The notes under the pieces: model-generated
What the model was told of the DNA's origin: nothing
Database searches by the model: none
Seen by the model: only the letters and a program-made list of their open reading frames with translations
In this document: in pieces, positions 1 to 64,000 of the stretch
Layout of the letters: each line of letters opens with the position of its first letter
Numbering within the stretch: position 1 is the stretch's first letter
Made by a program: the position numbers and the translations under genes
Origin: an uncultured Gammaproteobacteria bacterium
Lineage (GTDB): Bacteria > Patescibacteriota > Patescibacteriia > Magasanikbacterales > GWA2-37-8
Length of the DNA stretch: 64,000 nucleotides
Direction: 5' to 3'
Assembly (NCBI GenBank): GCA_964465205.1
Contig: CAYXJO010000008.1
Coordinates: 2,164 to 66,163 of the forward strand

Positions 1-2201
1 TTCTTTGATAATATGGTTAGGTCCATATTTTCTAATGTCATTAGCACACGTTCTCCGGTGCCCGCAGGCAATTGGGTAAAGTCATCAATGGCAGAAATTA
101 AGTTTTCTTTTTTGCATGCCAAATCAATCATAATTGGAAAAAGTCCGCTAATGTATTTGCGATGTTCGTCATTATCTTCGGTCTCTAATCCGCGTCGGTC
201 TCCACCCAAATCTCGCCAACGGAATCGGTGAGTTTCACTTATGACACCACCGTTATAATATCTTCTGGCGAATTGCCAAACTATATGAGGGTATTTATCT
301 TTCAGTATGTCCAGTATATCAAGACGCTGCTTAGATGTTGCATTGGTTTGAGGCATCCCAGGAAGAAATATATCTCCAAGACTGTTTATTGGCCTATTGG
401 CATATTGCCCACCTGGATCCAAAGAAGATAATTCGCACAAGATGTTTACGGCACGAGTAAAATATTCCGGGCTCCACGCTAGCGATTCCAACGCCCACAA
501 TAAACCACTGTGATTACAATCATTTGCATCGCCCATAAGAGATTGGAAAGCCTGGGGATTATTCTTGATCGTCTGTTCGACAGAGCCCATAAATTGATCC
601 AGTGATGCTTCGGCTAATATTGGCATAATATCTTTAATCGAAGCCCAATCTTCCCACTTACTTTGATGGTCGAGTATCTCTTTTACAACATCATCGACAA
701 ACGATTGAGTAGAAATATCACCCAACGCAAGAAGAACTAATGATTCGGCCATGCCTATGCGGAGCCATTCCGAATGAGGTCTTGTCTTGTTATATAGCGC
801 TGCCATCCACTGTTCGTTTTCTGGCAAATCATACTTTGGGTCATCTTTGGTAAACACTGATGTCGCGGCACTACGGAATAATTTTAGAAAGTCACCTGTA
901 ATACTAGAGGACAGCAAGAACCATGCATCTAAAGGTGACTTTAATTTCCATACATCCCCAACTTTTAGAATAGGCGAATCGTCCATAGCCAAGAGTGGAG
1001 TTAAATTCTTAATGAAGTCGCCATAATTTATGCCAGCCAATACTTCAACGACCTTTCGATCTTCTTCTTTCTTGTCATCCCACGCGCCAACAAATAATAC
1101 GGGCAGTAAAGATTTAGCCGTTTCACCCTCGGCCCACGCCGGCTTATCTGCGCCAACAATTGATTGATGGCGGCGAAATATAACCATACTTTTACCAAAA
1201 TCTCTTGCTATGCGTTGCGCGTCAATGCCGGATAAGTTGATTTTAGATAGCGCTTGTTCAATAGCCGTTCGCTGCGGGCGAGACAATTCAGTAAATCTAC
1301 CGCGCGCCCTAATGGATTTTGCTTCAGCCCCCAAGAAGACATGATGACCTTTCTGTACAGCATAACTAGCCGCTTCCCTACAGCTAGCCGGTGCAACAAT
1401 AATGAGAGGGCTTTTGTATTCCGAAACGGAACGAAACTGTTCAATATTTTCCACTTTGATACAGCGAGACAGAGACCGTATGCGTTGATTCTCTGGCGAT
1501 CGCGCAATTACACTATGGAGAAAAGCAAGTGGCTCATCCGCTGAATCGCCCCTTACTTCAATGACGCTCGGTTTCTCCTCTATCCAACTTCGGATGTATT
1601 CTTCATCTTTTAAACGACCGGCTATAATGAGCTCCGGTGTCACTGTCGGATTAGTGACAACCGACCACTCCTCCCAGAAACGACCTATATCCCGTACACC
1701 ACTTGGCAATATTCCTATCTGCCCGGCCAACCACGAGGCGACAGCTGGACATTCATTAATCCACTGCAATAATTCAGCGCCAGCTATGACTCTTACATCT
1801 TTCCATATGCTGGTTGATTTATTTTGGTTTTGCCATTCTTGAAATTTAGCAAATGGCCGCGGAGTGACAAACACAAAAGTGGTCTCACTACGCGTTAATC
1901 CCATTGGGTCGGCCGTTCTCTTGGCATAATCTTTGTTTGCTTTGACTTGGCAGGATTCTTCCATGCCTATTTCCCAGCCGGAGATACCAATAGGGAAGAA
2001 TGGAGAAGCAGCAGAGGTATCCAAAGTGCCATCCCAACCACCTTGGGCCACACCGTCGCCGCTTGGAAAGATAATCCGTTTAATATCACCCACATCGGCT
2101 GTCGCCCATATAAGGCGACAAATTAACTCCGGCAATATCCGCGAGCATTGTGTTGAATGGCTAAGCCAATATTTAATGTCTCCGTCGTTTATCCACTTCA
2201 T
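1..2201 (-). CDS. Large hypothetical protein, 3' end beyond the window (>730 aa); N-terminus MKWINDGDIKYWLSHS...
   Basis: I translated the minus strand by hand from the ATG (plus CAT 2199-2201) to position 1 and met no stop. Frame checked at three points (about 1500, 660, 20). It is absent from the ORF track only because no stop lies inside the window. No >=60-aa ORF on either strand explains this 2.2 kb otherwise. In-frame upstream ATGs near 2264 and 2290 are alternative starts. Confidence 0.6.
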   Translation of the reverse strand, partial: MKWINDGDIKYWLSHSTQCSRILPELICRLIWATADVGDIKRIIFPSGDGVAQGGWDGTLDTSAASPFFPIGISGWEIGMEESCQVKANKDYAKRTADPMGLTRSETTFVFVTPRPFAKFQEWQNQNKSTSIWKDVRVIAGAELLQWINECPAVASWLAGQIGILPSGVRDIGRFWEEWSVVTNPTVTPELIIAGRLKDEEYIRSWIEEKPSVIEVRGDSADEPLAFLHSVIARSPENQRIRSLSRCIKVENIEQFRSVSEYKSPLIIVAPASCREAASYAVQKGHHVFLGAEAKSIRARGRFTELSRPQRTAIEQALSKINLSGIDAQRIARDFGKSMVIFRRHQSIVGADKPAWAEGETAKSLLPVLFVGAWDDKKEEDRKVVEVLAGINYGDFIKNLTPLLAMDDSPILKVGDVWKLKSPLDAWFLLSSSITGDFLKLFRSAATSVFTKDDPKYDLPENEQWMAALYNKTRPHSEWLRIGMAESLVLLALGDISTQSFVDDVVKEILDHQSKWEDWASIKDIMPILAEASLDQFMGSVEQTIKNNPQAFQSLMGDANDCNHSGLLWALESLAWSPEYFTRAVNILCELSSLDPGGQYANRPINSLGDIFLPGMPQTNATSKQRLDILDILKDKYPHIVWQFARRYYNGGVISETHRFRWRDLGGDRRGLETEDNDEHRKYISGLFPIMIDLACKKENLISAIDDFTQLPAGTGERVLMTLENMDLTILSK

Positions 2202-2332
2202 ATTAAAGAGGATTAATTTGAATAATATCACTACTATACCACTTAAAGGAATCGGCATCAATCTTGATGTGATTGTGCGGCACATACCAAATATGGTATT
2301 ATAATTATAGCTATAATAATTACTTTTAATTT

Positions 2333-2596
2333 ATGTCCACCTATTTCCAAATGCCTAGTGTATGGGAAACGGCCAAAGGTATCTGGCCAGTGTTTTGGGG
2401 TGTAAGCAAAATGCTTTGGCCATTATGGTTATTCATCGCCATTATGATTCCAGTTAAGATCTTGGCGAAACGGGCGATAAGATGGGCGAATAATAAACGA
2501 CTGATGAAAGTCAAGCAGAAATGCCCAGACTGCGCCCAACTGGTGCCGCGCGAAGCCAAGAAGTGCAGCTATTGTGGAAAAATGTTTGGCATGTGA
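2333..2596 (+). CDS. Small membrane protein with C-terminal CxxC...CxxC zinc-ribbon
   Basis: 87-aa ORF with a hydrophobic helix (WPLWLFIAIMIPV) followed by CPDC...CSYC. No clear SD. Confidence 0.35.
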   Translation: MSTYFQMPSVWETAKGIWPVFWGVSKMLWPLWLFIAIMIPVKILAKRAIRWANNKRLMKVKQKCPDCAQLVPREAKKCSYCGKMFGM

Positions 2597-3560
2597 AATC
2601 AATTGCATATCTATGAATGTTATAACGTTTATAAAATTTCCCGGTATTAACACTTCAGATTTAGATATTGATTCTTTAATTCAAGAACTGAATCAGCTGT
2701 GTGTTGAAACTAGCAAAATTAATTTGAATAATTACGAGAAAGAGTGCGAACAATTATATCTTAAATATAAAACGAGCAATCCTGAGGTATCCAAAATACC
2801 GGGCATGGTCAGCAACCGATTTAAAGCAGACATACCAAAAATAAAACGTGCCATTTCCAGGGGGCAGATAACTAGCTTGTTCGTCAAGAAATTTAACAAG
2901 ATGAAGACGGACGCGGATGTTTTGTTAAAAGAGTATGACAATTTGCTAAAGAACGGAAAAGTTACTTATAATGCTTATACCAACACAAACTGCGACAAGG
3001 AACTAGAAACCGCAATCAAACAAGCCGTTGATCTGTTAAAGAAATACTACAAGGAATTAGAGAGATTAGAGCCAGCAGTCATAAGTAACGAGGATGAATG
3101 CATCGGCGATGGCCTTGGTGCGCATATACAACATGTTGTCACTGATGACCGACCACTAATAAAATTGACGCCAGATACTATCAACGATCATTTTGATGGC
3201 GAATATATCTTCCCGCCAACCGACCACTTCGCGCTAAAGAAGACTGGCGACGGGAAATTCTGCGGTCAAGAATTTAACTTAAATAAGCACGGAGAGTCTT
3301 TCAAGATATTATGCTTCTTAATAGCCAACAGGGGGCGCTGGGTAAGGGATGAGGATTTATACAAAATGCTCGGCCAAAGAAACAAGAAGCGTTTGATGAT
3401 ACAGAAGGTTGTAAAGCTAAAGAAAGACATTTTGAGCCAGACAACGAAACTCTCCAATAAATCAGACAGGAAGGCAAAGGACACATACCTAAAATGCAAA
3501 AGCAAATGGATAATTAATAGGAGTACGAAGTTGGGAAGAATGTTTGAAATTGAAGAATAA
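2574..3560 (+). CDS. Hypothetical protein (328 aa); basic C-terminal region possibly DNA-binding
   Basis: Long ORF followed by a clean rho-independent terminator. An alternative start is at the MNVITF Met (about 2615). Confidence 0.5.
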   Translation: MEKCLACEINCISMNVITFIKFPGINTSDLDIDSLIQELNQLCVETSKINLNNYEKECEQLYLKYKTSNPEVSKIPGMVSNRFKADIPKIKRAISRGQITSLFVKKFNKMKTDADVLLKEYDNLLKNGKVTYNAYTNTNCDKELETAIKQAVDLLKKYYKELERLEPAVISNEDECIGDGLGAHIQHVVTDDRPLIKLTPDTINDHFDGEYIFPPTDHFALKKTGDGKFCGQEFNLNKHGESFKILCFLIANRGRWVRDEDLYKMLGQRNKKRLMIQKVVKLKKDILSQTTKLSNKSDRKAKDTYLKCKSKWIINRSTKLGRMFEIEE

Positions 3561-3578
3561 ATTTAGAACAAACAACTG

Positions 3579-3605
3579 GCCCCGCTATTGGCGGGGTTTT
3601 TGTTT
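3579..3605 (+). terminator. Rho-independent terminator (GCCCCGC-tattg-GCGGGG + T-run)
   Basis: Stem-loop followed by TTTTTGTTTT, read directly. Confidence 0.7.
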
Positions 3606-3650
3606 TACTGTTTTCAGATGTTTTCAGATGTTTTCAGATGTTTTTCGTTT
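3601..3650. repeat. Tandem 10-bp iteron-like repeats: GTTTTCAGAT x3 perfect plus degenerate flanking copies
   Basis: tgttttactg ttttcagatg ttttcagatg ttttcagatg tttttcg, with exact 10-bp (one helical turn) periodicity. Followed by TATAAT at 3654-3659, about 200 bp upstream of the primase/helicase-like gene. Confidence 0.7.
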
Positions 3651-3866
3651 TTCTATAATTTCGTCGGCTTTGATATTCTACTATCACCAGCGAAGACATC
3701 CTATCGTTGTCTAACGCTGACAGAACGGCCGGCGCCAATTTTGAGCGTTGGTGGAAAAACAGTCTTGCCAACTGGGGAGCTCAAACCCGGTGAGCGATTC
3801 TGCCGGCCGACAAGACTGAGGAGAAATTTATTTATGTGCTCATAAATAATGTAAAAACAAGCATGC

Positions 3867-5621
3867 ATGAGCACTTTAACAATTCATATGAATAACAGCC
3901 AGAATGCTTCCGTGGCCGGAGCAAAACCAAATAAGCCACAAAATGCCAAGCTTTATACAGCACTGGTTACCGCACCAAACGGTACTGCTAATACTACGCA
4001 ATACATCTTGGAAGTCATAGGTAGCACCGCTAAAGAATTATTTTTGGACCAATTCGGGAATCTTTACATAGTTGTCCAAGTCAAAGAAACCGACAAACAC
4101 ATAAAGGTCAATTCGGAAGAGTTCATAAAATGGGTCTCCATGACGATGAACATCTTAGGTAAAATAGTCCCAAACCAGTCATCAATCAGACAGGCTGGAC
4201 ATACGCTATCTGGATACGCCGAGTATGACAAAAGCCTCGCGTCTCGCAAATACCTGTCTGTCCGCGTGGCCAAAACAGAAGACGGGGCCATCTATTACGA
4301 TCTAAAAGATAAAGTGGTAAAGATCATCGCGACGGGCTGGAATGTAACTACAAACCCTCCAATATTATTCAGAAATTTCAACATGCAATCCACCCAGGTC
4401 GATCCAGCACCAGTAGGTGTGAATGATCAAAGGTACATCTCTAACTTCGTCGATTCTTTAAATCTCAAAGATGACGCCAGTAAATTGTTAATGAAGGTAT
4501 ACTTAGCCACAAGTTTTATCCCAGATTTTGCTCATCCTATAATTCAAATATCGGGACCGAAGGGCTCGGCCAAGAGCACGCTATTTGCAAGATTAAAGGA
4601 TATCATTGATCCGTCTGTGATTAGAACACTGCCACCCATTACCAAGATGGAGCAATTCATCCAAATCGTATCGCACAACTGGGCCGCATATTTCGACAAC
4701 ATGTCGTCATTAGATGTCGAATCATCCGATATGTTTTGTCGGGCGTGCTCGGGCGCTGGCTATGTGAAGCGCGAATTGTACTCGGACGATAACGACATTG
4801 GCTATGTCTTTAAGCATCTCATTGGCATTAACGGTGTTGTTAATATAGCCAGCCGCGCCGATCTAGTTGATCGAATATTGTCCATTGAACTAGACGCGAT
4901 ATCGCCAGACAAAAGATTAACAGACGCGGCGATTTGGCAGAAACACAACGCCGAAAAACCAATGCTACTAGGCGAATGTTTCACGGTGGTATCACAAGCA
5001 CTGGCCTTAGAGCCGACACTGAAAGAACAAATACCGACTTCAACCAGAATGGCAGACTTTGCGTACTGGGGTTACTTGGTTGCCGAGGCCATGGGGATTG
5101 GTGGTATGAACTTTTTCAACACATACCGATCACTAGTTAATACCCAAGATGCCGATGTCATTGACAACAACCTACTAGCATCCGTCTTTGAACATTATGT
5201 TACCAACTATCCGATAATCATCAATGAAATTACCGCCAGTGATTTGTTGGTGGCGTTAAATAAAGAAGCGGAAAACTTGTGCCCTGATTATAAACACAAT
5301 CGAAGATGGCCAGATTCACCACAGTGGCTATGGAGACGATTGTCTGAATACCTGACAAACTTCCAACAAAAAGGTATTGTTGTACGCCAAGAACGACAGA
5401 GTAAGTCTCGCAAAATTATTATCGACAAGACCATCTACGACAATAACTTGACTATAGCTAACCAAATTGAGTTGATAAATGCTAATAACCCGATACCGTT
5501 GGAGTACGACGAGCCATTCAATGAAGCAGAAATGGAATTTGAGCAGGGATTTAAAGATCTCGTCGATCCCCTTTTAGTTGGGCACGACGACATGACGACA
5601 TTTCTTGCTTTTAATAAGTAA
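3867..5621 (+). CDS. Phage/plasmid-type replication protein: P-loop NTPase of the primase-associated (VirE / D5 / P4-alpha-like, SF3-helicase-like) kind
   Basis: Walker A ISGPKGSAKSTLFARL and Walker-B-like AAYFDNM. Its size and position next to a recombinase in a mobile-element context support the call. Family assignment is from motif memory only. Confidence 0.55.
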   Translation: MSTLTIHMNNSQNASVAGAKPNKPQNAKLYTALVTAPNGTANTTQYILEVIGSTAKELFLDQFGNLYIVVQVKETDKHIKVNSEEFIKWVSMTMNILGKIVPNQSSIRQAGHTLSGYAEYDKSLASRKYLSVRVAKTEDGAIYYDLKDKVVKIIATGWNVTTNPPILFRNFNMQSTQVDPAPVGVNDQRYISNFVDSLNLKDDASKLLMKVYLATSFIPDFAHPIIQISGPKGSAKSTLFARLKDIIDPSVIRTLPPITKMEQFIQIVSHNWAAYFDNMSSLDVESSDMFCRACSGAGYVKRELYSDDNDIGYVFKHLIGINGVVNIASRADLVDRILSIELDAISPDKRLTDAAIWQKHNAEKPMLLGECFTVVSQALALEPTLKEQIPTSTRMADFAYWGYLVAEAMGIGGMNFFNTYRSLVNTQDADVIDNNLLASVFEHYVTNYPIIINEITASDLLVALNKEAENLCPDYKHNRRWPDSPQWLWRRLSEYLTNFQQKGIVVRQERQSKSRKIIIDKTIYDNNLTIANQIELINANNPIPLEYDEPFNEAEMEFEQGFKDLVDPLLVGHDDMTTFLAFNK

Positions 5622-5623
5622 TT

Positions 5624-5893
5624 ATGCCACCACTGATATATTACATTCCTTTCGATCAATACAAGGCCGCTGTTCTCAAGAATGAAAAGCTCAAACACTT
5701 GGACGACGACCAAATCAAAGACCTTTACGAGACCCAACACAAAGTCGCGGAGATGGCCTTTGCCGAATGGCTACGATTAAAACAACTGGCGAAAGAATGC
5801 CGCGAGCGAAACGGCGATTCTTCTAAGGAAAGTGAAGCGACCACCAACCAGACCAACGAACCTGCTAACAGCGGGCCTTCGGCCACCAGTTGA
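5624..5893 (+). CDS. Small hypothetical protein (89 aa), acidic/helical
   Basis: ATG immediately after the stop of the upstream gene (TAATTATG), giving translational coupling. Confidence 0.4.
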   Translation: MPPLIYYIPFDQYKAAVLKNEKLKHLDDDQIKDLYETQHKVAEMAFAEWLRLKQLAKECRERNGDSSKESEATTNQTNEPANSGPSATS

Positions 5894-5924
5894 TTATTGA
5901 TTCCTTACATGGTAAAATACCGGC

Positions 5925-6039
5925 GATACCAATCCAACTACTAATAGCGGAACACGTAAATAATTGCGTCCAAAGATGGAAGCGTTGTTCTGCGTCAATC
6001 CGCTATTAGTGGGTTGGTATCACGCACGGACACGCTTCC
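5925..6039. promoter_or_regulatory. Interleaved inverted repeats upstream of the recombinase gene (candidate att/regulatory site)
   Basis: GATACCAATCCAACTACTAATAGCGG (5925-5950) pairs with CCGCTATTAGTGGGTTGGTATC (6000-6021). GGAAGCGT (5978-5985) pairs with ACGCTTCC (6032-6039), followed by a T-run. Confidence 0.45.
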
Positions 6040-6088
6040 TTTTTTGGTTCATATCACCTTAAAGGAATAAATAATTTATCTTAATTAT

Positions 6089-7678
6089 ATGACAAAACAA
6101 ATCAAAACTATCATTAACAACTCCGATCGTGGAGTAATTTATTATCGCGTTTCAACCTCGGAGCAAGCCGAACACGGCTTTAGTTTGGAAAGACAACGCG
6201 AACTGTGCCTCAATCACGCCAAGGCAAAAGGCATAGAAGTCATCTCGGAATTTCATGACGACGGCGAATCGGCAAAGACCGCTAACCGCAAAGGATTGCA
6301 AGACATGCTCAAATACTGCGCAGACAGGAAGAATAATATCGGCCATGTAATCTTCTACAAGATTGACCGACTGACAAGAAATGTCGATGATCATGTGTTT
6401 GTGAAGACCGTGTTAAAGAAGGCCGGTGTGAAGTTAACTTCAGTCACCGAAAGCATGGATAACGAAACTCCAGCCGGAAAATTTACCGAGAATATGTTAG
6501 CGGCGGTGGCACAATTTGATAATGATGTCCGCTCGGAACGTACGCGCGGTGGCATGTATGGATGTTTGAAAACCGGACGCTGGCCATTCCGCGCCCCCAT
6601 CGGATACCTCAACCACATTGATAGTGATAAGAAGAAATCTATCGCGCTTGATCCCAAAAGAGCTAACCTGGTAAAAACCATATTTACTGAATACGCCAAC
6701 CCCATAGTTACCCAGGAAGAGGTACGTCGTAAGGTTAACAATCTTGGGCTACGAGATGCTCATGGTCGGCAAATCCGTCCACAGTTTATCAACAAGATAT
6801 TACAAGACCGTTTCTATATTGGCACCATGACAGTAAAAGGAGTGGATTACCCAGGCACGCACGATAAATTAGTCGACGAAGAGACCTTTGAATTGTGTCA
6901 AAGAAAGTTGAGATATTATGACCGCGGCGATCATATCGCCATTGGTCGATATGACGAAGACTTCCCATTAAGACACTTCGTGGTGTGCGAAGATTGCAGA
7001 CGGCCACTAACCGCCGCGTATTCTACCGGGCGTTGGGGCAAGAAATTCCCTTACTACCGTTGCTATAACAAACAATGCCCGAGTCATAAATCATACCCCA
7101 AACAACTACTGGAAGAAGAATTCGCTAATTATCTAAAAGAGATTGTGCCCACTGAAGAGCAGATGGAAACTTACCGGATGCATGTATTGGATATATGGCA
7201 AACGAAATTCAAAGAAATCAACACTCATCGCGAAAGATTGGAGCGCGAACTGAAATCTGCTCGCGAGGAGAAGGAAGGCATTATCGAGATGAAAGCCAAG
7301 AAACAAATTAACGACGAGGAGTTCCAAGTAATGTTCACCAAAGCCAGAATCAAAGTAGACGATCTCCAAATAACGTTTGGCCAAACCGACCTGGAAGAAT
7401 ATGATTTAGATGAGGCAATTAAACACTCCATCGCCTTCGCCGCACAACTCGCGAGCTATTGGGAAAAGTCGCCGTACTTCCAACGCTTGTCTATTCAGGG
7501 TTTAATTTTCCGCCAAAAGCCTACTTATGGAGATTCGAAATTTGGAACCCCAAAATTACCGCTAATGTTTGAACAAAAACAGATTTCCGTACAGGGGAAA
7601 TCCGCTATCGTGGACCGTATCGGATTTGAACCGATGGCCTCTTCCATGCCATGGAAGCGCTCTAGCCAGCTGAGCTAA
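6089..7678 (+). CDS. Large serine recombinase (resolvase/invertase catalytic domain + recombinase domain + zinc-ribbon)
   Basis: N-terminal YYRVSTSEQ...GFSLERQRE...DDGESAKT catalytic-Ser domain. C-terminal CEDCRRPL...YYRCYNKQC zinc ribbon and coiled coil. The last about 22 codons are the reverse complement of tRNA-Ala. Confidence 0.85.
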   Translation: MTKQIKTIINNSDRGVIYYRVSTSEQAEHGFSLERQRELCLNHAKAKGIEVISEFHDDGESAKTANRKGLQDMLKYCADRKNNIGHVIFYKIDRLTRNVDDHVFVKTVLKKAGVKLTSVTESMDNETPAGKFTENMLAAVAQFDNDVRSERTRGGMYGCLKTGRWPFRAPIGYLNHIDSDKKKSIALDPKRANLVKTIFTEYANPIVTQEEVRRKVNNLGLRDAHGRQIRPQFINKILQDRFYIGTMTVKGVDYPGTHDKLVDEETFELCQRKLRYYDRGDHIAIGRYDEDFPLRHFVVCEDCRRPLTAAYSTGRWGKKFPYYRCYNKQCPSHKSYPKQLLEEEFANYLKEIVPTEEQMETYRMHVLDIWQTKFKEINTHRERLERELKSAREEKEGIIEMKAKKQINDEEFQVMFTKARIKVDDLQITFGQTDLEEYDLDEAIKHSIAFAAQLASYWEKSPYFQRLSIQGLIFRQKPTYGDSKFGTPKLPLMFEQKQISVQGKSAIVDRIGFEPMASSMPWKRSSQLS

Positions 7679-7684
7679 CGGCCC
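7611..7684 (-). tRNA. tRNA-Ala (anticodon GGC); CCA not encoded
   Basis: Hand-folded cloverleaf: acceptor GGGCCGT/ACGGTCC with the G3:U70 Ala identity pair. D-arm GCTC-AGCTGGCTA-GAGC. Anticodon arm CTTCC-ATGGCAT-GGAAG. T-arm ATCGG-TTCAAAT-CCGAT. Discriminator A. Confidence 0.8.
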
Positions 7685-7723
7685 ATTTACGTGTTGCCCA
7701 TTATATCATATTCAAAAAATAAA

Positions 7724-10700
7724 TCAAGGCTGGGCCGCAGAACTGTTAACTACTGCTTCTTGGCTGGGTAACTCTACCGCAGCAGGGGGCTCAATCGATG
7801 TTTCTTCGGCTGTCGGCACATCTGGCTCTGCAGTTGGCATAATTGGCTCCGCTGTGATTTCTGGTACGGTCGATGTTGGCACTGAATCCTGATCAAATGC
7901 TGGCGTAGAAGTGCCCGCATTGCCCACAACTGTCTCTTCGATAGCCGCATCATCAATCGGCTCAGCAGTACCAGCATCTCGCACTTGACCGTCTCCACGC
8001 CTAGCCACCACTACCCAATCAAATGTAGCGTCGCTTTGACCCCCCATCAATTCTTTTACTACAAAACCAAAAGCATCCTTCGCCTTCACAAATATACCCT
8101 TCGCTTCTTCTGATGTCAGTGTTACACTCACTTTCAATGATTGACCGCTGTCTATCATATCGCGAGTACTGGTATCAAACTTGATATATGTTTCTCCAGC
8201 CTGCAATCTACCGGAACCCGAAAACACTAGTTCCGAAGATAATGCTTGCATCGCATACACGTCCTTGTTGCCTTCCGAAGTCTGCACCACCGATACCAAC
8301 AAACCATCTTCGGTAATGCGCCACTTGTCACTACGAGCGTGCACCGCGGTCACGTTGGCCAAAATTGCGCCATTCAAATTTAACTCATTGTTCTTTACCA
8401 TCAAATAATCTGATCTCTGATCAATGGTCAATTCGGTCGAAGTGGACACAACACTATCTTTCGCCATAAAATTTGCCAAAGTAGTGCTAACATTATCAAT
8501 TGCACTCCAAATGGCACTATTGTTGCTTAATTCTTCTACCTGAAAAAAAGCCAACGACGTCGATACTATGCCCAAAGAGTCAGAGAACTCTCCAAATCCG
8601 GCCATTAATTTTTCGGTACTACTATTTAAAACGGCCAACTGATTACCGAATAACATCGTCATCTCATCTGATAACTTAACCCGAAAAGCATCGCCAAATA
8701 ATTGTAACTTAGAATCAATCAACGCCGACAGTTGTGACACAGAACTAAAATCATACTTACCAACAGCACTGGAAACTAAAATTTGCACCTCATCTTCAAT
8801 CTTCATATCGGCGATATGGCGAGTAATTTTTTCTTCCACCTGCTCCACAGTCATAGACTTATTGCGACGCGAGATCAAAACATTCACTGTACCAACACCG
8901 GAATCCAACCCTTCTAAAGCCACACCAACTGTCGAATCACCAGCATCAGCACGCATAAGATACCCTGGGGTACTACTGGCGCTAGTAAGACTATCTCCCG
9001 GACGAACAGGCCCGTTTTCTGCGCTCACTTTTGCCGCCACCTGGCCGAGCATGCCAATAATTTTATAATTCGGATCATTCTCGCGATCACCGCTCTTATT
9101 ACCAATAATTGACGGCTTGGTGGATACAACGCCCATAATATCCGGATCGGCACTGCGCGTACAGCGTTTGACGGCGTTATTTTTTGTCACATCCACGCAC
9201 ACTACTTCGCCCGATGTTAAGTCCTTGTCCTTGGTATAGAAATACTCCGCGTAGTCAGCGCCATTGGTGAGATAACTACCGGTAATATTTACACTACCAG
9301 AAACAGTAAGTGCGTAATTGGGCGTGGTCGTGCCGATACCGACATTACCGTTACCAGCAATAGTCAAATAACTACCAATATTATTACGCATCGGACCAAA
9401 GTGTAGTGAGGTGGTAGCACCAGACGTTACAGCACTACCAACTTGTATATACACATCACCATCTTCATCGGTAACCAACCTAAGATGAGATGGGGTGCCG
9501 CTGGTGTTGGCTAGCGATATACCTGCATTATTGCCCCATAAATGCAATAAATCCTGTGGCGTGCTAGTCCCAACACCTACATACCCATTACTACTCACGA
9601 ATAACGCTGGTTGAGTAGTAGAGGTATAAACTGATAACAGTGTACTAGTGGAAGCCCCTATTATAGACAATCTCGCATTTGGAGTAGATGTGCCAACACC
9701 CACTTTCCCATAATTTGTTCGGGCGATTAAAGCTACCACACCATCGTTACCACCGCCAACACCATTGCCGCCATCAATATATGTTATACCACCATTTCCC
9801 GAACCAACACCATTACCGCCAGCGATAATAATATCATAACCATTACCAACAGTAGTGCGAAAAGGGCCGATAACAACATTCTGGTCCAAAGAACCCAGAG
9901 TAACATCAAATTGATCGCCATAGGCGCCAAAAGCTGCTTTGGCCGCTGGAGATGCAGCGACATTATCTAAATAAGCGCCAAAGTTTGAAACAATTGAAGT
10001 ATTACTGTCTGAGGCGTTGGTTTTAACTCGACTGATGATGGTGGCGTTGCTTGTACCAGCAGTATAACCAGTGGAAGAAGAAAATACATACAACGGTGAG
10101 ATCGGTGTAGTAGTGCCAATACCCACATTGCCACCCATGATAGCCATGGTATTTGCTTGGGTCACAGAAAACCTAGAGCCAGTATCTAGACCAATACCAA
10201 CCGACCCGGAGCCCGAAACTGTCATGCCACTACCCATGGCCATAGTCGTGTTACCACTTGAAGCATTACCACTGCCAATAGCGACAGCGCCGTTGTAACC
10301 GTCTACTAAATTCAAACTACCAATTGCTACTCGGCCCTCCACCAAAGGTGCATCTGACCCATTGGTAACTGTTCGGTTGGCAAAACCTATAAGCACTGTG
10401 CCATGATGTACATAACTAGACGGCCCATCATCAATATGATTACTATTACCAATCAAAGCAACACCGCGATTAGTACCAGTGACCACAGCGTTCCAATCGG
10501 CTATGAATACTCCATTTCTAAAAGCCAAACTACTAGTTGCTGACAAAACACCTCCACTATTATATTGCACCTCTCCATCATTGCCGGCCACCGTTGTAGT
10601 AGCAGAACCAAAAGCGGACCACGTACCACCAGAATTTTTGAACTCTAACACACCACCATTATCACGCAAGCCATAGCCACCAGTACTGGTAATCGCGCCA

Positions 10701-13700
10701 AAGTTTATATAGCTATTACTATCTAACAAAGAAATGCTGCCGCTCACTGTCAGCGCCGCCACAGTATTAGTTGTCGCAATACCAACAAAACCAGTAGTAC
10801 CAGCTCCGTTAGACGATCCAACAAATAAGGTGGGCAAGTCACTGTTGAAACCAATCATTAAAGAATCCGCAATATTATTAACAAGCGGATTGTTTATGCC
10901 AGCTCCCACACCAATTACTGAACTTTGAACAGCTGCTGCCTGTACCGCACTGCCTATCACTATGGAGTCTCGAGCGGTCGCTTGTGCGTTAGCACCAAAA
11001 GCCAAACTACTCTCACCTGATGCTAAAACATTCTTACCAATTGCCTGCGAACTAGTGCCAATGTTCACATTATCCCATTCAGTACTACTAGCTATACCAG
11101 CACGAAACGAACCCTTGCTCGGTATCCACATCAGCCGAGTGCCAGCACCAGAAAAAGGAGTGTCGCCCGATGAACCATTAAATAACACTGAACCATTTTC
11201 AACCCCCAACCTGGCTATTACCGAAGTGGTACCCACTCCCAACTTCCACATTGCCGGGTCCCAATTAAGACCATTGTCACTAGTGATCGTAGAACTACCA
11301 TCCCACCAAGCTATTTGGTGGCTTGAACCACTTCCTTGCACACCTGTTACACCGGTAGTATTGGTAGAGATCGTGTACCAATTATCATCGCTACTGTGCT
11401 TAACTTGCACAAGACCGCCATAATCGCGCAAACCATAGCCATCCGTACCTGTTACGGAGTTAAAATTTAAGTAATTGTTACTGCCGTGCAACAACATGCC
11501 GCCTGATACCGACAGCTTAGTTGGCGGGTCTGAAATACCAATTCCAACATTCCCCGTCTGATCAATAGTCATTCTCACCACCCCAGATGAAGTGTCATTC
11601 TGTACGGTGGAGAAAGATATTTTGGAACCCTTGGCCGTATTGGTAAAACTTTGAGTAGCGCGAAAGTCAATCGACGAACCATCTAAAAACGTGCCCCAAG
11701 CACTAGTACCATAACCCACTGCAGTAATCGAACCCAGACGGTCATCATTCTGCACAGCCGAAGGCGCACTTTCGGTACCGCGCGCATAAGCCAAACCAAA
11801 AGCCGGATAACCACTACCGGGCGTTAATCCAGAATAATATGCCGCCGCAATAGCCGAGTCAGCTTGGTAGCCCCCGACAGCTACCAAGCTCAGACGGGTC
11901 AAAGGCCTACTGGTTCCTACGCCGACATATCCGGTGCTACTGCTAATAAACAAAGCTGAAGTAACAGTCCAACTAGTGCCGACACTATACAAAATATTAC
12001 CATCGGATCCGCTAGGCAAACTTCCACCACTGCTTATGTTTGCCCAATCTCCGCCACTATTTTTATATTGCATCGTACCGTTCAAGTCGCGAAATCCGTA
12101 GCCAGCAGTACCAGTAACATTATCTCCCGAGCCGAAATTCAAGTACGTAGTAGCACCAGGGCCAATACTTGATATCAAAGCATCACCATACACAGACAAT
12201 CTGGCTGGTGGATTACCAGTAACAGAGCTACCAATGCCGACATTACCGGTATGATCAATTACCATACGCGTATATGAACCATCAGAACCATTAGGTACCG
12301 TTTGAAACATGATTTTGGAACCGTTACTAGTAGAGGTAAATTGTTCCGTTGCCACAAATCTAATAACTGGACCCGCCCCAAAAGTCCAACCATCAACACC
12401 ATAACCTCCAGCTACTATTTGACCAAGATTATCTCCATTCTGAATTGCTGTCGGGCTAACAGGTGTCCCACGCGCTCGCATCAACGCGATTGTTGCGCCA
12501 GAATTATTGTCATTATAATACCACATGGATTGACCAGCACTAAAAGTATCAGTGCCGGATATGCTCAATTTAGTCAATGGATCCACAGTTCCAAAACCAA
12601 CATAACCCGTACTACTACTTATGTATATTGTCCGAGTAGCAACCCAATTGGCACCGACCGATGATATGATAGCCCCGTCTAAACCGGCAGGTACTGAACT
12701 AGTGCTAATATTCGTCCAAGCGCCATCGCTATTTTTGAATTGGATTGTGCCAAGATTATCACGGAAACCATAACCAGAGGTGCTAGTGGTGGAACCAAAA
12801 TTAATATAATTATATGATCCCTCCAATAATATGTTCCCATACACCGATAACTTCGATTCTGGCGACTCAGTACCAATACCAATATTACCACTATGATCAA
12901 TTACCATACGTGCCAATGTCGGGTTGGATAAACCATTTTGCGTAGTATACATAGCAATCCTAGAACCACGCCTACTACCGCCAGAATTAGAGAAATTTTC
13001 CGTAGCTTCAAAATTAATAAATGACGACACACTATAAGTACCACTACCTATATAACCCGACGCCAACACGCTACCAATCCAATCACCTTGTTGAACTGCT
13101 GTGGGACTGCTTTTGGTGCCACGTGAGTGCGCAAACATGACAGCCGGATACCCATCAGCGCCATGATAAAAAGAACTTATCATTGATTGTCCAAAAGAAC
13201 CAAGTGCTGATGATTCGCCTACCGCCGATATCCCGGTAGTGGGATTAGTCGTGCCTACACCTAAATACCCAGACACAGTGGTGGTGGCTAAGGTCGTATT
13301 TCTAGTTATAACAAGACTGCCGTTAGCATAAATCCCGGTCGAAGTTACTCGATTGAAGTTGAAGTTGCCTTGGGCATCAGAGATAGGAATATAAGTGGAC
13401 GTAGAAGCAGTCGAGGTGGCAGATACACCATCAAGATATTTGGAGTTAAAAGAATATGGCGCAGCAGTAATGCGTTTGCGCGGAGATAACACTTGCCCGT
13501 CGATACTAATCTCTAAATATAGATCGGAATTATTTTGAAATATAGTTGGCGACAATGAGTTGGTGCCGGTATCACCCAAATTTACACTAAATAATCCGCT
13601 AACTGGTGTAATATTTACAGTTGAAGTGGTTGGCAACGTACCGGAAGCAGTGTATAAAGCCGTTCCGCCAGACGCGTTATTGTATATAACGAATTTCATC

Positions 13701-13891
13701 GCCAAGGTGGTAGTAGCTGCTGTCCCATTCACTAACAATTTACCTTGATAAGTAATTATCGCTGGGGTGGCAGCCGCTTTTGTCGGCACGCCGTTACAAG
13801 TCGCAAAAATTGTAAACAAAACAATCCCGAATAACAAAAAGTTACGGAGTTTGCCAATTTTCCACCGTACGCTCTCAGTATATTTCCACAT
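7724..13891 (-). CDS. Giant secreted repeat protein (2055 aa) with about 20 degenerate repeats (..STGYVGVGTTNP.. / ..GNVGIGT..P..LSV..) and a Pro/Thr/Glu-rich C-terminal tail
   Basis: N-terminal signal/TM segment (LLFGIVLFTIFATCNG). Long Gly/Ser/Thr/Asn-rich beta-repeat body. A non-repeat module ...NGADYAEYFYTKDKDLTSGEVVCVD...IMGVVST... Terminator downstream. Confidence 0.85.
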   Translation of the reverse strand: MWKYTESVRWKIGKLRNFLLFGIVLFTIFATCNGVPTKAAATPAIITYQGKLLVNGTAATTTLAMKFVIYNNASGGTALYTASGTLPTTSTVNITPVSGLFSVNLGDTGTNSLSPTIFQNNSDLYLEISIDGQVLSPRKRITAAPYSFNSKYLDGVSATSTASTSTYIPISDAQGNFNFNRVTSTGIYANGSLVITRNTTLATTTVSGYLGVGTTNPTTGISAVGESSALGSFGQSMISSFYHGADGYPAVMFAHSRGTKSSPTAVQQGDWIGSVLASGYIGSGTYSVSSFINFEATENFSNSGGSRRGSRIAMYTTQNGLSNPTLARMVIDHSGNIGIGTESPESKLSVYGNILLEGSYNYINFGSTTSTSGYGFRDNLGTIQFKNSDGAWTNISTSSVPAGLDGAIISSVGANWVATRTIYISSSTGYVGFGTVDPLTKLSISGTDTFSAGQSMWYYNDNNSGATIALMRARGTPVSPTAIQNGDNLGQIVAGGYGVDGWTFGAGPVIRFVATEQFTSTSNGSKIMFQTVPNGSDGSYTRMVIDHTGNVGIGSSVTGNPPARLSVYGDALISSIGPGATTYLNFGSGDNVTGTAGYGFRDLNGTMQYKNSGGDWANISSGGSLPSGSDGNILYSVGTSWTVTSALFISSSTGYVGVGTSRPLTRLSLVAVGGYQADSAIAAAYYSGLTPGSGYPAFGLAYARGTESAPSAVQNDDRLGSITAVGYGTSAWGTFLDGSSIDFRATQSFTNTAKGSKISFSTVQNDTSSGVVRMTIDQTGNVGIGISDPPTKLSVSGGMLLHGSNNYLNFNSVTGTDGYGLRDYGGLVQVKHSSDDNWYTISTNTTGVTGVQGSGSSHQIAWWDGSSTITSDNGLNWDPAMWKLGVGTTSVIARLGVENGSVLFNGSSGDTPFSGAGTRLMWIPSKGSFRAGIASSTEWDNVNIGTSSQAIGKNVLASGESSLAFGANAQATARDSIVIGSAVQAAAVQSSVIGVGAGINNPLVNNIADSLMIGFNSDLPTLFVGSSNGAGTTGFVGIATTNTVAALTVSGSISLLDSNSYINFGAITSTGGYGLRDNGGVLEFKNSGGTWSAFGSATTTVAGNDGEVQYNSGGVLSATSSLAFRNGVFIADWNAVVTGTNRGVALIGNSNHIDDGPSSYVHHGTVLIGFANRTVTNGSDAPLVEGRVAIGSLNLVDGYNGAVAIGSGNASSGNTTMAMGSGMTVSGSGSVGIGLDTGSRFSVTQANTMAIMGGNVGIGTTTPISPLYVFSSSTGYTAGTSNATIISRVKTNASDSNTSIVSNFGAYLDNVAASPAAKAAFGAYGDQFDVTLGSLDQNVVIGPFRTTVGNGYDIIIAGGNGVGSGNGGITYIDGGNGVGGGNDGVVALIARTNYGKVGVGTSTPNARLSIIGASTSTLLSVYTSTTQPALFVSSNGYVGVGTSTPQDLLHLWGNNAGISLANTSGTPSHLRLVTDEDGDVYIQVGSAVTSGATTSLHFGPMRNNIGSYLTIAGNGNVGIGTTTPNYALTVSGSVNITGSYLTNGADYAEYFYTKDKDLTSGEVVCVDVTKNNAVKRCTRSADPDIMGVVSTKPSIIGNKSGDRENDPNYKIIGMLGQVAAKVSAENGPVRPGDSLTSASSTPGYLMRADAGDSTVGVALEGLDSGVGTVNVLISRRNKSMTVEQVEEKITRHIADMKIEDEVQILVSSAVGKYDFSSVSQLSALIDSKLQLFGDAFRVKLSDEMTMLFGNQLAVLNSSTEKLMAGFGEFSDSLGIVSTSLAFFQVEELSNNSAIWSAIDNVSTTLANFMAKDSVVSTSTELTIDQRSDYLMVKNNELNLNGAILANVTAVHARSDKWRITEDGLLVSVVQTSEGNKDVYAMQALSSELVFSGSGRLQAGETYIKFDTSTRDMIDSGQSLKVSVTLTSEEAKGIFVKAKDAFGFVVKELMGGQSDATFDWVVVARRGDGQVRDAGTAEPIDDAAIEETVVGNAGTSTPAFDQDSVPTSTVPEITAEPIMPTAEPDVPTAEETSIEPPAAVELPSQEAVVNSSAAQP

Positions 13892-13950
13892 AGATCAGAC
13901 TCCTTAATTGTACTGTGTTTATTATACCATTTTTAGGGCTTAAATAATAC

Positions 13951-13983
13951 AAAAAAGATGTGGATAAGTTCACATCTTTTTTG
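13951..13983 (-). terminator. Bidirectional rho-independent terminator (AAGATGTG-gataagtt-CACATCTT flanked by A/T runs)
   Basis: Read directly. The TGTGGATAA inside it is the hairpin loop/stem, not necessarily a DnaA box. Confidence 0.7.
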
Positions 13984-14001
13984 TTAACAAGAAGCTTTAA
14001 T

Positions 14002-17000
14002 TTACTGCTGTGTTGTTATGTCGACCGGCTTATCTGGCATAGTATTATTATCGCCTGTACTTACTGTTGAAGTTGGTGTGGGTTTATTGGGTGGCGATTG
14101 TAAACCGTCCGCCTTTTTCAGCGCTACATCCAATGCAATCGCCGCCGCATCTTGCCCGCGCAAGTCAATGTCTTCGGTTTTGGCCTGTTCATAACCCGGA
14201 CGTTCATAAGTAACATAAAACTGACTATCCGCTGCCAAAAATGTATAACGGCCATTCCTGTCGGTGATTTCGGTTGACACTAACTTGTTGAAATGTGAGT
14301 CAAACAGACGCGCCACCGCCCTATCCAACGGTTTTTTAGTGTGTTCATCATAAACAATACCCCATCCTTTGGCCTTTTGCATCACCGCCAATCTTCTAAA
14401 TAACAAGAACAAAACTATATGCACACCCAGCAATACCCACATATACCATTTTGGCGAAATATATAACGCCACAATAGTCACAAACAAACCTGTCCAAGAA
14501 ACCAAGATTTGCACATGACGCAACACTCTTTCCACATACAAACGTCGTGGTGTTTTGGACTCACCAGCCGGATCCATTGGAATGTTGGCGGTAATTGTAG
14601 TATCTTTGACCGTTACTTCGATCACTTCACCATGGTACAAATCCGTACGCCGACCATCGCTTTTGAAGTCCACCAACAACTTGGTAGGCGACACAAACCC
14701 GGCCTTAAAAGCTTCAATCTTATATTTACCCGGATCAGCAATGAAAATGTATCTACCATTTTTATCGGTTACACGTGAACGAATAATCTTACCGGATACC
14801 GCATCAACCAGACGCACTATCGCCAAATCAACCGGCATTTTACTTAAAGAGTTATACACCTGACCCCAATTTTTGCGCTTACGCCGGCCTATCAACAAAA
14901 TCGGCTGAAAAAACAATAGTTGTAGAAATGCCCACAAATTAGAGAAAGAAATAAGCGACACTGTGCCAACAGCCACCACACCTACGGCCGCCGGAGCCAC
15001 AATTTGAGTCGCTGCTTGTTCTACCACCGGATTATCTACCGTCTCTTTGATAACCTCCACTGCTCTTTCAATATTGGCGGGAATGGCCGCGGCGATAGTC
15101 GCCGGCTTCATTGTTAACCGAACTTGTCGATTAACTACGTTATTAGTAACAAGAAATCTTTGAGTCTTATGTGAATAGTATCTGTCTACATCTAACGCCA
15201 AATAATATTTACCATTTGGCACTACCCAACCAAAAACACCGTTGCGATCCGAGATTAACGGATTCAATTGTCCGTAATAATCGGCATTAAACAGTTCTCC
15301 TTTATCGTTGTACAGTTTTATATTGACCCCTTCCAAAGTAACTCCGCCGTCGCCGGTCACCACGCCTGTCGGCAAACTAGACAATTTAAAATTTACACTA
15401 TCAGTTTGACCCGATCCGTAATCTATCTCCAAAAAGGCGCTATTATCCCCATTTGGAAAAACAATATCGGTATAATATGTTTTTTGTTCATTGTCCAAAT
15501 TCAAGGCGTATTCGTTATTACCAAACCTCAACGCCACCCTAATAGGTGGCCCAGCCAACTTGACGCGTGGTACACCAACCGTAAACGCCGATCGCACCAA
15601 ACTACGTACGACACCCGCAGTATCCGGACGCAACTCAATATTGCGTGCTCCTCCCCAAAATAGTAGATCGCTAAGGTTCAAGTGTACAAAACCAGGTACG
15701 GTTATACCTCGACGACAATCAGTGGTGTTGAAAGAACAGTTGCTATTACACCGAACTACACCTTCATTCCAATCTATATTAAAATCACCGCAAGATTTCG
15801 TAATCGGCAGATTAGTTTCGCAATCTTCACCTATGTCCACAGTGCCATTGCCACAATTTTGTGGGTTGCCACAAGATAATGTGCAGTCACTGGCACAACT
15901 AGAAATACCACAACCGTTCAACGCACCATTGTCGCAATCCTCGGCTCCTTGTCTGGTGCCATCACCACACACCGGACAAACTTGAGTTTGGCACGTAGCA
16001 CTACAGGTGCTAGGGCAAATTCCATTGTTCGATCCGTGATCGCAAGTCTCTCCAGCACTAACATCAAGGTTACCATCGCCACAATTACCACCGCCTATAT
16101 GAGAACACCCTGAATAGTTATAAGTACAATTATTATTACAAGTAACTACACCGGAGTTCCAGTTGGCGTCTTGCTCGGCACAAGTACGAGTAATTGGTTT
16201 GTTTGGCTCACAATTTTCACCAGCGTCTGGCTCTCCATCACCACAATAGCCTTCATTTTCACAAACATTTCTCTTACAACTCATACTGCAGGCCTCTGGA
16301 CACACACCATTGGACCCGCCATTATCACATTCTTCACCCGCCACATCAATGAGTGAGTCGCCACAATAAGCTACTTTACAAAACACTTTGGCACCAGTGC
16401 TATAGTTGTCGGAGGTGTCTTTGGTAAAAATCTTATAATAATAATTTTTGTTTGCCGAAATACCACTATCAGTATAAGTCTGGCCGATACCGTCATAAAC
16501 CAAGACACCATCCAAATGCCCCGTAGGCTCAACATCTAGCTTTCTCACCACTTCTACTCCGGCAAAACAAGCCTCCGATAATTGATCGGGGTTGATCCAA
16601 GACAGTGCACAATTACGACTGGTGGTCACAACACCAAACTCCGAAACATTGGTAGGATTATTCAACATGTCCAACAATGTAGTGAAGGTATCATCGCTGG
16701 TACGCACTTGTTCATCACCCACTGCCGACACAACCTCGTAATGATAGGTAGTATTGCCGCACAAGTTGCTTACTAGTTGGCTATGGTTCGACAATAACGT
16801 AGAATTACCGATCATTGAACCATAGGCCGAAGTTAATCCATAATTAATCTGACTATCTGAATCTTTGTTGGTATTCCAAGTAACACTGGTAGTGGTCATG
16901 CCTGCACGAACCACTACATTATATATAGATAATGCTTGCCAAGGTGCCAACGTGCGGAACGTACCAACTACCGCCGAACCATTATTGGAGCTATCAGTAC

Positions 17001-17919
17001 AAGTGATAGTGAAACTATAACTAGTGTTCTCGGATAACCCTGATAAATTTACATTAAAATTACCGGCCGTAGGCTGATTCACTGTAGCGGCCGGACCACT
17101 ATAACTAAAACTACAATTTTGTAACCCACTCGCTCCATCATAAGCAGTCCACACCACATTCGCGGTAGTATAACTAGTCGAAGTACTGATAATAGTAATG
17201 GTCGGCCCTTCACAGTCGCCCTTGCAATTATGCGCCAGAATGCCGTCGGCAAAATAATTGTGGATATTAGACACTTCAAAGTTATACACAGTTGCCACAC
17301 TATCCACCCAACGTAAAGACCTCACCTTGACCATTTGCCCATGCTCATCTTGCAGACTGTCTCCGATATGTAGCTCGCCAGCCTCTTGCCACGCGCCATT
17401 TATATACAGTCGATGATTTGGTGTTACTTTCAAAAAATTATTAACAACTAAATATCCTGGGACATTATCGTGTTGGAACTTTTGCAAAACTTTTTCAACT
17501 TGCAGTTGTTTGGACTGCTCATCGTAACTATAAACTAAGTCACCCACAACAATATCGGCAATGCGCTTGCTAGAATTATTAGCTAGCAAAATCTTGGTAT
17601 CAGGCAAAAAACAAGGATTGCAATCCGGGTGTCCCACAGCACGACAAGTCGAGACCTGCCAACCACTACAATCTGCTTTACAACTGGCGGTACCACAGCC
17701 GTACAATGTAGAGCTAATACTAGTACAACTCGCGCTGCCACCATCACAAACTTCACCTTCATTTATAATATTATCTCCACACATCGCAGAGACAGACACA
17801 GTCATGTTGATATCAACACTACCGCTATCAGTGGCCGCCCAAGAGTCAATAAAATACCCCACCCCAATAATGGTAGTTATGACAAAAATCAAATTCATTA
17901 TAAACCTATGTTTTATCAT
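14002..17919 (-). CDS. Giant multi-domain surface protein (1305 aa): signal peptide, Hint/intein-like domain, FN3-like domain, Cys-rich CxxC..CDxG.NG.CP..C repeats, carboxypeptidase-regulatory-like (DxNGRYxF) domains and TM helices
   Basis: Motifs read from the translation. CGDGxxDxGExCD..NG.CP..CS..C repeats. DKNGRYIFIADPGKY and DRNGRYTFLAADSQFY modules. Two hydrophobic helices in the C-terminal third. Confidence 0.85.
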   Translation of the reverse strand: MIKHRFIMNLIFVITTIIGVGYFIDSWAATDSGSVDINMTVSVSAMCGDNIINEGEVCDGGSASCTSISSTLYGCGTASCKADCSGWQVSTCRAVGHPDCNPCFLPDTKILLANNSSKRIADIVVGDLVYSYDEQSKQLQVEKVLQKFQHDNVPGYLVVNNFLKVTPNHRLYINGAWQEAGELHIGDSLQDEHGQMVKVRSLRWVDSVATVYNFEVSNIHNYFADGILAHNCKGDCEGPTITIISTSTSYTTANVVWTAYDGASGLQNCSFSYSGPAATVNQPTAGNFNVNLSGLSENTSYSFTITCTDSSNNGSAVVGTFRTLAPWQALSIYNVVVRAGMTTTSVTWNTNKDSDSQINYGLTSAYGSMIGNSTLLSNHSQLVSNLCGNTTYHYEVVSAVGDEQVRTSDDTFTTLLDMLNNPTNVSEFGVVTTSRNCALSWINPDQLSEACFAGVEVVRKLDVEPTGHLDGVLVYDGIGQTYTDSGISANKNYYYKIFTKDTSDNYSTGAKVFCKVAYCGDSLIDVAGEECDNGGSNGVCPEACSMSCKRNVCENEGYCGDGEPDAGENCEPNKPITRTCAEQDANWNSGVVTCNNNCTYNYSGCSHIGGGNCGDGNLDVSAGETCDHGSNNGICPSTCSATCQTQVCPVCGDGTRQGAEDCDNGALNGCGISSCASDCTLSCGNPQNCGNGTVDIGEDCETNLPITKSCGDFNIDWNEGVVRCNSNCSFNTTDCRRGITVPGFVHLNLSDLLFWGGARNIELRPDTAGVVRSLVRSAFTVGVPRVKLAGPPIRVALRFGNNEYALNLDNEQKTYYTDIVFPNGDNSAFLEIDYGSGQTDSVNFKLSSLPTGVVTGDGGVTLEGVNIKLYNDKGELFNADYYGQLNPLISDRNGVFGWVVPNGKYYLALDVDRYYSHKTQRFLVTNNVVNRQVRLTMKPATIAAAIPANIERAVEVIKETVDNPVVEQAATQIVAPAAVGVVAVGTVSLISFSNLWAFLQLLFFQPILLIGRRKRKNWGQVYNSLSKMPVDLAIVRLVDAVSGKIIRSRVTDKNGRYIFIADPGKYKIEAFKAGFVSPTKLLVDFKSDGRRTDLYHGEVIEVTVKDTTITANIPMDPAGESKTPRRLYVERVLRHVQILVSWTGLFVTIVALYISPKWYMWVLLGVHIVLFLLFRRLAVMQKAKGWGIVYDEHTKKPLDRAVARLFDSHFNKLVSTEITDRNGRYTFLAADSQFYVTYERPGYEQAKTEDIDLRGQDAAAIALDVALKKADGLQSPPNKPTPTSTVSTGDNNTMPDKPVDITTQQ
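17227..17613 (-). other. Hint (Hedgehog/intein) / bacterial intein-like domain, residues about 103-231 of the giant protein
   Basis: Block A CFLPDTKIL. Block B VTPNHRLY (TxxH). Terminal VYNFEVSNIHNYFADGILAHN followed by Cys (+1). No endonuclease insert (about 129 aa). Confidence 0.7.
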
Positions 17920-18814
17920 ATCGTGCCTGAAGCTTTTTCATTTTAATCTTGCGAACAAATTTAAACGTCAGCATAAATACCACAATGACTACTACTGATA
18001 GTCCAACCAAACTCCACACTGGCCAATACCACACATAATCGACAGCTGTTATACTCTGTTTAGTCAAACCATACGCTATTCTAGACTCAACTTGGTAGAT
18101 ACCGGGCCACAAAACCGATCCTGCCACATCTGTTTCAAAGTTGGTAATTTTTTGGGCCCCTGCCAATACTTTATTATTGGAAAAAATCTGCTTGACGACC
18201 AAAGCGTGTCCGCGCCAACTATTTATTACCAACTCTCCACTAACTGGCACCTCGACATTACCTTTGTTCTCCAACACCAAATCAAAACGCCATGATTTTT
18301 GACTAGTCCAACTTTGTTCGCTTTCAAATTTTTTAACAAGTAAAGACTCGTATGCTGAACCAGAGACTTGTATTGTAATCAAACTCAACAAACGAGGCGA
18401 AAAACCCACATTGCTTTTACCTGTGTTTCCTGACTCAACCCCCAGACCCAAATAGTGACTCCCAGGGATTGCGTCGCGTGGAATATCAATCTCAAAAACA
18501 ACCTCACTTTTACCGCCGGGTCCCACATTTATTTCTGTGTCAACCGACTTGACCCATTGCTCTGCGGACTCCAAATTTTTACCAAATACCGGCTGTCCTT
18601 TTTCGCCCTGACGAACACCAAATACGACTGGCACAAATTTCATTCCTATGGCTTCATCGTTATCAACCTGTATCTTGGTCACTTGTGTACTACCGGGATC
18701 GGCTGTAATCAAAAAACGTACCGGACTAATGGTAAATGCCAGCGTGGGTGGCGCCCAAAAAAATGACAATGCCAATAAGAATAGTAATTTACGCCACATA
18801 AATTGCCAGCACAA
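17906..18814 (-). CDS. Secreted protein with N-terminal signal peptide and C-terminal TM anchor (302 aa)
   Basis: N-terminal LLFLLALSFFWAPPTLA. C-terminal WSLVGLSVVVIVVFMLTF followed by a basic tail. Confidence 0.7.
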   Translation of the reverse strand: MCWQFMWRKLLFLLALSFFWAPPTLAFTISPVRFLITADPGSTQVTKIQVDNDEAIGMKFVPVVFGVRQGEKGQPVFGKNLESAEQWVKSVDTEINVGPGGKSEVVFEIDIPRDAIPGSHYLGLGVESGNTGKSNVGFSPRLLSLITIQVSGSAYESLLVKKFESEQSWTSQKSWRFDLVLENKGNVEVPVSGELVINSWRGHALVVKQIFSNNKVLAGAQKITNFETDVAGSVLWPGIYQVESRIAYGLTKQSITAVDYVWYWPVWSLVGLSVVVIVVFMLTFKFVRKIKMKKLQARYDKT

Positions 18815-18818
18815 AAAA

Positions 18819-19454
18819 TTAAAAATTAGCGGAAGCGGTCAAAACTACCGTTTGACTATAACTACCCGCCACCGTAGTCGAACTAATAGCTGCTTTAAAT
18901 TCCAATACCGTAGCACTGCCCACAATCGGCGCGACAGAAGCGGCAATAAGCAGACTGCTGGTCACCGCCACATCACCGCTAGTAAGTTGATTCTCTGCTC
19001 CGCTGCCGGCCACACCAAACGCTTCAGTGCCGGCTGTCACTGTACCCCCAACCACATCCTGCAGACTACCACCCGACCAAATCGCACTTCCAACTGTTAA
19101 CGAATAACCTGTCCCCGCGTCAGTAGAGACCGTTGCGGTGGTAGAAGCACTACTTACCGTAGATGTACTCAAGGTGCCCAAATTCAAAGATGAGTCAGAG
19201 ATACTCAAACTGATATACCCCCTATCCATAGCCTGATAACCGCCACGAATTTCATAAGTGCCGTCATTCATAATTCCCACCGGCGACTCTCCCAAACTGG
19301 AATCCAAACTATACTCGCCACCAATGCTAAACACACCACCGGAATCAATCGTGTCGGCATAGATGTAGTAATCTGTGGAAGACATGGCGGCAAATAAATT
19401 CGTCGGCAAAATTAGCGCGCCTAACAATAGAATTGTAACAATGAATAATCTCAT
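18819..19454 (-). CDS. Secreted Ser/Thr/Gly-rich protein (about 211 aa from MRLFIV start)
   Basis: Signal-peptide-like MRLFIVTILLLGALILPTNLFAA. The listed ORF start at 19508 overlaps the upstream gene. I prefer the ATG at 19454. Confidence 0.6.
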   Translation of the reverse strand: MRLFIVTILLLGALILPTNLFAAMSSTDYYIYADTIDSGGVFSIGGEYSLDSSLGESPVGIMNDGTYEIRGGYQAMDRGYISLSISDSSLNLGTLSTSTVSSASTTATVSTDAGTGYSLTVGSAIWSGGSLQDVVGGTVTAGTEAFGVAGSGAENQLTSGDVAVTSSLLIAASVAPIVGSATVLEFKAAISSTTVAGSYSQTVVLTASANF

Positions 19455-19482
19455 TTGGCGAATATTAAAAACGGCGGCAAAA

Positions 19483-21762
19483 TTATTGTTGCACTGGTGC
19501 GCCCACAAGTGATCGAATCTTATTTATAATATCTTTATTATCGGGATTCAAATCTTTCACTTTATAATAATATTCTAGAGCTTTAGCTTTGTCACCGCGT
19601 GATTCATACAACAAACCTAAGCTATATAAAGCATTAGAATAATTCGGCTGAATACGCACAGCCTCCAACCAAAATTTTTCGGCGTCAGCACGATCAGTAC
19701 CCTTATTGCGATTGTAAATCAAGCGGCCATAATTGAACAAAGCGTCAGGATTTTGTAGGGCCACCGGCATAATTGTCTTATACGACTCTACTGCTTTATC
19801 CATTTCTTGTTTTTGTTCATAAGCATTGGCCAAACCAACATATGAACCAACATAATCTTGTTTCAAACGAATCGCTTCCTGATAACTCTTGATTGCCTCA
19901 TCCCACTTACCGGCCAAACTGTAATTATTGCCAAGTCTCCACCACAATACTGGGTTGGTAGGTTCTAAATCCTTGGCTTGGGTAAGTGATTTGATCGCCC
20001 AATCACGCGCCTGTTCTACAATCAATGCCGCGTTCTCATACATGGTAGACAGGTTTTCCCAAATACCAACCGAAGCCGGAGAAATATCAGTGGCAGCTTT
20101 GGCTGCGTTTACTGCTTTGGCCACCAACACACTTACATCTTGCAAATTTGGATTTTGACCCTGACTCGCGTTAGATGCTTGCAACAAATAAACTTGCGCA
20201 AGCGCGGCATTATAAACATCAGAGCTACTGCGTTGTGCCAATGCTTCAGATATTTTTTGTTCCGCTACTTTGGCATCAGTCGCCTGCAACGCTTTGGCAT
20301 ATACAGTTTCAGCGTAGTAGAGCTTGGCACCCCAAACACCCACCATTACCACCGCAGCAATCACTACGATCAAAGTAAAAGAAAAAGACAAACTATATTG
20401 AGGAGTATCATCTACTTCCCAAGACAAATATTTTATAACTCGATCACTAAGGAAAGATAGTCCAACTACAGTTAGACTTAATAAGGATACCCAGAGCCAC
20501 CACAACACTGGCCCAAAAAATAACACCGCCATACTACCGGTCAAAACAATCCAAGCCACCGCTACCAACAGGATATCCAGCCCCACCTCTTCTCCACCAA
20601 ATGGACTAATAGTAATTTTCCCGGCTTTGGCTTTCTTGTACCAAGCTTGGAAAATATGCCCCAACAAAAGTACGAACAAAAATATAAAAGTTAAAAAGAC
20701 CACAATGCCCCCCTCGGCTAAAAGCGCTATTAGGGTGCTAAATGGTTGGTTGAAACGTAAAGACCATGCTGTAGAATCATAATTGAAATCAGCCGGACGA
20801 AATTTGGAAAACTCATAACCAAACGTTCCCAAGCCACTACCAATCACGAAACTTTTTACACCCGAAAACGCGGAATTGTAAGCGATTGTCCATGATGGCT
20901 TGAGCCCAAGTGCCACTTCGGCCGGTACAGCGGATTGTAAGGACTTTGGCGTACCAAACGCAATAAATACCACAGTAAGGATCAAACCCGCAAACAGTGC
21001 TGATACACACCCCATACGAACTTCGGACACAAAACTAACACCCACTAATAATAAAAGTGCCAAGCCAATCAATAACACCCACCACAAGACGTTGAAACTT
21101 AAAAGTACTAATGATGTAAACGCCAAAATAGTAACAAAAAAGTACAACAACGAACGCCCGGTGGGAATTTCTTTGCGCAACAAGTGACCGGCCGACAACA
21201 ACAGAACCACAATTAACCACAAACCAAACTGACTATTCAGTTTATCTATAAGATTCCATGCACCCGGAGCCAAAAAGCCGATGAGATCCCACTTGAAAAC
21301 CATCTTAAAAATAAAAGTAAGTGCGGTTAGTCCACCTACTGCAATAATCGCGTCGATGATTCCACGCCAACGCTTTACGGTAGTCAAATGATTTGTGTTG
21401 AGAAAAAAGTACAATACCAAGAAGAACAAAAACATGAAGTTGAACACAAAATATTCATTACGGCCAAGAAAGCTGTCGTTGGCATTAACAGAAAAAATAC
21501 CCGACACCAATGTCACTAACAAGAATACTAGAAGCGGTAAATCAAAAATTGAACGGCGGTATTCAAATTGTTTTGACAATACTACGCGCGCCGCATATAA
21601 CAAAAATGCTACCGATACCAAACCAATGAATACATACTGTTTTGGTATGATAAACGAATTTAATAAATTGCGATCCACAAATAACGACATTGCTATTCCC
21701 GCGACTAAAAGCACCACATAGGTAAGCGTATCCAACACCTTATAGGCTGATTGGTTTGACAT
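19483..21762 (-). CDS. Polytopic membrane protein with O-antigen-ligase-like (Wzy_C-type) core and C-terminal TPR repeats
   Basis: >=10 hydrophobic helices in the N-terminal 450 aa. The C-terminal region has TPR-like AxxYxxAL periodicity (WDEAIKSYQEAIRLKQDYVGSYVGLANAYE...). Confidence 0.7.
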   Translation of the reverse strand: MSNQSAYKVLDTLTYVVLLVAGIAMSLFVDRNLLNSFIIPKQYVFIGLVSVAFLLYAARVVLSKQFEYRRSIFDLPLLVFLLVTLVSGIFSVNANDSFLGRNEYFVFNFMFLFFLVLYFFLNTNHLTTVKRWRGIIDAIIAVGGLTALTFIFKMVFKWDLIGFLAPGAWNLIDKLNSQFGLWLIVVLLLSAGHLLRKEIPTGRSLLYFFVTILAFTSLVLLSFNVLWWVLLIGLALLLLVGVSFVSEVRMGCVSALFAGLILTVVFIAFGTPKSLQSAVPAEVALGLKPSWTIAYNSAFSGVKSFVIGSGLGTFGYEFSKFRPADFNYDSTAWSLRFNQPFSTLIALLAEGGIVVFLTFIFLFVLLLGHIFQAWYKKAKAGKITISPFGGEEVGLDILLVAVAWIVLTGSMAVLFFGPVLWWLWVSLLSLTVVGLSFLSDRVIKYLSWEVDDTPQYSLSFSFTLIVVIAAVVMVGVWGAKLYYAETVYAKALQATDAKVAEQKISEALAQRSSSDVYNAALAQVYLLQASNASQGQNPNLQDVSVLVAKAVNAAKAATDISPASVGIWENLSTMYENAALIVEQARDWAIKSLTQAKDLEPTNPVLWWRLGNNYSLAGKWDEAIKSYQEAIRLKQDYVGSYVGLANAYEQKQEMDKAVESYKTIMPVALQNPDALFNYGRLIYNRNKGTDRADAEKFWLEAVRIQPNYSNALYSLGLLYESRGDKAKALEYYYKVKDLNPDNKDIINKIRSLVGAPVQQ

Positions 21763-21832
21763 ATTTAAATTAAAAAAATAAGTAATTGTTGCGACTTTAT
21801 TTTATTATAGCATATTTAATAGCAAGGAACAA

Positions 21833-21841
21833 TGTGGATAA
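21833..21841. promoter_or_regulatory. DnaA box (TGTGGATAA = TTATCCACA, perfect)
   Basis: Exact match to the 9-mer consensus. Confidence 0.5.
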
Positions 21842-21965
21842 GCCCCAAATCCCAACACTTAAATTCCTAAATTTATTCTAGCTTTCAACTACAAAAAACG
21901 GTTATTAAATAGTTGTGTTTTACAAACACACAACCCGCTTCAAACTGTTTATGAACAAAATCATT

Positions 21966-21981
21966 TGTTTCACGTGAAACA
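21966..21981. promoter_or_regulatory. parS centromere-like site, perfect 16-bp palindrome TGTTTCACGTGAAACA
   Basis: Exact match to the canonical ParB/Spo0J parS consensus tGTTTCACGTGAAACa. Confidence 0.8.
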
Positions 21982-21999
21982 TAATGCCCAAAAATATAA

Positions 22000-22010
22000 C
22001 ACGTGAAACA
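22000..22010. promoter_or_regulatory. parS half-site (CACGTGAAACA)
   Basis: Right half perfect, left half diverged. Confidence 0.4.
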
Positions 22011-22144
22011 TAAGAACTGGGTAGTTAAATAACGACCCGAAACGATTTCTCCATAACTATACAATTTTAGAACACACTAATACAAACACAGCTAAGAGCC
22101 ACAAACTTATCAACCACAACTCCAAATGAAGCTGGCTTGACTTT

Positions 22145-22160
22145 TGTTTCCCGTGAAACA
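22145..22160. promoter_or_regulatory. parS-like site TGTTTCCCGTGAAACA (1 mismatch)
   Basis: 15/16 match to the parS consensus. Confidence 0.65.
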
Positions 22161-22420
22161 CAACACAAACAAAATTAAGTGTCGACGGGGACTATAGTTT
22201 CATAAAACAAACTTTTATAACTTAGAACACAACCAACCTAAACCAACGTCGTATCGCATGATGTATATAATAGATTAACCGTAAAATCACTTTTGCCACC
22301 CTTGACATACTAAATAAACAAACGATCACACATAGCATATCGTTTACGGCCTAGCCTACACAGTAACCAAAAAAACAATTTATTATGTATTTTCTACATA
22401 CACACATATATTTTTGACAA

Positions 22421-22436
22421 TGTTTCACAGGAAACA
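22421..22436. promoter_or_regulatory. parS-like site TGTTTCACAGGAAACA (2 central mismatches)
   Basis: 14/16 match. Confidence 0.45.
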
Positions 22437-22475
22437 TCTCGTATAACTAGCAAAATATCATGTATTATGCTCGTA

Positions 22476-22538
22476 ATTTGTATACACTAGTCTATACAAA
22501 CTCACAAATCCACTGATTTATGCACAGTTTTATCCACA
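22476..22538. promoter_or_regulatory. 26-bp palindromic element aTTTGTATAcactagtcTATACAAAC followed by DnaA boxes TTATGCACA (22518-22526) and TTATCCACA (22530-22538)
   Basis: 9-bp inverted arms with an 8-bp spacer. The same element recurs twice near 42 kb with the spacer inverted. Confidence 0.6.
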
Positions 22539-22694
22539 GGGCAATATAATAAAATTATCACCATAATAACTGTTGTTTGGGGTAATGACCGTCGCACAGC
22601 TGTTTCAAACGAATAAGAGCCAACGATGCCTTTTGAGAGTATAATCCTGGTCAACAATATCAATCTATGGCTAAAATTTAGAGTTTTTAAGGAT

Positions 22695-22715
22695 TAAAAA
22701 AGGGCCTTTCGGCCC
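22695..22715 (-). terminator. Rho-independent terminator (GGGCC-gaaa-GGCCC + T-run on minus strand)
   Basis: Read directly, downstream of the 141-aa minus-strand ORF. Confidence 0.65.
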
Positions 22716-22778
22716 AAAAGTGTTTGCTAGAAACAAGTCAAAGCAACAAATTACAAAAAGTGTCTTAAAGCAATAGTC

Positions 22779-23204
22779 CTAAAGAATATCTCCATACTCA
22801 TAGGCCAATCTGGCAAGCCGGTTCTGCTCAGCTCGATAATACCCCTTTCTTTTTGGTATTTTCCGACGGTTGAGGTGTTCCTTTGGATTGGGTGGAAAAC
22901 ACGTAACCAGAGCATACACGGCTTCAGATTTGGTGCTTGGCTCCAACACAAACACCATTCCTATGTCCTTATTGAATAAGTAGACGCTTTCCGGATGTAG
23001 TTGTAGCCGAATCTTCCAGTTGTTGAGTTTCGTAACCGAAATCTGCGTAGACTCGTGCAACTGCTCGAGAATCAACTCTCGTATCTCGACTGCATTGCGG
23101 GGCACACTGATACCACATTCGTTCTGACAGCGAATGCGATATTGCAAAATCGCATGTCGCGTGAATATCATGTTGGACAACATGGTGTCCGACTGCGTCA
23201 TCAT
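22779..23204 (-). CDS. Hypothetical protein (141 aa), basic C-terminus
   Basis: Strong SD AAGGAGGTG 7 nt upstream of ATGATG, unusual for this genome. Located immediately 3' of tRNA-Ala(CGC). Confidence 0.65.
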   Translation of the reverse strand: MMTQSDTMLSNMIFTRHAILQYRIRCQNECGISVPRNAVEIRELILEQLHESTQISVTKLNNWKIRLQLHPESVYLFNKDIGMVFVLEPSTKSEAVYALVTCFPPNPKEHLNRRKIPKRKGYYRAEQNRLARLAYEYGDIL

Positions 23205-23302
23205 GACACCACCTCCTTATTGTTAGTGTTATAGCACTTGAAAGATCGTATTATAAAATCTATCACCACTAGTGAATCATGTCAAGATAGACTAAACACA
23301 TG

Positions 23303-23375
23303 TGGACCAGAGGGGAGTCGAACCCCTCACCTCAGCAATGCGAATGCTGCGCTCTACCAGATGAGCTACTGGCCC
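23303..23375 (-). tRNA. tRNA-Ala (anticodon CGC); CCA not encoded
   Basis: Acceptor GGGCCAG/CTGGTCC with G3:U70. D-arm GCTC-ATCTGGTA-GAGC. Anticodon arm CAGCA-TTCGCAT-TGCTG. T-arm AGGGG-TTCGACT-CCCCT. Discriminator A. Confidence 0.8.
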
Positions 23376-23443
23376 GCGTGCGAATATTCTACCGTATTCA
23401 TACAAAAAGTCAACTCTTGACTTACGCGACTTTCGGCCAAGCT

Positions 23444-23472
23444 ACTAATACATACTTAGTTAGTATGTATTA
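23444..23472. repeat. Perfect 12-bp-stem hairpin CTAATACATACT-tagtt-AGTATGTATTAG in the tRNA-Cys/tRNA-Ala spacer
   Basis: Read directly. Part of an about 200-nt structured spacer between two same-strand tRNAs. Confidence 0.6.
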
Positions 23473-23540
23473 GACAACATTCTTTGGCTATGCAACCGAA
23501 GCTAGGTCAACTTTATCCTCATAGGATAGAACTTTAGAAA

Positions 23541-23575
23541 CAAAAAATAAACAACCGCTCATCGGCTGTTTATTC
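23541..23575 (-). terminator. Rho-independent terminator just 3' of tRNA-Cys (CAGCCG-atgag-CGGUUG + U-run on minus strand)
   Basis: Read directly, with one G:U pair in the stem. Confidence 0.5.
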
Positions 23576-23578
23576 TTG

Positions 23579-23650
23579 AGGTACCGGTGGGAATTGCACC
23601 CACGCATAGAGGTTTTGCAGACCTCTGCCTTACTACTTGGCTACGGTACC
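23579..23650 (-). tRNA. tRNA-Cys (anticodon GCA), U73 discriminator; atypical T-loop TGCAATT; CCA not encoded
   Basis: Acceptor GGTACCG/CGGTACC. Anticodon arm GAGGT-CTGCAAA-ACCTC. T-stem GTGGG/CCCAC. D-stem has only 3 bp. U73 is the Cys identity element. Confidence 0.6.
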
Positions 23651-23700
23651 GTTTAATGGTAAAAGATTACCATTAATTAGATTTTTTTTCAAGAGCATTA

Positions 23701-25026
23701 TTACCTAATATAACCAAGCGGATTCACGCGCACGCCATTGATCTGGATTTCGAAATGTAAATGAATACCGGTGCGCCCACGCACCTTACCGGTATTTCCC
23801 ATAAGACCAATAGTCTGGCCAGCAGAAACACGATCGCCCACAGATACCAGCAGTTCGTCGTTATGACCATACAACGTACGCACGCCTCCGCCATGATCAA
23901 TAATAATATAACAACCATAGCCACTATTCCAACCGCACTGCGAAACCGCAACCGTACCCGCTTTAGCAGCATAATTGCGTGTATGCCAAGGACCAGCAAT
24001 ATCCAAACCATGATGACTCCAGCCATAGTATTGGGTAATCGTGCGCACCCCGCTCGGCCACACAAAACCAGAGGCAGATGCACCCGCAGTAGATCCCGGC
24101 ACCACCCGACGACTCACCGTACCAGTACTACGCGGCACAGTCGCGACCACCTGGCTCTGCGGCATAATACCATTCGGAATCATAATAGTCTCACCAATCA
24201 CCAAATCAGTGCCATTCTCATTCAGTTTATTAAACTTAGTAATGTCTTCTATCTTTGCACCATAGGTGGTGGCAATCTTTTTCAAATTATCTCCTTTCTT
24301 AATAGTATGCATCACACCGGTAGTGGGTGGAATCTTTATAACCTGACCGAGTTTGAGCAAAGATCTGAGACTCAAATTGTTGGCCCACATCACAGTAGCC
24401 ACACTCACATCAAAATTATACGCAATACTAGATAAAGAGTCACCGGGTTGAACTTCATAATTTACTACTTTATCACGCGTGGTAGCACCGACCGCTGCCC
24501 CAGAAATTAATATTGGCTTAGTGATCGCCATGCCCCCTGCCACTACATTACCCAATTCTTGATCATACACCAACAGGTCGCTGGCCAAACCACTACCATA
24601 GTCATTACTAAGAGCGCCTTCCCGCCAAGAAGGTGCGCTTTGTACTGCCGGGGTCAGGCTCACCGACACTTCTTCCAAGCTGTAATCCTCTGCATCCGCT
24701 ACAAACAATTTGTAAGCGATGGTTTTACGACCAAACAAATTCGGATCTACTTTATTATATAGCTTGGTTTGGGGTATAACTAAAATCAAAAATAGTATCA
24801 ATATAAGAAGTTGCAGATTGTCACGCTTAAAAATCCAACTCCCTTGGCCGGTAAAGCCAATCCGCTTCAATACATAGTTAACCTTGTAGTGCACAAACAC
24901 CAATGCGCGCCAAACCTTGCGAAAAGGAATACTAAATAGTCTGGCTGTACCATATCCCGCCCACCACAAAAAACGCTTGATTTGCATCAAACCGCGCAAG
25001 AAAAACAACAAAACGCGATATTTCAT
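23701..25026 (-). CDS. M23-family metallopeptidase (LytM-like) with two LysM domains and N-terminal TM anchor
   Basis: LysM-like VQPGDSLSSIAYNFDVSVATVMWANNL and IKKGDNLKKIATTYG. C-terminal M23 motifs YIIIDHGGGVRTLYGH...GIHLHFEIQING. Confidence 0.85.
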   Translation of the reverse strand: MKYRVLLFFLRGLMQIKRFLWWAGYGTARLFSIPFRKVWRALVFVHYKVNYVLKRIGFTGQGSWIFKRDNLQLLILILFLILVIPQTKLYNKVDPNLFGRKTIAYKLFVADAEDYSLEEVSVSLTPAVQSAPSWREGALSNDYGSGLASDLLVYDQELGNVVAGGMAITKPILISGAAVGATTRDKVVNYEVQPGDSLSSIAYNFDVSVATVMWANNLSLRSLLKLGQVIKIPPTTGVMHTIKKGDNLKKIATTYGAKIEDITKFNKLNENGTDLVIGETIMIPNGIMPQSQVVATVPRSTGTVSRRVVPGSTAGASASGFVWPSGVRTITQYYGWSHHGLDIAGPWHTRNYAAKAGTVAVSQCGWNSGYGCYIIIDHGGGVRTLYGHNDELLVSVGDRVSAGQTIGLMGNTGKVRGRTGIHLHFEIQINGVRVNPLGYIR

Positions 25027-25177
25027 GGTTTTTGGTTACTTGACTGTTGTCGTATTTTATCATAGAATAACGCTCAAATCAACCCTCGCGGGTTTTTTCA
25101 ATCTTTAATTAATTTATAGTATATATGAGCCGCTCTCATATATACTCACTTGTTTAGAAACAGTTAAACCACTTTAA

Positions 25178-27196
25178 TTGTTTCTCTCACTCAATTTGAG
25201 TATGACCACTACCATTGTGGCACTTCTAGCGCTTCTACCGGCGGTCTTGGCTATCGCCTACGGTGTCGCGCTTATCGTTTGGATCAATCGTCAGCCTACT
25301 GGCGACGAACGTATGCAGTCTATCGCGCGCGCCATACAAGAAGGCGCGAAGGCTTACCTAGCTCGTCAATACAAAACAGTAGCTTGGGTAGCCGGTATAA
25401 TTTTTATTATTATCGGATTGGCAGTAGATTGGTTCACTGCACTAGGGTTCGTGGTGGGCGCGATTTTGTCCGCCCTTGCCGGTATTATTGGCATGAACAT
25501 TTCCGTACGCGCCAACTTGCGCACTGCTGAAGCTGCCAAGCAAGGTATAGTCAAAGCGCTTACTGTTGCCGTACGCGGTGGTTCGATTACCGGTTTGTTT
25601 GTGGCCGGTCTTGGTCTTTTGGGTGTATCTGGTTTTTATTTAATTTTCAATGACATTTCCGCTTTGGTTGGCTTGGCTTTCGGCGGATCTCTCATTTCAA
25701 TTTTTGCTCGTATTGGTGGTGGTATATTTACCAAGGCCGCCGATGTGGGTGCCGACCTCGTCGGTAAGGTAGAAAAAGGTATCCCCGAAGACGATCCACG
25801 CAACCCGGCGGTGATCGCCGATAATGTCGGTGATAATGTTGGTGATTGTGCCGGTATGGCCGCAGATTTATTCGAGACCTATGCGGTGACTGCTATCGCC
25901 GCAATGGTGTTGGGTGATTTGCTGTTCCCGGGCAATGATCGTGTGGTGGTGTATCCTTTGATACTCGGTGGTGTCTCTATCATCGCTTCTATCATCGGTA
26001 CCTTTGCTATTCGTTTGGGCAAAAGTCAAAACGTCATGAATGCTTTGTACAAAGGTTTGGCCGCTGCTGGCGTCCTCGCTCTCATCGCATTTTATTTTGT
26101 CACCAATTGGCTCATGAAAAATATCGACGGTGTATTAACTTGGAAAATTTTCCTCACCGCCGTTATTGGTTTGGCCATGACCGCGCTTATGGTCTGGCTC
26201 ACCGAATATTACACTGCCACCAAATATAATCCGGTAAAAAATCTGGCCAAAGCTTCTGAGACTGGACACGGCACCAATGTGATTGCTGGTTTGGCTTTGT
26301 CTATGCGCTCTACCGCATTGCCGGTGCTCGCTATTGTGGCAGCTATTTTGGGTGCTTATTGGCTCGCTGGTATCTATGGTGTGGCTATTGCCGCCATGAG
26401 CATGCTTTCGCTCACCGGTATTATCGTAACCATTGATGCATACGGTCCTATTACCGACAACGCTGGTGGTATCGCCGAAATGGCGGAACTACCAGAAAGC
26501 GTACGCGCCATTACTGATCCGCTCGATGCTGTAGGCAACACTACCAAAGCTGTAACCAAAGGTTACGCGATCGCTTCTGCCGGTTTGGCTTCGCTCGTAT
26601 TATTCGCTGATTATACTCACAAGCTACCTTCTACCGTACAATTTCTAATCAACGATCCGAAAGTCTTGGCTGGATTGTTTATCGGTGGTCTGTTGCCATA
26701 TTTATTCGGATCCATGCTTATGGAATCTGTAGGTAAAGTAGCTGGCAAAGTAGTAGAAGAAGTACGTCGTCAGTTCCGTGAAATTCCAGGAATCATGGAA
26801 CACACCAACAAACCGGACTATGGTAAAGCCGTAGACATCGTCACCAAAGGCGCTATTGGTCAAATGATTGTGCCGGCTTTGATTCCGGTGGCGGCGCCGA
26901 TTTTGGTTGGGTTCATCTTGGGCGTAGAAGCTCTAGGCGGTGTGCTACTTGGCACGATTATCACCGGCCTCTTCGTCGCGATTTCCATGACCACTGGTGG
27001 TGGCGCTTGGGACAACGCGAAAAAACATATTGAAATGGGAAACTACGGTGGTAAAGGATCCTTTGCTCATCAAGCCGCTGTCACTGGCGACACCGTGGGC
27101 GATCCATACAAAGATACTGCTGGTCCAGCTGTAAACCCAATGATCAAAGTAGCCAACATTGTGGCGCTACTCATCGTGGGACTCTTGATTAAATAA
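25178..27196 (+). CDS. hppA: Membrane-bound H+/Na+-translocating pyrophosphatase
   Basis: [19 protein letters not shown] and [21 protein letters not shown] signature motifs, about 15 TM helices. Start may be the MTTTIVALL Met at about 25202. Confidence 0.9.
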
Positions 27197-27213
27197 TTCA
27201 AACAAAAAATATA

Positions 27214-27246
27214 AAAAAGACGCTCGGCAACGGGTGTCTTTTTTGT
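27214..27246 (+). terminator. Rho-independent terminator after hppA
   Basis: AGACGC-tcggcaacgg-GTGTCT + TTTTTTG. Confidence 0.6.
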
Positions 27247-27344
27247 AACATTCTAAAAAACACTAAAGAACCAAACTTTCGTCAAGGGTTGACAACCGCC
27301 AAAAAATAATATAAAATTCCGCATACTTATTAAATAAAATCAAT

Positions 27345-28706
27345 ATGAAACACGAACTCAAAAAACTAGACAAGTCGATGGTGGAAATCAAAATCACTGT
27401 CCTGCCCGCCGAATATCAAAAAGATTTGGAGGCGGCCGCAGTGCGCCTATCCGAACGCGCCGCCATCAAAGGCTTTCGTCCGGGCAAGGCCCCATACAAC
27501 GCTGTCAAAGAACAGCTTGGTGAAGTAAAAATTTTCGAAGAAGCCCTACAAACAATCGTTGAGATGAATTATTTCCGCGCCGTCCAAGCCGAAAAAATAG
27601 AAACAATCGGACAACCGGAAATCACTATTGAAAAAATGGCCCCAAACAATGAATTTGTGTTCATTGCCAAAGTAGCTCTGTTGCCAAAAATAGAGTTAGC
27701 CGACATCACCAAAATCAAAGTGGAACGCAAGGCCAAAGAAATTACCGACAAAGAGGTAGATAATGTGGCAAATGATTTGCGCAAAATGCAGACCAAAGAA
27801 ACCATTAAGAACGGACAAGCAACCAAAGACGACAAGGTGGTAATAGACATGGACATGTTTGTAAACAATGTTCCAATGGAAGGCGGCCAAGCCAAAGGTT
27901 ACCAAGTCTATCTGAACGAACCACATTATGTAGAGGGTTTAGCCGATCAATTGGTGGGTCTGAAAAAAGATGACACCAAGGACTTTACACTCAAATTCCC
28001 CAAAGATCATTACGATAAAAACTATGCTGGTCGCGATGTGGATTTCAAAGTCAAGGTCCACGACGTGTTTGAATTACAAGCCCAGGCGTTTGATGATACC
28101 TTTGCCAAATCTCTGGGGCAAGAAAGTGCGGAAAAACTAAAGGGTCTGTTGCGCGACAATTTAATTAAAGAAAGCGAACACAAAGAGGACCAGCGCGTTG
28201 AGGGTGAAATCTTGGAAAAATTAATTGCCGAAAGTAAGTTTGAAGAGATCCCGGAAGTATTAATCAATTCGGAAAAACAAAAAATGTTCTACGAATTGAA
28301 GCACGACCTGGAACATCGCGGGATCGCTTTCGAAAAATATTTGAAAGATATCAAAAAAACTGAAGAACAAATTTACAACGACTTCACCGAAAACGCCACC
28401 AAACGTGCCAAGGCGGCGCTGGTCTCGCGCCAGGTGGCCAAAGACAATAACATTGAAATTTCCGACGAGGAATTGAAAAAAGAAATTGACTTAATCAAAA
28501 CCATGTATGATGGTGAAGAATTAAAACGCGTAGAAGAAAACATCAAACGCCAAGAAGTAAAAGACACCATCGCTATTTCAATACAAAATCGCAAAGTGAT
28601 GGATTGGCTCAAAGAAAAAATCTTGGGCGAGAAACCAAAAACCGAAGACAAGCATGAACACGGACACAGCCATGGCGCACCCGGACACAAGTGTGATCAC
28701 TGTTAA
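27345..28706 (+). CDS. tig: Trigger factor with unusual His/Cys-rich C-terminal tail (HEHGHSHGAPGHKCDHC)
   Basis: N-terminal ribosome-binding region AAIKGFRPGKAPYNAVKEQLG, then PPIase and C-terminal arm regions. Confidence 0.85.
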   Translation: MKHELKKLDKSMVEIKITVLPAEYQKDLEAAAVRLSERAAIKGFRPGKAPYNAVKEQLGEVKIFEEALQTIVEMNYFRAVQAEKIETIGQPEITIEKMAPNNEFVFIAKVALLPKIELADITKIKVERKAKEITDKEVDNVANDLRKMQTKETIKNGQATKDDKVVIDMDMFVNNVPMEGGQAKGYQVYLNEPHYVEGLADQLVGLKKDDTKDFTLKFPKDHYDKNYAGRDVDFKVKVHDVFELQAQAFDDTFAKSLGQESAEKLKGLLRDNLIKESEHKEDQRVEGEILEKLIAESKFEEIPEVLINSEKQKMFYELKHDLEHRGIAFEKYLKDIKKTEEQIYNDFTENATKRAKAALVSRQVAKDNNIEISDEELKKEIDLIKTMYDGEELKRVEENIKRQEVKDTIAISIQNRKVMDWLKEKILGEKPKTEDKHEHGHSHGAPGHKCDHC

Positions 28707-28725
28707 AAAAGTTTGAATCAAATAT

Positions 28726-28758
28726 AAAAATCCTGTATGATAAGTGCAGGATTTTTAA
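28726..28758 (+). terminator. Rho-independent terminator after tig
   Basis: ATCCTG-tatgataagtg-CAGGAT + TTTTTAATT. Confidence 0.65.
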
Positions 28759-28767
28759 TTATTATTT

Positions 28768-29598
28768 ATGTATTTCGGCGCACATGTTTCGATTGCGGGC
28801 GGCATCCAAAATGCTCCGCTCAATGCGGCTGCAATTGGTTGCGAAGTTTTTCAATTTTTTACTCGCTCCCCACAAGGTGGTTGGGTGCCTCCGTGTGATG
28901 CGGATGTGGCGAAAATTTTTAAATTCAACTGTAAACAAACCAATCAAAAGGAATGGGTGGTACACACGCCTTATTTTATCAACTTTGCTTCGGCCAATCC
29001 GCGTATTTTCCACGCTTCTATTTCGGTGGTGCGTCAAGAACTAGACCGCGCCTCAATGCTGGGCGCAAAATATCTGATGACACATCTTGGTAGTTACAAA
29101 GATCTTGGCCACGATAGCGGACTGAAACAAGTTATTGCCGGACTTGCCGAAATGCTCAAGAATTACAAAGGCGAAACACAATTCCTCATAGAAATCTCTG
29201 CCGGTGCCGGAGAAATTATTGGTGATACATTTGAAGAAATTGCCGAAATTATTTTCGCGCCAAAATTAAAAAAATACGACATCGGCGTGTGTTATGACAC
29301 CCAACACGGATTCGCGAGTGGGTATGATGTGCGCACGCCCGCGGCGGTGGATACCACTTTCAAACAGTTTGATAAAACCATCGGGCTGGGTAAATTGAAA
29401 ATGTCACATTGCAATGATTCGCTCACCGAACTCGGATCGCGTAAAGATCGCCACACCGGTATCGGCGAAGGAAAAATCGGCCGAGCTGGATTTGAGGCGC
29501 TCATCAAAAATCCAAAATTAGAAAAAATAAATTGGTATCTGGAAACGCCAGATGATATGGCCAAAGATTTAAAAATTTTGAAAAAAATTCGGGGATAA
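28768..29598 (+). CDS. nfo: Endonuclease IV (AP endonuclease family 2)
   Basis: MYFGAHVSIAGG start, TIM-barrel AP-endonuclease-2 His/Asp/Glu ligand pattern. The length of 276 aa is typical of endonuclease IV. Confidence 0.8.
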   Translation: MYFGAHVSIAGGIQNAPLNAAAIGCEVFQFFTRSPQGGWVPPCDADVAKIFKFNCKQTNQKEWVVHTPYFINFASANPRIFHASISVVRQELDRASMLGAKYLMTHLGSYKDLGHDSGLKQVIAGLAEMLKNYKGETQFLIEISAGAGEIIGDTFEEIAEIIFAPKLKKYDIGVCYDTQHGFASGYDVRTPAAVDTTFKQFDKTIGLGKLKMSHCNDSLTELGSRKDRHTGIGEGKIGRAGFEALIKNPKLEKINWYLETPDDMAKDLKILKKIRG

Positions 29599-29599
29599 T

Positions 29600-29833
29600 A
29601 TGATAACGAAAGTTCGCGTTCTCCCACGCTCGTCGCGCAATGAAGTAGTTGGTGAAATGGCCGACGGCACTCTCAAAGTAAAACTCACCGCGCCACCGGT
29701 GGATGGCCGTGCCAACATAGCGCTGGTGGATCTGCTATCCAATTATTTTACGGTCAAAAAAATACATATAAAAATTATATCCGGCTTGACGAGCAAAAAT
29801 AAAATTGTAAAAATTGAGGAGCACCACACTTGA
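29600..29833 (+). CDS. YggU/DUF167 family protein
   Basis: LKVKLTAPPVDGRANIALVDLLSNYF...ISGLTSKNKIV matches the YggU pattern. Start overlaps the nfo stop. Confidence 0.75.
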   Translation: MITKVRVLPRSSRNEVVGEMADGTLKVKLTAPPVDGRANIALVDLLSNYFTVKKIHIKIISGLTSKNKIVKIEEHHT

Positions 29834-29897
29834 CACGCGTCCATACCAACCATAAAATACATACCAGTTACTTTCACCCTCAACCCGGGAGGCAAAC

Positions 29898-30311
29898 ATG
29901 CGCACCAAAACACGCGACAAAAGATCGGTATTAATGATTAAATTACTAAATCATTTGACCAGCAAAGGTGCCATGCTCAATATTACATCAACGCAAACAC
30001 GTAACTTTTTGGTTTCTCAACTTTATTATCACCAACAAATTCACGCTGACACAAAACCAGAAGAAGTGATTGCGCTATCAACACAAATACTGTGGGATAA
30101 CCAAATCAACCCGTTTTGTGTGTTTGACCGTGACAGGGGCATCTCGGAGTATCAGCCAGACATACTAATTTGGGATATTGTTACAAACCAACTAAGAGAA
30201 GCCGGGGTCACACCGGAGCGCATAACCGAGCTCCTCGCAGAGGGAAAACAGGTTTGGGATGAAGGCACCACAATCGATCAAATGTGTGGACGTAGAATAG
30301 ACGGTGCTTAG
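29898..30311 (+). CDS. Hypothetical protein (137 aa)
   Basis: SD GGGAGG upstream. Weak terminator-like hairpin downstream at about 30370-30410. Confidence 0.6.
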
Positions 30312-30661
30312 GGCAAATCCACCCCACCCCTATTCCAGGGGTTACACCGCAACACCCTCCAAACGGCCTTTATGCCTCCGCGCATTAGGCCGTGTTTTTT
30401 TATAGATAAATACGAATATTCGCTACAACTAGGATAAAACCGGCAATACCCGTGCGGAAAACGATGCTTAAAAAAACCATGATCTGGCGAAATGGTTCTT
30501 TGATATAACCTAATCATCCACAAAACTGGATAGCGAAAATAATAAATTGGTGTTTTCATAATAAAACCGGATAAAATTTCTTTTAAGCGGGTTTGGGCCA
30601 TTAGGCTCACCTCGAGCCCTCGCGGGCGAGAAAATCGAAAAAGATGTTTTGTCCGGTTCAA
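30308..30661 (-). CDS. yidD: Membrane protein insertion efficiency factor YidD (alternative start at 30559 gives the canonical 83 aa)
   Basis: [10 protein letters not shown]...[15 protein letters not shown]...CNPW motifs. Immediately downstream of rnpA. Confidence 0.85.
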
Positions 30662-30664
30662 ATA

Positions 30665-31057
30665 TTAGACCAAAGCTTTTATTTTCCGCAACAATGTTTC
30701 CACTTCTTGGCTAATTTCAGCGTAATTTTTGTCCTTAATACTTGGCTTTGGCACAAACATCAGAAAAAAACCACCTTGCAGACGACCGGCTTTGATTAGA
30801 AGCCTCACCACCTCACGTAACTGTCTACGCACTCGGTTGCGCACCACTGCGCGCTTATCCAACTTCAAACCCACAGAAAAGGCTAATTTCAGCTGTTTTT
30901 TAAAACTTTCTGGGTCATCTTTTTTGGGGAAAAACTGTTGATTTTTGGCCAAACTCAACCATTTGATGGTCAAAAAACTACCCCCAATCCATTGACCGTG
31001 GTTTACTATCAAGTCAAAGTCACGTTTTTTTCTTAATCGGTTGTCGTTTTGAAGCAT
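30665..31057 (-). CDS. rnpA: RNase P protein component
   Basis: Basic protein with RNRVRRQLRE motif, in the rpmH-rnpA-yidD synteny. Confidence 0.85.
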   Translation of the reverse strand: MLQNDNRLRKKRDFDLIVNHGQWIGGSFLTIKWLSLAKNQQFFPKKDDPESFKKQLKLAFSVGLKLDKRAVVRNRVRRQLREVVRLLIKAGRLQGGFFLMFVPKPSIKDKNYAEISQEVETLLRKIKALV

Positions 31058-31208
31058 ATGCCTCTATTATACCTTCGGTGAAATTACGTCGGGGTTCACA
31101 AATGAAAAATTTATTTTTCATTTGGCTCACCCCTAGTAATTATAGCACAAACCCGCCAAAAAAACTTCCTGGCGGGTTGTAAAAGTTTTGTTTTTTGGCT
31201 AAAACTGG

Positions 31209-31382
31209 CTATTTGCGCAGTCTCTTACCCTTTTTTTCATCAGACACAGTCAATTTCTTGCGTCCTTTGGAACGACGACGAGCCAACACGGCACGACCTT
31301 GCTTGGTGTGCATGCGGGCACGAAAGCCATGAGTGCGCGCGCGTTTTCTCTTTTTTGGTTGATAAGTTCGCTTAGTTGCCAT
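31209..31382 (-). CDS. rpmH: 50S ribosomal protein L34 (start at [12 protein letters not shown]; the track ORF begins at an upstream TTG)
   Basis: [24 protein letters not shown] is a near-consensus L34. Hairpins at 31095-31120 and 31160-31185 lie in the rpmH-rnpA spacer. Confidence 0.9.
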
Positions 31383-31391
31383 ATATATCAA

Positions 31392-31593
31392 AATTATTGT
31401 TTAATAATCAAACGGAATATTACACCAGTCGTTCGAATTTGTCAACCACCTGTACTTATCCACAATCTCTCCACAGTTTGTTCACAAATCACTTTTTGTG
31501 GCCCATGGTCGCCGCAAAACACATGTGTTAGAATATCCATTGCTAATCTAAAATTAAATAAAAAACGAATTTATCTCTCCAGATAAAATCGAA
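31392..31593. promoter_or_regulatory. rpmH-dnaA divergent intergenic region with perfect DnaA box TTATCCACA (31446-31454) and weaker boxes
   Basis: Read directly. This is the classical location of a dnaA promoter/oriC part. Confidence 0.5.
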
Positions 31594-33000
31594 ATGCTTA
31601 TGACTAACCACGAAATTTGGCAAGCAGTGTTAGCCGAACTAGAACTCTCTATCTCCAAGGCGAGTTTTGTTACTTGGTTCAAAGACACTGGTATTGCTTC
31701 TTTTCAGGATGGGGTGGTGTTGGTTTGCGTCCCAAATCAATTCTATCTGTCTTGGATCCAACAAAAATATCACCAAATGATACTGAAATCTCTAGAACGT
31801 ATTAGTGGTAAGCCAATTAAAAAGCTGGAGTATAAAGTAGAAAACATAAAAAATATCTCTACCCAAGCCCCGGTGTTGTCACCTGTCACCACCGAACCAC
31901 AGTTGGAATCACAAACCGAATCATTACCGGTGTCAGCTTACAATCAGTCTGTCCAAAGAAATTGTGGCGGCTTCACTCTCAACTCAAAATATACTTTTGG
32001 TAGTTTTGTGGTGGGCAAAGGATCAGAGTTGGCTTTTGCCGCCGCCCAAGCAGTCGTCAACAAGCCGGGAGAGGCCTACAACCCACTATTTATTTATGGT
32101 GGTGTGGGTTTGGGAAAAACCCACCTACTCCAAGCTATTGGTAATGAACTACTCAACCGCAACCCCAATACAACCATAATGTATGTCAGTGCCGAAAGGT
32201 TCTCGAATGATTTTATCACCTCAATCAAAGACGGTACGGCCAAAGAATTTCAAAACCGCTATCGTAACATTGACCTACTATTAATAGACGACATTCAATT
32301 TATCGCGGGCAAAGACCGCTCCCAAGAATCATTTTTCCACACCTTCAATGAGCTACACCAAGCCAACAAACAAGTAATTCTTACTTCCGACCGCCCACCC
32401 AAAGCCATTCCGGCATTGGAAGATCGTCTCAAATCTCGTTTTGAGTGGGGCATGATTGTGGATGTGGCACCACCAGATTACGAAACCAGAGTGGCTATTT
32501 TACAAAAAAAATGCGCAGAAAAAGGTTTCAACTTGGAACAAAAATCCATTGAAGCCATAGCTAGCGCGGTACAGACAAACATCCGTGAGCTCGAAGGTTC
32601 ACTCAACAAGATAATTGCCTACCATCAGTTGAAAAACATTGGTCCGACCCCAGAAACAATTAAATCTCTATTATCCAGCGCCGAATCTGCCGGCATGAAA
32701 CACTCGGTTACACCCAAACAACTAATTGACGCGGTTAGTGATTTCTACAGCATTGCCGCCGACGACATCTTGGGCAAAAGCCGTGAGAAAAAATTGTCTG
32801 CTCCACGCCAAATTATTATGTACCTCATGCGTGAAGATCTAAAAATGTCTTATCCGGCCATTGGCGAAGAGTTGGGCGGCCGTGACCACACCACCGCTAT
32901 GCACGCTCACACCAAGGTACGTAGTGATATCGAAAACGATCCTAAGCTCCGTCAAGAAATCGATAATATCAAACAAAAATTATATATTAACAATGTATAG
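31594..33000 (+). CDS. dnaA: Chromosomal replication initiator DnaA
   Basis: AAA+ Walker A GGVGLGKTHL, Walker B LLLIDDIQF, C-terminal HTH ...AIGEELGGRDHTTAMHA. Confidence 0.95.
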   Translation: MLMTNHEIWQAVLAELELSISKASFVTWFKDTGIASFQDGVVLVCVPNQFYLSWIQQKYHQMILKSLERISGKPIKKLEYKVENIKNISTQAPVLSPVTTEPQLESQTESLPVSAYNQSVQRNCGGFTLNSKYTFGSFVVGKGSELAFAAAQAVVNKPGEAYNPLFIYGGVGLGKTHLLQAIGNELLNRNPNTTIMYVSAERFSNDFITSIKDGTAKEFQNRYRNIDLLLIDDIQFIAGKDRSQESFFHTFNELHQANKQVILTSDRPPKAIPALEDRLKSRFEWGMIVDVAPPDYETRVAILQKKCAEKGFNLEQKSIEAIASAVQTNIRELEGSLNKIIAYHQLKNIGPTPETIKSLLSSAESAGMKHSVTPKQLIDAVSDFYSIAADDILGKSREKKLSAPRQIIMYLMREDLKMSYPAIGEELGGRDHTTAMHAHTKVRSDIENDPKLRQEIDNIKQKLYINNV

Positions 33001-33288
33001 ATTAAATAAATTTTGTTGATAGACTGTTGATAAACATCTCGACGCTTGTGAATAAAGTAAAAAAATTGTCCACAAATAATCCCCAAAACAGAAAAGATAT
33101 ACACAACCAAAGTTCGTTGCTCGGAGTTTTCCCCACCTCTGCCACTTGCGCCCCCATAGTCTATCAACACCAAAAAAATGTTTTCTACCCCGAATTCATT
33201 AAACAAAAAACACTTGTCCCCTCTGTCCACACCCCTTATTGTTACTAATCTATTTATATATAAATATATAACGATATAATAAGACACT
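33001..33288. promoter_or_regulatory. dnaA-dnaN intergenic: AT-rich stretch with DnaA-box-like TTGTCCACA (about 33066) and TGTCCACA (about 33224); candidate DUE ATTTATATATAAATATATAA
   Basis: Read directly. Alternative oriC location. Confidence 0.4.
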
Positions 33289-34410
33289 ATGAAATTCTCA
33301 TGCACAAAGGAGAAATTGGCTAAAGCCCTCTCCCTTACAATTGGGGTGGCAAACAAAAGTGTGAACTTACCAATTTTGGGTAATGTACTAATCCGAGCCG
33401 AAATTCAAAAAGTTGAAATTGTCGCCAACAATTTAGAGATGGCTATCATTGCCAATCTTCCGGCCAAAACCGAAACCGCCGGATCGTTTACTGTCCCGGC
33501 CCGCACCCTCGCGGACTTTGTAGCCCTCCTACCAGATGAAAAAATTGAGATAGAGTTAAAAGAAAACGAACTTGCTGTCACCTGTGGTAAATCATCGACC
33601 AAAATTAAAGGGTCACCAGCCGAAGAATTTCCAATGGTGCCAAAACTAGAAGAAGGTAAAGGTTTTACTATCAAAACCGACGATTTTAAAAGAGGTTTGT
33701 CACAAGTTTTGCCGGCAGTAGCCCGCAACGACATCCGCCCCGAATTATCCGGCATTTGTTTTAATTTTAACAGCGAGTATTTTGCTGGTTTGGTCATGGC
33801 CGCCACCGACAGCTATCGCTTAGCAGAAAAACGTATCAAATTGTCCCAGGGCGCAGAACAAGTGCGCATCATAGTGCCCGGGCGTACCGCGCAAGAAATA
33901 GGGCATGTTTTGGCCCAAGCAGATGGTGACCAGAGTGAGGGTGTGCGTGTGTTAATCGGTGAAAACCAAGTTGCGGTAAATTATGACAGCGTTCAACTTG
34001 TTTCTCGTTTGGTGGACGGTCAATATCCGGACTATACCCAAATTATTCCCAAAGACTTCAAAACCACCGCAGTGTTCCCAACTAACAACATGATGAAAGA
34101 AATAAAAGCCGCTAGTTTGTTTACGACCAGCGGTGTGAACGCGGTATCGTTGGATTTGAATGTTTCACAGGGCACCTTGGGGGTGTCATCCACCTCCACC
34201 CAAACCGGTGAGTACACATCAGAGATTAACGCCGAGCTTACTGGCGAAGAAAATTCTATTCTACTCAACCACCGCTATGTGATTGATGGTCTCAACAATA
34301 TCACTACCGACATTACCACCCTCAAAGTAATCAATGGCGATAGTCCGTGTTTGTTTGCTCCACAAGGAGATGAAACATATTTGTATATTGTCATGCCCAT
34401 CAGACAATAA
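33289..34410 (+). CDS. dnaN: DNA polymerase III beta sliding clamp
   Basis: Three-domain clamp, typical N-terminus MKFSCTKEKLAKAL. Follows dnaA. Confidence 0.9.
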   Translation: MKFSCTKEKLAKALSLTIGVANKSVNLPILGNVLIRAEIQKVEIVANNLEMAIIANLPAKTETAGSFTVPARTLADFVALLPDEKIEIELKENELAVTCGKSSTKIKGSPAEEFPMVPKLEEGKGFTIKTDDFKRGLSQVLPAVARNDIRPELSGICFNFNSEYFAGLVMAATDSYRLAEKRIKLSQGAEQVRIIVPGRTAQEIGHVLAQADGDQSEGVRVLIGENQVAVNYDSVQLVSRLVDGQYPDYTQIIPKDFKTTAVFPTNNMMKEIKAASLFTTSGVNAVSLDLNVSQGTLGVSSTSTQTGEYTSEINAELTGEENSILLNHRYVIDGLNNITTDITTLKVINGDSPCLFAPQGDETYLYIVMPIRQ

Positions 34411-34421
34411 TTTTGTATAAT

Positions 34422-34449
34422 TAAAAAACACCTTGCGAGGTGTTTTTTA
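34422..34449. terminator. Bidirectional terminator between dnaN and the PBP gene (CACCT-tgcg-AGGTG flanked by A/T runs)
   Basis: Read directly. Confidence 0.7.
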
Positions 34450-34461
34450 ATTGGTTGTATT

Positions 34462-37323
34462 TTATTTTACCACCACTTCCATGGTGCGCTCGCTTGTGCC
34501 GCCAGACTTTCCGGTTGTTATTGTTTTGAGTGTGTATGTCCCCGCACCCGGATAGTTTTTCCAGATAAAATTTAGTTTTCCGTTTTCGTCCAATTTTTCA
34601 TCTTGTGGTCGGAAGGTATAAATTAGTTTGTTGACCCCACTGCCGATTAAAAACACTTTGATATCTTTGCAGTCCAAATAGCGATACGGCGTAATGTACA
34701 TAGTACGCGGGAAATCATTTTTAGTGATACTTATCATCATACCATCTGCCCAATCAGCACTGGCCGCGTCGTCTGGTACATCAAAGTTTATTTTAATACT
34801 GGCTTCACCGCGTATTCCTTGTTCGTCTTCGGCTTGCGCCAACAAAACATGTTCGCCGCGGTGAAAATTGTTGGCAACCACACTCAAATCAAATGGGTAA
34901 GCGGCGGATACGCCTATGCTTTTTCCATCCAAATAATAATACACCTTTGATATTCCGCGTGGAGCAGTAGCACGCACCGAAATATCCAATTGTTTGGAGT
35001 TTAATTTTATACCATCGGTAGGCGACACAAACTCTACTTGTGGAATTTGTTCTGAAGAAAAAGTAGAGTCATCCAACGCCGCGGGAGGCTCCTGTAGGGA
35101 CATTATGTGTCCGGCCAGGTTCAACCGCGCCACCCAGCTTTTTAAAGCTGTCTCCCAGTTGTCGTATTGCGGATCGTCTGATGGGTTGGTTGGCATCTCT
35201 CCTCTGGGGTCACTACGTTTCACATAAAAAAGAATATCATGAGGCGGTAAATATGTTCGTTCTTCTTGTACCCCAGGTGGAGTGGACGAAGTGGCGATTT
35301 TTCCGTTTAATTTGTTGATCATTAGTTTTATGCCACCATCAGATCCACGCAGTACCGGTTTGGTGGCGTCGTTGGCTGGTGGGGTAGGAAACTGTTCAGC
35401 CTGTGTGCCTTTGAGTGATTCACTCATAAAACGATTCCAGATTTTGCCAGCCAATGTGTTGCCACCACCTTTCATAGGAGCGGGGTTGGTGTTGCCCACC
35501 CACACACCCGCAGCTAGTGATGGTGTGTATCCCATGGTCCAAGCATCCTTGTTGTTGTTGGTGGTACCGGTTTTGGCGGCTACTGGTCTATCTGACAGTG
35601 CCAGAGTACTACCCCGCCCGAAAATATAGGCGCGAGCGGCATCGTCGGACAAAACATTACTAATAGTGGCCGCGAGCTCTGGTTTGATGGCCTCCGTACC
35701 ATCGCCGGGCTTCCATTCGTACAACACATCGTTGGTAGAGTTGGTTACTTTTAAAAGCGACACTGGTTCGTGGTATAAACCATTATTGGCTAAGGTCGCA
35801 TAAGCATTGGTGTGTTCGAGCAAGTTTACTTCCGAACCACCCAACACCATACTTAGTCCGGCATCTTCTTTTAGAGTGGTGTAACCAAATCTTTTGGCAA
35901 AATCAATTGTTTCTTTTACGCCGACCAGATACAGTGCTTTCACAGCTGGAATGTTGAGTGAACCTTGTAAGGCGGTGCGAATAGTTACTAAACCACGTTC
36001 TTTGCCATCATAATTTTTGGGAGTGTAATCTCCGCCGGCACGCATATCAAAGTTAGTGGTGACATCATATAATACTGTTTCGGGTGTATAGCCTTTTTCA
36101 AAAGCGGCGGTGTAAACAAAGGGTTTGAATGATGACCCGGGCTGGCGCAAACCAAGCACCGCAACATTGAATTGGCCATCAATTTCATCGTTATTGAAGT
36201 CGCGTGAACCCACCATAGAAAGTACCTGGGCAGTTTTGGGGTCAATGGCTACCAATGCCGCATTGTTGGCATTCGCTTCTTTGGCGAACTTGTCTCCCAG
36301 TTCTTTCACTGCTGTCTCAGCAATTTTTTGTTTGTCATAATCCAAAGTGGTGATCACTTTTAGTCCACCAGTATCAATGGTTTTTTCACCAAATTGATCA
36401 GCCAGCAATTGTTTCACATACAAAACAAAGTGCGGTGCGTCCATAATTCCACCACTACGATAAATACGCAAGGCTTCGTTTTGGGCGGTGGTTTTTTCGT
36501 CCACCGTGATGATGCCTTGGTTGGCCATGAGGGCGAGAACAGTGTCGCGACGCATTCGTAGGGTATCCAAATTGTTTAGATACCTGGTTGGAGCCTGAAT
36601 TAAGGCGGCGAGAGCGGCCGACTCACCCAAACTTAGATCCTTGGCGTTTTTATGAAAATAACTTTGTGCCGCCGCTTCTACACCGTAGTTGGTTGATCCG
36701 TATGGCACCTCATTCAAATACATTTTTAAAATATCGTCTTTGGTGTATTTTTTTTCGAGACGCAACGCCAAAATCGCTTCTTTGATTTTGCGGAAATAGC
36801 TATGCTCGTCACCGATGATGGTGTTCTTGATGAGCTGTTGGGTAATAGTCGAGGCGCCACCGCCCCCCGATCGTCTGCCCAAAATATTATTGATACCTGC
36901 ACGTAAAATACTGAGCGGGCTCACTCCTTTGTGATTATAGAAATTTTTATCTTCTATTGCCACTACAGCCTTGGGGACCCATGGTGACATTTGGTCTAGA
37001 CCAATTAGTGTGCGTTTTTTGTCTTGATAAATTTCGTAAAGTAAGTGAGTACCAGTACGATCGTAAATTTTGGTACTTTGAGCCACCTGTCGGTCCACTA
37101 GTTTATTTGGGTCGGGTAAGTCGCGACTAATGAGTGCTACTGCGATTGTTCCACCCACAAAACCGGTCGCACCCAACGCTAAAAGTGTCAGGATTATCGG
37201 CTTGACCCAACTTCTTTTGAATTTGAAACGAAAACGCGGCCGGTGTGGGCGCGGTGGAGTGGGGTGTTGCTCCGGGTTGTGGTCAATTTTACCGTACGTA
37301 CGAGATAGATGTGGTATGGGCAT
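34462..37323 (-). CDS. Class A penicillin-binding protein (transglycosylase + transpeptidase) with about 250-aa C-terminal extension
   Basis: N-terminal TM. GT51 motifs EDKNFYNHKG and RKIKE. TPase motifs SGSSFKP, SLN and KTGTT. Confidence 0.9.
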   Translation of the reverse strand: MPIPHLSRTYGKIDHNPEQHPTPPRPHRPRFRFKFKRSWVKPIILTLLALGATGFVGGTIAVALISRDLPDPNKLVDRQVAQSTKIYDRTGTHLLYEIYQDKKRTLIGLDQMSPWVPKAVVAIEDKNFYNHKGVSPLSILRAGINNILGRRSGGGGASTITQQLIKNTIIGDEHSYFRKIKEAILALRLEKKYTKDDILKMYLNEVPYGSTNYGVEAAAQSYFHKNAKDLSLGESAALAALIQAPTRYLNNLDTLRMRRDTVLALMANQGIITVDEKTTAQNEALRIYRSGGIMDAPHFVLYVKQLLADQFGEKTIDTGGLKVITTLDYDKQKIAETAVKELGDKFAKEANANNAALVAIDPKTAQVLSMVGSRDFNNDEIDGQFNVAVLGLRQPGSSFKPFVYTAAFEKGYTPETVLYDVTTNFDMRAGGDYTPKNYDGKERGLVTIRTALQGSLNIPAVKALYLVGVKETIDFAKRFGYTTLKEDAGLSMVLGGSEVNLLEHTNAYATLANNGLYHEPVSLLKVTNSTNDVLYEWKPGDGTEAIKPELAATISNVLSDDAARAYIFGRGSTLALSDRPVAAKTGTTNNNKDAWTMGYTPSLAAGVWVGNTNPAPMKGGGNTLAGKIWNRFMSESLKGTQAEQFPTPPANDATKPVLRGSDGGIKLMINKLNGKIATSSTPPGVQEERTYLPPHDILFYVKRSDPRGEMPTNPSDDPQYDNWETALKSWVARLNLAGHIMSLQEPPAALDDSTFSSEQIPQVEFVSPTDGIKLNSKQLDISVRATAPRGISKVYYYLDGKSIGVSAAYPFDLSVVANNFHRGEHVLLAQAEDEQGIRGEASIKINFDVPDDAASADWADGMMISITKNDFPRTMYITPYRYLDCKDIKVFLIGSGVNKLIYTFRPQDEKLDENGKLNFIWKNYPGAGTYTLKTITTGKSGGTSERTMEVVVK

Positions 37324-37445
37324 ATGTTTGTGTCAGTATTATACCTCAACTTTTTATACTTGACAAAAATACCATTTTGTGGTATCCTATTGTGTTATAA
37401 AGCGAGAGTATCTTGTAATAAGGTACTCTTTTAAATTAACCCATT

Positions 37446-38015
37446 ATGCGCTTTGTTAAGCCAAAATTAGACCAAAAAATTATGAAGAAAACCTTACAAA
37501 TTATCGCCTTTTTGGCTGTAATTAGCCAAATGCTTGTGCCCTTCGGGGCTTGGGCAGCTGGTGATAGTGTTTTGGCTACTATTAGCCAAAATGAGCCTCA
37601 CTATGATGATTTGACACTAAAAGAGGCCCCGGGAGGCCGCTTGGTGATGCCGCACATGGCTGTGGCCAACGCCGATCAACCGGACCGTGTGGTAAAAGCG
37701 GTTATTACCGCCTATACTTCTACGCCGGATCAGACTGATGACAGTCCGGACATCGCGGCTTGGGGTGACCACGTGTATGATGGTATGATTGCCGCCAACT
37801 GGTTGCCACGTGGTACTAAAGTGAAGATTCCGTCTTTGTTTGGTGATAAAATCTTTACCGTGGCCGACCGCATGAACCCTCGTTATGGTTTTGGTCGTAT
37901 CGACATTTGGTTTGATGCCACTAAATCCGAAGCCCGCAAGTTCGGTGTAAAACGTGCTGATCTGGAAATCTATTACCCAGAAAAGCCGAATACAGAATTG
38001 GCGATGGCTAAATAA
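37446..38015 (+). CDS. 3D-domain (MltA/YuiC-like) secreted protein
   Basis: Signal peptide, then the AYTS...DDSP...G...VAAD 3D-domain pattern. Start may be the MKKTLQIIAFL Met at about 37482. Confidence 0.7.
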   Translation: MRFVKPKLDQKIMKKTLQIIAFLAVISQMLVPFGAWAAGDSVLATISQNEPHYDDLTLKEAPGGRLVMPHMAVANADQPDRVVKAVITAYTSTPDQTDDSPDIAAWGDHVYDGMIAANWLPRGTKVKIPSLFGDKIFTVADRMNPRYGFGRIDIWFDATKSEARKFGVKRADLEIYYPEKPNTELAMAK

Positions 38016-38030
38016 TACTATAAATAAAAC

Positions 38031-38064
38031 AAAAACACCCTGGCTCAAGTCGGGGTGTTTTTAA
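38031..38064. terminator. Bidirectional terminator (ACACCC-tggctcaagtc-GGGTGT + T-run)
   Basis: Read directly. Confidence 0.65.
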
Positions 38065-38071
38065 TTGGGCT

Positions 38072-39580
38072 TTATTCCTTCCCCCGATATTGTATCGCCT
38101 CGGCAACATGCGTGAGCGCGATATTTTCTTCACCAGCGAGATCGGCAATGGTACGTGCCACTTTTAATATACGATGATACGCACGTGCGGATAGGTGCAT
38201 TTGGGCGACGGCGTTACGCATTAGTTCCATTGAGGCAGCATCCAGTTTACAAAATTCTTTCATTTGCGCATTACCCATTTCACTGTTCGTAAAAATATTG
38301 TGCTCAACAAAACGACGTGATTGTATGGCGCGCGCTTCTTCTACGCGTGTGCGGATTTTTTCGGACGATTCCGCCAGTTCGGTCGCTGATAATTTTTCGA
38401 ATTCCACGCGCGGCACTTCGACATGCAGGTCAATCCGGTCGAGCAGGGGTCCGCTAATTTTTTTCTGATAACGTAAAATTTGTTGCATGGTACAGATACA
38501 TTGTTTGTCGCTGTCGCCACTGAATCCGCACGGGCATGGATTTTGTGAGACCACCAGAATGAAGCGTGCCGGGAAGGTGGTGTTACCGCTCGCGCGTGCC
38601 ACGTTCACAATACCATCCTCGAGCGGTTGGCGCAGCGCTTCGACTACGAAACGAGAAAATTCCGGGAACTCGTCTAAGAACAATACGCCGCGGTGCGCCA
38701 AAGAAATTTCACCTGGTCGGGGGATGCGACCACCTCCAACCAGCGCCGCCGCGCTACCAGTGTGGTGCGGTGCACGAAATGGTCGCGTGCGGAATAGACT
38801 GTTTTGCAATAATCCAGCCACAGAATAAATTTTGGTTACTTCCAATATTTCTTCAGTACTAAGTGGTGGCAGAATCGAAGGCAGGGTGCGCGCGAGTAGT
38901 GTCTTGCCAGATCCGGGCGGTCCGGACATGGCGATATTGTGTCCGCCAGCCGCCGCTATTTCAAGTGCGCGTTTGGCAAATTCTTGGCCCTTGATCATAC
39001 CCATGTCCAAATCATAGCTGGGGTCGACAGTATCATTAGTAGTGGGTTTTATGTGAGGTGTTATGAGAGCAACTCCGGCTAGATGAGCCATGATTTGTTT
39101 TAGACTCTCCACTGGATAAATATTTAGTCCAGTGATCAGCGCTGCTTCGTCGGCGTTCGCGCTAGGTACAAAGATTTCTTTTAGCCCTCTTTTTTTAGCG
39201 AAGATTGCAAGCGAAAGAACCCCATTCACTCGGCGTACGCTTCCATCAAGTGCTAATTCGCCAATTATTAGCGCGCGGTCTATGTGTATGTCTAAGTGAT
39301 TGCTAGCTGCGATTAGCCCCACCGCCATGGGCAGATCATAAATTGGTCCTTCTTTATGTAAATCAGCTGGCGCCAGATTGATCAAAATTCGGAAATTGAA
39401 TGGATAATCAAAACCCGAATTCTTGAGCGCACTGTGAATGCGGTCGCGTGCTTCTTGAATAGCTGTATCAGCTAGACCGACCACATTGAAGGCGGTCTGT
39501 CCGCGATTTACATCCACTTCAACATCGACCGGAACACAATCGAGGCCGACTGGGGCGGCGGAGTTTAGTTTAAAAAACAT
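38072..39580 (-). CDS. comM: Mg-chelatase-like AAA+ protein YifB/ComM
   Basis: Walker A MSGPPGSGKT, sensor motifs, and the C-terminal Mg_chelatase_C region. Confidence 0.85.
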   Translation of the reverse strand: MFFKLNSAAPVGLDCVPVDVEVDVNRGQTAFNVVGLADTAIQEARDRIHSALKNSGFDYPFNFRILINLAPADLHKEGPIYDLPMAVGLIAASNHLDIHIDRALIIGELALDGSVRRVNGVLSLAIFAKKRGLKEIFVPSANADEAALITGLNIYPVESLKQIMAHLAGVALITPHIKPTTNDTVDPSYDLDMGMIKGQEFAKRALEIAAAGGHNIAMSGPPGSGKTLLARTLPSILPPLSTEEILEVTKIYSVAGLLQNSLFRTRPFRAPHHTGSAAALVGGGRIPRPGEISLAHRGVLFLDEFPEFSRFVVEALRQPLEDGIVNVARASGNTTFPARFILVVSQNPCPCGFSGDSDKQCICTMQQILRYQKKISGPLLDRIDLHVEVPRVEFEKLSATELAESSEKIRTRVEEARAIQSRRFVEHNIFTNSEMGNAQMKEFCKLDAASMELMRNAVAQMHLSARAYHRILKVARTIADLAGEENIALTHVAEAIQYRGKE

Positions 39581-39676
39581 AAATCATCAAGTGATAATGA
39601 GCATTGGGAACAGAAGGGGTTTTTTGAGACGAAGTGATGAAGGATCTAGAAGGTATCCGTCGTGTCTAGGGTCGAA

Positions 39677-40444
39677 CTAATTAGCCCCCTCTTGTTGGCA
39701 TCTGGTTATTTTAACCTCTTTTGTCGCATCCGAACAATGGAAGTAACTTCCCGCAGAGGTTGCCACAGGGGTAATATAGGCTTTATTGGGACGGTATTTA
39801 GAGGGTGTTTCATATGGTACTTCCAGCTCAACGTTGCCATTTTGATTTTGCGTGCTATCAACAATGCCCGGCCGTAAAGATGTTATAAAATGTTTTATTT
39901 CATCGGTTGCCATGACGATTTTAAATTTAACGTTTGAACCAGAGTCACAAGCTTCCAGGGATTTAATTTTTGCATCAACAACGCAATTGGGCACCGTCTT
40001 TAAAAAATTATCTCCAAATATTTCTTCAGGCTCAATATTGTAAAGTGTGAAAAATATATTTTTATAACTTGTGCTATTTGTTGGTCCGCAGATGTGTATC
40101 TTCATTTTAATGTCTGATTGTTGGTAAATACCACCCCAGTCGCCTCCGCATAAGGTCTTATCGCTCTCTCCCAAGTTTTCAGTTTTGTTCCAGCCGCCGT
40201 TTTTTAATTGGTTCTTATAATATTCATGGACATTGCCACTGTGTGTTTCGTATGTTATGTAGGTGGCCCCGGAGTCATCCTTTTTCATCCCTATTAACAT
40301 AGAACCAGGAAACAGGAAAGATTGATCTCTGTTTGGACGACTATCGTTTTTGTTGTAGTTTTTACAGTTTATCAATATCAAAATGAATACAGCAGCTAGA
40401 ATGAATATGCCGATTATTGCAGAGCCGGCCACCTTTTTAGTCAT
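39677..40444 (-). CDS. Hypothetical membrane-anchored/secreted protein (255 aa)
   Basis: N-terminal TM AIIGIFILAAVFILILI, Cys-containing ectodomain. Confidence 0.6.
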   Translation of the reverse strand: MTKKVAGSAIIGIFILAAVFILILINCKNYNKNDSRPNRDQSFLFPGSMLIGMKKDDSGATYITYETHSGNVHEYYKNQLKNGGWNKTENLGESDKTLCGGDWGGIYQQSDIKMKIHICGPTNSTSYKNIFFTLYNIEPEEIFGDNFLKTVPNCVVDAKIKSLEACDSGSNVKFKIVMATDEIKHFITSLRPGIVDSTQNQNGNVELEVPYETPSKYRPNKAYITPVATSAGSYFHCSDATKEVKITRCQQEGAN

Positions 40445-40461
40445 ATTATTTGATTTAGTAT

Positions 40462-40920
40462 TTAGATTTTATAAACACCCCTTTTAATAATCTGGTACAA
40501 GTATAACACAAATCCGACGACGATTAAAACATCGGCGATATTGATAATAGAAGTAAGTACGAGCAAGTAGTCAATTGTGTGGCCGTGAATTATTCGGTCG
40601 ATAAAATTGGAAATCGCGCCGGTGAAAATAAACGACAAAGCAAAAATTTTCCAATGATTATTTACATCACTTTGTCCCACCAGCATTAGATAAATCACAA
40701 AAGCGAGGATTGCGAGAGTTAGCGCCAGAGTCAGGGTGTTTGGGACCGGAATACCAAAACCAATGCCTGGGTTGAGAAATGGTTGCCAACCAAAAAAGTG
40801 ACCGGCCAAATTGGGGCGACTCCAACTGTGGGTGGCTAAGTGTTTTAGCCATCTATCTAAAAATAAAAAAAGTCCGTTTACTACGATCGCCGTAAGCAAA
40901 AGGACTTTTTTGTTTGGCAT
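40462..40920 (-). CDS. lspA: Lipoprotein signal peptidase II
   Basis: Four TM helices with NPGIGFG and FIDRIIHGHTIDYL / NIADVLI motifs. Confidence 0.85.
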   Translation of the reverse strand: MPNKKVLLLTAIVVNGLFLFLDRWLKHLATHSWSRPNLAGHFFGWQPFLNPGIGFGIPVPNTLTLALTLAILAFVIYLMLVGQSDVNNHWKIFALSFIFTGAISNFIDRIIHGHTIDYLLVLTSIINIADVLIVVGFVLYLYQIIKRGVYKI

Positions 40921-40921
40921 A

Positions 40922-41317
40922 TTACAGTTCTTGAGTGATGGTTTTTTTGCATTCTACACAAGCCGAAGAAGTCGGTCGTGCTATTAGCCTTTTCTCTTCA
41001 ATTGGTTTTTTGCAATACTTGCAAATTCCGTAAGTACCCTTTTCGATATTGGTGAGCGCCTTGTTTACATCGCGCAAAGTTTTTTCCAAGTTGCCTTCAA
41101 TTGATAAGTTAGTCGCATACTCGGCCACCTCGTTGGCGTTTTCGTCTTCTTTATCGCCATAATCAGGAAACTTGCTATCATAATCATCGGTCACGTGAGG
41201 ATTTTTCTCCGTGAACAGTCCGAGCTCTTTTTCTAGGCGTTCTTTTTCTTGAATTAAACCATTTTTGATTTTTGCTAGTGCTTCTGCAGAAACAGCAGCC
41301 TGTGTTTGTTTAGCCAT
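40922..41317 (-). CDS. DksA/TraR-family C4 zinc-finger protein
   Basis: Coiled-coil N-terminus. C-terminal CKYCKKPI...CVEC zinc finger. Confidence 0.75.
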   Translation of the reverse strand: MAKQTQAAVSAEALAKIKNGLIQEKERLEKELGLFTEKNPHVTDDYDSKFPDYGDKEDENANEVAEYATNLSIEGNLEKTLRDVNKALTNIEKGTYGICKYCKKPIEEKRLIARPTSSACVECKKTITQEL

Positions 41318-41420
41318 AACAGCTAATTAGTTGGATAAATTATGTCTATAGTGTAGCAAATTTTGCTTAGATTAGTCAAGCCAAGCCCGGGCGGGCCCAC
41401 CTGATTAATTCTGGGTAAAC

Positions 41421-41476
41421 AAAAAAGACGAGTTGTACCTCATGAAATATAATTTTAAAGGTTGCTCGTCTTTTTT
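41421..41476. terminator. Long bidirectional hairpin AAAAAAGACGAG-(32 nt)-CTCGTCTTTTTT
   Basis: 12-bp perfect arms that double as A/T tails. Confidence 0.55.
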
Positions 41477-41486
41477 CACTAAATAA

Positions 41487-41663
41487 GACGAGGGTTTTGC
41501 CCCAGCGAGGCTGGAGCTAGACGATGTCGCTTAAGTAGTGTTGGATACACCTACCGCTTAGTGGCAGGGCCTCGGCGCCAGCCGTCTCATACGATCGGGC
41601 TAGTAAGAAGTGAGCTAGGCTCACAAGGAGGATGCCGTGAAAGAAGTTAAGCGAATCCGCCTC
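41487..41663. ncRNA. GC-rich putative structured ncRNA of unknown class (strand undetermined)
   Basis: About 180-nt island of roughly 60% GC in AT-rich intergenic DNA. Stops in all six frames. Internal complementary segments (CCAGCGAGGCTGG / GGCGCCAGCC). Bounded by the hairpin above and a T-run at 41664-41680. Confidence 0.4.
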
Positions 41664-41859
41664 TATTTCATTTTTTAATTTGATAGTGGTGGACTAACTT
41701 CTTTTTATAGTATTCCGCTTATTAGTTTTCGGAATGATGAAGCAGTGATTGTGTATATACTTGTGTAAAGAGCCCGCTTTCCAAATTACGTCATAGTTTT
41801 TACCTCACATTATTAAGTATAGCACAAAATAGAAGTTTTGTCAAGGGGGTGGCATTTTT

Positions 41860-41908
41860 GGCTAATTTTAGACAAAAAATCGGTAAAAAGGCTAATTTTA
41901 GACAAAAA
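41860..41908. repeat. Direct repeat GGCTAATTTTAGACAAAAA x2, 30-bp period
   Basis: Copies at 41860-41879 and 41890-41908, immediately upstream of the first 26-bp palindrome. Confidence 0.7.
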
Positions 41909-41934
41909 GTTTGTATAGACTAGTGTATACAAAC
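41909..41934. promoter_or_regulatory. 26-bp palindromic element GTTTGTATAgactagtgTATACAAAC (copy 1)
   Basis: 9-bp perfect inverted arms, 8-bp spacer. Confidence 0.65.
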
Positions 41935-41973
41935 TTTATTTAGCTGAGCTTTGCGGAAAAAGTGTGTATGATA

Positions 41974-42172
41974 TGTGGAAAACCCATATATTTTGATCAT
42001 AGTTATCCACATTAAATGTAGTTTATCCCCAGAGTTATCCACAGTTTGTATAGACTAGTGTATACAAACTTATGCACAATTGAGAATTTTATCTCGTTTT
42101 GTAGAGATATAAGCCAAAAATCAGAGAGTGTGTGCTGATAATATGCAGGAATCTCGATTACTTGTGGATAAG
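41974..42172. promoter_or_regulatory. DnaA-box cluster (candidate oriC or DnaA-titration locus) containing palindrome copy 2 (42044-42069)
   Basis: Perfect TTATCCACA at 42003-42011 and 42035-42043, and (reverse) at 42164-42172. One-mismatch boxes at 41974-41982, 42023-42031 and 42070-42078 (TTATGCACA). AT-rich ATATATTTTGATCAT. Confidence 0.55.
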
Positions 42173-42239
42173 TTGCACTTGACAATACACCTATTTAGGT
42201 GCATAGTACATATATCAGACTTAATAAGTATGTAGCAAT

Positions 42240-42443
42240 ATGGCTAAGTTAAGCCAAAAAGAGCCGATAGAACGGGTCACAATTAAGTTGCCAAAATCGA
42301 TTGCGGACTATTTTCGCAAGGCTTTTCCGCACGGAAAACGTAGTGATTTTGTGGCGGATTGTATTAATCGTTACCGCAAAGAGCAGGTGACTAGTGCTAT
42401 TGAAGACGAATTTCGCGATATTAGTAAAAAGCATTTTAACTAA
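42240..42443 (+). CDS. Ribbon-helix-helix (CopG/ParD-like) DNA-binding protein
   Basis: ERVTIKLPKSIADYFRKAF matches the RHH beta-strand/helix pattern. 67 aa. Confidence 0.5.
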   Translation: MAKLSQKEPIERVTIKLPKSIADYFRKAFPHGKRSDFVADCINRYRKEQVTSAIEDEFRDISKKHFN

Positions 42444-42453
42444 TTATAAACAT

Positions 42454-42732
42454 ATGATCGTCACCGACAAACCTATTAATTCGGTGTTCGACGACCTTTT
42501 TGCCGAGGACCAGGTATTTGTGGCCAAAGTACGAGGTGCCCTAGATAAAGACCAGAGATTGTTAGAAAAAGTCTGTCAATTTGTAGTGGAAAAAATCGGA
42601 CATGAAAATGTGGTGAATTTTGGGCAATTGGCATCCAATTTGAAAATGCATGCCTGCCTAGATTACTTAGCGATTGGTATTGTGTCTGGTAAAATCGGCA
42701 AAAGCGATATCCTGAAAATGATCAAGGTGTAA
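42454..42732 (+). CDS. Hypothetical protein (93 aa), candidate antitoxin partner
   Basis: ATG 11 nt after the upstream stop. Ends 4 nt before the MazF-like gene. Confidence 0.45.
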   Translation: MIVTDKPINSVFDDLFAEDQVFVAKVRGALDKDQRLLEKVCQFVVEKIGHENVVNFGQLASNLKMHACLDYLAIGIVSGKIGKSDILKMIKV

Positions 42733-42736
42733 CTAT

Positions 42737-43105
42737 ATGGATTTTGAACTTGATAAAATGTATTGTGGTGCTGTACGTCGCGGGGATGTGTTTTTTTGGG
42801 AAGATGAAAAAGGTGAAGAGAAGGCCGGTTTGGTGCTACAAGACGATATTTTAAACGAACGATTACCTAGTGTGTTGTTGGCTGGACTCGAGCCACACGA
42901 TAAAGGCGAAAGAATTTTTAAAAATGAAGTGTTACTCAAAAGTAACGAAACCGGACTGGGAGTAGACGCGGTATGCAAGCTTTATAAAATTTATACAGTG
43001 GATAGACGCAAGATCGTGGCGAAAAAGGGTGAGTTGGTCAAGGAGAATTTATTGAAGGTTCTACAAGCGTTGGATTTGAACTTGGGACGGTTTCGAGACG
43101 AATAG
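42737..43105 (+). CDS. MazF/PemK-family toxin-like protein
   Basis: RRGDVFFWEDEKG...AGLVLQDDILNE...VLLAGLEPH and DAVCKLYKIYTVDRRKIV...LLKVLQALDL follow the PemK/MazF beta-barrel pattern. SD AAGGTG upstream. Confidence 0.6.
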   Translation: MDFELDKMYCGAVRRGDVFFWEDEKGEEKAGLVLQDDILNERLPSVLLAGLEPHDKGERIFKNEVLLKSNETGLGVDAVCKLYKIYTVDRRKIVAKKGELVKENLLKVLQALDLNLGRFRDE

Positions 43106-43265
43106 TGTAATAAATTGGTTTACGCGAGGTGTAGAAAGAGAACTCGGGTGAGCTCAATTGAATATTTTGAGTGTTGCTATTTGTGAGTTAAATTAACGAA
43201 TAGATAGGAACAAAGGTACTTTGACATGTATACAAAAACGTTACGTTTTGGAAAAGGAGAATACC

Positions 43266-44345
43266 ATGCTAGGACCAACAGTTCAAAAAGTTGCGACGGT
43301 GGATGAAGTGACTGGCGTCGCGAAGATTCCGCGGGTCAAGAAAAAAGGAAAAAGTATGAGCAAGAGGATTGTCCTCTGGCTCAGAATTGCGTGGTTCGCA
43401 GTGCTGTATCTGGCGTGGCCGCTGTTCAAACGGTGGTTGTCGCCGGCGGCAGTGTTCTTTGTTTATCCGGGGAAGCCCTCGGACAAATACGCCTTCTTCA
43501 CTCCATGGATGGAGAAGCGCTTTCGCCCAGTGTTCCCACTGGGTGTCATGCGCCTGCCCGGCGGTCGCTTGGGTTTGATGATCGCCAAGCCGATCACAAC
43601 CGCGGAAATGGACCTGGATCCATCGTTAGCATTGCAAACGATGGAACAGATCCAAGCCGAGGTGCCGAAGGCCAAGGCGGTGGCATTGGCGGGCCGGTTC
43701 CCTGGTTACGTGCACAAGGCGGGGGGCAGCTTTCCACAACCTTTCGTGCCCGGAATTAATGGAACCGTGTTTGCCATGGTCAGTGCCGCGGACGCGTTGG
43801 CTCAAAAAGCCGGACGCCCGGCTTCGGAGTTGGCCATCGCGGTGCTCGGTGGAGCCGGCACTGTTGGTAGTAAGGTGGTCGAATCAACCAGCCACGCCTT
43901 CAAGAGTGTGGTGGCGTTCGACATCCGCTACGCGGAGGAGAGCACGAAAGGCAATGTGGTATTCAGTAGCGCGCCGCAACGCTTGCGTGATGCCGACGTG
44001 GCCATTGTACTCACCGCCGAAGGTGACCAAGTCGCCGAGCTGGCCCCGTATTTTCGGGCTGGCGCTATCGTCGCGGATGATACCCATCCGTGTATGTATA
44101 GCGAAACACGCCGACTGTTGACGGCACGCGGGGTGGATCTCTATAAGGTTGCCATGGAAGGCGACCTGAGGATGTTCCCGCGATTGCCGAACTTCAACGC
44201 GACCGATGTCCCCGGGTGTCTCCTGGAGGCAGTAACTGTTGCGTTGCGAGGGTGGGAGGTGATTGAGGACCAGGAGGAATTCAATCGCGCCGCTACCGCC
44301 GTTGGCTTCAAGCCGCGGCTGTATCGCCACCCCGACGAGAACTGA
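43266..44345 (+). CDS. GC-rich NAD(P)-binding Rossmann-fold protein with N-terminal TM (putative dehydrogenase); likely horizontally acquired
   Basis: Strong SD AAAGGAGAATACC before ATG at 43266. AVLGGAGTVGSKVV glycine-rich loop. Visibly higher GC than flanking genes. Confidence 0.6.
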   Translation: MLGPTVQKVATVDEVTGVAKIPRVKKKGKSMSKRIVLWLRIAWFAVLYLAWPLFKRWLSPAAVFFVYPGKPSDKYAFFTPWMEKRFRPVFPLGVMRLPGGRLGLMIAKPITTAEMDLDPSLALQTMEQIQAEVPKAKAVALAGRFPGYVHKAGGSFPQPFVPGINGTVFAMVSAADALAQKAGRPASELAIAVLGGAGTVGSKVVESTSHAFKSVVAFDIRYAEESTKGNVVFSSAPQRLRDADVAIVLTAEGDQVAELAPYFRAGAIVADDTHPCMYSETRRLLTARGVDLYKVAMEGDLRMFPRLPNFNATDVPGCLLEAVTVALRGWEVIEDQEEFNRAATAVGFKPRLYRHPDEN

Positions 44346-44389
44346 GGACTAACTCGTCGACCGTTCTTTCTTACTTAGAGGGCTACCCG

Positions 44390-46096
44390 TTGGGAGCCCT
44401 CGTTTTTTTTATTTATAAAAAATCAAAAATGTGCTATGATAATATCTGTATATCAGAATCTATGATATTATTGGATTTTCGTAATGTAGTAGTATTGCTG
44501 TCGTTGGCGGTAAACTTGATCTTGTTGTCCATTATTTATCGCTATGGGCGTAAAACACCGGGAGGCAACGCTTATGCGATTGCAGTTGCTAGTATTGCTG
44601 GCTGGATTTTGCCTATGGTGTTCTATCGTTCAGATTTTTTGAACCAGACTGTTTTGTGGGTGCGTGTTTTGTATATAATGGCGTCGTTTACCTCAACGAC
44701 ATTTTTTTATTTTACTTTAGTTTTTCCCGAAGGGAACAAAATACCTTGGTGGGTACACTTATTTATTGCTATTGAAAATTTGGCGATAGTTGGTTTGTGT
44801 ATTCATCCCGACTGGTTTATTCGAGGCGTTGAATGGGTGGTAAATGATGAAAAAATTATTTTGTGGGGGCCGCTGTATATTGTATACGCGATGCATGTGA
44901 GTTTGTTTTTTTTGGCCGGGTTTGTTGTGCTGTGGTTGAAGATAAATAAACAGCAAACCAAAGAAACAAAGAAACAAATCAAAATGATTTTGTTGGGGTA
45001 CTTTATCGGCGCCAATTTAGCTATGGTCACCAATTTAACTTTGCCTTGGCTCGGTTATTTCAAACTGAATTGGGCGGGGCAGGTGTGCTCTACCGCCCTG
45101 GCAGTATTCTCCACTTATGCGATTTTTAAATATCGTTTGTTGAATATTCGTTTAATCTTGACCGAGAGTTTTGTTTTGGTACTCAACCTGGTATTGTTTG
45201 GACAGTTTTTGTTATCTGGTTCGGTCGGCGTGTTCATCGCTAACGGTTTGATATTGGCCGCTGTCATGATAATCTCTTATGGTTTGATAAAAAGTAGTTA
45301 TAATGAAATATTGCGCAGAGAAGAGCTGGCAGAATTGGCTCATAATTTGGAACGCGCTAATCTACGTTTGCAAGAATTGGATCGCCAAAAAACAGAATTT
45401 TTGTCGATTGCAGCTCACCAACTACGCACACCGCTATCTATTTTGAAAGGCTTCATTGAATTGATCAAAGATGGCGCGTATGGAAAGCCGACCAAAGGCA
45501 TTACCGATTCATTGAATAACATGAATGAGAGTAACGAACATCTTATTAAATTAGTCGATGATTTTCTGGATATTTCACGTATTGAGCAGGGGCGTACTAA
45601 GTATGTGTTTGAGTCCACTGATTTGAATGCTATTATATCTGAGGCGGTACGTGAACTTGCTCCCAAAGCAACTGACAAAAAAATGAAAATAGATTATCGT
45701 AAACACAGAGGGCCATTATTGGTAGTGTTGGATAAAGAAAAAGTTTATAATGTAGTTTATAACTTCGTTGACAATGCTATAAAATATAGCGATATTGGCG
45801 CGATTGTGGTTGATGTAAAATTAGAAGATAGTGGTGTGGCTGTCCGAGTCAGCGACACCGGTGTTGGTTTTGGTAGAGAAGATGAGGCTAATTTCTTCCA
45901 GAAATTCTATCGCGGGAAAAATGTAATTGGCACAAACGTCACCGGTACTGGTTTGGGTCTGTATGTTTGTCGTCGTTTTATTGAAGCACATGGCGGCAAG
46001 GTGTGGGCGCACTCCCCAGGTTTGGGTAAAGGTAGTGAGTTTGGGTTTTGGATACCACTGTCAAATGTTGCCAAAAAAGTTTTGGTTGAGCAGTAG
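44390..46096 (+). CDS. Sensor histidine kinase with polytopic (about 7-TM) N-terminal sensor domain; no cognate response regulator adjacent
   Basis: H-box AAHQLRTPLSILKGF. HATPase_c motifs DNAIKYS, DTGVGF, GTGLGL. Confidence 0.8.
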   Translation: MGALVFFIYKKSKMCYDNICISESMILLDFRNVVVLLSLAVNLILLSIIYRYGRKTPGGNAYAIAVASIAGWILPMVFYRSDFLNQTVLWVRVLYIMASFTSTTFFYFTLVFPEGNKIPWWVHLFIAIENLAIVGLCIHPDWFIRGVEWVVNDEKIILWGPLYIVYAMHVSLFFLAGFVVLWLKINKQQTKETKKQIKMILLGYFIGANLAMVTNLTLPWLGYFKLNWAGQVCSTALAVFSTYAIFKYRLLNIRLILTESFVLVLNLVLFGQFLLSGSVGVFIANGLILAAVMIISYGLIKSSYNEILRREELAELAHNLERANLRLQELDRQKTEFLSIAAHQLRTPLSILKGFIELIKDGAYGKPTKGITDSLNNMNESNEHLIKLVDDFLDISRIEQGRTKYVFESTDLNAIISEAVRELAPKATDKKMKIDYRKHRGPLLVVLDKEKVYNVVYNFVDNAIKYSDIGAIVVDVKLEDSGVAVRVSDTGVGFGREDEANFFQKFYRGKNVIGTNVTGTGLGLYVCRRFIEAHGGKVWAHSPGLGKGSEFGFWIPLSNVAKKVLVEQ

Positions 46097-46213
46097 AGCC
46101 GTAATCATTTTTGAGTTTTGAAAAAATCGGGCAACCGATTTTTTAAATAAATGAGATTTTTGGCAATAAAAATAGGCAGCCACATGGTGGCTGCCCGCCC
46201 GAGTGTCGGGGAG

Positions 46214-46693
46214 TTATTGTTTGCCGCGAATGTGCCGCGAAATTGCTGAAGCAAGCTTCGCCAGCTCGGCATCGTCCACTCGCGGACCGTCATGCGAGGA
46301 CAAGTAGCCTTCGTAGGTGGTAAAGAACTTTGTGTCCTCAAACAGGATAGGCTTCCACTCGCACATGTTGCCGGTGCCGTGCATCGGTACCAACTTGGTG
46401 TGCGCGTGGTCGACGCCGAAGCCTTCGACGATCATGCCCGTGCGTCCAACATTCGGAAAGAACGTATCCAGATGATGCGCTACCACTTGGGATGCTCGCA
46501 TCAACTTACGATACTGTTCTTTCGGAAGGTCGAATACATAGGACGTGAAGTGGCTTTTTAGCGCCACCACCGTCACTCCTTGGGTGTTGGGGAAAATGGA
46601 CAGGAACGCGATGCAGTCCTCGTCTTCCCAGATGATGTGGCTCGGAATTTCTCCCGCCACGATTTTGCAGAATACGCACTCGCACTTTTCCAT
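46214..46693 (-). CDS. HIT-like (histidine triad) nucleotide hydrolase-family protein, GC-rich
   Basis: N-terminal CVFCKI zinc-binding motif. Degenerate HIT motif VDHAHTKLVPMHG (H-x-H-x-K). Confidence 0.6.
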   Translation of the reverse strand: MEKCECVFCKIVAGEIPSHIIWEDEDCIAFLSIFPNTQGVTVVALKSHFTSYVFDLPKEQYRKLMRASQVVAHHLDTFFPNVGRTGMIVEGFGVDHAHTKLVPMHGTGNMCEWKPILFEDTKFFTTYEGYLSSHDGPRVDDAELAKLASAISRHIRGKQ

Positions 46694-46886
46694 TGTTTGC
46701 TCCTTATGTCAGGTGGTTCGGGTAGCTGTTGAGAAATAGCAATATATTAGTATACCAAATAATGACTTGTCTGTCAATAGTTTTTTGTTCTTGTTAGATT
46801 GAGATTTTTATAATGAGATTGTTTGATAATATTAAAAGAACCCAACCACTGGTGTGGTTGGGTTGGTTGAGCGGTGTCTCATGATG

Positions 46887-47921
46887 TTAGAACTTGTAGA
46901 AACCTTCCGCGTTGGAGCAGAAGATTCTTTCTTTGGCCTCTGCTTGATGGCGAATTGGCAATCGTTCGACAGCTTGCCTAATGGCCGTGAGGGCTTCCCA
47001 ATGCGAGTGTGTCGCTTTGGCCGCCAAGTGTCGGTACTGCCTGTGTTCTGCTGGGTCGGCCCAGTGGTAAGGAATGGCTGTGACAAGTCGTTCGCCCAGT
47101 TTTGGGTGAACATACGATGCCCAACGCACCAGGTGGAATGGTTGGTCGGAGCCAAACATGAGTCGAGTGGTGCCGACCGTATTGAGTGCAAGAGTGACAA
47201 TTTCCGGATCCGGCACCAAGGCGGTGTCGAAGTTGATCTGGTGCAAGCGAGCGAGAACTTGCATCGCCTCTTTGAGTCCAGGTATTACGCGATCTGTGAG
47301 GCTGATGTGAGCCAGGCAGATACGTAATTTGGGGAAATCCCGCACCAATTGCCGTATTTGGTCAAGGCATTGGACGATGTCGGTAGGTGGATGTAGGACA
47401 ATAGGTATGTCCAGATCTTGTGCCGCCTCCAGTATCACAGGAGTGAAGTACTGATAGATATGTGTGGCCGGCGGGTTGAGGTGAAAGTAGTACATTTTCA
47501 GAGCTGACACGCGTGGGTGGTGTAACAGAGCTGTTGTATAGTCTGGATTTTCGGGTATTCCATAGAGCGCTACCCGATCTCGAGCCGGACTGTGTTTGAG
47601 CAAATAGTCGTTCGCGGCTTTTTGATCAAGACCGCGCCATACCCCAGAAAAACGCAAAGTGCGAATTGTCTTGGTGGGGTGGAATAGCCGTTGCCAGTCG
47701 CAGGATTCTTCAATGCTGAAACTGGGAAAGGTGGAGATAATATGGTCGTATGATTCTTGGTCCATCTGTCCGGCGTGTTCTGGTAGGCACGAGTGCGCGT
47801 GGCAGTCAATGATTTGATCGGGAAGCCAGCCTTCGAATTGCTTAATGAATTCTTCTTCTGCTGGCGTCAAACTTCGAGCGTGTTTTAGGTAGTCAACTCG
47901 CGGGATTGGTTGGATAGTCAT
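46887..47921 (-). CDS. Amidohydrolase-2 (TIM-barrel metal-dependent hydrolase/decarboxylase family) protein
   Basis: DCHAHS metal-binding motif. The track ORF start (48335) is an Arg-rich artefact overlapping lysS. I place the start at MTIQPIPRV (47921). Confidence 0.65.
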   Translation of the reverse strand: MTIQPIPRVDYLKHARSLTPAEEEFIKQFEGWLPDQIIDCHAHSCLPEHAGQMDQESYDHIISTFPSFSIEESCDWQRLFHPTKTIRTLRFSGVWRGLDQKAANDYLLKHSPARDRVALYGIPENPDYTTALLHHPRVSALKMYYFHLNPPATHIYQYFTPVILEAAQDLDIPIVLHPPTDIVQCLDQIRQLVRDFPKLRICLAHISLTDRVIPGLKEAMQVLARLHQINFDTALVPDPEIVTLALNTVGTTRLMFGSDQPFHLVRWASYVHPKLGERLVTAIPYHWADPAEHRQYRHLAAKATHSHWEALTAIRQAVERLPIRHQAEAKERIFCSNAEGFYKF

Positions 47922-48024
47922 GTGGCCTCCGACGGTTGGGTGGTTTTGTGAATGAGCGGTTAATTGTGGTATGGCAATTATATTGATACTAAAACACAAA
48001 TTGGTTGGTTTGTAAATACTTCCT

Positions 48025-48059
48025 AAAATAAAAAGGCACAGCGTTTGGAACGCTGTGCC
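48025..48059 (-). terminator. Rho-independent terminator after lysS (GGCACAGCGTT-cca-AACGCTGTGCC + T-run)
   Basis: Read directly. 11-bp perfect stem. Confidence 0.75.
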
Positions 48060-48085
48060 AGAGTAACTGTTGGCGCTGATTTGAA

Positions 48086-49495
48086 CTAGCGCATCAACGG
48101 AAAGAGGATGACGTCGGTCAGGTTGCGCTGATTGGTGAGGATGGCCGTGAAACGGTCGATGCCGATTCCGGCGCCGGACACTGGCGGCATGCCGTATTCG
48201 AGCGAAGCCAAGAAGTCGGTATCGAGGAACATGGCTTCGTCGTCGCCGGTGCCACGCAATGCGGATTGTTCTTCGAGTAAACGCCGTTGCAGACCGGGAT
48301 CGCCGAGCTCGGAATAAGCCTTGGCCATTTCCCATCCGTTCACCAGCACTTGGAAGGCGTCGATGACGCGCGGGTCTTGATCGTTGGGACGGGCGAGTGG
48401 GATTAGCACCGCCGGGTGGTGGAGCAGGAAGGTGGGTTGCACCAACTTGGGGCGCGACACCTTCTTGTACAGCTTGTCGATGAGGTTGCCCAAGGAAATG
48501 CCGGTGGGGATTTCTCCCAGATCGATCTGGTGTTCACGGATGATTTGCAGTAGGTCTTCGACCCGGTCGTAAGCCAGCACGTCGATACCGGAATCTTCCA
48601 ATACCAGGTCGCGGTATTCCACTTCGCGCCACTCGGCGCCGAAGTCCATATCCGTGCCCTGGTAACTGATTTGCAGTGTCCCCAAAACTTCCATCATCAC
48701 GGACCGCATGAGTTCTTGAATGAAGCTCATGTTGTCGCGATAGTTCCAGTACGACGCGTACCATTCGAGCATAGTGAACTCTTGCAAGTGAGAGGCGTCG
48801 ATCCCCTCGTTGCGGAAGTTCTTGCCGATCTCGTACACACGATCCATCCCTCCGACGATGAGTTGCTTCAGGAACGTTTCGGGAGAGATGCGCATGTACA
48901 GGTCGATGTTCTTGGCATCGTGGTGGGTCACGAAAGGATTGGCCGAAGCGCCGCAGGGGTTCTTTTGGAAAATGGGAGTTTCCACTTCCATGAACCGGTT
49001 CTGCTCCAGATGGCGCCGTATCGAAGAGATGGTCTTCGAGCGGGTGTGGAAAATGCGCCTCGCCTCTTCGTTGGCGATGAGGTCAAGGTAGCGTTGGCGG
49101 TAGCGAGTCTCCAGGTCGCTCAAGCCGTGCCACTTTTCCGGCAGGGGCATTTGAGCGGGGGTGAGCAGCTCGACTTGGTCGCACAGAATGGTCATTTCGC
49201 CGCGACGGGTACGGAAGACGTGGCCGGTGGTGCCGACGATGTCGCCCACCTTGACCTCCTTGGTCAGATTGGTGTAGCCGTCTTCGCCCAGATGGGCGGT
49301 GTCTCCAAAACACTGAATCTTGCCATCGCTGTCGGCAATGACAAAGAACGTAGCCTTGCCCATGATACGCATGGCCATCACGCGACCAGGGACAGAGACG
49401 GTGGTGTTTTCAGCCAGCAACATATCAAAGTTGCTGACCACTTCATGAGGCTGGTGGGTTCGCCGAAACGAATCTCGGAAAGTAGCGTTTGCCAT
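48086..49495 (-). CDS. lysS: Lysyl-tRNA synthetase, class II (GC-rich)
   Basis: N-terminal OB fold. Motif 2 FRNEGID...EFTMLEWY. Motif 3 LEYGMPPVSGAGIGIDRF. SD AGGAGA upstream. Confidence 0.85.
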   Translation of the reverse strand: MANATFRDSFRRTHQPHEVVSNFDMLLAENTTVSVPGRVMAMRIMGKATFFVIADSDGKIQCFGDTAHLGEDGYTNLTKEVKVGDIVGTTGHVFRTRRGEMTILCDQVELLTPAQMPLPEKWHGLSDLETRYRQRYLDLIANEEARRIFHTRSKTISSIRRHLEQNRFMEVETPIFQKNPCGASANPFVTHHDAKNIDLYMRISPETFLKQLIVGGMDRVYEIGKNFRNEGIDASHLQEFTMLEWYASYWNYRDNMSFIQELMRSVMMEVLGTLQISYQGTDMDFGAEWREVEYRDLVLEDSGIDVLAYDRVEDLLQIIREHQIDLGEIPTGISLGNLIDKLYKKVSRPKLVQPTFLLHHPAVLIPLARPNDQDPRVIDAFQVLVNGWEMAKAYSELGDPGLQRRLLEEQSALRGTGDDEAMFLDTDFLASLEYGMPPVSGAGIGIDRFTAILTNQRNLTDVILFPLMR

Positions 49496-49506
49496 TGTCA
49501 GTTCTC

Positions 49507-50895
49507 CTATTGAATGGGGTAGAGGATCGTTTCTTTGATGTTGTAAGGCAGATTGCCCAACATCAACATAAGCAGTCGATTGACACCGAGGCCAATACTG
49601 GCGGTCGGTGGCATGCCCAACTCAAGCACCCGTAGGTAATCCTTGTTGAGCGTATTGCCGGTTTCAGTTGCCTGTTGTGCCAGAGCGGACGAGATTTTTT
49701 CCGGATCATTCTCATCGGTGTAAATGTCGGCCAGGAAACAGCCTTGACTGATCAAGAACGAACGTTCGCTGGTGCCGTCCGGATTGTTGTGCACAAACGG
49801 CGACATGCCCGTTGGCAACTTGGTGAGAAAGGTAGGTACGACGATGTGTGGTACGATCAGTTGTTCGACCACTTTCATGAGCCAGGTGAACCTGGTCATT
49901 TGGTGATTGAACGCTTGTGGGAAACGCTCGGTAAGAGCTTCTCGGTTGCAGGTCTGATAGTCTCCCACCCATCGGTCGAACGCTTCTTGGAAAGGCAAGC
50001 GCACAAACGGCGTTTGGTACGAGACCGCTTGGGATTCAGTGCTGTTGTCAGTTTGAAGCATTAGGGTCTTATCGCCCTGACAATCCTGTACCACTGTTGC
50101 CACTATCTCTTCGAGCAGGTTTTCCATGTCAGTGCAACGCGCCTCTGCGGCGTAAGCCTCGAGCATGGTAAACTCAGGTGAGTGAATGTGGTCGATACCC
50201 TCGTTGCGGAATGATTGACCGACTTCAAACACTCGTTCGAATCCACCGGCGATCAAGCGTTTGAGCTTGAGCTCGCTGGTGAGGCTGAGGTGCATTTGTT
50301 TGCCGGTCGCCCGACAGTGCGTAGAGAATGCAGCGGCTTGCCCGGCTTCGAATGTCTCTTGTAGGACGCCGGTTGGGAACTCTCTGAAGCTGTGGGCATG
50401 GAGAGTTTTTCGCATGGCGTGTAAAGTTGTTGATATCTTTTTGACAAACAAGAACACGTCCTCATCTGTCATGAGATATTCAACACGATTGCGGTAGCGT
50501 AAAGCGCTACTCAATCCATGGTGTTTGTCCGGCATCGTGCCGGTGTAGATGAACATCGGCTCAGCATTGGTTACTTGTAAGGTGGGCATGCCAGTACGCG
50601 TCACGATTTTGTGACCGCGTACAGCAATGATGCTACCGAGTGGCAAACCGACCAACTCGGAGTAATTTGGTAACTGGTTGTTGAACATGATTTGAACCTG
50701 ATCCTCTTTGAATCGTGCGCCACAAAAGCAGACTTTGCCAATATGACGCCGACTGAGCAATCGGGCTCTTCCTGTGAACTGGTCGCCATCACGGGCGAGC
50801 GTAAGCAAATCTCCGTTACGCATGACTACCTCCTGGAACGGTTTGGGTTGTTGGTTAGGTTGATTTGTAAAAGGGCCTTTAAATTTCTCCTTCAA
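49507..50895 (-). CDS. Divergent full-length LysRS paralog (class II aaRS-like, function uncertain)
   Basis: Retains OB-fold N-terminus, FRNEGIDHIHSPEFTMLEAY and LELGMPPTASIGLGVNRL. The lysine/ATP-pocket region differs strongly from the adjacent canonical lysS. Confidence 0.7.
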   Translation of the reverse strand: MKEKFKGPFTNQPNQQPKPFQEVVMRNGDLLTLARDGDQFTGRARLLSRRHIGKVCFCGARFKEDQVQIMFNNQLPNYSELVGLPLGSIIAVRGHKIVTRTGMPTLQVTNAEPMFIYTGTMPDKHHGLSSALRYRNRVEYLMTDEDVFLFVKKISTTLHAMRKTLHAHSFREFPTGVLQETFEAGQAAAFSTHCRATGKQMHLSLTSELKLKRLIAGGFERVFEVGQSFRNEGIDHIHSPEFTMLEAYAAEARCTDMENLLEEIVATVVQDCQGDKTLMLQTDNSTESQAVSYQTPFVRLPFQEAFDRWVGDYQTCNREALTERFPQAFNHQMTRFTWLMKVVEQLIVPHIVVPTFLTKLPTGMSPFVHNNPDGTSERSFLISQGCFLADIYTDENDPEKISSALAQQATETGNTLNKDYLRVLELGMPPTASIGLGVNRLLMLMLGNLPYNIKETILYPIQ

Positions 50896-50896
50896 A

Positions 50897-51883
50897 TTAT
50901 AAAACCACTGCCAGTTCTCTCTTCTCGGTGTTCATCTCTACTGAATTTCCGATCGGTAAAGTAAGCATGGGATCTGTGTGACCGAAGTCAACCCCCATGA
51001 TTACCGGGATGGTTAGATTATTAAACACTGTGGTTAGTATGTTTTTTAAATTTTCCGAAGTCACCCCACTCTTATTTTGGAAACGACCAAACACCAAACC
51101 GCGCACTTTTTCCAAATAGTTGGCTTGTTTCATGTGGGTAAGCATGCGTTGAATGGTCGCAATAGATTCTTCCTCATCATCTTCCAAAAATAGTATGGAA
51201 TCATCTAAATCAAACATGTATTTGGTGCCAAATAGTTTGCTCATAGTATTCAAATTACCAGCTACCAGTTTGCCTTGGGCTGTACCCGAATTTATTATTT
51301 GCCAGCCGGTATTTGATGTAAAATTTCTGGCACGCACATCTTCTTTATCCCAAAGCAACATCTCCTCTGTCCAGTTTTCGGAGCTGGGCAGGACATATCT
51401 TTCGCCAGTACCGATTTTTGATAATACTTTTACAAATGATTCTTTGGTAAAGTTTTGGATTTCCGGATATTCCCCAAATTGTGGCAACACCATCGGGCCT
51501 AGCAAACATTTAATGTTGGCTAATCGAGATAGTGCACCGTGCATAACCGTGATGTCACTATAGCCAATAAATGGCTTGGGGTTTTTTGCAATTAAATCAT
51601 AGTTTAGTTTTTCCAGCACATCATTGGCACTATAGCCACCAATGGTAGCCATGATAGCCTTTACCTGCGGATCGGCAAACATATTATTGATGTCGGAAGC
51701 TCTCTGTATTGCTGTGCCGGCAGTAAAGTTTGTTATCGCCGAAACATGCTCGCCTAGTTTTACCACAAAACCCATCGATTCCAGCATTTTTACCCCACGT
51801 TCTAGGCGCTTGGGGCAAAAGCCCGCGATAGGCGCTGAAGGTGAAACTATACCAATTGTATCCCCCTGTTTTAATGTTAACAT
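50897..51883 (-). CDS. Peptidase S66 family protein (LD-carboxypeptidase LdcA / microcin-C immunity MccF family)
   Basis: Size, N-terminal GDTIGIVSPS and central/C-terminal conserved blocks match the S66 fold. Confidence 0.7.
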   Translation of the reverse strand: MLTLKQGDTIGIVSPSAPIAGFCPKRLERGVKMLESMGFVVKLGEHVSAITNFTAGTAIQRASDINNMFADPQVKAIMATIGGYSANDVLEKLNYDLIAKNPKPFIGYSDITVMHGALSRLANIKCLLGPMVLPQFGEYPEIQNFTKESFVKVLSKIGTGERYVLPSSENWTEEMLLWDKEDVRARNFTSNTGWQIINSGTAQGKLVAGNLNTMSKLFGTKYMFDLDDSILFLEDDEEESIATIQRMLTHMKQANYLEKVRGLVFGRFQNKSGVTSENLKNILTTVFNNLTIPVIMGVDFGHTDPMLTLPIGNSVEMNTEKRELAVVL

Positions 51884-51887
51884 AAAA

Positions 51888-52736
51888 TTATTTTTTGGCG
51901 ATAATCAGCAAAGCATTGCTACGACCTACAATATTGGTATCAGCATAATGCGCTAATTCTAGATCTAAGATTTTATCAAAATTATTTGTATCGGTTAATT
52001 TATTGGTGATTTGTTCAGTACTACCGTGCACTTTGGTCTCTTCCATGCCCGGATAAATAAAGTTTGGTCCGCCCAGTACGCGTACCTCGCTAAAACCATT
52101 ATCTAAATAAATTTTGCGGGCTTCGTCGGGGGTGAAGCAATGAATAGCAGGCATGTCATCATTGAATCTGATTTTGGAAGTTGCACGAATGCTGTCTAGT
52201 TCTTTAAGGCGATTCGTGAGAATGGAGAAGTAATAAGCATGGTATTTGTTTACCACAATACTGATGTGCAAACCACCGGTTTTTAATTTTTTTGAAATTT
52301 CACTTAAAGCTTGACCGGGACGTTCCACGAAACTGATTACATTATAAAATGAGATCGACCAGTCAAATTTTTCGTCAGCAATGCTCGACAGGTCTTCAAT
52401 GTTGCCAACCGAACAAGAATATTTTTTGTCCAATCCTTTTTGAATAATTTTTTTCTCTGCCTCGGCTAGCATTTTTGGTGAAATGTCCATTAATTGGCCA
52501 CCGGTAATTTTGTCACCAAATAAATCTTCTAGAACCATAGTCCAGCGACCGGTGCCGGCGCCGGCGTCGAGTAGTTGTACGTTTTTTTTGATGGACAAAT
52601 CGGCGCCCAACTCTTTGTGTAATACGGCTTTAAAAAATTTATCTGATAACACCCAGTATAACTGTTGATCAACATCATCATAGGCTGCGGCCTTTTGGTC
52701 GAAATACTCCACCACGTTTTGATAATAGCTGCTCAT
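51888..52736 (-). CDS. Class I SAM-dependent methyltransferase
   Basis: Motif I LDAGAGTGRW. Confidence 0.75.
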   Translation of the reverse strand: MSSYYQNVVEYFDQKAAAYDDVDQQLYWVLSDKFFKAVLHKELGADLSIKKNVQLLDAGAGTGRWTMVLEDLFGDKITGGQLMDISPKMLAEAEKKIIQKGLDKKYSCSVGNIEDLSSIADEKFDWSISFYNVISFVERPGQALSEISKKLKTGGLHISIVVNKYHAYYFSILTNRLKELDSIRATSKIRFNDDMPAIHCFTPDEARKIYLDNGFSEVRVLGGPNFIYPGMEETKVHGSTEQITNKLTDTNNFDKILDLELAHYADTNIVGRSNALLIIAKK

Positions 52737-52739
52737 ATT

Positions 52740-53858
52740 TTATGGATAAGTAATTATGTTTTTTAATCGTGGGTAGATAATGACATCGCGAATGCTGCTG
52801 CGGCAAAGGGCCCAGGCCAGAAAGCGTTCGATGCCCAAACCAAAACCGGAAGTTGTTTGATAGCCGGGCTGACGTCGTAAGTTAATGTACCATTCATATG
52901 GATCGGCAGATAGATTTTGTCTGCGTAATGAATCAAACATTTCTTCGGGGCGATCTTGTCTTTGTCCGCAACCCAATATTTCACCACCAAAAGATTTGTC
53001 TGTTAGTGCGGGAAAGATTAAATCGGCGTTGATTACCTTATTTAAATTATTGGGATCTGGTTTTTGATAAAACGGCACGCGATCGCGGTCGTAATGTGTT
53101 ATCCAAAATGGCGTTTTGGCCTGTAAAATTTTTGCCAACTCCAACTCTCCTCGTGCGCTAATATCTCGGCCGTGTTCAGTATAGTTGACCTGATTTTGAT
53201 GGCCGTTTTTTTCAAGCAAGCTCACAGCTTCATCAAAAGTTACACGAGGAAATTTATTGGCGATGATTGTATTTTGTAAGGCGGTTTGGGTAATACTGGA
53301 GCAAGTGCCGATTACGTCGACAATATTTGGTAACTGTAGTAATGCATAGCACAAGGTTTTGACGTACTCTTCTATAATCGGAAATAAATCTTCCAAGGGA
53401 GCGCGCATTTCAGCCTCACAATGAAAGAATTGATTCAAATGTCGATCGTCCCAGTCCTCGCCGCGCATTGATGGTAAATAGCAGTACACCAAATTAAGGC
53501 CGTTTAGGAGCAGCGGTTCAAATCCAAATTGCGAAGAATCTGTTAAAAAAGAATGTAAGTTACCAAATTTAATTGGGATGGCGGCGGAATTTGATCCCGG
53601 CCCCATAGGCGAAGAAACACTCGGAGTTAGCATGAATAGGTCGATTTTTTGAGCACCGTGTTTGTTATAAAAATAATCATCGCAGGTGGCTGAAATGAAA
53701 CTTCGCAGAATTAGAAGTGCACGGTAGTATTGATTGTTGGTAAGATGCAAATAATGCTCTTCCGGACTATATGTCGGAAGCGCAAAATCACTCTTATCAG
53801 CATTTTCAAAATGCGTATTTATTTGGGCAGCGTTTTTTAGTTGGTGTTCAGATAACAT
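52740..53858 (-). CDS. Stand-alone class IIb aaRS catalytic-domain protein (AsnA / AspRS-AsnRS-like), no anticodon-binding domain
   Basis: Motif-1-like YRALLILRSFISATCDDYF...LFMLTPS. Motif-2-like MRGEDWDDRHLNQFFHCEAEM. Motif-3 GFGLGIERFLAWAL. Confidence 0.65.
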   Translation of the reverse strand: MLSEHQLKNAAQINTHFENADKSDFALPTYSPEEHYLHLTNNQYYRALLILRSFISATCDDYFYNKHGAQKIDLFMLTPSVSSPMGPGSNSAAIPIKFGNLHSFLTDSSQFGFEPLLLNGLNLVYCYLPSMRGEDWDDRHLNQFFHCEAEMRAPLEDLFPIIEEYVKTLCYALLQLPNIVDVIGTCSSITQTALQNTIIANKFPRVTFDEAVSLLEKNGHQNQVNYTEHGRDISARGELELAKILQAKTPFWITHYDRDRVPFYQKPDPNNLNKVINADLIFPALTDKSFGGEILGCGQRQDRPEEMFDSLRRQNLSADPYEWYINLRRQPGYQTTSGFGLGIERFLAWALCRSSIRDVIIYPRLKNIITYP

Positions 53859-53958
53859 ACCTTAATTATAAATAGTATGATTAACTATGAGTCTACAACT
53901 AATTTTGGTATTTGTCAATCCGCACACCCAACACCCAAAAGTTGGGTTGTATTGGCTA

Positions 53959-54732
53959 TCATCTTCGGATTTTTACTACGATGTATAGCAAAAAAGCAGC
54001 TTTACGAAAAAGGCGGGCAGTAATTTTGTTGAGTTTACTGAATATGCCCACTGGGGTCTCTATGGTGAGGGCACTTCCGACGTAGCTAGTTGTTATTTGT
54101 TCAATGTTTATTTGCAGTTCTGCTGCTGAAATGCGCAAAAGTTCGCGCATTGTGCTTTCGTTGTAATTTTTTTCATCGAGCAGCCGATATCCTTTTATCC
54201 AAAATGTAAATGGTTTTAAAACCTGTAATGATAACAATTTTGCTTTGATTATCGCCGGGGAGAAAAAATTTGGCACACCAATACACAGATATCCATCGTC
54301 GGCAGTTAGTTTTATCATGTTTTTGACGACTTTTTTGGCTTGATCAAAATCATAGTGCTCAATTACACCGGTGTTCCAGCATAAATTAAACCTTTTTTCA
54401 GGTAGTTGCGGGATAAAAATATCTCCGCTGTAGAATTCCACATTATTTACGCGATGATATTGAGCTAGTTGTCGGGAGCAATGTAATGCATTCTGGGAGC
54501 TGTCCAAAAGGGTTACTGTTTTTACTTTGTTTGCTAAACGCAGCGATGAATTCCCGGATCCAGAGCCATACTCTATGATGTTTGAAGTTGCATCCAGTGG
54601 GACATTGTCGAGGGTGAATTTTTCTATTTGGTCATAGCAGTCTACCCACCAATGGTGGTTTATTTCCTGGAATGATTCAACGGGGTGATTTCGCTCAAAT
54701 TCGTGTTCCCAATCCGAAGGAGTGTTTGTCAT
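53959..54732 (-). CDS. Class I SAM-dependent methyltransferase
   Basis: Motif I IIEYGSGSGNSSL. Confidence 0.75.
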   Translation of the reverse strand: MTNTPSDWEHEFERNHPVESFQEINHHWWVDCYDQIEKFTLDNVPLDATSNIIEYGSGSGNSSLRLANKVKTVTLLDSSQNALHCSRQLAQYHRVNNVEFYSGDIFIPQLPEKRFNLCWNTGVIEHYDFDQAKKVVKNMIKLTADDGYLCIGVPNFFSPAIIKAKLLSLQVLKPFTFWIKGYRLLDEKNYNESTMRELLRISAAELQINIEQITTSYVGSALTIETPVGIFSKLNKITARLFRKAAFLLYIVVKIRR

Positions 54733-54872
54733 AGTATCTTATTATGTTATTTTGTGTTTTAATTATACCTTATTTTGTTTTTTTAAAAAACGGTTGAGAT
54801 CGTTGACAAGCTTCGGTTTTTGTGTGATGATTAGGATGGTTTATTCATAGTCATGGCGAATAGGAGGCCAAC

Positions 54873-55190
54873 ATGTTTGGATGGTTTAAACGTTTGTTCC
54901 CGAAAGTTGTCCACGACATTGACGAGTTTGTCTCGGCAATTGCGGTGGATCACCCTAGACTGGCTACAGTACGGACACGCGTCGCTTGTGGAGGTGTACC
55001 GTTAGTAGCTGCCCGTTGTCTTTCGGCATATAAGCCTAACTGCTATTTGGAGGTCGTGGGTACAGATAGCGAAGGTGGACGAGTGATTCTGATCGTACCT
55101 GCCGGCACCAACGGTCAACAGATGAATCTGGCGTTGCAGCAGTTAGTCGCAGATTTGCACGCCCGATCCATTAATCACACTTTGGCTTGA
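54873..55190 (+). CDS. Hypothetical protein (105 aa), GC-rich
   Basis: SD AGGAGG upstream of ATG. Confidence 0.55.
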   Translation: MFGWFKRLFPKVVHDIDEFVSAIAVDHPRLATVRTRVACGGVPLVAARCLSAYKPNCYLEVVGTDSEGGRVILIVPAGTNGQQMNLALQQLVADLHARSINHTLA

Positions 55191-55218
55191 GTTGCCAAAC
55201 AGAAAGGAGAACTAGACA

Positions 55219-55629
55219 ATGAGAAACACTGCCGGCATCGCTCTCTTTCTTGGCATCCCGGAAGTTGAGGTCATGATGGCTCTGGGGATGCAATTTGTGC
55301 CTTCCACTCAGGTGGAGGCTCGAGACTACTACCGCTTGTTGTCTAACGACACAAGCACCACTCGCCAAAATAAGGCTGTGATTATGCGGCTTTGGCGTAA
55401 ATTCACGCGCGAAGCCGTGTTGTCTGCCAACACTGTCGATGAGGCTAAAAGTGCCTTTTTCCGAGCCCCGGATGTTGATTCGGAGAAGGTCGCTGCTTTG
55501 AAGAAGTGGCTAAGCCTTGAGCAGAGTCGTGATGGGCTACGAGAGATCGTACGCAACACCAATAACACTGGTCGGTTGGAGGGTGTGCGCAGGTCAGCTA
55601 TTAAGAAGTTGGCCGAGATACACTTCTAG
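55219..55629 (+). CDS. Hypothetical protein (136 aa), GC-rich
   Basis: SD AAAGGAGAA upstream of ATG. Confidence 0.55.
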   Translation: MRNTAGIALFLGIPEVEVMMALGMQFVPSTQVEARDYYRLLSNDTSTTRQNKAVIMRLWRKFTREAVLSANTVDEAKSAFFRAPDVDSEKVAALKKWLSLEQSRDGLREIVRNTNNTGRLEGVRRSAIKKLAEIHF

Positions 55630-55767
55630 CTGCATGCTCTTTTGTATCTACGCAATATCAATACAGGTGTCTATCCGGATCTAGCTACGGCTGATCCGGT
55701 TTTTTGTTGACTGGCGTAAATTTACATGTTACAATTTTTGTAATTATTTTGGTAATAATAACTATTT

Positions 55768-58407
55768 ATGTGTAGGAGGAGGGTCATAATATTTTCTGCT
55801 GCTATTATTAGCAGTTTTTTTGTTTGTCTTAATCCAGTATTTGCAAAAGTGCTAATCGGCGCGGTGGCGCCACAACTATCTACCGCCGAGAATGAATATG
55901 TGGAATTATATAATTATAGTAGCACCAGTGTGAATTTGGCTGGTTGGTCTTTGAAAAAAATAGCCAGCACCGGCTCATCGTCTACGTTGGTTTCGGATTT
56001 TGGCGCTGCCCACATTGTTCCTTTTGGTTATTTTTTGGTGGCGCATAATAATTATTTACCAATTGACGGTGTGGCGGCGGATAAAGTTTATACGGTTAAC
56101 TCTAACAATCTAGCAGCTATAAATAACGGCGTAATTTTAATTGACGACGTCGGTCAATTAATAGATGCAGTATTCTGGGGTAATGTATCCTCGAGTTTGT
56201 TTGTTTCTGGCGTTGCCAATCCTGGTACTAACAAAAGTTTGGTGCGCCGGCCGGATGACGAAACAGGGAATTTTGTGGATTCTGATGATTGTGGTTTGGA
56301 TTTTTTTGAGATTGACCCGATGCCGCGTAATAGTTTGAGTGAAGCGCGGCCGATTTGGATAGTGCCAATCGAAGCCACTACGACCCCGACCACTACCGTG
56401 CCTACCACTACCACTGAGGGCGATGTAGGCACATCTTCTCTTTGGTCAATGTTACGATTGAGTGAAGTGGTGAGCGACCCCAATGAGGGCGATGAATGGG
56501 TTGAGTTGTGGAACGGCGCCAGTAGTAGTTTGGATTTGTCGGGTGGTTTGATTTGTGACAGTCGCGGTATTGACGCCAGCAGTACTGCTTGTAAAGACTT
56601 GTTGGGGGTTATTAGCCCGTTAGATTTTTTTGTATTTTCTTGGGGTGGATATTTTTTGAACAACGACACTCCTGATAGTGTGGTATTGAAAAGTCCCAGT
56701 GGCGAAATAATTGATCGACTAGATTATGGTGATGGTGGGCGAGTAAGTGCGCCCGAAAAAGGCGAATCTTTGGCACGCTATCCAGATGGTATGGGTGATT
56801 GGTGGATTACTACCGATATCACTTCTGGCACAGCGAATCATATTGTGGCACCGACTGTGGGTGGGTCGGGCGGTGGGTCGAATTATTACCCAACTACTCC
56901 AATTGTCTCCAACACCACGACTAAAGTTTTGGTAAAGAAAGATTCTGCCACATTAAGTAAAAAAGACAATAGTATCATTTGGAAAATAACTTACCCCACA
57001 AAAATTATAATTGGTGTTACAACCACCTTTGTTGCTACCGGAACGTTGGATATGCGGGGCGGAAAATTTTCTTTTATTTGGAATTTTGGCGAAGGAGTTA
57101 CTACTACCGGGGCGACACCCGGCGTAGTATTTGTTTCATCTGGCGTACATTATATAAACATTTTTGCAACCAGCACCGCCGGCAGTGTGGGTGAGAAGCA
57201 AATAAAAATAATGGTGTACCCCACTACCACTACTGCTAGTGCGGTAGTGATCAGTGCGGTGTTGCCAAACGAAACCGGCACGGATGACAGTGAATATATA
57301 AAAATAAAAAACACCGGTACCAGCACAACTGATATTTCACGCTGGAAGATTTTGTACAAAAGTGACGTGTACCAAATTCCGGCAAGCACTACCATCATTG
57401 GTGGTGATGAGCTGGTGTTTTACAAAGCGATTACCAAATTTAATTTAAACAATAGCGGTGGTGAAGTGGAGTTGCGAGACGTGAATGATTTTTTGGTGGA
57501 TGTTTTTGGCTACGGCAAAACCAAAGAGGGGGTTGAGATTGTGAGTAGTGCGACGTCGTCGGTAGGTGTGATTAGTAGTTCCACCGGCAAAGTTGCACCT
57601 ATTAAATTGGCCAGAGTGGTTGCTAGTAAAATAGCCAATGCGTATTTAGGTCTGGTTTCGCTGGAACAAGCTCGTGCGGCCGAAGATAATGTGGTGACGC
57701 GGGTGCGTGGTTTGGTGACAGCTTTGCCGGGCGTGTTTGGTAGTCAGTATTTTTATATTTTCGATGGTGTGCAAGGGTTACAAATTTATCAAAACAAAAA
57801 AGATTTTCCCGCTCTGCAGGTGGGTGACGGTGTAGAAGTGTATGGTACTTTGGGCACAGCTTATGGTGCGCGGCGTCTGCGGGTAAAGACCGATAGCGAC
57901 GTGGATATTTTGTCTACCCAGAATTCTATTAAACCTTTGGTGGTCGAGATTTCGGAAATAGATGAATTCAATTTGGGTGCACTTATTAAAATTAGTGGTA
58001 CGATCACCGAGATCAAAAGTAACTTTATGTATGTGGATGATGGCACATCGGAAGCAGTGGTGTATTTCAAAAAGGGTGCGCAAATAGATAAGAAAAGATT
58101 TAAAGAAGGAGAAAATATGGAGGTGGTGGGTGTGTTGGAGAAGGGGAGTAGTGGTTTGCAAATCTGGCCACGTTCCCAAGAGGATTTGGTGTCGTTGGGG
58201 TTGTCCGAAGATTTGATCAAGAGTCAGGCATTGTTACAACAGACACAGAATGACTCCAAGAAAATGGCCGAAACATACCTGACCACTACTGCCGGCGGTA
58301 TTACCGCATTACTTCTGGCATTTTTGGCACGAGCACGTGGGGCGTTAATTGTGGGTGGGGTCAAAAAAGTTGCTCAACTAGCTGTCAAAATTATTGGTCG
58401 AGGATGA
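55768..58407 (+). CDS. Secreted lamin-tail-domain (LTD) repeat protein with OB-fold module and C-terminal TM anchor
   Basis: Three LTD-like modules (EYVELYNYSSTSVNLAGWSL; DEWVELWNGASSSLDLSGG; EYIKIKNTGTSTTDISRWKI). OB-fold-like VTRVRGLVTAL...YFYIFDG. C-terminal hydrophobic helix. Confidence 0.65.
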   Translation: MCRRRVIIFSAAIISSFFVCLNPVFAKVLIGAVAPQLSTAENEYVELYNYSSTSVNLAGWSLKKIASTGSSSTLVSDFGAAHIVPFGYFLVAHNNYLPIDGVAADKVYTVNSNNLAAINNGVILIDDVGQLIDAVFWGNVSSSLFVSGVANPGTNKSLVRRPDDETGNFVDSDDCGLDFFEIDPMPRNSLSEARPIWIVPIEATTTPTTTVPTTTTEGDVGTSSLWSMLRLSEVVSDPNEGDEWVELWNGASSSLDLSGGLICDSRGIDASSTACKDLLGVISPLDFFVFSWGGYFLNNDTPDSVVLKSPSGEIIDRLDYGDGGRVSAPEKGESLARYPDGMGDWWITTDITSGTANHIVAPTVGGSGGGSNYYPTTPIVSNTTTKVLVKKDSATLSKKDNSIIWKITYPTKIIIGVTTTFVATGTLDMRGGKFSFIWNFGEGVTTTGATPGVVFVSSGVHYINIFATSTAGSVGEKQIKIMVYPTTTTASAVVISAVLPNETGTDDSEYIKIKNTGTSTTDISRWKILYKSDVYQIPASTTIIGGDELVFYKAITKFNLNNSGGEVELRDVNDFLVDVFGYGKTKEGVEIVSSATSSVGVISSSTGKVAPIKLARVVASKIANAYLGLVSLEQARAAEDNVVTRVRGLVTALPGVFGSQYFYIFDGVQGLQIYQNKKDFPALQVGDGVEVYGTLGTAYGARRLRVKTDSDVDILSTQNSIKPLVVEISEIDEFNLGALIKISGTITEIKSNFMYVDDGTSEAVVYFKKGAQIDKKRFKEGENMEVVGVLEKGSSGLQIWPRSQEDLVSLGLSEDLIKSQALLQQTQNDSKKMAETYLTTTAGGITALLLAFLARARGALIVGGVKKVAQLAVKIIGRG

Positions 58408-58502
58408 TTGACTTTTTCTTTTTTTTGTGGTAATTTGCTAGCAGTTTCTTTCATGTGGCTAGTACGTAACTAAACGCTCGTAAGAGAAAGGCGGATATAT
58501 AA

Positions 58503-59174
58503 ATGGAGCACGTGTTGAAAGTTTTTGGAGAGGGCTACGCTAAGTGGCGCGGGTTGGTACGGCCACTGGCTAAAGTGATCGGTCGACGGGTAAGTGCCAA
58601 CACTATTTCGGTGTTGCGCCCATTCGGGGCGCCGTTGGTGGTTCTGTTGGCCGCATTTGACCATCCCGGCATAGCCGTGGTGACATACATCATCTTGGCT
58701 TTGACAGATGCGCTAGATGGTGCGGTGGCTACCGCTCGTCAAGAAATGGGATATCAAGACGATCCCAAGCTCGGCGCATTTATGGATGCTTTCTGCGATA
58801 AGTTGTTTTGGTTGGTCATTGTGAGCGGTTTGTTCTCTATGGGTAGTTATGAGCATGTAGATGTGTGGGCTGTTGTATTATTTCTGGTGGCCTGCGTAGC
58901 GCTCGTCGTTACAGAAGGTGCCCTGGCGGTAGTACGTTTGGCGGATTACAGCTATGAGCGCACCCAGAACGGTCACGCGCACAAAGAACGATTATTACCC
59001 GCCACTCGTGCGGGTAAACTCAAGTTCGTGATTGAGTGTATTGGAGCCGGGGGATTGGTATTCACTCAACCGAACCTAGACTTTTGGTCGTTCTATGTGG
59101 CGTTGGGGTGTTTTGTAGCCGCTTTACCTTTCGCTATCAAGAGTTTGGCGGAGAAACTGCAAGCGAGACGATAG
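58503..59174 (+). CDS. CDP-alcohol phosphatidyltransferase family protein
   Basis: D..DG..AR..G...D...D pattern (LALTDALDGAVATARQEMG...FMDAFCDKLF), multi-TM. Confidence 0.7.
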   Translation: MEHVLKVFGEGYAKWRGLVRPLAKVIGRRVSANTISVLRPFGAPLVVLLAAFDHPGIAVVTYIILALTDALDGAVATARQEMGYQDDPKLGAFMDAFCDKLFWLVIVSGLFSMGSYEHVDVWAVVLFLVACVALVVTEGALAVVRLADYSYERTQNGHAHKERLLPATRAGKLKFVIECIGAGGLVFTQPNLDFWSFYVALGCFVAALPFAIKSLAEKLQARR

Positions 59175-59191
59175 TCGAACTTGCAAAAAAC

Positions 59192-59228
59192 AAAATCCGC
59201 GTCGGAGTCCCGACGCGGTATTTTTTTA
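59192..59228. terminator. Bidirectional terminator (CCGCGTCGG-agtc-CCGACGCGG + T-run)
   Basis: 9-bp perfect stem, read directly. Confidence 0.75.
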
Positions 59229-59591
59229 AAGGATTTTTGATTCTAGCATTTCCGGCATAATGCCTTTGCTAAACGAGCATTGTCTGATACAGGTAACCAC
59301 TGCTGCGATCACTTCTTCGGTGTAGCCGGGTAATCTAGTAATTGCGTTTGCGGCAATTTTTGCGCTTTCTTCGGTTTCATTTTTACTTTCATGGCTATTC
59401 TTTTGGTAAACCACAATATCGTGGAATAATGCAGCTGGTACTAGGATATCCATGTTGGCCTTTTCTTTTTTGCCAATCATTTCTACCAAATTAAGTACTC
59501 GAAGTGCGTGTTGAAAGTCATGGCTAGGGTCGTGTTTAATTTGTTTCTCTTCGGCAATCTCTAATAATTTTGCGCGGGTATTTTTTTCCAT
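59226..59591 (-). CDS. Small HD-domain phosphohydrolase
   Basis: H...HD...D pattern (FQHALRVLNLV...LFHDIVV). Confidence 0.55.
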   Translation of the reverse strand: MEKNTRAKLLEIAEEKQIKHDPSHDFQHALRVLNLVEMIGKKEKANMDILVPAALFHDIVVYQKNSHESKNETEESAKIAANAITRLPGYTEEVIAAVVTCIRQCSFSKGIMPEMLESKIL

Positions 59592-59603
59592 ATTTTTTGC
59601 GAT

Positions 59604-60221
59604 TTAAAGATTGTGTTGGGTAATTTTTATTACATGGGCATCTTCGGGTCTGGAATCTTCGGATAGTAATAATAATTCTGAATTACCAAAATGAAATTGG
59701 TGCAGAATATCTTGCCAGTTGAGTTGGTAATATGCAGCATATATCATTTTGCCAGTATCGCCATGGGTAACAAATAGGACTGATCCATCGCGGTGTTTGT
59801 TTTTGATAAATTCTATTATTTTGCGACCTCGCTCTATTAGTTGTGGGAAAGTTTCGGCACCATCTGGAGATAGAAAATAGGTAATCGTTTTAGTTTTGAT
59901 AATATTGGGTCCACAAACTTGTTCGATATTTTGGTTGGATTGGCCTGTCATGATACCAAAATCGCGCTCTATTAGATCTGGGTATTTCGTTGGTTGGGGC
60001 AAATTTAAATAATCCGCCACGGTTTCGGCCGTGACGTAAGCGCGTTGTAGTGGTGAGCTGTATATTTTGTCGAAAGTTAGCCCCACTTCTTTGATATTTA
60101 TGGCCAGCTGGCGCGCTTGTTCTAGGCCAATCGCAGTAAGCGGTTCATCGCGTTGGCCGTTTAGAATACCATTAGCATTATCCTGGTCTTGTCCGTGACG
60201 CGCCAAATATATCTTTAGCAT
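59604..60221 (-). CDS. Histidine phosphatase family protein (phosphoglycerate-mutase-like)
   Basis: N-terminal catalytic RHG motif (LARHGQ). Confidence 0.75.
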   Translation of the reverse strand: MLKIYLARHGQDQDNANGILNGQRDEPLTAIGLEQARQLAINIKEVGLTFDKIYSSPLQRAYVTAETVADYLNLPQPTKYPDLIERDFGIMTGQSNQNIEQVCGPNIIKTKTITYFLSPDGAETFPQLIERGRKIIEFIKNKHRDGSVLFVTHGDTGKMIYAAYYQLNWQDILHQFHFGNSELLLLSEDSRPEDAHVIKITQHNL

Positions 60222-60276
60222 AGTGTGACAAAATTTTTTGAAGTATTTACATTTTAGTTGATGCTATGTTTCGTGT

Positions 60277-60309
60277 CAAAAAACCCCTCGCAGTCGAGGG
60301 GTTTTTGTT
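60277..60309 (-). terminator. Rho-independent terminator (CCCCTCG-cagt-CGAGGGG + T-run)
   Basis: Read directly, downstream of the DUF378 gene. Confidence 0.7.
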
Positions 60310-60570
60310 TTACATTTTTTTCTCTGCTGTTGTGCAGCAGCCGCTCTTTTGGCAAGCCTCGCCACATTTTTTACAGCTGCAAGCAAGCAGCATGACCAAG
60401 GCGGATAAGCCTACCAAGATGTAGACAACCTTTTCTACTATTGGCCAATTTCCGAACAGAACGTTTACTAAATTAAAATTGAGCAGTCCCACTAGGCCCC
60501 AATTAAGGGCGCCCACGACAGTGAGCACTCCGGCGACCATGTGCACCGGGCACATCTTGCATTTCATCAT
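60310..60570 (-). CDS. DUF378-family small membrane protein with Cys-rich tail
   Basis: LNWGLVGL motif, two TM helices, C-terminal CSCKKCGEACQKSGCC. Confidence 0.6.
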   Translation of the reverse strand: MMKCKMCPVHMVAGVLTVVGALNWGLVGLLNFNLVNVLFGNWPIVEKVVYILVGLSALVMLLACSCKKCGEACQKSGCCTTAEKKM

Positions 60571-60653
60571 AGGATGAAAGTTAAGAATTAAGTGTGGGTA
60601 TTATACCACAAAACAACACTGTCGGCTATTTGACTGTTTTTTGTATGAGAGTG

Positions 60654-60741
60654 CGGAAGGGGAGAGATTCGAACTCTCGAGACCCTTTCGGGCCTACCGC
60701 TTTTCGAGAGCGGCGCACTAGACCAACTATGCGACCCTTCC
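60654..60741 (-). tRNA. tRNA-Ser (anticodon CGA), long variable arm; CCA not encoded
   Basis: Acceptor GGAAGGG/CCCTTCC. Anticodon arm CCGCT-CTCGAAA-AGCGG. Variable arm TAGGCCCGAAAGGGTCTC. T-arm GAGAG-TTCGAAT-CTCTC. Discriminator G. Confidence 0.8.
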
Positions 60742-60879
60742 AGTGTTTAAATATTATTCTAAATTAGCGAAAAAGTCAACGGGTTGACCAACAAAATGCA
60801 TGGTGGGTACCTCTGTTAGTTGCCGAATGTCTGTTGGTGAAAATGTGTGGGGCAAAAAATCATCAAACAATTTACTTCC

Positions 60880-61566
60880 CTATGCATGGTATCTCTTGGC
60901 ATTATTTTTGTTTTGTAAAAATTCAATCAAATCAGCAGTATCCGAATTGATTGAGTGTGTAATTACATTTGGGTTGACGAAAAAATCAGACATGGCCCCA
61001 AGGAATTGGTCGATATTTAAATCGACACGAAATATACAGATATATCTCCACACCGCCAGAATAGGGTCAATTTTATCTACCAAATGAAAAAAATTGACAG
61101 TGCAGTCGGCGGAATTATGTAGTTGATTAAGCGTGGTATTGTATATTGGTTGTAATTTTGTTGGGATGTGTCTGCAAATTATTTCAGCGGCTATGCGTTC
61201 GGCAGTTTTTTTATCATCTGGTAGTCTATATGTGTTTTTACCCAATTCCGGTGTGGTAAAGTCGGGTGTATCGCCGGCAATAATTTCTACCAGATCATGG
61301 TACGCGAGCATTCGAGCTAAGGTTGGCTTGTCTATATCTAGTCCTAATGCGGTCAATAAAATATCCGATTGATTCCCCAGATTAATTATGTGGTCAAGTA
61401 AAGACCTTTTGGGTAAATTTAATCCAAAAGTATCAATCCGTACCGCTTTGCCACTACGCGGTATTTGTGCCAGCTCGTTTATCAAATTTATGGATTTATC
61501 ACCGATATTGATTTGTACAGTAGATAGCTCGGCGAGATATTTTTGTGTCAATTGTGCTACTGACAT
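60880..61566 (-). CDS. HD-domain hydrolase (YfbR-like 5'-deoxynucleotidase family)
   Basis: LAYHDLVEIIAGDTP metal-binding motif. Confidence 0.6.
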   Translation of the reverse strand: MSVAQLTQKYLAELSTVQINIGDKSINLINELAQIPRSGKAVRIDTFGLNLPKRSLLDHIINLGNQSDILLTALGLDIDKPTLARMLAYHDLVEIIAGDTPDFTTPELGKNTYRLPDDKKTAERIAAEIICRHIPTKLQPIYNTTLNQLHNSADCTVNFFHLVDKIDPILAVWRYICIFRVDLNIDQFLGAMSDFFVNPNVITHSINSDTADLIEFLQNKNNAKRYHA

Positions 61567-61571
61567 AAAAT

Positions 61572-62501
61572 TTATTTTTGTTCACCCGGCATTCGTAATA
61601 GAATCGTAAAGTAGCTCGTGGAGCTGTCCACAGTAGGCACGCCCGCAACATCGGCTTGGTTTTGGTTGCGTACTATCTCGACTTGGGTGGCGCCAGCTCC
61701 GGCAGTGGCCATCAAGGTAGTGATTGCAGTAGGCGGTGAATCGATGTAATCATTATTGAATGAATATAATTTTTTGTAGTCATGATTTTCTAGTGCCTTT
61801 TGAGTGATTTGATCGTTGGCACGAGCCCGGTCCGTTGGTAAATAATGAGAAAAATCAATTGAGCCGACTATCAGCGTCTGATCATCTAAGTATGGCTTGA
61901 GCGATTCACCAAAATTTTTGGCACTGGCTAAATCAAAGGTGCTTTTCAAAATAATTGGCACAATGCGCGCATTGGGGAAATAGTATTTGATATACGGTAT
62001 CAGATAATTGATGGAGTGTTCGGTGCGTAAACGATTTTCATCCCACGTCACTAGTTGGGCGGTATAGAGTTTATTGGCGATGGTATTATTTGTTTCCACC
62101 GATCCAATTTTGGTGTTCCACTGCGCAATGCCGGAAATGGCTTCACCTACCCCACCGTCGGTGTGGTTGGGGCCGATGAGTATGATAGTCGTAATTTGGT
62201 CGTCAGAAATTTTTTGGAATAGTTCGGCAGTATAATGCCCAGCCAAATCATGGTGTGGCACAATTGCACCAACCACATTACCGTGGTTGGCATTGGCTGT
62301 TTTGGGATAGGCATGAATGGCACCGGCGAATATTTGCCAATTGTAATCTACTGGAATGATATAGGTGGATTTGGTATTGGTGTGGGTTGTTGCGCTATCT
62401 TTATTTGATTGTGGTGGTGTTTGCCACAACCAAATACCGGCAATAATTAAAATTACTGCCGGTATCGAAATTATTATAATTGTTTTGGGTAGCTTGGTCA
62501 T
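61572..62501 (-). CDS. Memo-like / AmmeMemoRadiSam system protein B family protein with N-terminal TM
   Basis: VPHHDLAGHYTAELF...LIGPNH...GSIDFSHY conserved His/Asp ligand pattern. Confidence 0.6.
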   Translation of the reverse strand: MTKLPKTIIIISIPAVILIIAGIWLWQTPPQSNKDSATTHTNTKSTYIIPVDYNWQIFAGAIHAYPKTANANHGNVVGAIVPHHDLAGHYTAELFQKISDDQITTIILIGPNHTDGGVGEAISGIAQWNTKIGSVETNNTIANKLYTAQLVTWDENRLRTEHSINYLIPYIKYYFPNARIVPIILKSTFDLASAKNFGESLKPYLDDQTLIVGSIDFSHYLPTDRARANDQITQKALENHDYKKLYSFNNDYIDSPPTAITTLMATAGAGATQVEIVRNQNQADVAGVPTVDSSTSYFTILLRMPGEQK

Positions 62502-64000
62502 TACTTATCAATGTTGATAGTACTGTAAGTGGAGAATGATTTGATGGTAGCGCTTTTGAGTGATTGAATTTTAATTGGTTCCACCACATATTTGCCCGGG
62601 CTAACCACGCGGGCGTAGTAACGGAAGAAATTGTTGGCACAGCCGCCGAGCCAGCCTTTGCCTACGATAAATTTTACCTTTTGTCCGTTGGTTTCGTATG
62701 GATACCAGATGTCGCAAGCGTATCCCATATCACGACCGTACATTCTGGTAGCGAGCTGCAGACCGCTTGGTAATATGTCGGTAATTTCGTATTCGCCACC
62801 CAGTGATTTTTGGGAAATGTTGAAATATACACGCACCTCTACGAATTGGCCCTCTTGGAATGTATCAGTCTGCAAACCGGAGCGAGTGAAATATTTTTTG
62901 TCCACCCAAACTAAGTTGGAGTTATTTTTTATTTCTGAGGCGGATTTTTCGAACACCGAAGTTAGCCCTACATTGCCTTCTAGTACCCCAGTAGAGATTG
63001 TTTTAAGTTGATCGGACGACACCACTACGCGGTAACTCTCGCCGTTGTCCAAAGATTTTTCAGTACGTTTACCATCGATGGTAACAAAGAATTTGGACGG
63101 TCCGGCCGGTATGAGCGGTAGTGTTTTTTGTAGGTAGAGAATTTTTTCCAGGTCGGTCAAAATATCCTTGGTGTTGTTTTCGCGGGCATAACTCCAAAAC
63201 ATTTCCGAACGTGATTCGCCTAGCCCGCCGCTCAAGATGGCAGTGAGGGTAGTGGCGGATACCACATCGTCAGTGTTTTTCGACGCATTGATACGGGCGT
63301 AGGGCTTTAATTCTTCGCCCTGATCATTCACCACACGTGTATATATTTCGCGAGCCAATTTTTGGTCGCCTAATTGCTGGGCGGCCAGTGCCAAGAATAA
63401 TTTATCATTGGTACTTAGATCATTTACTTTGGCAAAATCTCGCACTAGGATCAAGACTGGCTCGTTGAGCCCGGCCAAACCATACAGGGCGCGTACAATT
63501 TCGTCTTTGTTGGATCCCTCATTGTTTAATGTGCCGTAGAAGTAGCCGGTTAAGCTGGCGCGATCAAAACGATCGGCGGCTACGGCCGCGACTTTCGCAC
63601 TTAATTCTAATTCAGATGAGCTATATGGTAATAAAGTTATGCCGCCATTTTGATCTTGGTATTTGGAACCATCAAATTCTTCTGGTTGATCGTACTCAGT
63701 ACCAAAATATTTATTGAGTAATTCGTATCCCAGTATGCGAGCTAATTTTTGATCAACGCGATTGCCGTATGCCCAGCCCAAATAGTAAGTGTCATTCAGG
63801 AAGCGGCCACGATTTTTGTCGGTGAAGATTAAAGTGGTGGGGTTGATTTTTCCGCCTTCGATTTTGGGATTGTCTCTCAAGTCGTAAAATTTTTGTTCAT
63901 TTTCACCCAGACGCGAACTTAATACTTTGATTGGCTTAATCACAGCGTCGCTTTTGCCTTGCGCTTCGGCGCCACTGCGGATTTTGTAATCACCCGGTAA
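62501..64000 (-). CDS. Hypothetical protein, 5' end beyond the window (>499 aa)
   Basis: The frame stays open from 63943 to 64000 (…LPGDYKIRSGAEAQGKSDAV-IKPIKVL). The track start is only the first in-window start codon. Confidence 0.6.
   Translation of the reverse strand, partial: LPGDYKIRSGAEAQGKSDAVIKPIKVLSSRLGENEQKFYDLRDNPKIEGGKINPTTLIFTDKNRGRFLNDTYYLGWAYGNRVDQKLARILGYELLNKYFGTEYDQPEEFDGSKYQDQNGGITLLPYSSSELELSAKVAAVAADRFDRASLTGYFYGTLNNEGSNKDEIVRALYGLAGLNEPVLILVRDFAKVNDLSTNDKLFLALAAQQLGDQKLAREIYTRVVNDQGEELKPYARINASKNTDDVVSATTLTAILSGGLGESRSEMFWSYARENNTKDILTDLEKILYLQKTLPLIPAGPSKFFVTIDGKRTEKSLDNGESYRVVVSSDQLKTISTGVLEGNVGLTSVFEKSASEIKNNSNLVWVDKKYFTRSGLQTDTFQEGQFVEVRVYFNISQKSLGGEYEITDILPSGLQLATRMYGRDMGYACDIWYPYETNGQKVKFIVGKGWLGGCANNFFRYYARVVSPGKYVVEPIKIQSLKSATIKSFSTYSTINIDK

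Follow-up and report, generated by a model that had tools for sequence, protein, structure and literature searches.

Mx8, a phage of Myxococcus, carries attP inside its int gene, and integration alters the C-terminus of Int (IntP to IntX) without simply destroying the enzyme (PMC6070905; Islander paper). The attB sites of Mx8 lie in tRNA-Asp genes. Mx8 has a 49-kb genome and its Int is a tyrosine recombinase. The archaeal SSV-type integrases, also of the tyrosine family, likewise have attP within int, and integration splits the gene into two large fragments. Classical tRNA/tmRNA islands (the Islander signature) are inserted at a functional tRNA with int at the tRNA-proximal end; their attP includes part of the tRNA, and a direct repeat is left by the displaced fragment. 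As a working rule, tRNA genes have been held not to serve as sites for serine integrases (Islander paper), and in the literature searched the characterised large serine integrases target protein-coding or intergenic sites. Of 937 tycheposons from Prochlorococcus, a large serine recombinase is found in 27 (preprint); neither attP within int nor a tail swap is mentioned in the preprint text consulted. We found no report of attP inside a large serine recombinase (LSR) gene in the literature searched, and no description there of such an arrangement for serine integrases at tRNA genes.

In this study a window of 64,000 nt (the whole stretch of DNA analysed, from contig CAYXJO010000008.1) was found to contain what is likely, in part by analogy with relatives, the right-hand portion of a small integrated element. 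The element is inserted at the 3' end of tRNA-Ala(GGC), runs from position 7613 leftward beyond position 1 and is at least 9 kb long. The following features were identified.

1..2285, minus strand: first 761 of the 1277 aa of a protein that is probably cargo; the remainder is left of the window
2333..2596, plus strand: 87-aa ORF with a C-terminal zinc ribbon (sub-threshold Pfam zinc-ribbon matches, phrog_8436)
2574..3560, plus strand: hypothetical ORF, 328 aa, family match not found
3609..3644, no strand: tandem repeat TGTTTTCAGA (10 bp, 3.6 perfect copies) in a spacer of 306 nt preceding the P-loop gene
3867..5621, plus strand: P-loop ATPase, 584 aa, Walker A GPKGSAKS
5624..5893, plus strand: small ORF of 89 aa directly before int; belongs weakly to a small-protein family
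5925..6047, no strand: nested inverted repeats in the intergenic stretch separating int from the small ORF (repeat analysis)
6089..7678, plus strand: LSR (int) ORF in its integrated-state reading, 529 aa
7568..7606, minus strand: intrinsic-terminator-like hairpin and T-run directly downstream of the tRNA, antisense in the last element-encoded int codons
7610..7613, no strand: predicted crossover core GTGG, by analogy with mapped attL/attR pairs; right end of the element (attR)
7610..7684, minus strand: host tRNA-Ala(GGC) gene (ARAGORN and Rfam; acceptor pairing read from the sequence)

The integrase gene and the tRNA gene it overlaps

The product of int is a large serine recombinase. It matches Resolvase (PF00239, 1.3e-34, residues 16-164), Recombinase (PF07508, 5e-13) and Zn_ribbon_recom (PF13408, 2.5e-8) in Pfam, and the integrase family phrog_95 (3e-80). 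The catalytic motif Y18-x-R20-V21-S22 is invariant in the 44 relatives compared, and the zinc-ribbon residues Cys300, Cys303, Cys325 and Cys330 are conserved. A long helical hairpin is predicted at 347-423 in the structure model of a relative, P0022, and the model of a close relative matches, over the full length of the model, the SPbeta (Foldseek E 8e-23), Bxb1 and PhiC31 integrases, as well as 4kis. The window protein meets the LSR criteria of a resolvase-type catalytic domain with a nucleophilic serine, Recombinase and zinc-ribbon domains, and a coiled-coil insertion (the hairpin of the relative's model); the criterion of short att sites is met by the 4-10 bp cores of relatives, not by the window itself. 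The clade is large, with 1552 matches (E <= 1e-10) in the set of scored candidates and at least 457 confirmed stretches in GTDB species genomes (the scan was limited by rows), and its hosts include Patescibacteria, Acidobacteriota, Verrucomicrobiota, Myxococcota and others. The closest relative of the window int is only 49% identical.

Both ARAGORN and Rfam call tRNA-Ala(GGC) at 7610/7611-7684 of the minus strand (63.2 bits). The tRNA gene is intact, with the G3:U70 pair present and CCA not encoded. It overlaps the int ORF by 69 nt (23 codons with the stop counted): the V508 codon (GTG, 7610-7612) straddles the 3' end of the tRNA, and from residue 509 to 529 the protein is encoded purely by tRNA complement. 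A preliminary description, made from the sequence alone, had claimed that the recombinase ORF reads through the tRNA gene on the opposite strand and that its last 22 or so codons are the tRNA complement. Both claims held, the second with the refinement, reached below, that these codons are host DNA and not part of the element's gene.

The ORF might merely lack a stop ahead of the tRNA, the two features being unrelated and without any site-specific link. In favour of such a coincidence, 23 stop-free codons arise by chance about one time in three (~0.33), i.e. the overlap alone is unremarkable. Recurrence in relatives is the decisive evidence against it: an opposite-strand tRNA contains the end of int in 66 of 80 related loci from many phyla, with an identical overlap and with frame and junction position constant, and coincidence is all but excluded. 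The arrangement recurs family-wide, in hundreds of uncultured bacteria. The tRNAs targeted are Glu in the majority of loci, and otherwise Ala, Lys, Leu, Asn, Arg and Met, and a tRNA-complement peptide (…GIEP…) terminates 102 of the 120 best protein homologues.

An attachment site inside int, shown in relatives

Comparison of circular and integrated relatives showed that attP lies within int, that the tail of Int is swapped on integration, and that the core is at the discriminator/acceptor end of the tRNA. One relative (L029, a contig of 5509 bp whose two ends repeat 55 bp) is a 5.45-kb circle, 99-99.8% identical to the integrated copy L032 (6018-11477). The junctions of the pair have only TGGTAG (6 bp) in common, corresponding to CCA, the discriminator and two acceptor bases, and the C-terminus of Int changes from …SRMV-DRVTNSWNSIIVELEYVFKLNLDKATV in the circle to …SRMV-APTGIEPVLTD in the integrated copy. 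A second circular relative, L162 (30-bp terminal repeat), is a member of the window's nearest clade, and its P' arm ACTACTGTATTGAG reappears at attL of the integrated elements L006, L008 and L015. No tRNA gene is present in the circular relatives. Both ends were mapped in 17 integrated relatives of 4-10 kb, and in all 17 the far end has a 4-10 bp copy of the tRNA end followed directly by the displaced, in-frame Int tail. A short core was also seen in one attP/attL/attR set. The natural tail is conserved as protein (W-N-x-[LI]-[IV]-x-[ED]-[LI]-x-x-W, an amphipathic helix motif) and is kept across clades that are only 33% identical and differ in their codons. With attP inside int, the tRNA-complement codons are therefore host DNA joined to int by integration. 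Full-length int with its natural tail was also found within long chromosomal contigs (L055, L071, L072 and P0098), and an intact attP is consequently not always episomal.

In a classical tRNA island, attP would carry a sizeable copy of the tRNA 3' end or the whole tRNA, the complement codons would be element sequence, and a displaced tRNA fragment would mark the far end. Tyrosine-integrase islands follow this rule (Islander paper), and tRNA 3'-end fragments of 16-22 nt do occur upstream in four relatives (L006, L038, L039 and L056). Against this reading, however, stand the lack of a tRNA in the circular relatives, the 6 bp shared at the L029/L032 junctions and the 4-10 bp cores of the 17 mapped elements. 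The 22-nt fragment of L039 belongs to a duplicated B arm lying 150 nt outside the true attL, and positions 1-7600 of the window have no tRNA-Ala fragment. We consider a classical island very unlikely. The direct repeat of the tRNA-Ala 3' segment that had been proposed as a check was right in idea but ill-chosen as a marker; such a search would fail because the shared cores are only 4-10 bp. The proper marker of the far end is the displaced C-terminal coding fragment of int.

Returning to attP within int, the crossover in the window can be placed within GTGG (7610-7613) by analogy with mapped relatives, without having been shown directly. They comprise discriminator A73, the base that follows it and acceptor positions 72-71. 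Three mapped relatives at tRNA-Ala(TGC) (L012-L014) have the core GTGG, and their cores and those of the 14 other mapped elements all include the four GTGG positions. The exact core of the window remains an extrapolation, since only distant relatives were found. By the same analogy, the element would have been inserted at the extreme 3' end of the host tRNA-Ala(GGC) by LSR recombination between an attP in the 3' end of its own int gene and an attB whose B' arm is the 3'-terminal part of the tRNA. As only about 4 bp would be common to element and target, the tRNA would stay intact and wholly host DNA. Integration would cut the int ORF about 15-30 codons ahead of its natural stop. Residues 1-508, inferred to be element-encoded, would become joined to the complement of the host tRNA (residues 509-529), giving the 21-residue tail DRIGFEPMASSMPWKRSSQLS. 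The natural tail would be expected in frame at the other end (attL), outside the window. That the window copy has the same junction and can still excise is inferred from relatives, there being no attL, empty site or excised form of this copy to show it directly.

No left boundary was found within the window, as judged by a displaced int tail, P'-arm-like sequence or tRNA fragment, and the earlier claim that the far boundary and cargo extend beyond the window held, the 1277-aa gene continuing past position 1. The preliminary description had also proposed looking for excised junctions in metagenomes; two metagenome scans, one for the predicted Ala-group attP junction and one for the tRNA of the window, gave no matches.

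Directly downstream of the tRNA, the terminator scan identified a stem (7606..7578, 11 pairs) with the tail TTTGTTCAAA. By analogy, this hairpin and T-run (7568..7606) lie in the P arm of attP. A terminator-like feature is present in 33 of 67 loci, including nearly all close-clade loci, compared with 7.5% of control windows, and reconstructed attB sites have native terminators at the equivalent place. The antisense terminator within int would replace the native terminator of the tRNA, moved away by integration.

Other genes of the element

An iterated HMM search of the ORFs that precede int recovered a small-protein family in at least 60 of 67 loci, with a score of E 1.1e-4 for the window ORF (5624..5893). 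No Pfam, NCBIfam or PADLOC match was obtained for it. It is a candidate regulator or directionality factor, and the only candidate for the latter, a possible role that is inferred only. The inverted repeats between it and int may perhaps be an operator or a 5'-UTR structure. P-arm-like copies ahead of int are not characteristic of the family.

Residues 26-534 of the P-loop protein are homologous to the C-terminal ATPase module of Prim-Pol/PriCT_1 fusion proteins, with 32% identity to P0132 (Prim-Pol + PriCT_1) over 514 residues (E 7e-79). No AEP/Toprim primase domain was found in it; Prim-Pol is unmatched and only the C-terminal ATPase module of about 500 aa aligns. The protein, described earlier as of primase/helicase type, is related to the ATPase/helicase-type module of primase-polymerase replication proteins. 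In L004, L045, L050 and L080 a homolog comes just before the small ORF and int, and in L080 this gene order (P-loop, small ORF, int), which is that of the window, falls within a delimited 8.7-kb element. The 10-bp repeats previously described as iterons are present (TGTTTTCAGA); however, no comparable array occurs upstream of the homologous P-loop genes of L080 or L004, and the iteron label is a guess.

The gene of the 1277-aa protein extends 1548 nt beyond position 1 (P0176 is 100% identical and 1277 aa long). It belongs to a family of about 1262-aa proteins, widespread across phyla and without a Pfam domain, and has a weak colinear PADLOC match to PD-Lambda-4_A (E 3e-4 to 1e-3). It is probably defence-type cargo. 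One homolog comes after an HTH_17 gene. The zinc-ribbon ORF matches only PHROGs families of unknown function. The element does not qualify as a prophage: there are no virion or packaging genes, and among six element ORFs PHROGs gives a function only for the integrase, although this covers the part in the window and not the unseen left part. The delimited 4-10 kb relatives carry Rep, restriction-modification, toxin-antitoxin and ATPase genes.

The locus could also be a decayed or domesticated remnant, integrated as proposed and since fixed in the chromosome after loss of the far end or of excision. No left end lies within 7.6 kb, while mapped relatives span 4-10 kb, and neither close relatives nor excised forms were found. 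On the other hand, none of the three ORFs (int, small ORF and P-loop) is disrupted, the catalytic motif is retained, and the 1277-aa gene, with at least 1.5 kb of unseen contig leftward, explains the extra length; a remnant is unlikely. The integrative element at the tRNA-Ala 3' end claimed in the preliminary description is supported by the evidence from relatives, and this reading stands because of the recurrence of the overlap, the matched circle (L029/L032), L162, the 17 delimited relatives and the gene order of L080.

Comparison with described systems and implications

Mx8 is the closest analogue. The two systems have in common an attP in the int coding sequence and a changed Int C-terminus, shown here for L029/L032, L162 and the 17 pairs and inferred for the window. 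The present system differs in its LSR, its 4-10 bp core and its 4-10 kb elements, and in its conservation throughout a very large clade that uses many tRNA species. Membership of the Mx8 Int family was rejected, the window int being serine-type; the likeness is functional only. Unlike SSV-type integrases, the present LSR exchanges only about the last 15-30 codons. Its domain set, overall fold and short att sites, with little identity between attP and attB, are those of the SPbeta, Bxb1, PhiC31, Listeria A118/LI and TP901-1 integrases, none of which is reported at tRNA genes in the literature searched. The elements resemble classical islands in position, but have only about 4-10 bp in common with the tRNA and displace the C-terminal coding segment of their own integrase together with the tRNA terminator. 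Islander-type membership was rejected as well, on account of the serine family and the lack of a tRNA-fragment attP or far-end tRNA repeat. Tycheposons are similar in being small, in targeting tRNA genes and in carrying cargo along with primase/helicase-type replication genes.

A bolder reading, to which we give slightly less than even credence, is that this is a very large undescribed clade of LSRs targeting tRNA ends, in which the state of the element is written into the protein. The episomal Int would carry the W-N-x-L-I-x-E-L-x-x-W tail and the integrated Int a tRNA-encoded one, and the swap could work as a built-in switch of activity or directionality, an inference made without activity data. 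The tRNA would also gain a new terminator from the element, antisense within coding sequence. The structure model is uninformative on the role of the tail (pLDDT <50 from residue 495 onward).

A widespread LSR clade at tRNA genes contradicts the rule that serine integrases do not use them, and island finders keyed to tRNA-fragment repeats would overlook these elements. In databases, the majority of entries for these integrases are chimeras that end in 12-23 residues of tRNA complement, and this creates a false 'conserved' motif (…GIEP…). Because their target is nearly universal and the lineages concerned, Patescibacteria among them, are poorly tractable, the integrases are candidate integration tools. 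The existence of two natural forms of one enzyme bears on how the directionality of large serine recombinases is controlled.

The window integrase and its overlap with tRNA-Ala

Two overlapping features of the window are as follows.

6089-7678, plus strand: ORF of 529 aa encoding a complete large serine recombinase (LSR, or Int; gene int)
7610-7684, minus strand: tRNA-Ala(GGC) (ARAGORN; Rfam 63.2 bits)

The LSR contains Resolvase (E 1.3e-34), Recombinase (E 5e-13) and Zn_ribbon_recom (E 2.5e-8) domains, and matches phrog_95 "integrase" (E 3e-80). The ORF shares 69 nt with the tRNA gene: V508 (GTG, 7610-7612) falls on the tRNA 3' end, and the tRNA complement encodes residues 509-529 (DRIGFEPMASSMPWKRSSQLS). 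The preliminary description, made from the sequence alone, had reported a recombinase ORF running through an opposite-strand tRNA-Ala gene; this observation was confirmed by the ORF and tRNA calls. The 23 codons without a stop are not improbable by themselves, so the test had to rest on relatives. The host side, to the right of tRNA-Ala, is ordinary chromosome with genes for trigger factor, H+-pyrophosphatase and an M23 peptidase. Two giant minus-strand ORFs were also observed, one beside the tRNA (7724-13891; 2055 aa, Peptidase_G2 and YadA-head matches) and one at 14002-17919 (1305 aa, PT-HINT/intein-like and CarboxypepD_reg domains). The 2055-aa protein shares 56% identity at its N-terminus with part of L060, a locus from a Magasanikiibacteriota MAG.

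A protein search returned 1552 homologues of the window LSR at E <= 1e-10 among the candidates scored, with source names mostly from Patescibacteria; the closest non-self homologue shares just 49% identity. C-termini resembling …LVAPRGIEPLLPG were found in almost all homologues (102 of the best 120), and such peptides are the reverse complement of the tRNA acceptor and T arm. In a scan with each GTDB species represented by one genome, at least 457 stretches encoding relatives were confirmed, from which 80 loci were kept; the 3' end of int is overlapped by an opposite-strand tRNA, in the same frame, in 66 of these 80. The tRNA targets are mostly Glu, with Ala(TGC), Lys, Leu, Asn, Arg and Met also represented, and the record titles cover Patescibacteria, Acidobacteriota, Verrucomicrobiota, Myxococcota and others. 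The int/tRNA overlap is a family trait. A scan of viral contigs gave a single close relative, L081 (IMG/VR, a "viral" contig of 7147 bp), which is uninformative on the element site attP: its end coincides exactly with the int stop codon, which lies within the tRNA-Glu complement. A provirus boundary called at the tRNA, with the cut made at the anticodon loop, might account for this end. Another locus, L059, carries a near-identical tRNA-Glu pair 1 kb apart (11466-11540 and 12454-12528; 98.7% over 75 nt) with anticodons TTC and CTC, and the element occupies the first gene only.

attP within the integrase gene of relatives

A few relatives end instead in a common motif, W-N-x-[LI]-[IV]-x-[ED]-[LI]-x-x-W. 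One of these, the contig L029 (5509 bp), has a 55-bp terminal repeat and is therefore a 5454-bp circle. Positions 6018-11477 of L032, a copy integrated beside tRNA-Glu, match it at 99-99.8% identity. The alignment blocks overlap by 6 bp only (TGGTAG), which correspond to the encoded CCA, the discriminator and two acceptor bases. No tRNA gene is present in the circle, and Int ends in …SRMV-DRVTNSWNSIIVELEYVFKLNLDKATV in the circular form versus …SRMV-APTGIEPVLTD in the integrated one. On this evidence the int ORF contains attP, and the tRNA belongs to the host; on integration the last 27 int codons are swapped for the host tRNA complement. A crossover at the anticodon loop was first suspected, since ORFs overlapping tRNA-Glu stop at a TGA there, and was ruled out by the L029/L032 junctions; the ORF stop is simply the first in-frame stop of the tRNA complement.

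A second circular relative, L162 (10,823 bp, 30-bp terminal repeat), belongs to the clade nearest to the window. Its junction, within int, reads …CTCGATAGTAG followed by ACTACTGTATTGAG…, and the right arm was found again at the far end of three integrated elements (L006, L008, L015). An AlphaFold model of its natural-tail Int (P0022; the natural tail is the C-terminus before integration) has a mean pLDDT of 83.5 and matches the SPbeta, Bxb1, PhiC31 and LI integrases along its full length. Model confidence is low for the tail (residue 495 onwards), in which residues 507-517 form a short helix, and its packing therefore cannot be inferred. A natural, uninterrupted tail, with attP intact, was also observed in L055, L071 and L072 (int from 10001 on) and in protein P0098, all within long chromosomal contigs (112-592 kb); these members may be inactive, otherwise integrated, or part of larger elements.

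Both ends of integrated relatives were mapped by seeking, upstream of int, the displaced tail (the coding fragment removed from int) in frame and immediately preceded by a short tRNA-end copy. Seventeen elements of 4.1-10 kb were delimited in this way. Their cores, the stretch common to attP and the empty host site attB, are 4-10 bp long (GTAG, GTAC, GTGG, TGGTAGCCC, GCGACCC, CTTGTTGC and others), and every one takes in the base after the discriminator, the discriminator and acceptor positions 72-71. Three elements at tRNA-Ala(TGC), L012-L014, have the core GTGG and a natural tail beginning VVKKRISNSLDEIIEEIKYW…. In the reconstructed excised forms Int exceeds the integrated form by 11-27 residues. 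The tail peptide is probably under selection, because its motif persists among clades only about 33% identical while the codons vary.

Several peculiarities of individual sites were noted. In L039 the host B arm is duplicated (about 45 nt, at 5059-5115 and 5205-5255); the first copy runs into 22 nt of a tRNA-Glu 3' end and then into unrelated DNA, and the second is the true attL. An earlier event may have left the duplicate as its footprint. Two fragments of tRNA 3' ends also occur in L006, at 85-104 and 303-321, some 3 kb beyond the attL of that element. In the reconstructed att sites of L031-L043, L076 and L025, the conserved W-N codons place TGGAAY some 20 nt from the core in the P' arms, and the T loop places GGAATCGAA some 10 nt from it in the B' arms; half-site mimicry shifted by about 10 bp is conceivable.

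The inferred window junction and the rest of the element

By analogy with these relatives, the window core is likely to be GTGG (7610-7613), with all DNA to the right of it belonging to the host; the predicted junction reads …AATCCGCTATCGTGG followed by ACCGTATCGGATTTGAACC…. Both the junction and the mobility of the window copy are inferred from relatives, and we consider them likely on that basis. Metagenome scans with the predicted Ala-group attP junction and with the 3' half of the window tRNA-Ala gave 0 hits each. The left end was sought using tRNA fragments, core k-mers with an in-frame tail, tail-motif regexes and P'-arm patterns (<=3 mismatches); no displaced tail, P'-arm-like sequence or tRNA fragment was found in 1-7600 or the rest of the 64 kb, and the left end therefore lies beyond the window. 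The main idea of the preliminary description, an integrative element at tRNA-Ala, is supported. The classical tRNA-island mechanism that it implied differs from what was found, as the overlap is a fusion made by integration; nor is a tRNA repeat the far-end marker, which is instead the displaced integrase tail, the common core being only about 4 bp.

Features to the left of int are as follows.

start 2285, minus strand: left-edge gene, first 761 residues of the 1277-aa protein P0176, with 1548 nt beyond position 1
3609-3644: array of 3.6 copies of TGTTTTCAGA, a real repeat in the window
3867-5621: P-loop protein
5624-5893, upstream of int: small ORF, weak member of a family (E 1.1e-4)

The left-edge gene, running past position 1, is consistent with a left end outside the window. 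Its family (about 1262 aa) is widespread and highly conserved (44-55% identity across distant lineages); no Pfam domain was detected, and the sole match was a faint, colinear one to PD-Lambda-4_A. In L165 and L166 the homologue follows an HTH_17 gene near the contig end.

No direct match to the P-loop protein was obtained in Pfam, PHROGs, NCBIfam, PADLOC or PDB, and its identity rests solely on fused homologues, whose C-terminal ATPase module matches residues 26-534 (32% identity, E 7e-79). Their N-termini carry Prim-Pol with PriCT_1, DUF3854, NrS-1 HBD or AEP-TOTE; the window protein has no primase domain of its own. Homologues are likewise placed in L004, L045, L050 and L080, and the one in L080 falls within a delimited element. 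In L080 and L004 the DNA ahead of the homologous genes has no array like TGTTTTCAGA, and its reading as conserved iterons is unsupported.

In at least 60 of 67 loci a protein of about 50-90 aa is encoded upstream of int, with a motif like M-L-S-L-E-Q…L-S-D-E-E-L…R-D-x-L-Y…A-F-D-x-W; the window small ORF is a possible regulator or directionality factor. Cargo of the relatives includes rolling-circle Rep, Mrr, restriction-modification methylases, an ABC/AbiEii-type ATPase and SocA/Panacea, and a ResIII helicase with an N6_N4 methyltransferase in circular L162; no virion genes were found. The spacer 5' of int holds a long imperfect inverted repeat (5925-6047; GATACCAATCCAACTACTAATAGCGGA … TCCGCTATTAGTGGGTTGGTATC) with a nested hairpin. 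Its right arm, AATCCGCTATTAGTGG, resembles the P arm and core at 7599-7613. An autoregulatory role for this copy was rejected, as it is no general feature in 60 relatives.

Known systems and the putative terminator within int

Mx8 and SSV integrases extend over attP, as the Islander paper notes. The nearest functional analogue is Mx8, in which attP also lies within int and integration makes a new 3' end and changes enzyme specificity (PMC6070905); however, Mx8 Int is a tyrosine recombinase, whereas the window family encodes LSRs. A minority of tycheposons have LSRs at tRNA genes (tycheposon preprint), and the preprint text consulted does not mention attP within int or a tail swap. No clade of LSRs that insert at tRNA 3' ends and have attP inside int was described in the literature searched, of which coverage was incomplete, and a prior description is possible. 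That the tail swap alters integrase function is a hypothesis that we rate as somewhat less likely than not.

The P arm also contains a putative terminator.

7606..7578, minus strand (that of the tRNA): hairpin of 11 pairs, then TTTGTTCAAA, directly downstream of tRNA-Ala

The hairpin is encoded antisense in int codons ~497-507. Of 67 loci, 33 have a hairpin with such a tail, and almost every member of the close clade has one; among control windows within int the frequency is 7.5%. Reconstructed attB sites have the native host terminator at the equivalent position, which makes the P arm of attP a mimic of the B arm. Termination itself has not been shown; we infer that the P arm, once integrated, would provide the tRNA with a replacement terminator.

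Follow-up and report, generated by a model that had tools for sequence, protein, structure and literature searches.

Near the N-terminus of a giant Cys-rich surface protein of Candidatus Magasanikbacteria (CPR) lies a segment with blocks resembling those of inteins. The locus raises the questions of whether this segment is a genuine Hint domain, to which class of the HINT superfamily it belongs, and what it would do to the protein that carries it. We examined these questions in a stretch of 64,000 nucleotides, referred to here as the window, and among relatives of both the domain and its host.

Location of the Hint domain in its host protein

A sequence-only reading had described a Hint/intein-like domain with the blocks CFLPDTKIL, TPNH and ILAHN/C (the slash marks a junction) in a 1305-aa ORF, between a Cys-rich N-terminal region and an FN3-like domain of a Cys-rich secreted protein. 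This description proved exact. The minus strand encodes 129 residues that start with CFLPDTKILL, continue through KVTPNH and end with ADGILAHN, and the plus strand of the segment is full of stops. The domain is flanked by ...GHPDCNP upstream and CKGDCEGPTITI downstream; a signal-like segment and an 8-Cys module precede it, and FN3-like sequence follows (Table 1).

Table 1. Features of the host gene and its Hint domain, in window positions
Feature	Position	Strand	Basis or remark
Host gene, 1305-aa ORF	14002..17919	(-)	Cys-rich, membrane-anchored surface protein of Candidatus Magasanikbacteria (CPR)
Putative signal peptide, aa 1-29 (MIKHRFIMNLIFVITTIIGVGYFIDSWA, then A)	17833..17919	(-)	Hydrophobic aa 5-29; cleavage site placed by inspection
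N-extein, 73-aa (7.3 kDa) module with 8 Cys	17614..17832	(-)	Starts CGDNIINEGEVCD, ends ...HPDC(-3)N(-2)P(-1)
Hint domain, aa 103-231, 129 aa, 14.7 kDa, A-type BIL / PT-HINT clade	17227..17613	(-)	Pfam, NCBIfam and PDB sequence searches, AF2, Foldseek
Cys103 = Cys1, codon TGT, predicted N-S acyl shift nucleophile	17611..17613	(-)	Invariant in family instances and alignment A1
Block A, CFLPDTKIL	17587-17613	(-)	Begins at Cys103
Block B, T166-P-N-H169 (TxxH)	17413..17424	(-)	Thr and His invariant in 45-sequence alignment A1
Blocks F-G, VYNFEVSNIHNYFADGILAHN	17227..17289	(-)	His-Asn invariant in A1
His230-Asn231, Hint C-terminal end	17227-17232	(-)	
Cys232 = +1 residue, codon TGC	17224..17226	(-)	Followed by K-G-D-C (17212-17223)
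C-extein start, FN3-like domains, aa ~237-515	16375..17211	(-)	Weak Pfam fn3 and Pur_ac_phosph_N; PF00041/PF16656 annotated in orthologues

The host protein, identical to an NCBI entry (P0001) encoded on a contig of 69.9 kb, is composed of the signal-like segment, the Cys-rich module, the Hint, about three FN3-like domains, CGDG..ExCD repeats, a beta-rich region, and finally two CarboxypepD_reg domains interspersed with two hydrophobic helix pairs. The repeats were located with a regular expression and the hydrophobic segments by hydropathy. CarboxypepD_reg was recognized by Pfam at 66.7 bits, and the fn3 and Pur_ac_phosph_N matches were weak. N-termini equivalent to the signal-like segment were found in all orthologues, across which the FN3-like region is also conserved. 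Homologues of the Cys-rich module are present in Hint-less orthologues (P0006, P0004, L005, L028 and others). The most conserved part of the host family is the C-terminal 350 aa, composed of the hydrophobic helices and CarboxypepD_reg domains, with 51-79% identity in the closer orthologues (for example P0002-P0007) and ~40% in the most distant. The neighbouring genes are conserved surface-cluster genes. Among genome contigs a single relevant locus (L002) was identified, and tblastn with the Hint and with the whole protein found no further copies in the window beyond the segment itself; an Rfam scan gave four tRNAs and nothing else.

Within this protein of 47 Cys residues the Hint has only one, Cys1, in keeping with a catalytic thiol that has to remain unpaired. 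Together with its first downstream residue the domain carries the full class-1 intein set (Cys103, His169, Asn231 and Cys232). We considered that Cys232 might be the first residue (Cys1) of a second, degenerate Hint in tandem, and rejected this by inspection because FN3 sequence directly adjoins it downstream.

Relationship to BIL domains and inteins

In profile searches with the isolated segment, PT-HINT (PF07591) was the highest-scoring Pfam family (56.1 bits, cut-off 27.7). Intein_splicing (PF14890) reached 42.3 bits (cut-off 35.8; 32.9 bits in the full protein) and NCBIfam intein_Cterm (TIGR01443) 22.5 bits (cut-off 15.6), so that all three profiles recognized the segment above their cut-offs. 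A PDB sequence search with the single Hint sequence identified the BIL domain 2LWY at E=8.7e-10. The AF2 model of the Hint was all-beta (pLDDT 94.6, pTM 0.88), and its best Foldseek matches were Tetrahymena BIL2 (6Y75; TM 0.88, E=2.8e-12) and the C. thermocellum BIL 2LWY (TM 0.85, rmsd 1.7 A), followed by class-1 mini-inteins. Among the best 50 of the 58 PDB matches at E<=0.001, all were BILs, inteins or Hedgehog Hog domains. Profiles, PDB sequences and predicted fold thus agree far beyond chance, and the identification of the segment as a Hint domain is confirmed.

Concerning its class, a profile built from 45 members of the family scored 88.5 bits against 2LWY, 86 against BIL2, 79 against UmbC1 (8W20) and 52.9 against the best intein, and the structural ranking followed the same order. 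These results favour a position nearer the BIL / PT-HINT class than canonical inteins or Hog domains. The sequence-only reading had allowed either true splicing or BIL-type processing. The class-1 splicing residues are indeed all present, but a BIL-type domain is favoured over a canonical intein, because BIL-type entries score 79-88 bits against at most 53 for inteins, the family has mostly Lys at +1, and the host is a non-conserved surface protein.

The A-type BILs (Amitai et al. 2003; CthBIL4, 2LWY) have in common with the window Hint the Cys1, the TxxH and the C-terminal His-Asn. The block F VYNF, of which Tyr-Asn is at least 90% conserved in A1 (45 sequences), is shared with 2LWY. Both are ~130 aa in length, lack an endonuclease (there is no such domain, nor room for one, in the 129-aa Hint), and lie in variable parts of secreted proteins that are not conserved (PMC7765530). 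On the other hand, the +1 nucleophile is characteristically absent from A-type BILs (PMC7664689) whereas the window copy has Cys. As all 8 orthologous copies have Lys at this position and ~95% of 188 relatives lack a nucleophile there, the window Hint is an atypical member of the BIL clade by descent. Its setting also differs, for its host is a surface protein of CPR bacteria, in which it is inserted near the N-terminus.

PT-HINT domains of polymorphic toxins (Streptomyces UmbC1, 8W20; Neisseria MafB) likewise belong to proteins that are secreted or exposed at the surface, where they directly precede a C-terminal toxin of variable sequence (PMC11062931, PMC4436062). The window Hint instead lies 73 aa past the signal peptide, ahead of a conserved stalk and membrane anchor that together exceed 1000 aa, and no toxin/immunity pair is evident. 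The best structural match, BIL2 of Tetrahymena thermophila BUBL (6Y75 / 6TMM), shares 27% identity with the window Hint but is eukaryotic and cytosolic, has ubiquitin-like flanks and forms a Lys isopeptide (PMC8616854). Class-1 mini-inteins (Ssp DnaB, Mtu RecA, Npu DnaB) share the fold (TM 0.75-0.84), the four reactive positions and the existence of insert-free homologues. They differ in occupying conserved sites of housekeeping proteins, apparently in having Asp at the block F position where the window Hint has Asn, and in their typical association with homing endonucleases, present or ancestral. The Hedgehog Hog domain (1AT0) matches the structure only distantly (TM 0.71); unlike Hog domains, the window Hint has His-Asn, and CKGDC and FN3 come directly after it, with no sterol- or adduct-recognition region. 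The BIL / PT-HINT family has been familiar since 2003 and the window Hint fits it, so that the basic finding is an ordinary one.

Conservation and turnover of the Hint

Since a word-indexed search for homologues of the 130-aa Hint gave no matches, the family was gathered by exhaustive HMMER search. The resulting 12,252 cluster representatives reveal a large and promiscuous clade of extracellular Hint domains. Among 190 close instances Cys1 is invariant (190/190) and His-Asn is kept in 183; in A1 the C, the T, the TxxH, the H and the N are all invariant. The sequence-only reading had named a dead structural domain in the orthologues as grounds for refutation. Such degeneration is absent, as the 8 distinct copies in the host family all keep Cys1, TxxH and His-Asn, and the catalytic residues are under constraint. 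The other ground that it named, rejection of Hint homology by profile searches, did not arise either.

The residue at +1 behaves differently. It is Lys in 113/190 instances and a nucleophile in only ~10, non-nucleophilic residues occupying the position in ~95% of 188 relatives. Cys at +1 was found in the window copy only, both among ~188-189 related instances and in the set of 9 Hints from the host family. At -1, Pro occurs in 12/190 instances, and also in the orthologue L066. Cys at -3 was found in 2/188 relatives, approximately background, and a CXXC "redox trap" across the N-junction was therefore rejected as a family feature; it is local to the host family.

The relatives reside in alpha2-macroglobulins, NosD/beta-helix proteins and pilin-like proteins. 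Those borne by alpha2-macroglobulins read HN/[DEQ]KGD, that is, Asp, Glu or Gln at +1 within an xKGD that follows His-Asn. The survey also showed Hints arranged in tandem, as well as insertions that fall in the bait region of alpha2-macroglobulins from bacteria; in the literature searched we found no paper that deals with alpha2-macroglobulin together with Hint or intein-like domains.

In the host family itself, 9 of 82 ORFs (8 distinct) carry a Hint, always between the N-terminal Cys-rich module and the first FN3. The remaining 73 lack it, and the absence of the 129-aa insert from orthologues, raised as a check from the sequence, is thus the common state. The insertion site is a Gly/Pro-rich linker that joins an optional Cys-rich module to the first FN3 domain, in a surface protein specific to this lineage. 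Empty sites in orthologues with the module read ...GPGG/CTGDCSAPS (P0006) and ...DCGIC/GGGETNDPPS (L005), and in alignment the hypothetical spliced product of the window protein is colinear with P0006. The Cys-rich module accompanies the Hint in 9/9 proteins and is present in 9/62 without it (Fisher p=6.5e-7, phylogeny ignored). A general mobile cassette of Cys-rich module plus Hint was rejected, as the upstream module was found in 4 of 133 unrelated Hint proteins, one of them belonging to the host family.

The Hint of the nearest host (79% C-terminal identity) is 152 aa long and shares only 31% identity with that of the window, and monophyly of the host-family Hints was recovered in 0/100 NJ bootstraps. 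A single vertical origin was therefore rejected. Hints of at least three or four lineages have come to occupy this one linker site, through repeated acquisition or exchange, and unrelated Hints turn over there while the coupling to the Cys-rich module is strict. This documents self-processing-type Hint modules at a fixed site in giant CPR surface proteins, which are little understood. Recent horizontal acquisition was rejected on composition, as GC3 shows no anomaly (0.395 in the Hint, 0.40 in the gene; GC 0.403 and 0.436). The CTGDC of P0006 at the corresponding position would fit a host-derived Cys+1, but the alpha2-macroglobulin-type relatives carry xKGD within the Hint module, and P0006 is not an especially close relative among the hosts.

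Proposed self-splicing and its alternatives

Our main reading, to which we assign a probability of about 55%, is that the window Hint is a catalytically intact A-type BIL which, situated in the linker between the Cys-rich module and the FN3 stalk, splices itself out of the protein. The Hint probably excises itself after export, and plausibly does so by true splicing. The precursor would be exported via its signal peptide and the Hint would fold outside the cell. Cys103 would attack the Pro102-Cys103 bond in an N-S acyl shift, with Thr166 and His169 assisting, and so generate a thioester. As the window copy, unlike its relatives, has Cys at +1, the thioester could be passed to Cys232; cyclisation of Asn231 assisted by His230 would free the 14.7-kDa Hint, and an S-N shift would join ...HPDCNP to CKGDCEGPT.... 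The predicted splice-junction peptide is ...HPDCNPCKGDCEGPTITI..., searchable as HPDCNPCKGDCEGPTITIISTSTSYTTANVVWTAYDGASGLQNCSFSYSGPAATVNQPTAGNFNVNLSGLSENTSYSFTITCTDSSNNGSAVVGTFR, and the product would have the architecture of Hint-less orthologues such as P0006. Cleavage at either terminus without ligation would be expected as a side reaction, and would likely be the main reaction in the Lys+1 orthologues.

Several features count against splicing. Pro at -1 is unfavourable for the first acyl shift in engineered inteins, and Pro102 occupies this position. The Asn of VYNF also appears to be a point against it, as this block F position seems to match the Asp of class-1 inteins (PMC10663303). Ten cysteines flank the Hint; Cys103 lies in a CXXC (C100-N-P-C103) and Cys232 in C232-K-G-D-C236, so that in the extracellular setting either could be locked in a disulfide. 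Lys at +1 in all orthologues suggests that the site has historically been without selection for class-1 splicing, and the xKGD with Asp, Glu or Gln at +1 in alpha2-macroglobulin relatives suggests that Cys232 may be a neutral substitution.

A possible, though unlikely, alternative is BIL autoproteolysis without ligation. The Hint would cut at its N-terminus by thioester hydrolysis, at its C-terminus by Asn cyclisation, or at both, and would free the 7.3-kDa module from the membrane-anchored stalk in a Hedgehog-like manner, Cys232 being incidental. BIL domains "produce predominantly cleaved products" (PMC7664689), and the Lys+1 of 8/8 orthologues and the non-nucleophilic +1 of most relatives agree with this. 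Confinement of the Hint to proteins with the Cys-rich "cargo" module likewise fits a function tied to that module. However, the module is permanently attached in Hint-less orthologues, which suggests that its release is not needed for basic function, and the window copy has the full class-1 residue set. Moreover, C. thermocellum BILs are said to have been found by Aranko et al. in 2013 to splice even without a +1 nucleophile. In favour of self-splicing, BILs lacking the +1 nucleophile mainly cleave, but a single mutation has turned them into efficient splicers (PMC7664689, citing Amitai 2003 and Aranko 2013). The window Hint is a BIL-clade domain that has gained +1 Cys naturally, a change which such engineering suggests would make an efficient splicer. 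The post-translational diversification suggested in the sequence-only reading recalls a theme of the BIL literature (PMC7765530) and found no support in the present results.

We also considered, as a doubtful proposal, that the Hint is no passenger. Its thioester might release the tip module, or might link it covalently, through the conserved Lys at +1/+2 or through an amine from outside, to some target, for instance the surface of the host cell. Such a Hedgehog/BUBL-like ligation would serve the episymbiont in adhesion or signalling, and the gain of Cys+1 would make the window copy a natural BIL-to-intein "reversion". Improbable in our estimate is a transfer of the thioester at Pro102 to an outside amine or hydroxyl, such as that of a Lys side chain, of cell-wall material or of a molecule on the host-cell surface, which would leave the tip module covalently attached. 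CPR bacteria are commonly viewed as episymbionts living attached to host cells, a lifestyle with which such transfer would agree. Lys is favoured at +1 in the family and the orthologues and is kept at +2 in the window copy, the Hint is strictly coupled to the N-terminal cargo module, and BIL2, the best structural match, forms an isopeptide with the Lys epsilon-amine and can thereby couple further proteins to its N-extein (PMC8616854). Against this, FN3 follows the Hint directly with no adduct-recognition region, no candidate acceptor is apparent, and Cys+1 would compete intramolecularly for the thioester. Outside transfer is proposed purely by analogy, its models being cholesterol transfer by Hedgehog and isopeptide formation by Tetrahymena BIL2.

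Retention of an inactive Hint fold as a structural spacer in the stalk is very unlikely. Pro(-1) and the oxidising, Cys-rich surroundings could block catalysis, and neither a homing endonuclease nor another sign of an active selfish element is seen; but all catalytic residues are intact in the window and orthologous copies and (near-)invariant over the 190 relatives, and Cys1 is the sole Cys of the Hint. Least probable of all is a canonical mobile class-1 mini-intein or a pre-toxin HINT freeing a C-terminal polymorphic toxin, for although Cys1, TxxH, His-Asn and Cys+1 are present, an empty-site orthologue has Cys at the matching position and PT-HINT is the best Pfam family, inteins score far below BILs, the host is no housekeeping enzyme and its insertion site is not of the conserved type, the orthologous copies have Lys+1, endonuclease and compositional anomaly are lacking, and the Hint lies at aa 103-231 of 1305, far from a C-terminus that is the most conserved part of the protein rather than a toxin. 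With regard to the preferred self-splicing, the window Hint and its Lys+1 orthologues form a natural pair for following the evolution of splicing versus cleavage outcomes.

Sequence, fold and host protein of the Hint domain

On the minus strand, 17227-17613 is stop-free and reads CFLPDTKILLANNSSKRIADIVVGDLVYSYDEQSKQLQVEKVLQKFQHDNVPGYLVVNNFLKVTPNHRLYINGAWQEAGELHIGDSLQDEHGQMVKVRSLRWVDSVATVYNFEVSNIHNYFADGILAHN; the same interval on the plus strand contains many stops. The sequence-only reading had placed an intein-like Hint domain at this position in a 1305-aa protein, after a Cys-rich N-terminal region and before FN3-like sequence. The coordinates were right and the strand, minus, has to be added; the domain layout agrees with that reading (Table). 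The Hint is flanked by ...GHPDCNP/ on the N side and by /CKGDCEGPTITI on the C side (slashes mark Hint boundaries).

Features of the window and of the host protein
Feature	Position	Strand	Description
584-aa ORF	3867-5621		Upstream of recombinase; no Pfam match
Large serine recombinase	6089-7678	+	Resolvase, Recombinase, Zn_ribbon_recom
tRNA-Ala(ggc)	7610-7684	-	Overlaps recombinase 3' end on opposite strand
2055-aa protein	7724-13891	-	Adjoins host gene
Conserved cluster	14002-21762	-	759-aa multi-TM + TPR, 229-aa secreted, 302-aa (no Pfam match), then host protein
Host protein	14002-17919	-	1305 aa, 47 Cys
Signal-like N-terminus	aa 1-29		Hydrophobic
Cys-rich module			73 aa, 8 Cys; after signal-like segment, before Hint
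N-terminal splice junction	17602-17622 (aa 100-103)	-	CXXC, C100-N-P/C103
Hint	17227-17613 (aa 103-231)	-	Single Cys (Cys1)
FN3-like domains			Directly after Hint
CGDG..ExCD-type Cys-rich repeats			Five, downstream of FN3-like domains
Beta-rich region			C-terminal to repeats
Host C-terminal part			Two hydrophobic helix pairs alternating with two CarboxypepD_reg domains
dnaA	31594-33000	+
373-aa ORF	33289-34410		Follows dnaA, plus strand
879-aa protein	55768-58407	+	Three Lamin Tail Domain matches; weaker PKD, OB-fold

In Pfam, the isolated segment scored 56.1 bits against PT-HINT (cut-off 27.7) and 42.3 bits against Intein_splicing (cut-off 35.8), with Vint, Hom_end_hint, Hint and Hint_2 all sub-threshold; intein_Cterm of NCBIfam was above its cut-off. 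Among sequences of solved structures, the top match was 2LWY, a bacterial intein-like (BIL) domain from C. thermocellum (E=8.7e-10); Tetrahymena BIL2 came next, ahead of the Mtu RecA mini-intein. AlphaFold2, supplied with an alignment of 45 members of the Hint family, gave a confident all-beta model (pLDDT 94.6, pTM 0.88), for which Foldseek ranked BIL2 (6Y75, TM 0.88) first and 2LWY (TM 0.85, rmsd 1.7 A) next, above class-1 mini-inteins (TM 0.75-0.84) and Hedgehog (1AT0, TM 0.71). Profile, solved-structure and fold comparisons all agreed with the proposed Hint identity.

The DnaA of the window is 88% identical to a Candidatus Magasanikbacteria MAG homologue, its remaining named relatives are from Magasanikbacteria or Patescibacteria, and a Ca. 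Magasanikiibacteriota MAG carries a C-terminal relative of the host protein. As dnaA is present, the replication-origin region of a Ca. Magasanikbacteria chromosome probably lies within the window. In 80 orthologous metagenomic loci (L004-L083), homologues found beside the host gene were those of the 759-aa (21 loci), 229-aa (35) and 302-aa (52) proteins and of the N-terminus of the 2055-aa protein (47). The latter protein harbours a Peptidase_G2 intramolecular-chaperone autoproteolytic domain (PF11962, aa 1503-1603, 29.4 bits), so that two adjoining giant surface proteins carry different self-processing modules; its YadA head repeat match (PF05658) was sub-threshold (20.4 bits, cut-off 25). 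The recombinase/tRNA-Ala overlap may represent the edge of an integrated element, and the 879-aa protein is probably another large surface-exposed protein.

Relation to BILs and turnover at the host site

A profile of the family scored 2LWY at 88.5 bits, BIL2 at 86 and 8W20 at 79, against at most 52.9 bits for any intein. 8W20 is Streptomyces UmbC1, in which the HINT precedes a C-terminal toxin (PMC11062931). The window Hint is a member of the BIL/PT-HINT clade and not a canonical intein, and is an addition to an already known type. When 1.84 billion cluster representatives were searched exhaustively with HMMER, 12,252 proteins passed E<=1e-3, of which 2,513 also passed E<=1e-10, and multiple Hints (2-10 copies) were present in many. 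In 190 full-length instances drawn from the 150 best proteins, Cys1 was invariant and His-Asn was present in 183, with Lys (113), Ala (18), Gly (12), Asp (11), Ser (8), Arg (7), Thr (2) or Cys (2) at +1. One of the two Cys+1 was the window protein; the second was absent from a stricter His-Asn-anchored recount, in which no relative had Cys+1. BILs have been described as lacking a +1 nucleophile, with cleavage as the main outcome (PMC7664689), and A-type BILs as keeping the C-terminal His-Asn and residing in the variable parts of proteins that are not conserved (PMC7765530). The family pattern at Cys1, His-Asn and +1 fits these descriptions. The nearest relatives (45-53% identity) were found in unrelated extracellular scaffolds, namely NosD/beta-helix proteins, bacterial alpha2-macroglobulins and pilin-like proteins with tandem Hints. 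The earlier suggestion of either true splicing or BIL-type processing is supported, with the BIL alternative favoured.

A Hint was present in 9 of 82 host-family ORFs (8 distinct), always after the N-terminal Cys-rich module and ahead of the first FN3 domain. All eight distinct orthologue Hints retain Cys1 and His-Asn and have Lys at +1 (KGECT, KGDETSP, KGDNTPP, KPTDTTPP, KGPPP, KPPYNNPP, KSGDTTSP and KGENVPP after HN), whereas HN/C-KGDCEGP occurs in the window only. As to whether orthologues lack the 129-aa insert, Hint-less proteins that keep the Cys-rich module provide empty sites, with ...SGCSNGPGG/CTGDCSAPSVSG in the related protein P0006 and ...CTVDCGIC/GGGETNDPPSI at locus L005. The hypothetical spliced window product aligned colinearly with P0006, CKGDCEGP facing CTGDCSAP. 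The majority of orthologues have neither module nor Hint, and the Hint is confined to ORFs with the module (9/9 vs 9/62, Fisher p=6.5e-7, kinship ignored). Module and Hint as a general cassette was ruled out, the pairing occurring in 4 of 133 unrelated Hint proteins.

Host similarity and Hint similarity disagree across orthologues. The closest host (L001/L004, proteins P0002/P0044), with a C-terminal module 79% identical, has a Hint of 152 aa sharing just 31% identity with that of the window, the second-closest (L005, 67%) has none, and hosts at 52-56% identity have Hints of 128 aa, 47-48% identical to the window copy. NosD-type proteins contain the nearest relatives of the window Hint (50-53%), and the orthologues' Hints place 49th or lower of 196. 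In a bootstrapped NJ tree, host-family Hint monophyly and the pairing of the window Hint with that of its closest host each received 0/100, with solid sub-clades for L006+L029+L030 (100/100) and L001+L007 (99/100). Given this non-monophyly and the host/Hint mismatch, several acquisitions or replacements took place at the site. No compositional trace of recent transfer was seen in the window Hint (GC3 0.395 vs 0.40). Of note are the turnover of several Hint lineages at this one site, tied to a Cys-rich cargo module in surface proteins of CPR bacteria, and the natural Cys+1 variant.

Predicted processing of the window protein

The class-1 splicing residues are complete, each step being covered (Cys103, Thr166/His169, His230/Asn231 and Cys232), and one mutation reportedly turns BILs into efficient splicers (PMC7664689). 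Taking these together, our best estimate is that the window Hint would excise itself after export and join the FN3 stalk to the Cys-rich module, cleavage being a side reaction. For the Lys+1 orthologues, cleavage, or ligation through an amine, would be more probable. Several caveats apply to splicing in the window copy: Pro at -1, an apparent Asn at the block F position where inteins have Asp, and the location of both reactive cysteines, Cys103 within a CXXC and Cys232 within a CxxxC (C232-K-G-D-C236), in an extracellular disulfide-rich setting. Cys232 itself may be a selected or a neutral substitution; alpha2-macroglobulin-borne relatives also have xKGD after His-Asn, their +1 residue being Asp, Glu or Gln. 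The junction CXXC, found also in three orthologues at L030, L025 and L001 (as CSS/C, CVT/C or CVS/C), is reminiscent of an engineered or natural intein 'redox trap', and was not enriched in the wider Hint family (2/188).

Hints in alpha2-macroglobulins and tandem arrays

A subgroup among the closest Hint relatives has the flanks AEGGG/CF...HN/[DEQ]KG[GD]. Pfam scans of two members, P0118 and P0167 (about 1.7-1.9 kaa), place the Hint within a bacterial alpha2-macroglobulin, with the bait-region domain PF07703 on one side and the A2M domain PF00207 on the other; P0159, P0160, P0173, P0174, P0180, P0182, P0189 and P0191 were assigned to the subgroup by matching Hint flanks and lengths. A self-cleaving module where cleavage normally triggers the trap would be mechanistically interesting, and our literature search found no paper pairing alpha2-macroglobulin with Hint or intein-like domains. 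Many relatives (P0048, P0049, P0052, P0054, P0069, P0074 and others) carry 2-10 head-to-tail Hints 2-6 residues apart, with spacers such as HN/KGGGG/CF and HN/KG/CL; P0049, for example, is pilin-like and has a methylation motif at its N-terminus.

Follow-up and report, generated by a model that had tools for sequence, protein, structure and literature searches.

A putative palindromic operator paired with DnaA boxes at two origin-proximal loci, probably distinct from oriC, in Candidatus Magasanikbacteria

Two loci (A and B) on a chromosome of Candidatus Magasanikbacteria (Patescibacteria) are best explained as conserved, origin-proximal DnaA-binding modules outside oriC, in which tandem, presumably high-affinity DnaA boxes stand at fixed spacing beside a palindrome (PAL) that would serve as operator of a clade-specific dimeric protein; oriC would be the dnaA-dnaN spacer and an HTH_17 protein the likely binder. 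This reading is favoured with restrained confidence, at slightly better than an even chance. The features of the window (the whole stretch of 64,000 nucleotides that was analysed) are listed in Table 1. The palindromes, DnaA boxes, parS cluster and twofold direct repeat of the initial annotation were all recovered in place, and none is expected by chance. The 26-bp palindrome gave three matches against 0.00 expected (100 shuffles), and DnaA boxes with at most one mismatch numbered 33 against 19.0 ± 4.5 expected. Five of the seven perfect boxes in the window lie within A or B and none in the dnaA-dnaN spacer, a distribution consistent with a high- versus low-affinity logic.

Table 1. Positions of features in the window (. 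= no strand assigned).
Feature	Position	Strand	Remarks
TPR membrane-protein gene	19483-21762	-	Pfam TPR repeats
DnaA box, perfect	21833-21841	-	left edge of locus A
parS cluster	21966-22436	.	four sites
parS	21966-21981		perfect TGTTTCACGTGAAACA
parS, weak	21995-22010		3 mismatches
parS	22145-22160		1 mismatch
parS	22421-22436		2 mismatches
PAL-A	22476-22501	.	palindrome ATTTGTATAcACTAGTcTATACAAAC; sequence ATTTGTATACACTAGTCTATACAAAC, base 1 is A rather than G
Tandem DnaA boxes	22518-22538	+	TTATGCACA at 22518, TTATCCACA at 22530
DnaA box, perfect	31456-31464	+	rpmH-dnaA spacer (dnaA promoter region)
dnaA	31594-33000		near midpoint of A and B
dnaA-dnaN spacer, probable oriC	33001-33288	.	degenerate boxes and AT-rich stretch
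dksA/traR-type zinc-finger gene	40922-41317	-	Pfam; first gene of dksA-lspA(-comM) operon
Stand-alone structured RNA gene, ~390 nt	41418-41809	-	promoter and terminator; between locus B and dksA
Sigma-70-type promoter, strong	41816-41844	-	TTGACA-17-TGcTATACT, leftward into RNA gene
Direct repeat, 2 x 30-bp GGCTAATTTTAGACAAAAA	41860-41915	+	copies 41860-41885 and 41890-41915
PAL-B1	41909-41934	.	exact GTTTGTATAGACTAGTGTATACAAAC
DnaA boxes between PAL-B1 and PAL-B2	41974-42043	.	4 boxes
Locus B box	41974	-	1 mismatch
Locus B box	42003	+	perfect
Locus B box	42023	+	1 mismatch
Locus B box	42035	+	perfect; abuts PAL-B2
PAL-B2	42044-42069	.	exact GTTTGTATAGACTAGTGTATACAAAC
Locus B box TTATGCACA	42070-42078	+	1 mismatch; abuts right end of PAL-B2
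Locus B box	42163-42171	-	perfect; just upstream of rightward promoter-like site
Promoter-like site	42179-42207	rightward	serves RHH-like/MazF cassette

The spacers of the palindrome (gACTAGTg in B, cACTAGTc in A) are reverse complements of each other, as annotated. Over its full length the 26-mer is almost perfectly palindromic, so that two g/c positions alone set its apparent orientation. Because these vary freely (C.G 62, G.G 38, C.C 37 and G.C 13 among 181 copies) and the PAL-adjacent boxes lie on the + strand at both loci, the view that A and B are inverted relative to each other is not supported; adjacent copies occur in all relative orientations. PAL is described by the 24-bp consensus TTTGTATA-S-ACTAGT-S-TATACAAA, with a core (GTATA-N8-TATAC) that is invariant across genomes and a concerted symmetric variant (ATAGTATAC..GTATACTAT) in every copy of L046, L047 and L186. 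Conserved across genomes with symmetric, concerted variants, PAL thus behaves as the binding site of a dimeric trans-acting factor, as originally suggested. When more copies of the 26-mer were sought, it was confined to a few specific contexts among metagenome loci, and the REP-like scatter considered at the outset was not seen; of the 83 metagenome loci with PAL, about 26 fitted no locus class.

Type A loci consist of three parS sites, one PAL and tandem DnaA boxes. This order was found in 14 metagenome loci having parS no more than 700 bp from PAL and, with weaker parS, in L122 and L128. The spacing is conserved: PAL is followed by a box, 3 bp and a perfect box (at about +29 to +31), and the last parS lies ~55 bp from PAL. 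In the window the boxes start 12 bp apart, 17 and 29 bp past PAL-A, and point away from it. The module is found upstream of TPR-gene homologues in relatives, and such homologues flank parS and PAL in L084, L145, L151, L165, L169, L173, L161, L128, L122 and L187.

Type B loci carry two PAL copies around tandem DnaA boxes, and the ~390-nt RNA gene and the dksA-like/lspA operon always follow downstream. By synteny the dksA-lspA(-comM) operon is always linked to locus B, which moves with dksA and not with dnaA. PAL pairs with boxes were present upstream of dksA in 26 of 28 GTDB genomes, counting those with enough sequence only; in L006 and L045 a recognisable PAL upstream of dksA was not found. 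The boxes precede PAL2 and point towards it, a geometry that differs from that of A and speaks against the module reading; a box abuts PAL2 in most relatives, and the box-bearing stretch between PAL1 and PAL2 measures 100-135 bp. The RNA gene is conserved in 20 genomes (317-421 nt), has a covarying helix and an MFE z of -4.25, and gave no match in Rfam. Its promoter has 11 of 12 consensus matches plus TG; a scan upstream of dksA picked a promoter in 28 of 29 regions, 369-911 nt from dksA in 25. The direct repeat contains the word TTAGCC/GGCTAA, which accompanies PAL elsewhere; in the 70 bp around PAL, TTAGCCAA shows ~11-fold enrichment (p ~ 1e-24).

A third locus type (C), located outside the window, points to the binder. 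Here two to three PAL copies overlie the promoter of an HTH_17 (excisionase/MerR-like) gene, itself highly conserved, and separate this gene from an ECF-sigma operon (21 loci); PAL3 overlaps the -10/TSS, its end falling 1-5 nt short of the start codon. The arrangement was also recovered when loci were fetched by protein instead of by pattern. Since this layout is typical of an autorepressor, it points to autorepression by the HTH_17 protein, and PAL is most likely bound by this winged-helix protein of ~110-140 aa, encoded elsewhere in the genome; its tie to A and B is the shared PAL motif alone. The family comprises at least 1797 clusters with 46 invariant columns. In sequence the candidate has no significant match to the BldC/RacA/Xis group; by Foldseek its nearest folds were Xis, BldC, RacA and pSK1 Par. 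Against the small MerR-like winged-helix proteins BldC, RacA and Xis (PDB 6ama, 5i44, 4j2n) the probability was 1.0 and the target-normalised TM ~0.7, with weak E-values (~0.01-0.15). RacA recognises inverted repeats that cluster near the origin. BldC, a transcription factor, targets direct repeats, in contrast to the palindromic PAL, and the candidate differs from all three by an added invariant C-terminal segment (KNKL..GIGQFV..WKIKNPLYSPNPK) and by an identity of 20-26%.

The same PAL-promoter arrangements could mean that PAL is purely a repressor or activator operator and DnaA a mere co-regulator of adjacent promoters with no part in initiation, the targets being the ~390-nt RNA and dksA-lspA at B and something unrecognised at A. 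This is a possible but rather unlikely account of the loci. It fits the overlap of PAL3 with the HTH_17 promoter, the promoter-like TGCACA-18-TATAAT overlapped by both boxes of locus A in the window, and the position of PAL-B1 ~4 bp upstream of the -35 of the conserved RNA promoter in nine relatives (L008, L016, L018, L022, L020, L025, L027, L031 and L066). In many relatives PAL1 of B abuts this -35, so that plain transcriptional control could fully account for locus B. Against this account, no downstream gene is conserved at locus A, and in relatives a terminator and tRNA genes in convergent orientation come directly after its boxes; the boxes of B, 100-230 bp upstream of the TSS, do not cover the promoter; and A and B are both consistently origin-proximal.

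It is improbable that the PAL protein is instead a RacA/ParB-like organiser of the origin domain, bridging or anchoring sites that include A (the centromere) and B, with the boxes incidental. Its structural neighbours do include RacA-DNA (5i44) and the centromere-binding domain of pSK1 Par (8csh), PAL lies close to the last parS of type A loci, and its copies form pairs and triplets 70-135 bp apart; but the E-values are weak, the fold is common to the ordinary transcription factors BldC, GlnR and MerR, the fixed PAL-box spacing speaks for the boxes belonging to the unit, and in one two-contig assembly the type C locus lies far from dnaA and is not origin-proximal.

The clusters of perfect boxes, the parS sites of A, the location of both loci within ~10 kb of dnaA and a total GC skew strongly signed only outside 24-41 kb would fit an origin at A or B, where one or both had initially been suggested as a possible oriC; that either is a true or second origin, or a distal part of a split one, is now very improbable. 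Plus-strand GC3 skew is negative for all genes at 1.2-34.4 kb and positive from 34.46 kb on, with a minimum at 34480. It amounts to -0.22 from A to dnaA (z = -7.9) and +0.17 from dnaN to B (z = +5.4), which places the start of replication for both intervals between them. The minimum stays at dnaA/dnaN in more than 40 relatives, whether locus B is 8-10 kb downstream or up to 10 kb upstream. Skew is positive between dnaN and PAL-B in 13 of 13 relatives and negative between PAL-B and dnaA in L074, L071 and L076. The near-central position of dnaA between A and B holds for the window, but the symmetry is not conserved in relatives. The dnaA-dnaN spacer has three boxes with at most one mismatch and nine with at most two, lacks PAL, and has 40 bp of 90% AT shortly before dnaN; A and B reach 80% at most per 40 bp. 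This spacer (median length 274 bp) likewise has a box cluster and an AT-rich stretch in 76 relatives, with 3 and 7 boxes where the background is 0.15 and 1.4. Skew switch, degenerate boxes and AT stretch together make the spacer the probable oriC.

Inversion of the 19.4-kb A-B segment by site-specific or homologous crossover at the palindromes is barely credible: PAL-A forms 26-bp perfect inverted repeats with PAL-B1 and PAL-B2 (22477-22502 with 41908-41933 and 42043-42068), the 9-8-9 layout is like tyrosine-recombinase core sites and gene order around dnaA differs in relatives, but the asymmetric positions are unconserved and most copies symmetric or randomly oriented, PAL-B1 and PAL-B2 are direct repeats whose recombination would excise the boxes, the genes scanned at 7.7-51.9 kb included no recombinase, ~200 related loci showed no hybrid junction (parS-PAL-RNA/dksA), and the closest relatives (L095, L148) retain the junctions of the window.

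By analogy, A and B resemble the DnaA-box clusters (DBCs) of Bacillus subtilis, datA and DARS of E. coli, and DnaA at the Caulobacter centromere; the datA/DARS-like alternative raised initially appears apt for DnaA-binding sites other than oriC. The DBCs are intergenic clusters near but outside oriC, some also promoter-control regions, for which DnaA binding that restrains initiation and a genetic interaction with Spo0J/Soj-parS were described, the former as a proposal (Okumura et al. 2012, PMC3245932). A and B are likewise intergenic and close to oriC, but are small clusters (2-6 boxes) at fixed spacing around a dedicated PAL, and in one case (A) are fused to a parS array. In E. coli, datA and DARS need a site-specific cofactor beside the boxes, IHF at datA and IHF plus Fis at DARS2. 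PMC4585315, PMC5742627 and PMC10950094 describe datA and DARS1/DARS2 as non-coding DnaA-box clusters modulating DnaA activity. A and B share the non-coding clusters and a putative adjacent cofactor site, which would be the 24-bp palindrome and not an IHF/Fis site; box number and orientation differ, and the distance from oriC is 1.5-10 kb, in contrast to hundreds of kb. In Caulobacter crescentus, DnaA binds at parS, the centromere (Mera et al. 2014, cited in PMC11151105). The likeness lies in boxes within a centromere region few kb from the origin, linking initiator to segregation, and the difference in the phylum and in boxes coupled to PAL that recur at a second, non-centromere locus (B). CtrA, Spo0A, MtrA, AdpA and HP1021, mostly response regulators, act inside oriC through sequence-specific sites interleaved with DnaA boxes and also have a transcriptional regulon. 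The putative PAL protein would likewise have sites interleaved with DnaA boxes and a transcriptional regulon, but PAL is not in the dnaA-dnaN spacer, and the protein proposed to bind it belongs to the excisionase/MerR-like winged helices.

For A and B as DnaA-binding modules outside oriC, we infer a sink or gating function. Their perfect boxes would be filled by DnaA ahead of the weak oriC boxes, and at their short distance from oriC the loci would be duplicated right after initiation and so may serve as sinks for DnaA or as regulatory sites. Bound beside the boxes, the PAL protein would control DnaA occupancy. In B, which holds two operator copies and A one, it may loop the box-containing PAL1-PAL2 interval, and the same complex, just upstream of the strong RNA promoter, could also set transcription of the ~390-nt RNA; in A, the PAL-DnaA complex would be located on the parS centromere.

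The window covers the dnaA region of a chromosome from Candidatus Magasanikbacteria (Patescibacteria). Among GTDB species representatives the top DnaA match showed 74 % identity, and nearly all of the 80 matches obtained there belonged to Magasanikbacteria or Patescibacteria MAGs. No identical DnaA protein turned up in the databases, and a trigger factor identical to that of the window was seen only on a 1.6-kb Logan contig. Gene order and site coordinates are given in the table. Two giant secreted or surface-type proteins are encoded on the minus strand at 7724–17919, one of 2055 aa with Peptidase_G2 and YadA-head motifs and one of 1305 aa with a PT-HINT/intein-like domain and CarboxypepD_reg repeats. 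The GC content rises to 0.53–0.55 at 47000–50000 (window mean ~0.44), over an Amidohydro_2 gene, a 280-aa ORF and a class II aminoacyl-tRNA synthetase gene; foreign DNA or a composition effect specific to these genes may account for it.

Features of loci A and B, the dnaA region between them and two type C examples (window coordinates unless a related locus is named)
Feature	Position	Strand	Remarks
TPR membrane protein gene		−	left of locus A
Locus A			~990-bp non-coding region between TPR gene and 141-aa ORF
parS cluster, locus A	21966; 22145; 22421; 21995		match to TGTTNCACGTGAAACA: perfect; 1 mismatch; 2 mismatches; weak
PAL-A	22476–22501		first base A
DnaA boxes, locus A	22518; 22530; further one 21833	+; +; −
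141-aa ORF, tRNA-Ala, tRNA-Cys, LysM-M23		all −	right of locus A
H+-PPase, tig, AP_endonuc_2, DUF167, 137-aa ORF		all +	next
yidD, rnpA		both −
dnaA, dnaN		both +	after rnpA
dnaA-dnaN spacer	33001–33288		3 DnaA boxes with ≤1 mismatch, 9 with ≤2, none perfect
PBP1; 189-aa ORF		−; +	after dnaN
comM-like, 255-aa ORF, lspA, dksA/traR-like gene		all −	left of locus B
Structured RNA gene, ~390 nt	41418–41809	−	stand-alone, between locus B and dksA
Promoter	41844–41816	leftward	directly downstream of B; 11/12 consensus positions plus TG; strong, conserved
Locus B			~920-bp non-coding region
Direct repeat, 30 bp	41860–41915
PAL-B1	41909–41934
PAL-B2	42044–42069
DnaA boxes, locus B	41974; 42003, 42023, 42035, 42070; 42163	−; all +; −
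RHH-like ORF, short ORF, MazF toxin			right of locus B, then further plus-strand genes
Type C neighbourhood, L166	4519–12960		coordinates of the related locus
Type C neighbourhood, L202	3764–12241		coordinates of the related locus

A search of the window for GTTTGTATA-N8-TATACAAAC returned exactly three sites (none expected in shuffles), and weaker copies were absent from the 64 kb. The 26-bp palindrome (PAL) described in the initial annotation was recovered in this way, with the first base of PAL-A corrected to A. The DnaA-box clusters reported for A and B were likewise found by a box search, which gave 33 boxes with up to one mismatch in the window (19.0 ± 4.5 expected). Locus A holds two boxes and a further one nearby, and locus B six with up to one mismatch in 200 bp (background 0.15 per 289 bp), a clustering as seen at an oriC. 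Seven perfect boxes (TTATCCACA) occur in the 64 kb; five lie in A or B and one, at 31456, in the promoter region of dnaA; the dnaA-dnaN spacer has none. Locus A also carries clustered matches to the parS consensus close to the origin, as is typical of a centromere; ParA/ParB domains were not detected in the two ORFs beside them (17906–19508).

PAL was found in three contexts in related loci (GTDB genomes and metagenome contigs, numbered L). Type A comprises a TPR gene, three parS sites, a PAL ~55 bp past the last of these and up to three tandem plus-strand boxes, with a perfect box 29–31 bp after PAL, followed by a terminator and convergent tRNA genes. Type B in GTDB loci is a PAL pair 100–135 bp apart with two to three plus-strand boxes between, the last one abutting PAL2, always 430–900 bp upstream of a divergent dksA-like/lspA(-comM) operon; genes on the far side are not conserved. 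This arrangement was kept in 26 of the 28 genomes with enough sequence, 1.5–10 kb from dnaA. It follows its dksA operon, to a position right after dnaN (L003, L053), before yidD-rnpA-dnaA (L044) or 7–10 kb upstream of dnaA (L071, L074, L076). In two Magasanikbacteria genomes (L006, L045) the dksA-lspA operon is present without a recognisable PAL upstream; the module may have been lost naturally there or have diverged strongly. Type C lies at the promoter of an HTH_17 gene and is described below.

A metagenome scan for the core GTATANACTAGTNTATAC gave at least 120 loci. Full PALs were present in 83 of those listed; the remaining 37 carried the core only, in unrelated DNA, and look like chance matches. 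Among the matches listed, 57 of the 83 PAL-bearing loci fell into the three contexts: at least 14 of type B, plus eight short contigs with a box abutting PAL, at least 14 of type A (parS within 700 bp of PAL; several adjoin dnaA-neighbourhood genes) and at least 21 of type C. The other 26 were unclassified and gave only small groups, one beside MazEF and others with uncharacterised proteins, and a fourth context was rejected. With three copies per 64 kb and 57 of 83 listed loci in defined contexts, PAL is not a REP- or MITE-like dispersed repeat; such scatter was among the outcomes that the initial annotation had named as refuting its proposal. The symmetric placement of A and B around dnaA, to which it had drawn attention, proved incidental, since in L187 both modules lie to one side of dnaA, 6.5 kb from each other.

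Another word recurs near PAL in types A, B and C: TTAGCCAA/TTGGCTAA, in many cases arranged as GGCTAA-N2-4-TTAGCC (1.6/kb within 70 bp of PAL versus 0.14/kb background, p ~ 1e-24); in the window it occurs at 41856–41915, 37510–37591 and 42238–42261. It may be the site of a second protein or a second contact of the same protein. Directly right of locus B (42240–43105) lie a 67-aa RHH-like ORF, a short ORF and a PemK/MazF toxin gene. This cassette is shared next to B only with the closest relative, L095, MazEF adjoins a PAL also in L087 and L112, and the cassette looks like a variable toxin-antitoxin insertion beside the module.

From 181 non-redundant copies the PAL motif was derived as TTTGTATA-S-ACTAGT-S-TATACAAA, with an essentially invariant core GTATA..TATAC. 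Positions 9/16, on which orientation would depend, were C.G in 62, G.G in 38, C.C in 37 and G.C in 13 copies, and neighbouring copies occur in every relative orientation; on this distribution they are taken to be degenerate half-site positions, not a directional core. The many G.G and C.C pairs, which are not complementary, speak against selection for a hairpin or cruciform. A symmetric variant, ATAGTATAC..GTATACTAT, was present in every PAL copy of L046, L047 and L186, so that both half-sites of a conserved site change together, as in operators. Such concerted change is expected if a trans-acting dimer changes its specificity and is unexpected for a hairpin, which needs change within a single copy only; it favours the earlier proposal that the palindrome is a site for a dimeric factor. 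A LexA/SOS box was set aside, as no lexA or SOS genes flank PAL.

A candidate for this factor is encoded at type C loci, in which two to three PALs lie between a gene for a protein of 110–140 aa and a divergent operon. The operon encodes an ECF sigma factor, a DUF5667 protein and a ~1250-aa protein without a Pfam domain; on the other side the small gene is accompanied by one for a ~580-aa DUF11-like membrane protein, and this five-gene neighbourhood is conserved. The small protein has an HTH_17 (excisionase-family) domain (33 bits, cut-off 27), and its gene has the promoter TTGACA-17-TGnTATAaT. The third PAL begins inside the −10 hexamer and ends 1–5 nt before the start codon. Of the 20 type C loci inspected, nearly all have it over the −10 region and transcription start (not so L115 and the truncated L132), as has L202, which was retrieved through the protein. 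A palindrome thus overlaps the promoter of a gene for a DNA-binding protein, and the layout, as read from sequence, is that of a classic autorepressed regulator with auxiliary upstream operators. Loci retrieved by using the proteins P0020 and P0044 (L202–L206) carry the same PALs, so the link between PAL and HTH_17 is not a retrieval artefact.

The HTH_17 family comprises at least 1797 sequence clusters, with 65–90 % identity across members and 46 invariant columns that include the C-terminal extension; its only annotation is "excisionase family DNA binding protein". A PDB sequence search gave nothing below E = 0.6. An AlphaFold model (core pLDDT 77–90) came closest in fold to mycobacteriophage Xis, BldC, RacA, the pSK1 Par centromere-binding domain and GlnR/MerR. 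The gene was not found in the window; in one two-contig assembly it lies mid-contig, on the contig without dnaA. The only PAL variant locus among the proteins, L186, has FGLNQQ in place of FGVNxQ, and covariation is anecdotal with a single such locus. From the promoter layout and the reciprocal retrieval, the HTH_17 protein probably binds PAL. Other candidate binders were rejected: the small ORF neighbours (67-aa RHH-like, 141-aa, 189-aa) are without Pfam domains, and the RHH/MazF cassette, seen beside B in L095 only, is not conserved at that place.

At locus B, PAL lies close to a further transcription unit. The RNA gene is framed by a strong promoter of its own and an intrinsic terminator, and dksA has a separate promoter after it; in many relatives PAL1 is ~4 bp from the −35 element of the RNA promoter. 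Equivalents of 317–421 nt were present in 20 genomes (L003–L077). The MFE z-score was −4.25; RNAalifold recovered one covarying helix, a yield attributable to poor alignment. The RNA had no Rfam 15 match even at E ≤ 10, and an Rfam search of both loci, at gathering score and at E ≤ 10, gave only tRNAs and chance hairpins. RNase P, tmRNA and SRP RNA were rejected, as Rfam and ARAGORN gave no matches and the signature motifs are absent. Purely transcriptional control through PAL is the main rival to a role in DnaA binding. It explains B well and A poorly, since A has no conserved downstream gene, and as an account of both loci it is possible but doubtful. That the candidate PAL protein, whose modelled fold resembles both regulators and a centromere-binding domain, acts instead as an organiser or bridging factor is improbable.

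The position of oriC was addressed by GC skew. Total skew is strongly negative to ~24 kb, strongly positive from ~41 kb and flat between, which, taken alone, could suggest an origin at A, B or both. The ambiguity at 24–41 kb was resolved by per-gene third-codon-position (GC3) skew, which removes the coding-strand effect. On the plus strand GC3 skew is negative in every gene at 1.2–34.4 kb, whatever its orientation, and positive in every gene from 34.46 kb on, with the cumulative minimum at 34480; it is −0.22 from locus A to the end of dnaA (z = −7.9) and +0.17 from dnaN to locus B (z = +5.4). A dual origin or an often-flipping segment was rejected as the cause of the flat total skew, because the GC3 skew of the segment is strongly signed and switches once. 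In more than 40 relatives the minimum fell at the dnaA 3′ end, in the dnaA-dnaN spacer or in dnaN. In 13 of 13 genomes the skew is positive between dnaN and the equivalent of locus B; in three of four relatives with locus B upstream of dnaA it is negative between the two (L074, z = −5.7; L071, z = −7.9; L076, z = −2.1).

The dnaA-dnaN spacer ends in a 40-bp stretch of 90 % AT (0.90, versus a maximum of 0.80 per 40 bp in A and B). Medians in 76 relatives were a length of 274 bp, three boxes with up to one mismatch and seven with up to two (background 0.15 and 1.4) and 90 % AT. From the GC3 switch and this box-rich, AT-rich sequence it is concluded that oriC is the dnaA-dnaN spacer; A lies 10.5 kb into the left and B 8.6 kb into the right replichore. 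Neither A nor B, which the initial annotation had considered as the actual oriC, coincides with the skew switch, and B, moving with dksA, lacks stable linkage to dnaA/dnaN; in spite of their box clusters, origin function of either is very improbable. In the literature collection searched, no work on Magasanikbacteria origins was found. By GC3 skew, long runs of genes head-on to replication occur in both replichores (25178–41317, 46214–54732 and 59226–63943) and include dnaA, dnaN, tig, H+-PPase and PBP1, so that there is little co-orientation bias near the origin of this genome.

It had also been proposed that A and B are inverted relative to each other and that the 20 kb between them are invertible. 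PAL is almost a perfect palindrome, so its direction rests on two bases (g..g in B, c..c in A), both at free positions; the palindrome-adjacent boxes are on the plus strand in both loci, which are therefore not inverted copies of each other. The segment does end in 26-nt inverted repeats (100 % complementary), and rearrangements around dnaA occur among genera. Their end points are not tied to PAL, no recombinase domain was detected in the ORFs scanned (7.7–51.9 kb), no hybrid A/B junction was seen in about 200 related loci (for metagenomes, among the matches listed), and the nearest relatives keep the junctions of the window (L095 at B, L148 at A). Recombination between the two B copies, which are direct repeats, would delete boxes. 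Without a conserved asymmetric core, inversion through the palindromes is scarcely credible.

Loci A and B are conserved non-coding modules of tandem strong DnaA boxes and PAL at constrained spacing, near oriC and not at it. On balance we favour the reading that they act as DnaA-binding modules outside oriC that would be modulated by the PAL protein, a view suggested by their perfect boxes (against degenerate ones at oriC), their proximity to the origin, the cofactor-like site and precedents. DnaA would fill the perfect boxes of A and B first, the oriC boxes being only degenerate, and both modules would double in copy number just after initiation because of their position. In E. coli datA and DARS2, IHF and Fis are site-specific cofactors beside the boxes, and the position of PAL resembles theirs. 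The titration (datA/DARS-like) role considered in the initial annotation agrees with high-affinity boxes in conserved, origin-proximal, non-coding DNA outside oriC; beside the boxes, at a fixed distance, lies a conserved second motif, PAL, which is a site for neither IHF nor Fis and whose putative binder is the HTH_17 protein. The same sink logic has been put forward for DnaA-box clusters of B. subtilis (PMC3245932) and for E. coli datA. The boxes in the centromere of locus A resemble DnaA binding at Caulobacter parS (Mera et al. 2014, as cited in PMC11151105).

A wider and rather unlikely extension is a Patescibacteria-specific layer of initiator control. The HTH_17 protein would occupy or loop the PALs of two DnaA sinks, of which one is fused to the parS centromere; sink occupancy would set the amount of DnaA reaching the weak oriC boxes, and initiation and segregation would be coupled to the divergent ECF-sigma (envelope-stress) operon that HTH_17 may also control. 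Reduced-genome, episymbiotic bacteria would then have a system of the datA/DARS type with a cofactor dedicated to it.

Members of the candidate phyla radiation have tiny genomes with few regulators and are mostly uncultivated; to our knowledge, almost nothing is known of their replication control. Clusters of extra DnaA boxes, DnaA boxes at centromeres and palindromic operators under autoregulation are all of known kinds; the novelty lies in finding them joined in a fixed arrangement in a lineage of a candidate phylum, with a specific protein family as candidate cofactor. The analysis places oriC at dnaA-dnaN and defines two conserved extra DnaA-binding modules, one of them on the centromere. 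The precise 24-bp motif and the named candidate protein family are tractable in vitro, without culture. An HTH_17 protein that modulates DnaA occupancy would be a cofactor of a new type for datA/DBC-like loci; as a transcription factor only, it would still define a small conserved regulon of the ECF sigma operon, the ~390-nt RNA and dksA-lspA.

Follow-up and report, generated by a model that had tools for sequence, protein, structure and literature searches.

A conserved parS module near the replication origin is the probable chromosomal centromere of a Magasanikbacteria-like bacterium

We propose that the 1016-bp gap at 21763-22778 of the window (the whole stretch of 64,000 nucleotides of DNA analysed here) is the chromosomal centromere, a parS array, of a Magasanikbacteria-like CPR bacterium, and judging from its sequence we consider this highly likely. 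The array lies on one replichore, within a conserved cis-module of fixed geometry. A parS cluster alone is an ordinary feature and the composite module is the noteworthy part: a 24-bp palindrome, its fixed geometry with a DnaA-box trio and parS, and its further occurrence in a sister module of the opposite replichore appear to be undescribed. The initial annotation of this DNA had proposed a ParB-loading or centromere locus, a proposal that the sequence, statistics, position and conservation of the sites support, with ParB itself as a reader that we infer; it had made no mention of the gap's DnaA-box array or of the palindrome at a fixed distance from parS.

Four sites in the gap, none of which is assigned a strand, match the 16-bp inverted repeat tGTTtCAcGTGAAAca, used here as the parS reference, at 13 to 16 of 16 positions. 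Only one of the four is perfect: site 1, TGTTTCACGTGAAACA (21966-21981; a 16-bp palindrome, 16/16, no mismatches), which lies 204 bp upstream of the start of a TPR gene. The site TGTTTCCCGTGAAACA at 22145-22160 has one mismatch (15/16), and TGTTTCACAGGAAACA at 22421-22436 has two, both central (14/16), with the 24-bp palindrome 40 bp away. All three had been pointed out in the initial annotation, with the same numbers of mismatches, as matches to the parS consensus of ParB/Spo0J, and our mismatch scan recovered each of them, including the 16/16 copy. The half-site reported at 22000-22010 proved to be the right half and core of a degenerate site with three mismatches, TATAACACGTGAAACA (21995-22010, 13/16), in which the right arm and the CACGTG core are intact and for which, given its sequence, ParB binding may be weaker or absent.

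Beyond these four, a scan of the 64-kb window found no parS with three or fewer mismatches. All four lie within 471 bp, against 0.59 expected by chance in the window (the mean of 100 dinucleotide-preserving shuffles, of which the maximum was 3 and none reached 4), and five of the eight exact GTGAAACA half-sites of the window also fall in the gap. A check for parS-like palindromes scattered at many unrelated positions found none such, the sites being confined to one locus. The gap itself, with a GC content of 29-40% and a top strand that is strongly C- and A-rich, contains no ORF longer than 59 aa, in keeping with its earlier description as a gene-free stretch of 1 kb. Rfam gave no hit for either strand at E values up to 1, which rules out a known RNA here. 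A hidden or decayed gene was rejected too, there being neither ORFs nor remnants of the TrmB-like gene that is seen there in some relatives.

The position of the array is that of a chromosomal parS locus. dnaA (31594-33000, plus strand), with rpmH directly upstream, and dnaN (33289-34410, plus strand) are both flanked by intergenic regions with DnaA boxes, and those around dnaA also include an AT-rich tract. The GC-skew switch, which we located by regressing per-gene GC skew on gene orientation and side of the putative origin, is placed best at 34-34.5 kb once corrected for orientation, with a fit that is still good over 33-36 kb. The parS cluster therefore lies close to the origin by either measure, as the initial annotation had also placed it: it is approximately 9-10 kb to the left of dnaA (9.2-9.6 kb from the dnaA start, with dnaA-dnaN 9-11 kb off) and approximately 12 kb from the skew switch.

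Judging from its genes, the genome from which the window comes is Magasanikbacteria-like (Patescibacteria/CPR). The H+-PPase encoded at 25178-27196 is 70-81% identical to proteins from metagenome-assembled genomes (MAGs) of Candidatus Magasanikbacteria and other Patescibacteria, and in those MAGs the M23 peptidase, PPase, trigger factor, AP endonuclease, yidD, rnpA, dnaA, dnaN and PBP1 are syntenic. Several TPA_asm MAG records titled 'uncultured Gammaproteobacteria bacterium' (among L001-L004, L011-L013, L015 and L017) are typical of Magasanikbacteria (CPR) in the order of their genes and the identities of their proteins, and these records are probably mislabelled. In 22-kb loci around the PPase-dnaA blocks of near relatives, no parS with three or fewer mismatches was found within 10 kb, as the conserved block does not include the parS gap; from their absence there, the parS sites are locus-specific rather than scattered.

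Next to the last parS site is the second component of the module. An AT-rich spacer (22437-22476; 38-60 bp in relatives) leads to a 24-bp near-palindrome, TTTGTATACACTAGTCTATACAAA (22477-22500), neither feature being assigned a strand. The lineage consensus of the palindrome is TTTGTATACACTAGTGTATACAAA, that is two TGTATACA units around CTAG, or in general form TTTGTATA[C/G]ACTAGT[G/C]TATACAAA; more distant relatives (L011-L013, L015, L050) keep the arms as TTTGTATA-N8-TATACAAA. Exact conservation of the palindrome extends to at least 120 metagenome contigs (loci L082-L201; also L014). Directly after it comes an array of DnaA boxes in the same orientation (22505-22538, plus strand), consisting of a weak AAATCCACT, TTATGCACA at 22518-22526 and a perfect TTATCCACA at 22530-22538. 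Among the matches listed, the palindrome always adjoins DnaA boxes at fixed offsets of 1 nt or approximately 30 nt, and the phasing of the boxes relative to the palindrome is kept in 27 distinct module copies. A further perfect DnaA box on the minus strand (21833-21841), 71 bp upstream of the start codon of the TPR protein, occupies a position that is not obviously conserved in relatives.

Among the matches listed, the contigs that carry the palindrome split into two recurrent contexts. Context A, the counterpart of the gap at 42 kb of the window, has two or three palindromes with DnaA boxes upstream of dksA-lspA-comM. Context B, the counterpart of the parS gap, has the order TPR gene, two or three parS sites, AT-rich spacer, one palindrome, phased DnaA-box trio (tATGCACt, TTATaCcCA and TTATCCACA at +54/55 from the palindrome) and tRNA-Ala. 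At least two parS sites with two or fewer mismatches, many of them perfect, stand beside the palindrome in 13 related loci among the matches listed, and two of these, L185 and L096, have three perfect sites each. A TPR orthologue is present on 7 of the 13 fragments; those bordering the parS cluster in L082, L098, L105, L110, L185, L196 and L198 show 35-55% identity, and the TPR-side parS lies approximately 205-240 bp before the start of the orthologue. The 813 kb made up of the window and the motif loci among the matches listed contain 43 parS-like sites, of which 41 are no more than 1.5 kb away from a palindrome. Taken with the shuffles and with the PPase-dnaA loci, the parS sites are thus beyond chance expectation and restricted to specific loci.

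The way in which these sites are conserved speaks for their function. A logo from 37 distinct sites reproduces the parS consensus, with the outer arms TGTT/AACA essentially invariant and the central four positions variable, and even the imperfect copies of the window recur, TGTTTCCCGTGAAACA four times among the distinct sites of relatives and TGTTTCACAGGAAACA in L110 and L098. By blastn, the palindrome and boxes (22475-22539) were the only segment of the gap that aligned to any relative, whereas the parS 16-mers persist at variable spacing in gap DNA that is otherwise non-alignable. Sites that survive as conserved islands while the non-coding DNA around them diverges, here across 13 loci, are therefore the signature of selection on protein-binding sites.

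The genes on either side place the module in a stable chromosomal setting. On the left, the minus-strand gene at 19483-21762, which encodes a 759-aa polytopic membrane protein with C-terminal TPR repeats, heads an operon that includes two genes for secreted proteins (18819-19508 and 17906-18814). On the right, tRNA-Ala(cgc) (23302-23375, minus strand) is the conserved neighbour of the module, adjoining the DnaA boxes in all 12 relatives examined, and rmuC lies beyond the tRNAs in most relatives. Between the DnaA boxes and tRNA-Ala the window has a 141-aa ORF (22779-23204, minus strand) with its own intrinsic terminator (22702-22715); it has no Pfam domain, and a search of 5.8 billion proteins yielded no homologue. 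The only relative with a syntenic ORF, 32% identical, is L100, which like the window carries it between the DnaA boxes and tRNA-Ala; the ORF is an insertion relative to most relatives, in which tRNA-Ala directly follows the boxes, and lies outside the conserved module.

Across the origin, the sister module (41910-42171, no strand assigned) occupies a 1-kb gap upstream of dksA-lspA-comM, approximately 8 kb rightward of the skew switch. The palindrome is present there in two exact copies (41910-41933 and 42045-42068), inverted with respect to that at 22477 and interleaved with six DnaA boxes, three perfect and three with one mismatch, which form a cluster at 41974-42171. The module upstream of dksA is conserved in approximately 20 relatives among the matches listed, and in the window dnaA contains the point midway between the two modules. 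Between the DnaA-box and palindrome cluster and dksA there is also a conserved promoter-to-terminator unit on the minus strand (approximately 41421-41809), with a promoter of the TTGACA-17-TATAcT type, a -35 core TTGAC that is invariant in 20 of 20 sequences, and a body of approximately 390 nt with conserved blocks followed by an intrinsic terminator. Neither an ORF of at least 40 aa nor an Rfam match was found in it, and on these features we consider it a candidate ncRNA; the alignment of 20 sequences upstream of dksA was too gappy for RNA covariation. The DnaA-box cluster is followed immediately on its right by a short RHH-like ORF (42240-42440) and by the gene for a PemK/MazF toxin (42737-43105).

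Gene order in the origin region varies between the 22.5-42 kb portion of the window and L009, L011-L015 and L112. The dksA-lspA-comM genes adjoin the M23 peptidase in some relatives and lie beyond PBP1 in the window and others, a difference that, as far as gene order tells, is consistent with the block from M23 to PBP1 having been inverted. As inverted repeats, the two palindrome modules could mediate such inversions.

That the parS gap is instead a replication origin, or half of a bipartite one, with parS embedded in an oriC that is unwound through the DnaA boxes, the palindrome and the AT-rich spacer, is a reading we consider unlikely. It would account for three phased DnaA boxes of the same orientation by a conserved element and an AT-rich stretch of 40-60 bp, for the divergence of transcription from the gap in relatives (rmuC and the tRNAs to one side of it and the TPR operon to the opposite side) and for the similar second module at 41.9-42.2 kb. 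However, an oriC should coincide with the GC-skew switch, and in the window the switch lies at 33-36 kb, not at 22 kb. The relatives agree: in pooled loci, oriented alike and corrected for gene orientation, the replication skew is negative on both sides of the parS module (-0.052 and -0.059) and positive on both sides of the dksA module (+0.051 and +0.049). Since the sign is the same on both sides of each, neither module is the skew switch point, and it is for this reason that we treat the gap as an origin only as a minority reading. Moreover, the regions flanking dnaA offer DnaA boxes and an AT-rich tract of their own, and on inspection the palindrome holds no DnaA-trio-like repeat. The parS gap has the DnaA-box trio by the palindrome and a 40-bp AT-rich spacer; neither a DnaA-trio nor a DUE repeat could be recognised. 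The DnaA-box cluster at 41974-42171 was likewise ruled out as an origin by skew. What the skew does show is that the two modules lie on opposite replichores and flank the origin, in relatives as in the window.

The centromere reading requires a ParB, and none is encoded nearby. Pfam scans found no ParA or ParB domain in window ORFs of 100 aa or more, and tblastn and phmmer searches with Bacillus subtilis Spo0J and Soj (the Spo0J query being confirmed against PDB 6SDK with 407 bits) found nothing in the window and 201 related loci, which together comprise 2.17 Mb, the related loci reaching up to approximately 10 kb on each side of the module. In this lineage, therefore, parAB is not linked to parS or to dnaA, and the cognate ParB would be encoded elsewhere in the genome. 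We infer a canonical ParB as the reader because the pan-bacterial parS consensus is strictly conserved.

The same searches could be taken to mean that the parS palindromes are operators of a protein other than ParB, such as a regulator of the TPR/surface-protein operon, for which a TrmB-type wHTH protein would be the candidate, and that there is no centromere here. The roughly constant 205-240 bp between the proximal site and the start of the TPR gene would suit an operator, as would the TrmB-family genes in or beside the module in eight relatives, one of which, in L045, is flanked by parS. Nevertheless, we think this very improbable: convergence would hardly produce a 16/16 copy of the pan-bacterial ParB site whose consensus is also kept by relatives, the number and spacing of the sites vary among relatives as those of a promoter operator would not, and the window keeps its sites although it has no TrmB-like gene and its gap no pseudogene remnant of one. 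The TrmB-family wHTH genes (PF01978) lie 0.06-1 kb from the palindrome among the matches listed, and their positions are L157 3763-4599, L169 3191-4033, L121 4286-5029, L119 809-1612, L082 2753-3412, L095 8826-9485, L156 408-1163, L125 1-288 and L045 2862-3596. Within such genes, parS-like 16-mers encode the V-S-R-E/Q-T stretch of the HTH. It is possible that the TrmB-family protein reads the palindrome.

Finally, it is extremely improbable that the cluster belongs to an integrated plasmid or prophage as its partition site, or is a decaying relic, instead of being the chromosome's own centromere; a serine recombinase does adjoin tRNA-Ala(ggc) at 6089-7684 and the orphan ORF at 22779-23204 is inserted beside the gap, yet the same chromosomal context of TPR operon, tRNA-Ala and rmuC is found in many relatives, there is no adjacent parAB, the gap has no similarity to any of 72,556 plasmids, the palindrome is absent from the viral contigs of IMG/VR and the GC content of the flanks is like that of the rest of the window. 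A plasmid or viral origin was rejected on the same lack of similarity and the same conserved synteny. Plasmid and prophage centromeres are tight repeat arrays next to parAB, with several sites in a few hundred bp of non-coding DNA. The array described here resembles them in packing several sites into short non-coding DNA and differs from them in its chromosomal consensus, in the lack of parAB alongside and of plasmid or viral similarity, and in its conserved chromosomal synteny; neither of the marks of a mobile partition cassette, an adjacent parA-parB pair and similarity to mobile elements, was found.

Among chromosomal centromeres, that of B. subtilis has parS sites dispersed over a large origin-proximal domain, mostly inside genes, with one site within spo0J, next to soj. 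The array of the window shares with B. subtilis-type parS (TGTTNCACGTGAAACA) the 16-bp consensus, the origin-proximal position and the tolerance of imperfect copies. It differs in that four sites are gathered in 470 bp of non-coding DNA and in that no parAB lies within the 64-kb window or, in relatives, within the at most approximately 10 kb covered on each side of the module, whereas on many chromosomes parS and parAB are linked.

A closer parallel is Corynebacterium glutamicum, in which ten parS sites, nine of them intergenic, lie within 35 kb on one side of oriC and load ParB and SMC (PMC7083940). There, as here, the array is clustered, intergenic, one-sided and origin-proximal and has a B. 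subtilis-like consensus (PMC7083940). Since tight intergenic parS clusters are known from this organism, the initial annotation overstated the case in calling a tight non-coding cluster unusual (PMC7083940). In contrast to C. glutamicum, the cluster of the window is approximately 75 times more compact and has fewer sites, lies approximately 10 kb from the origin rather than 73 kb, and is joined, with constant spacing, to DnaA boxes and a palindrome specific to the lineage. Initiator sites at a centromere a few kb from the origin, giving crosstalk between initiation and partition, have precedents as well (PMC6399470). In Caulobacter crescentus, DnaA binds DnaA boxes at the centromere (Mera et al. 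2014; PMC6399470), and on chromosome II of Vibrio cholerae RctB binds parS2/rctA (PMC6399470). The present locus differs from both in that initiator binding is predicted from the sequence, the DnaA boxes are a phased trio beside an additional 24-bp palindrome and a sister module without parS exists on the other replichore.

On the basis of established ParB biology, we propose the following model for the centromere. Dimers of a canonical ParB/Spo0J, encoded elsewhere, would recognise the perfect and the two near-perfect sites, and the site with three mismatches would probably be bound more weakly. ParB would then close as a CTP-dependent clamp and slide onto flanking DNA, forming an origin-proximal partition complex that could load SMC and, if ParA is present, would drive segregation of the origin. 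Several sites within 470 bp would raise the rate of ParB loading at this single locus. From the geometry of the module, DnaA and a palindrome-binding factor would act beside the ParB loading site, and the status of the initiator would thereby be linked to centromere function, as at the Caulobacter centromere.

More tentatively, the origin may be flanked by a lineage-specific control system with the parS array as one of its arms, and in this system a palindrome-binding factor would couple DnaA occupancy to centromere loading and segregation in cells that are ultra-small; we put this forward as a possibility, and a modest one. Such a system would consist of two modules with the same palindrome and phased DnaA boxes, on opposite replichores approximately 10 kb either side of dnaA, one fused to ParB loading sites and the other to the unit of approximately 390 nt upstream of dksA. 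The candidate for the palindrome-binding factor would be the TrmB-type wHTH protein, which in some relatives is encoded inside the module. In a more extreme version, the lineage may be without a canonical ParB and the palindrome-binding factor may read parS.

Chromosome segregation is essentially unstudied in CPR/Patescibacteria, and our literature search found no ParB/parS study in Patescibacteria (CPR). This locus indicates that CPR bacteria use the canonical parS and have conserved it, and it offers a precise handle for finding the ParB of the lineage. The fixed arrangement that ties parS to three DnaA boxes and to a strictly conserved palindrome, the latter shared by two kinds of origin-flanking module, provides a testable case of crosstalk between replication and segregation outside a few model organisms.

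Three further regions of the window deserve mention. Downstream of the TPR-p229-p302 surface-protein operon that adjoins the parS gap, minus-strand genes at 7724-17919 encode two giant proteins, one of 2055 aa and one of 1305 aa, the latter with Hint/pretoxin-HINT and CarboxypepD_reg domains. The large serine recombinase has Resolvase, Recombinase and zinc-ribbon domains, its gene overlaps tRNA-Ala(ggc) at the 3' end and the ORFs upstream of it (2574-5621) have no Pfam domains; this region may be an integrated element. At 46.9-51 kb and at 52740-53858, the GC content climbs from approximately 0.43 to 0.53-0.55. Here lie three paralogous genes resembling class II aminoacyl-tRNA synthetases of the Asp/Asn/Lys type (48086-49495, 49507-50895 and 52740-53858), flanked by methyltransferases, and the region may be an acquired island.
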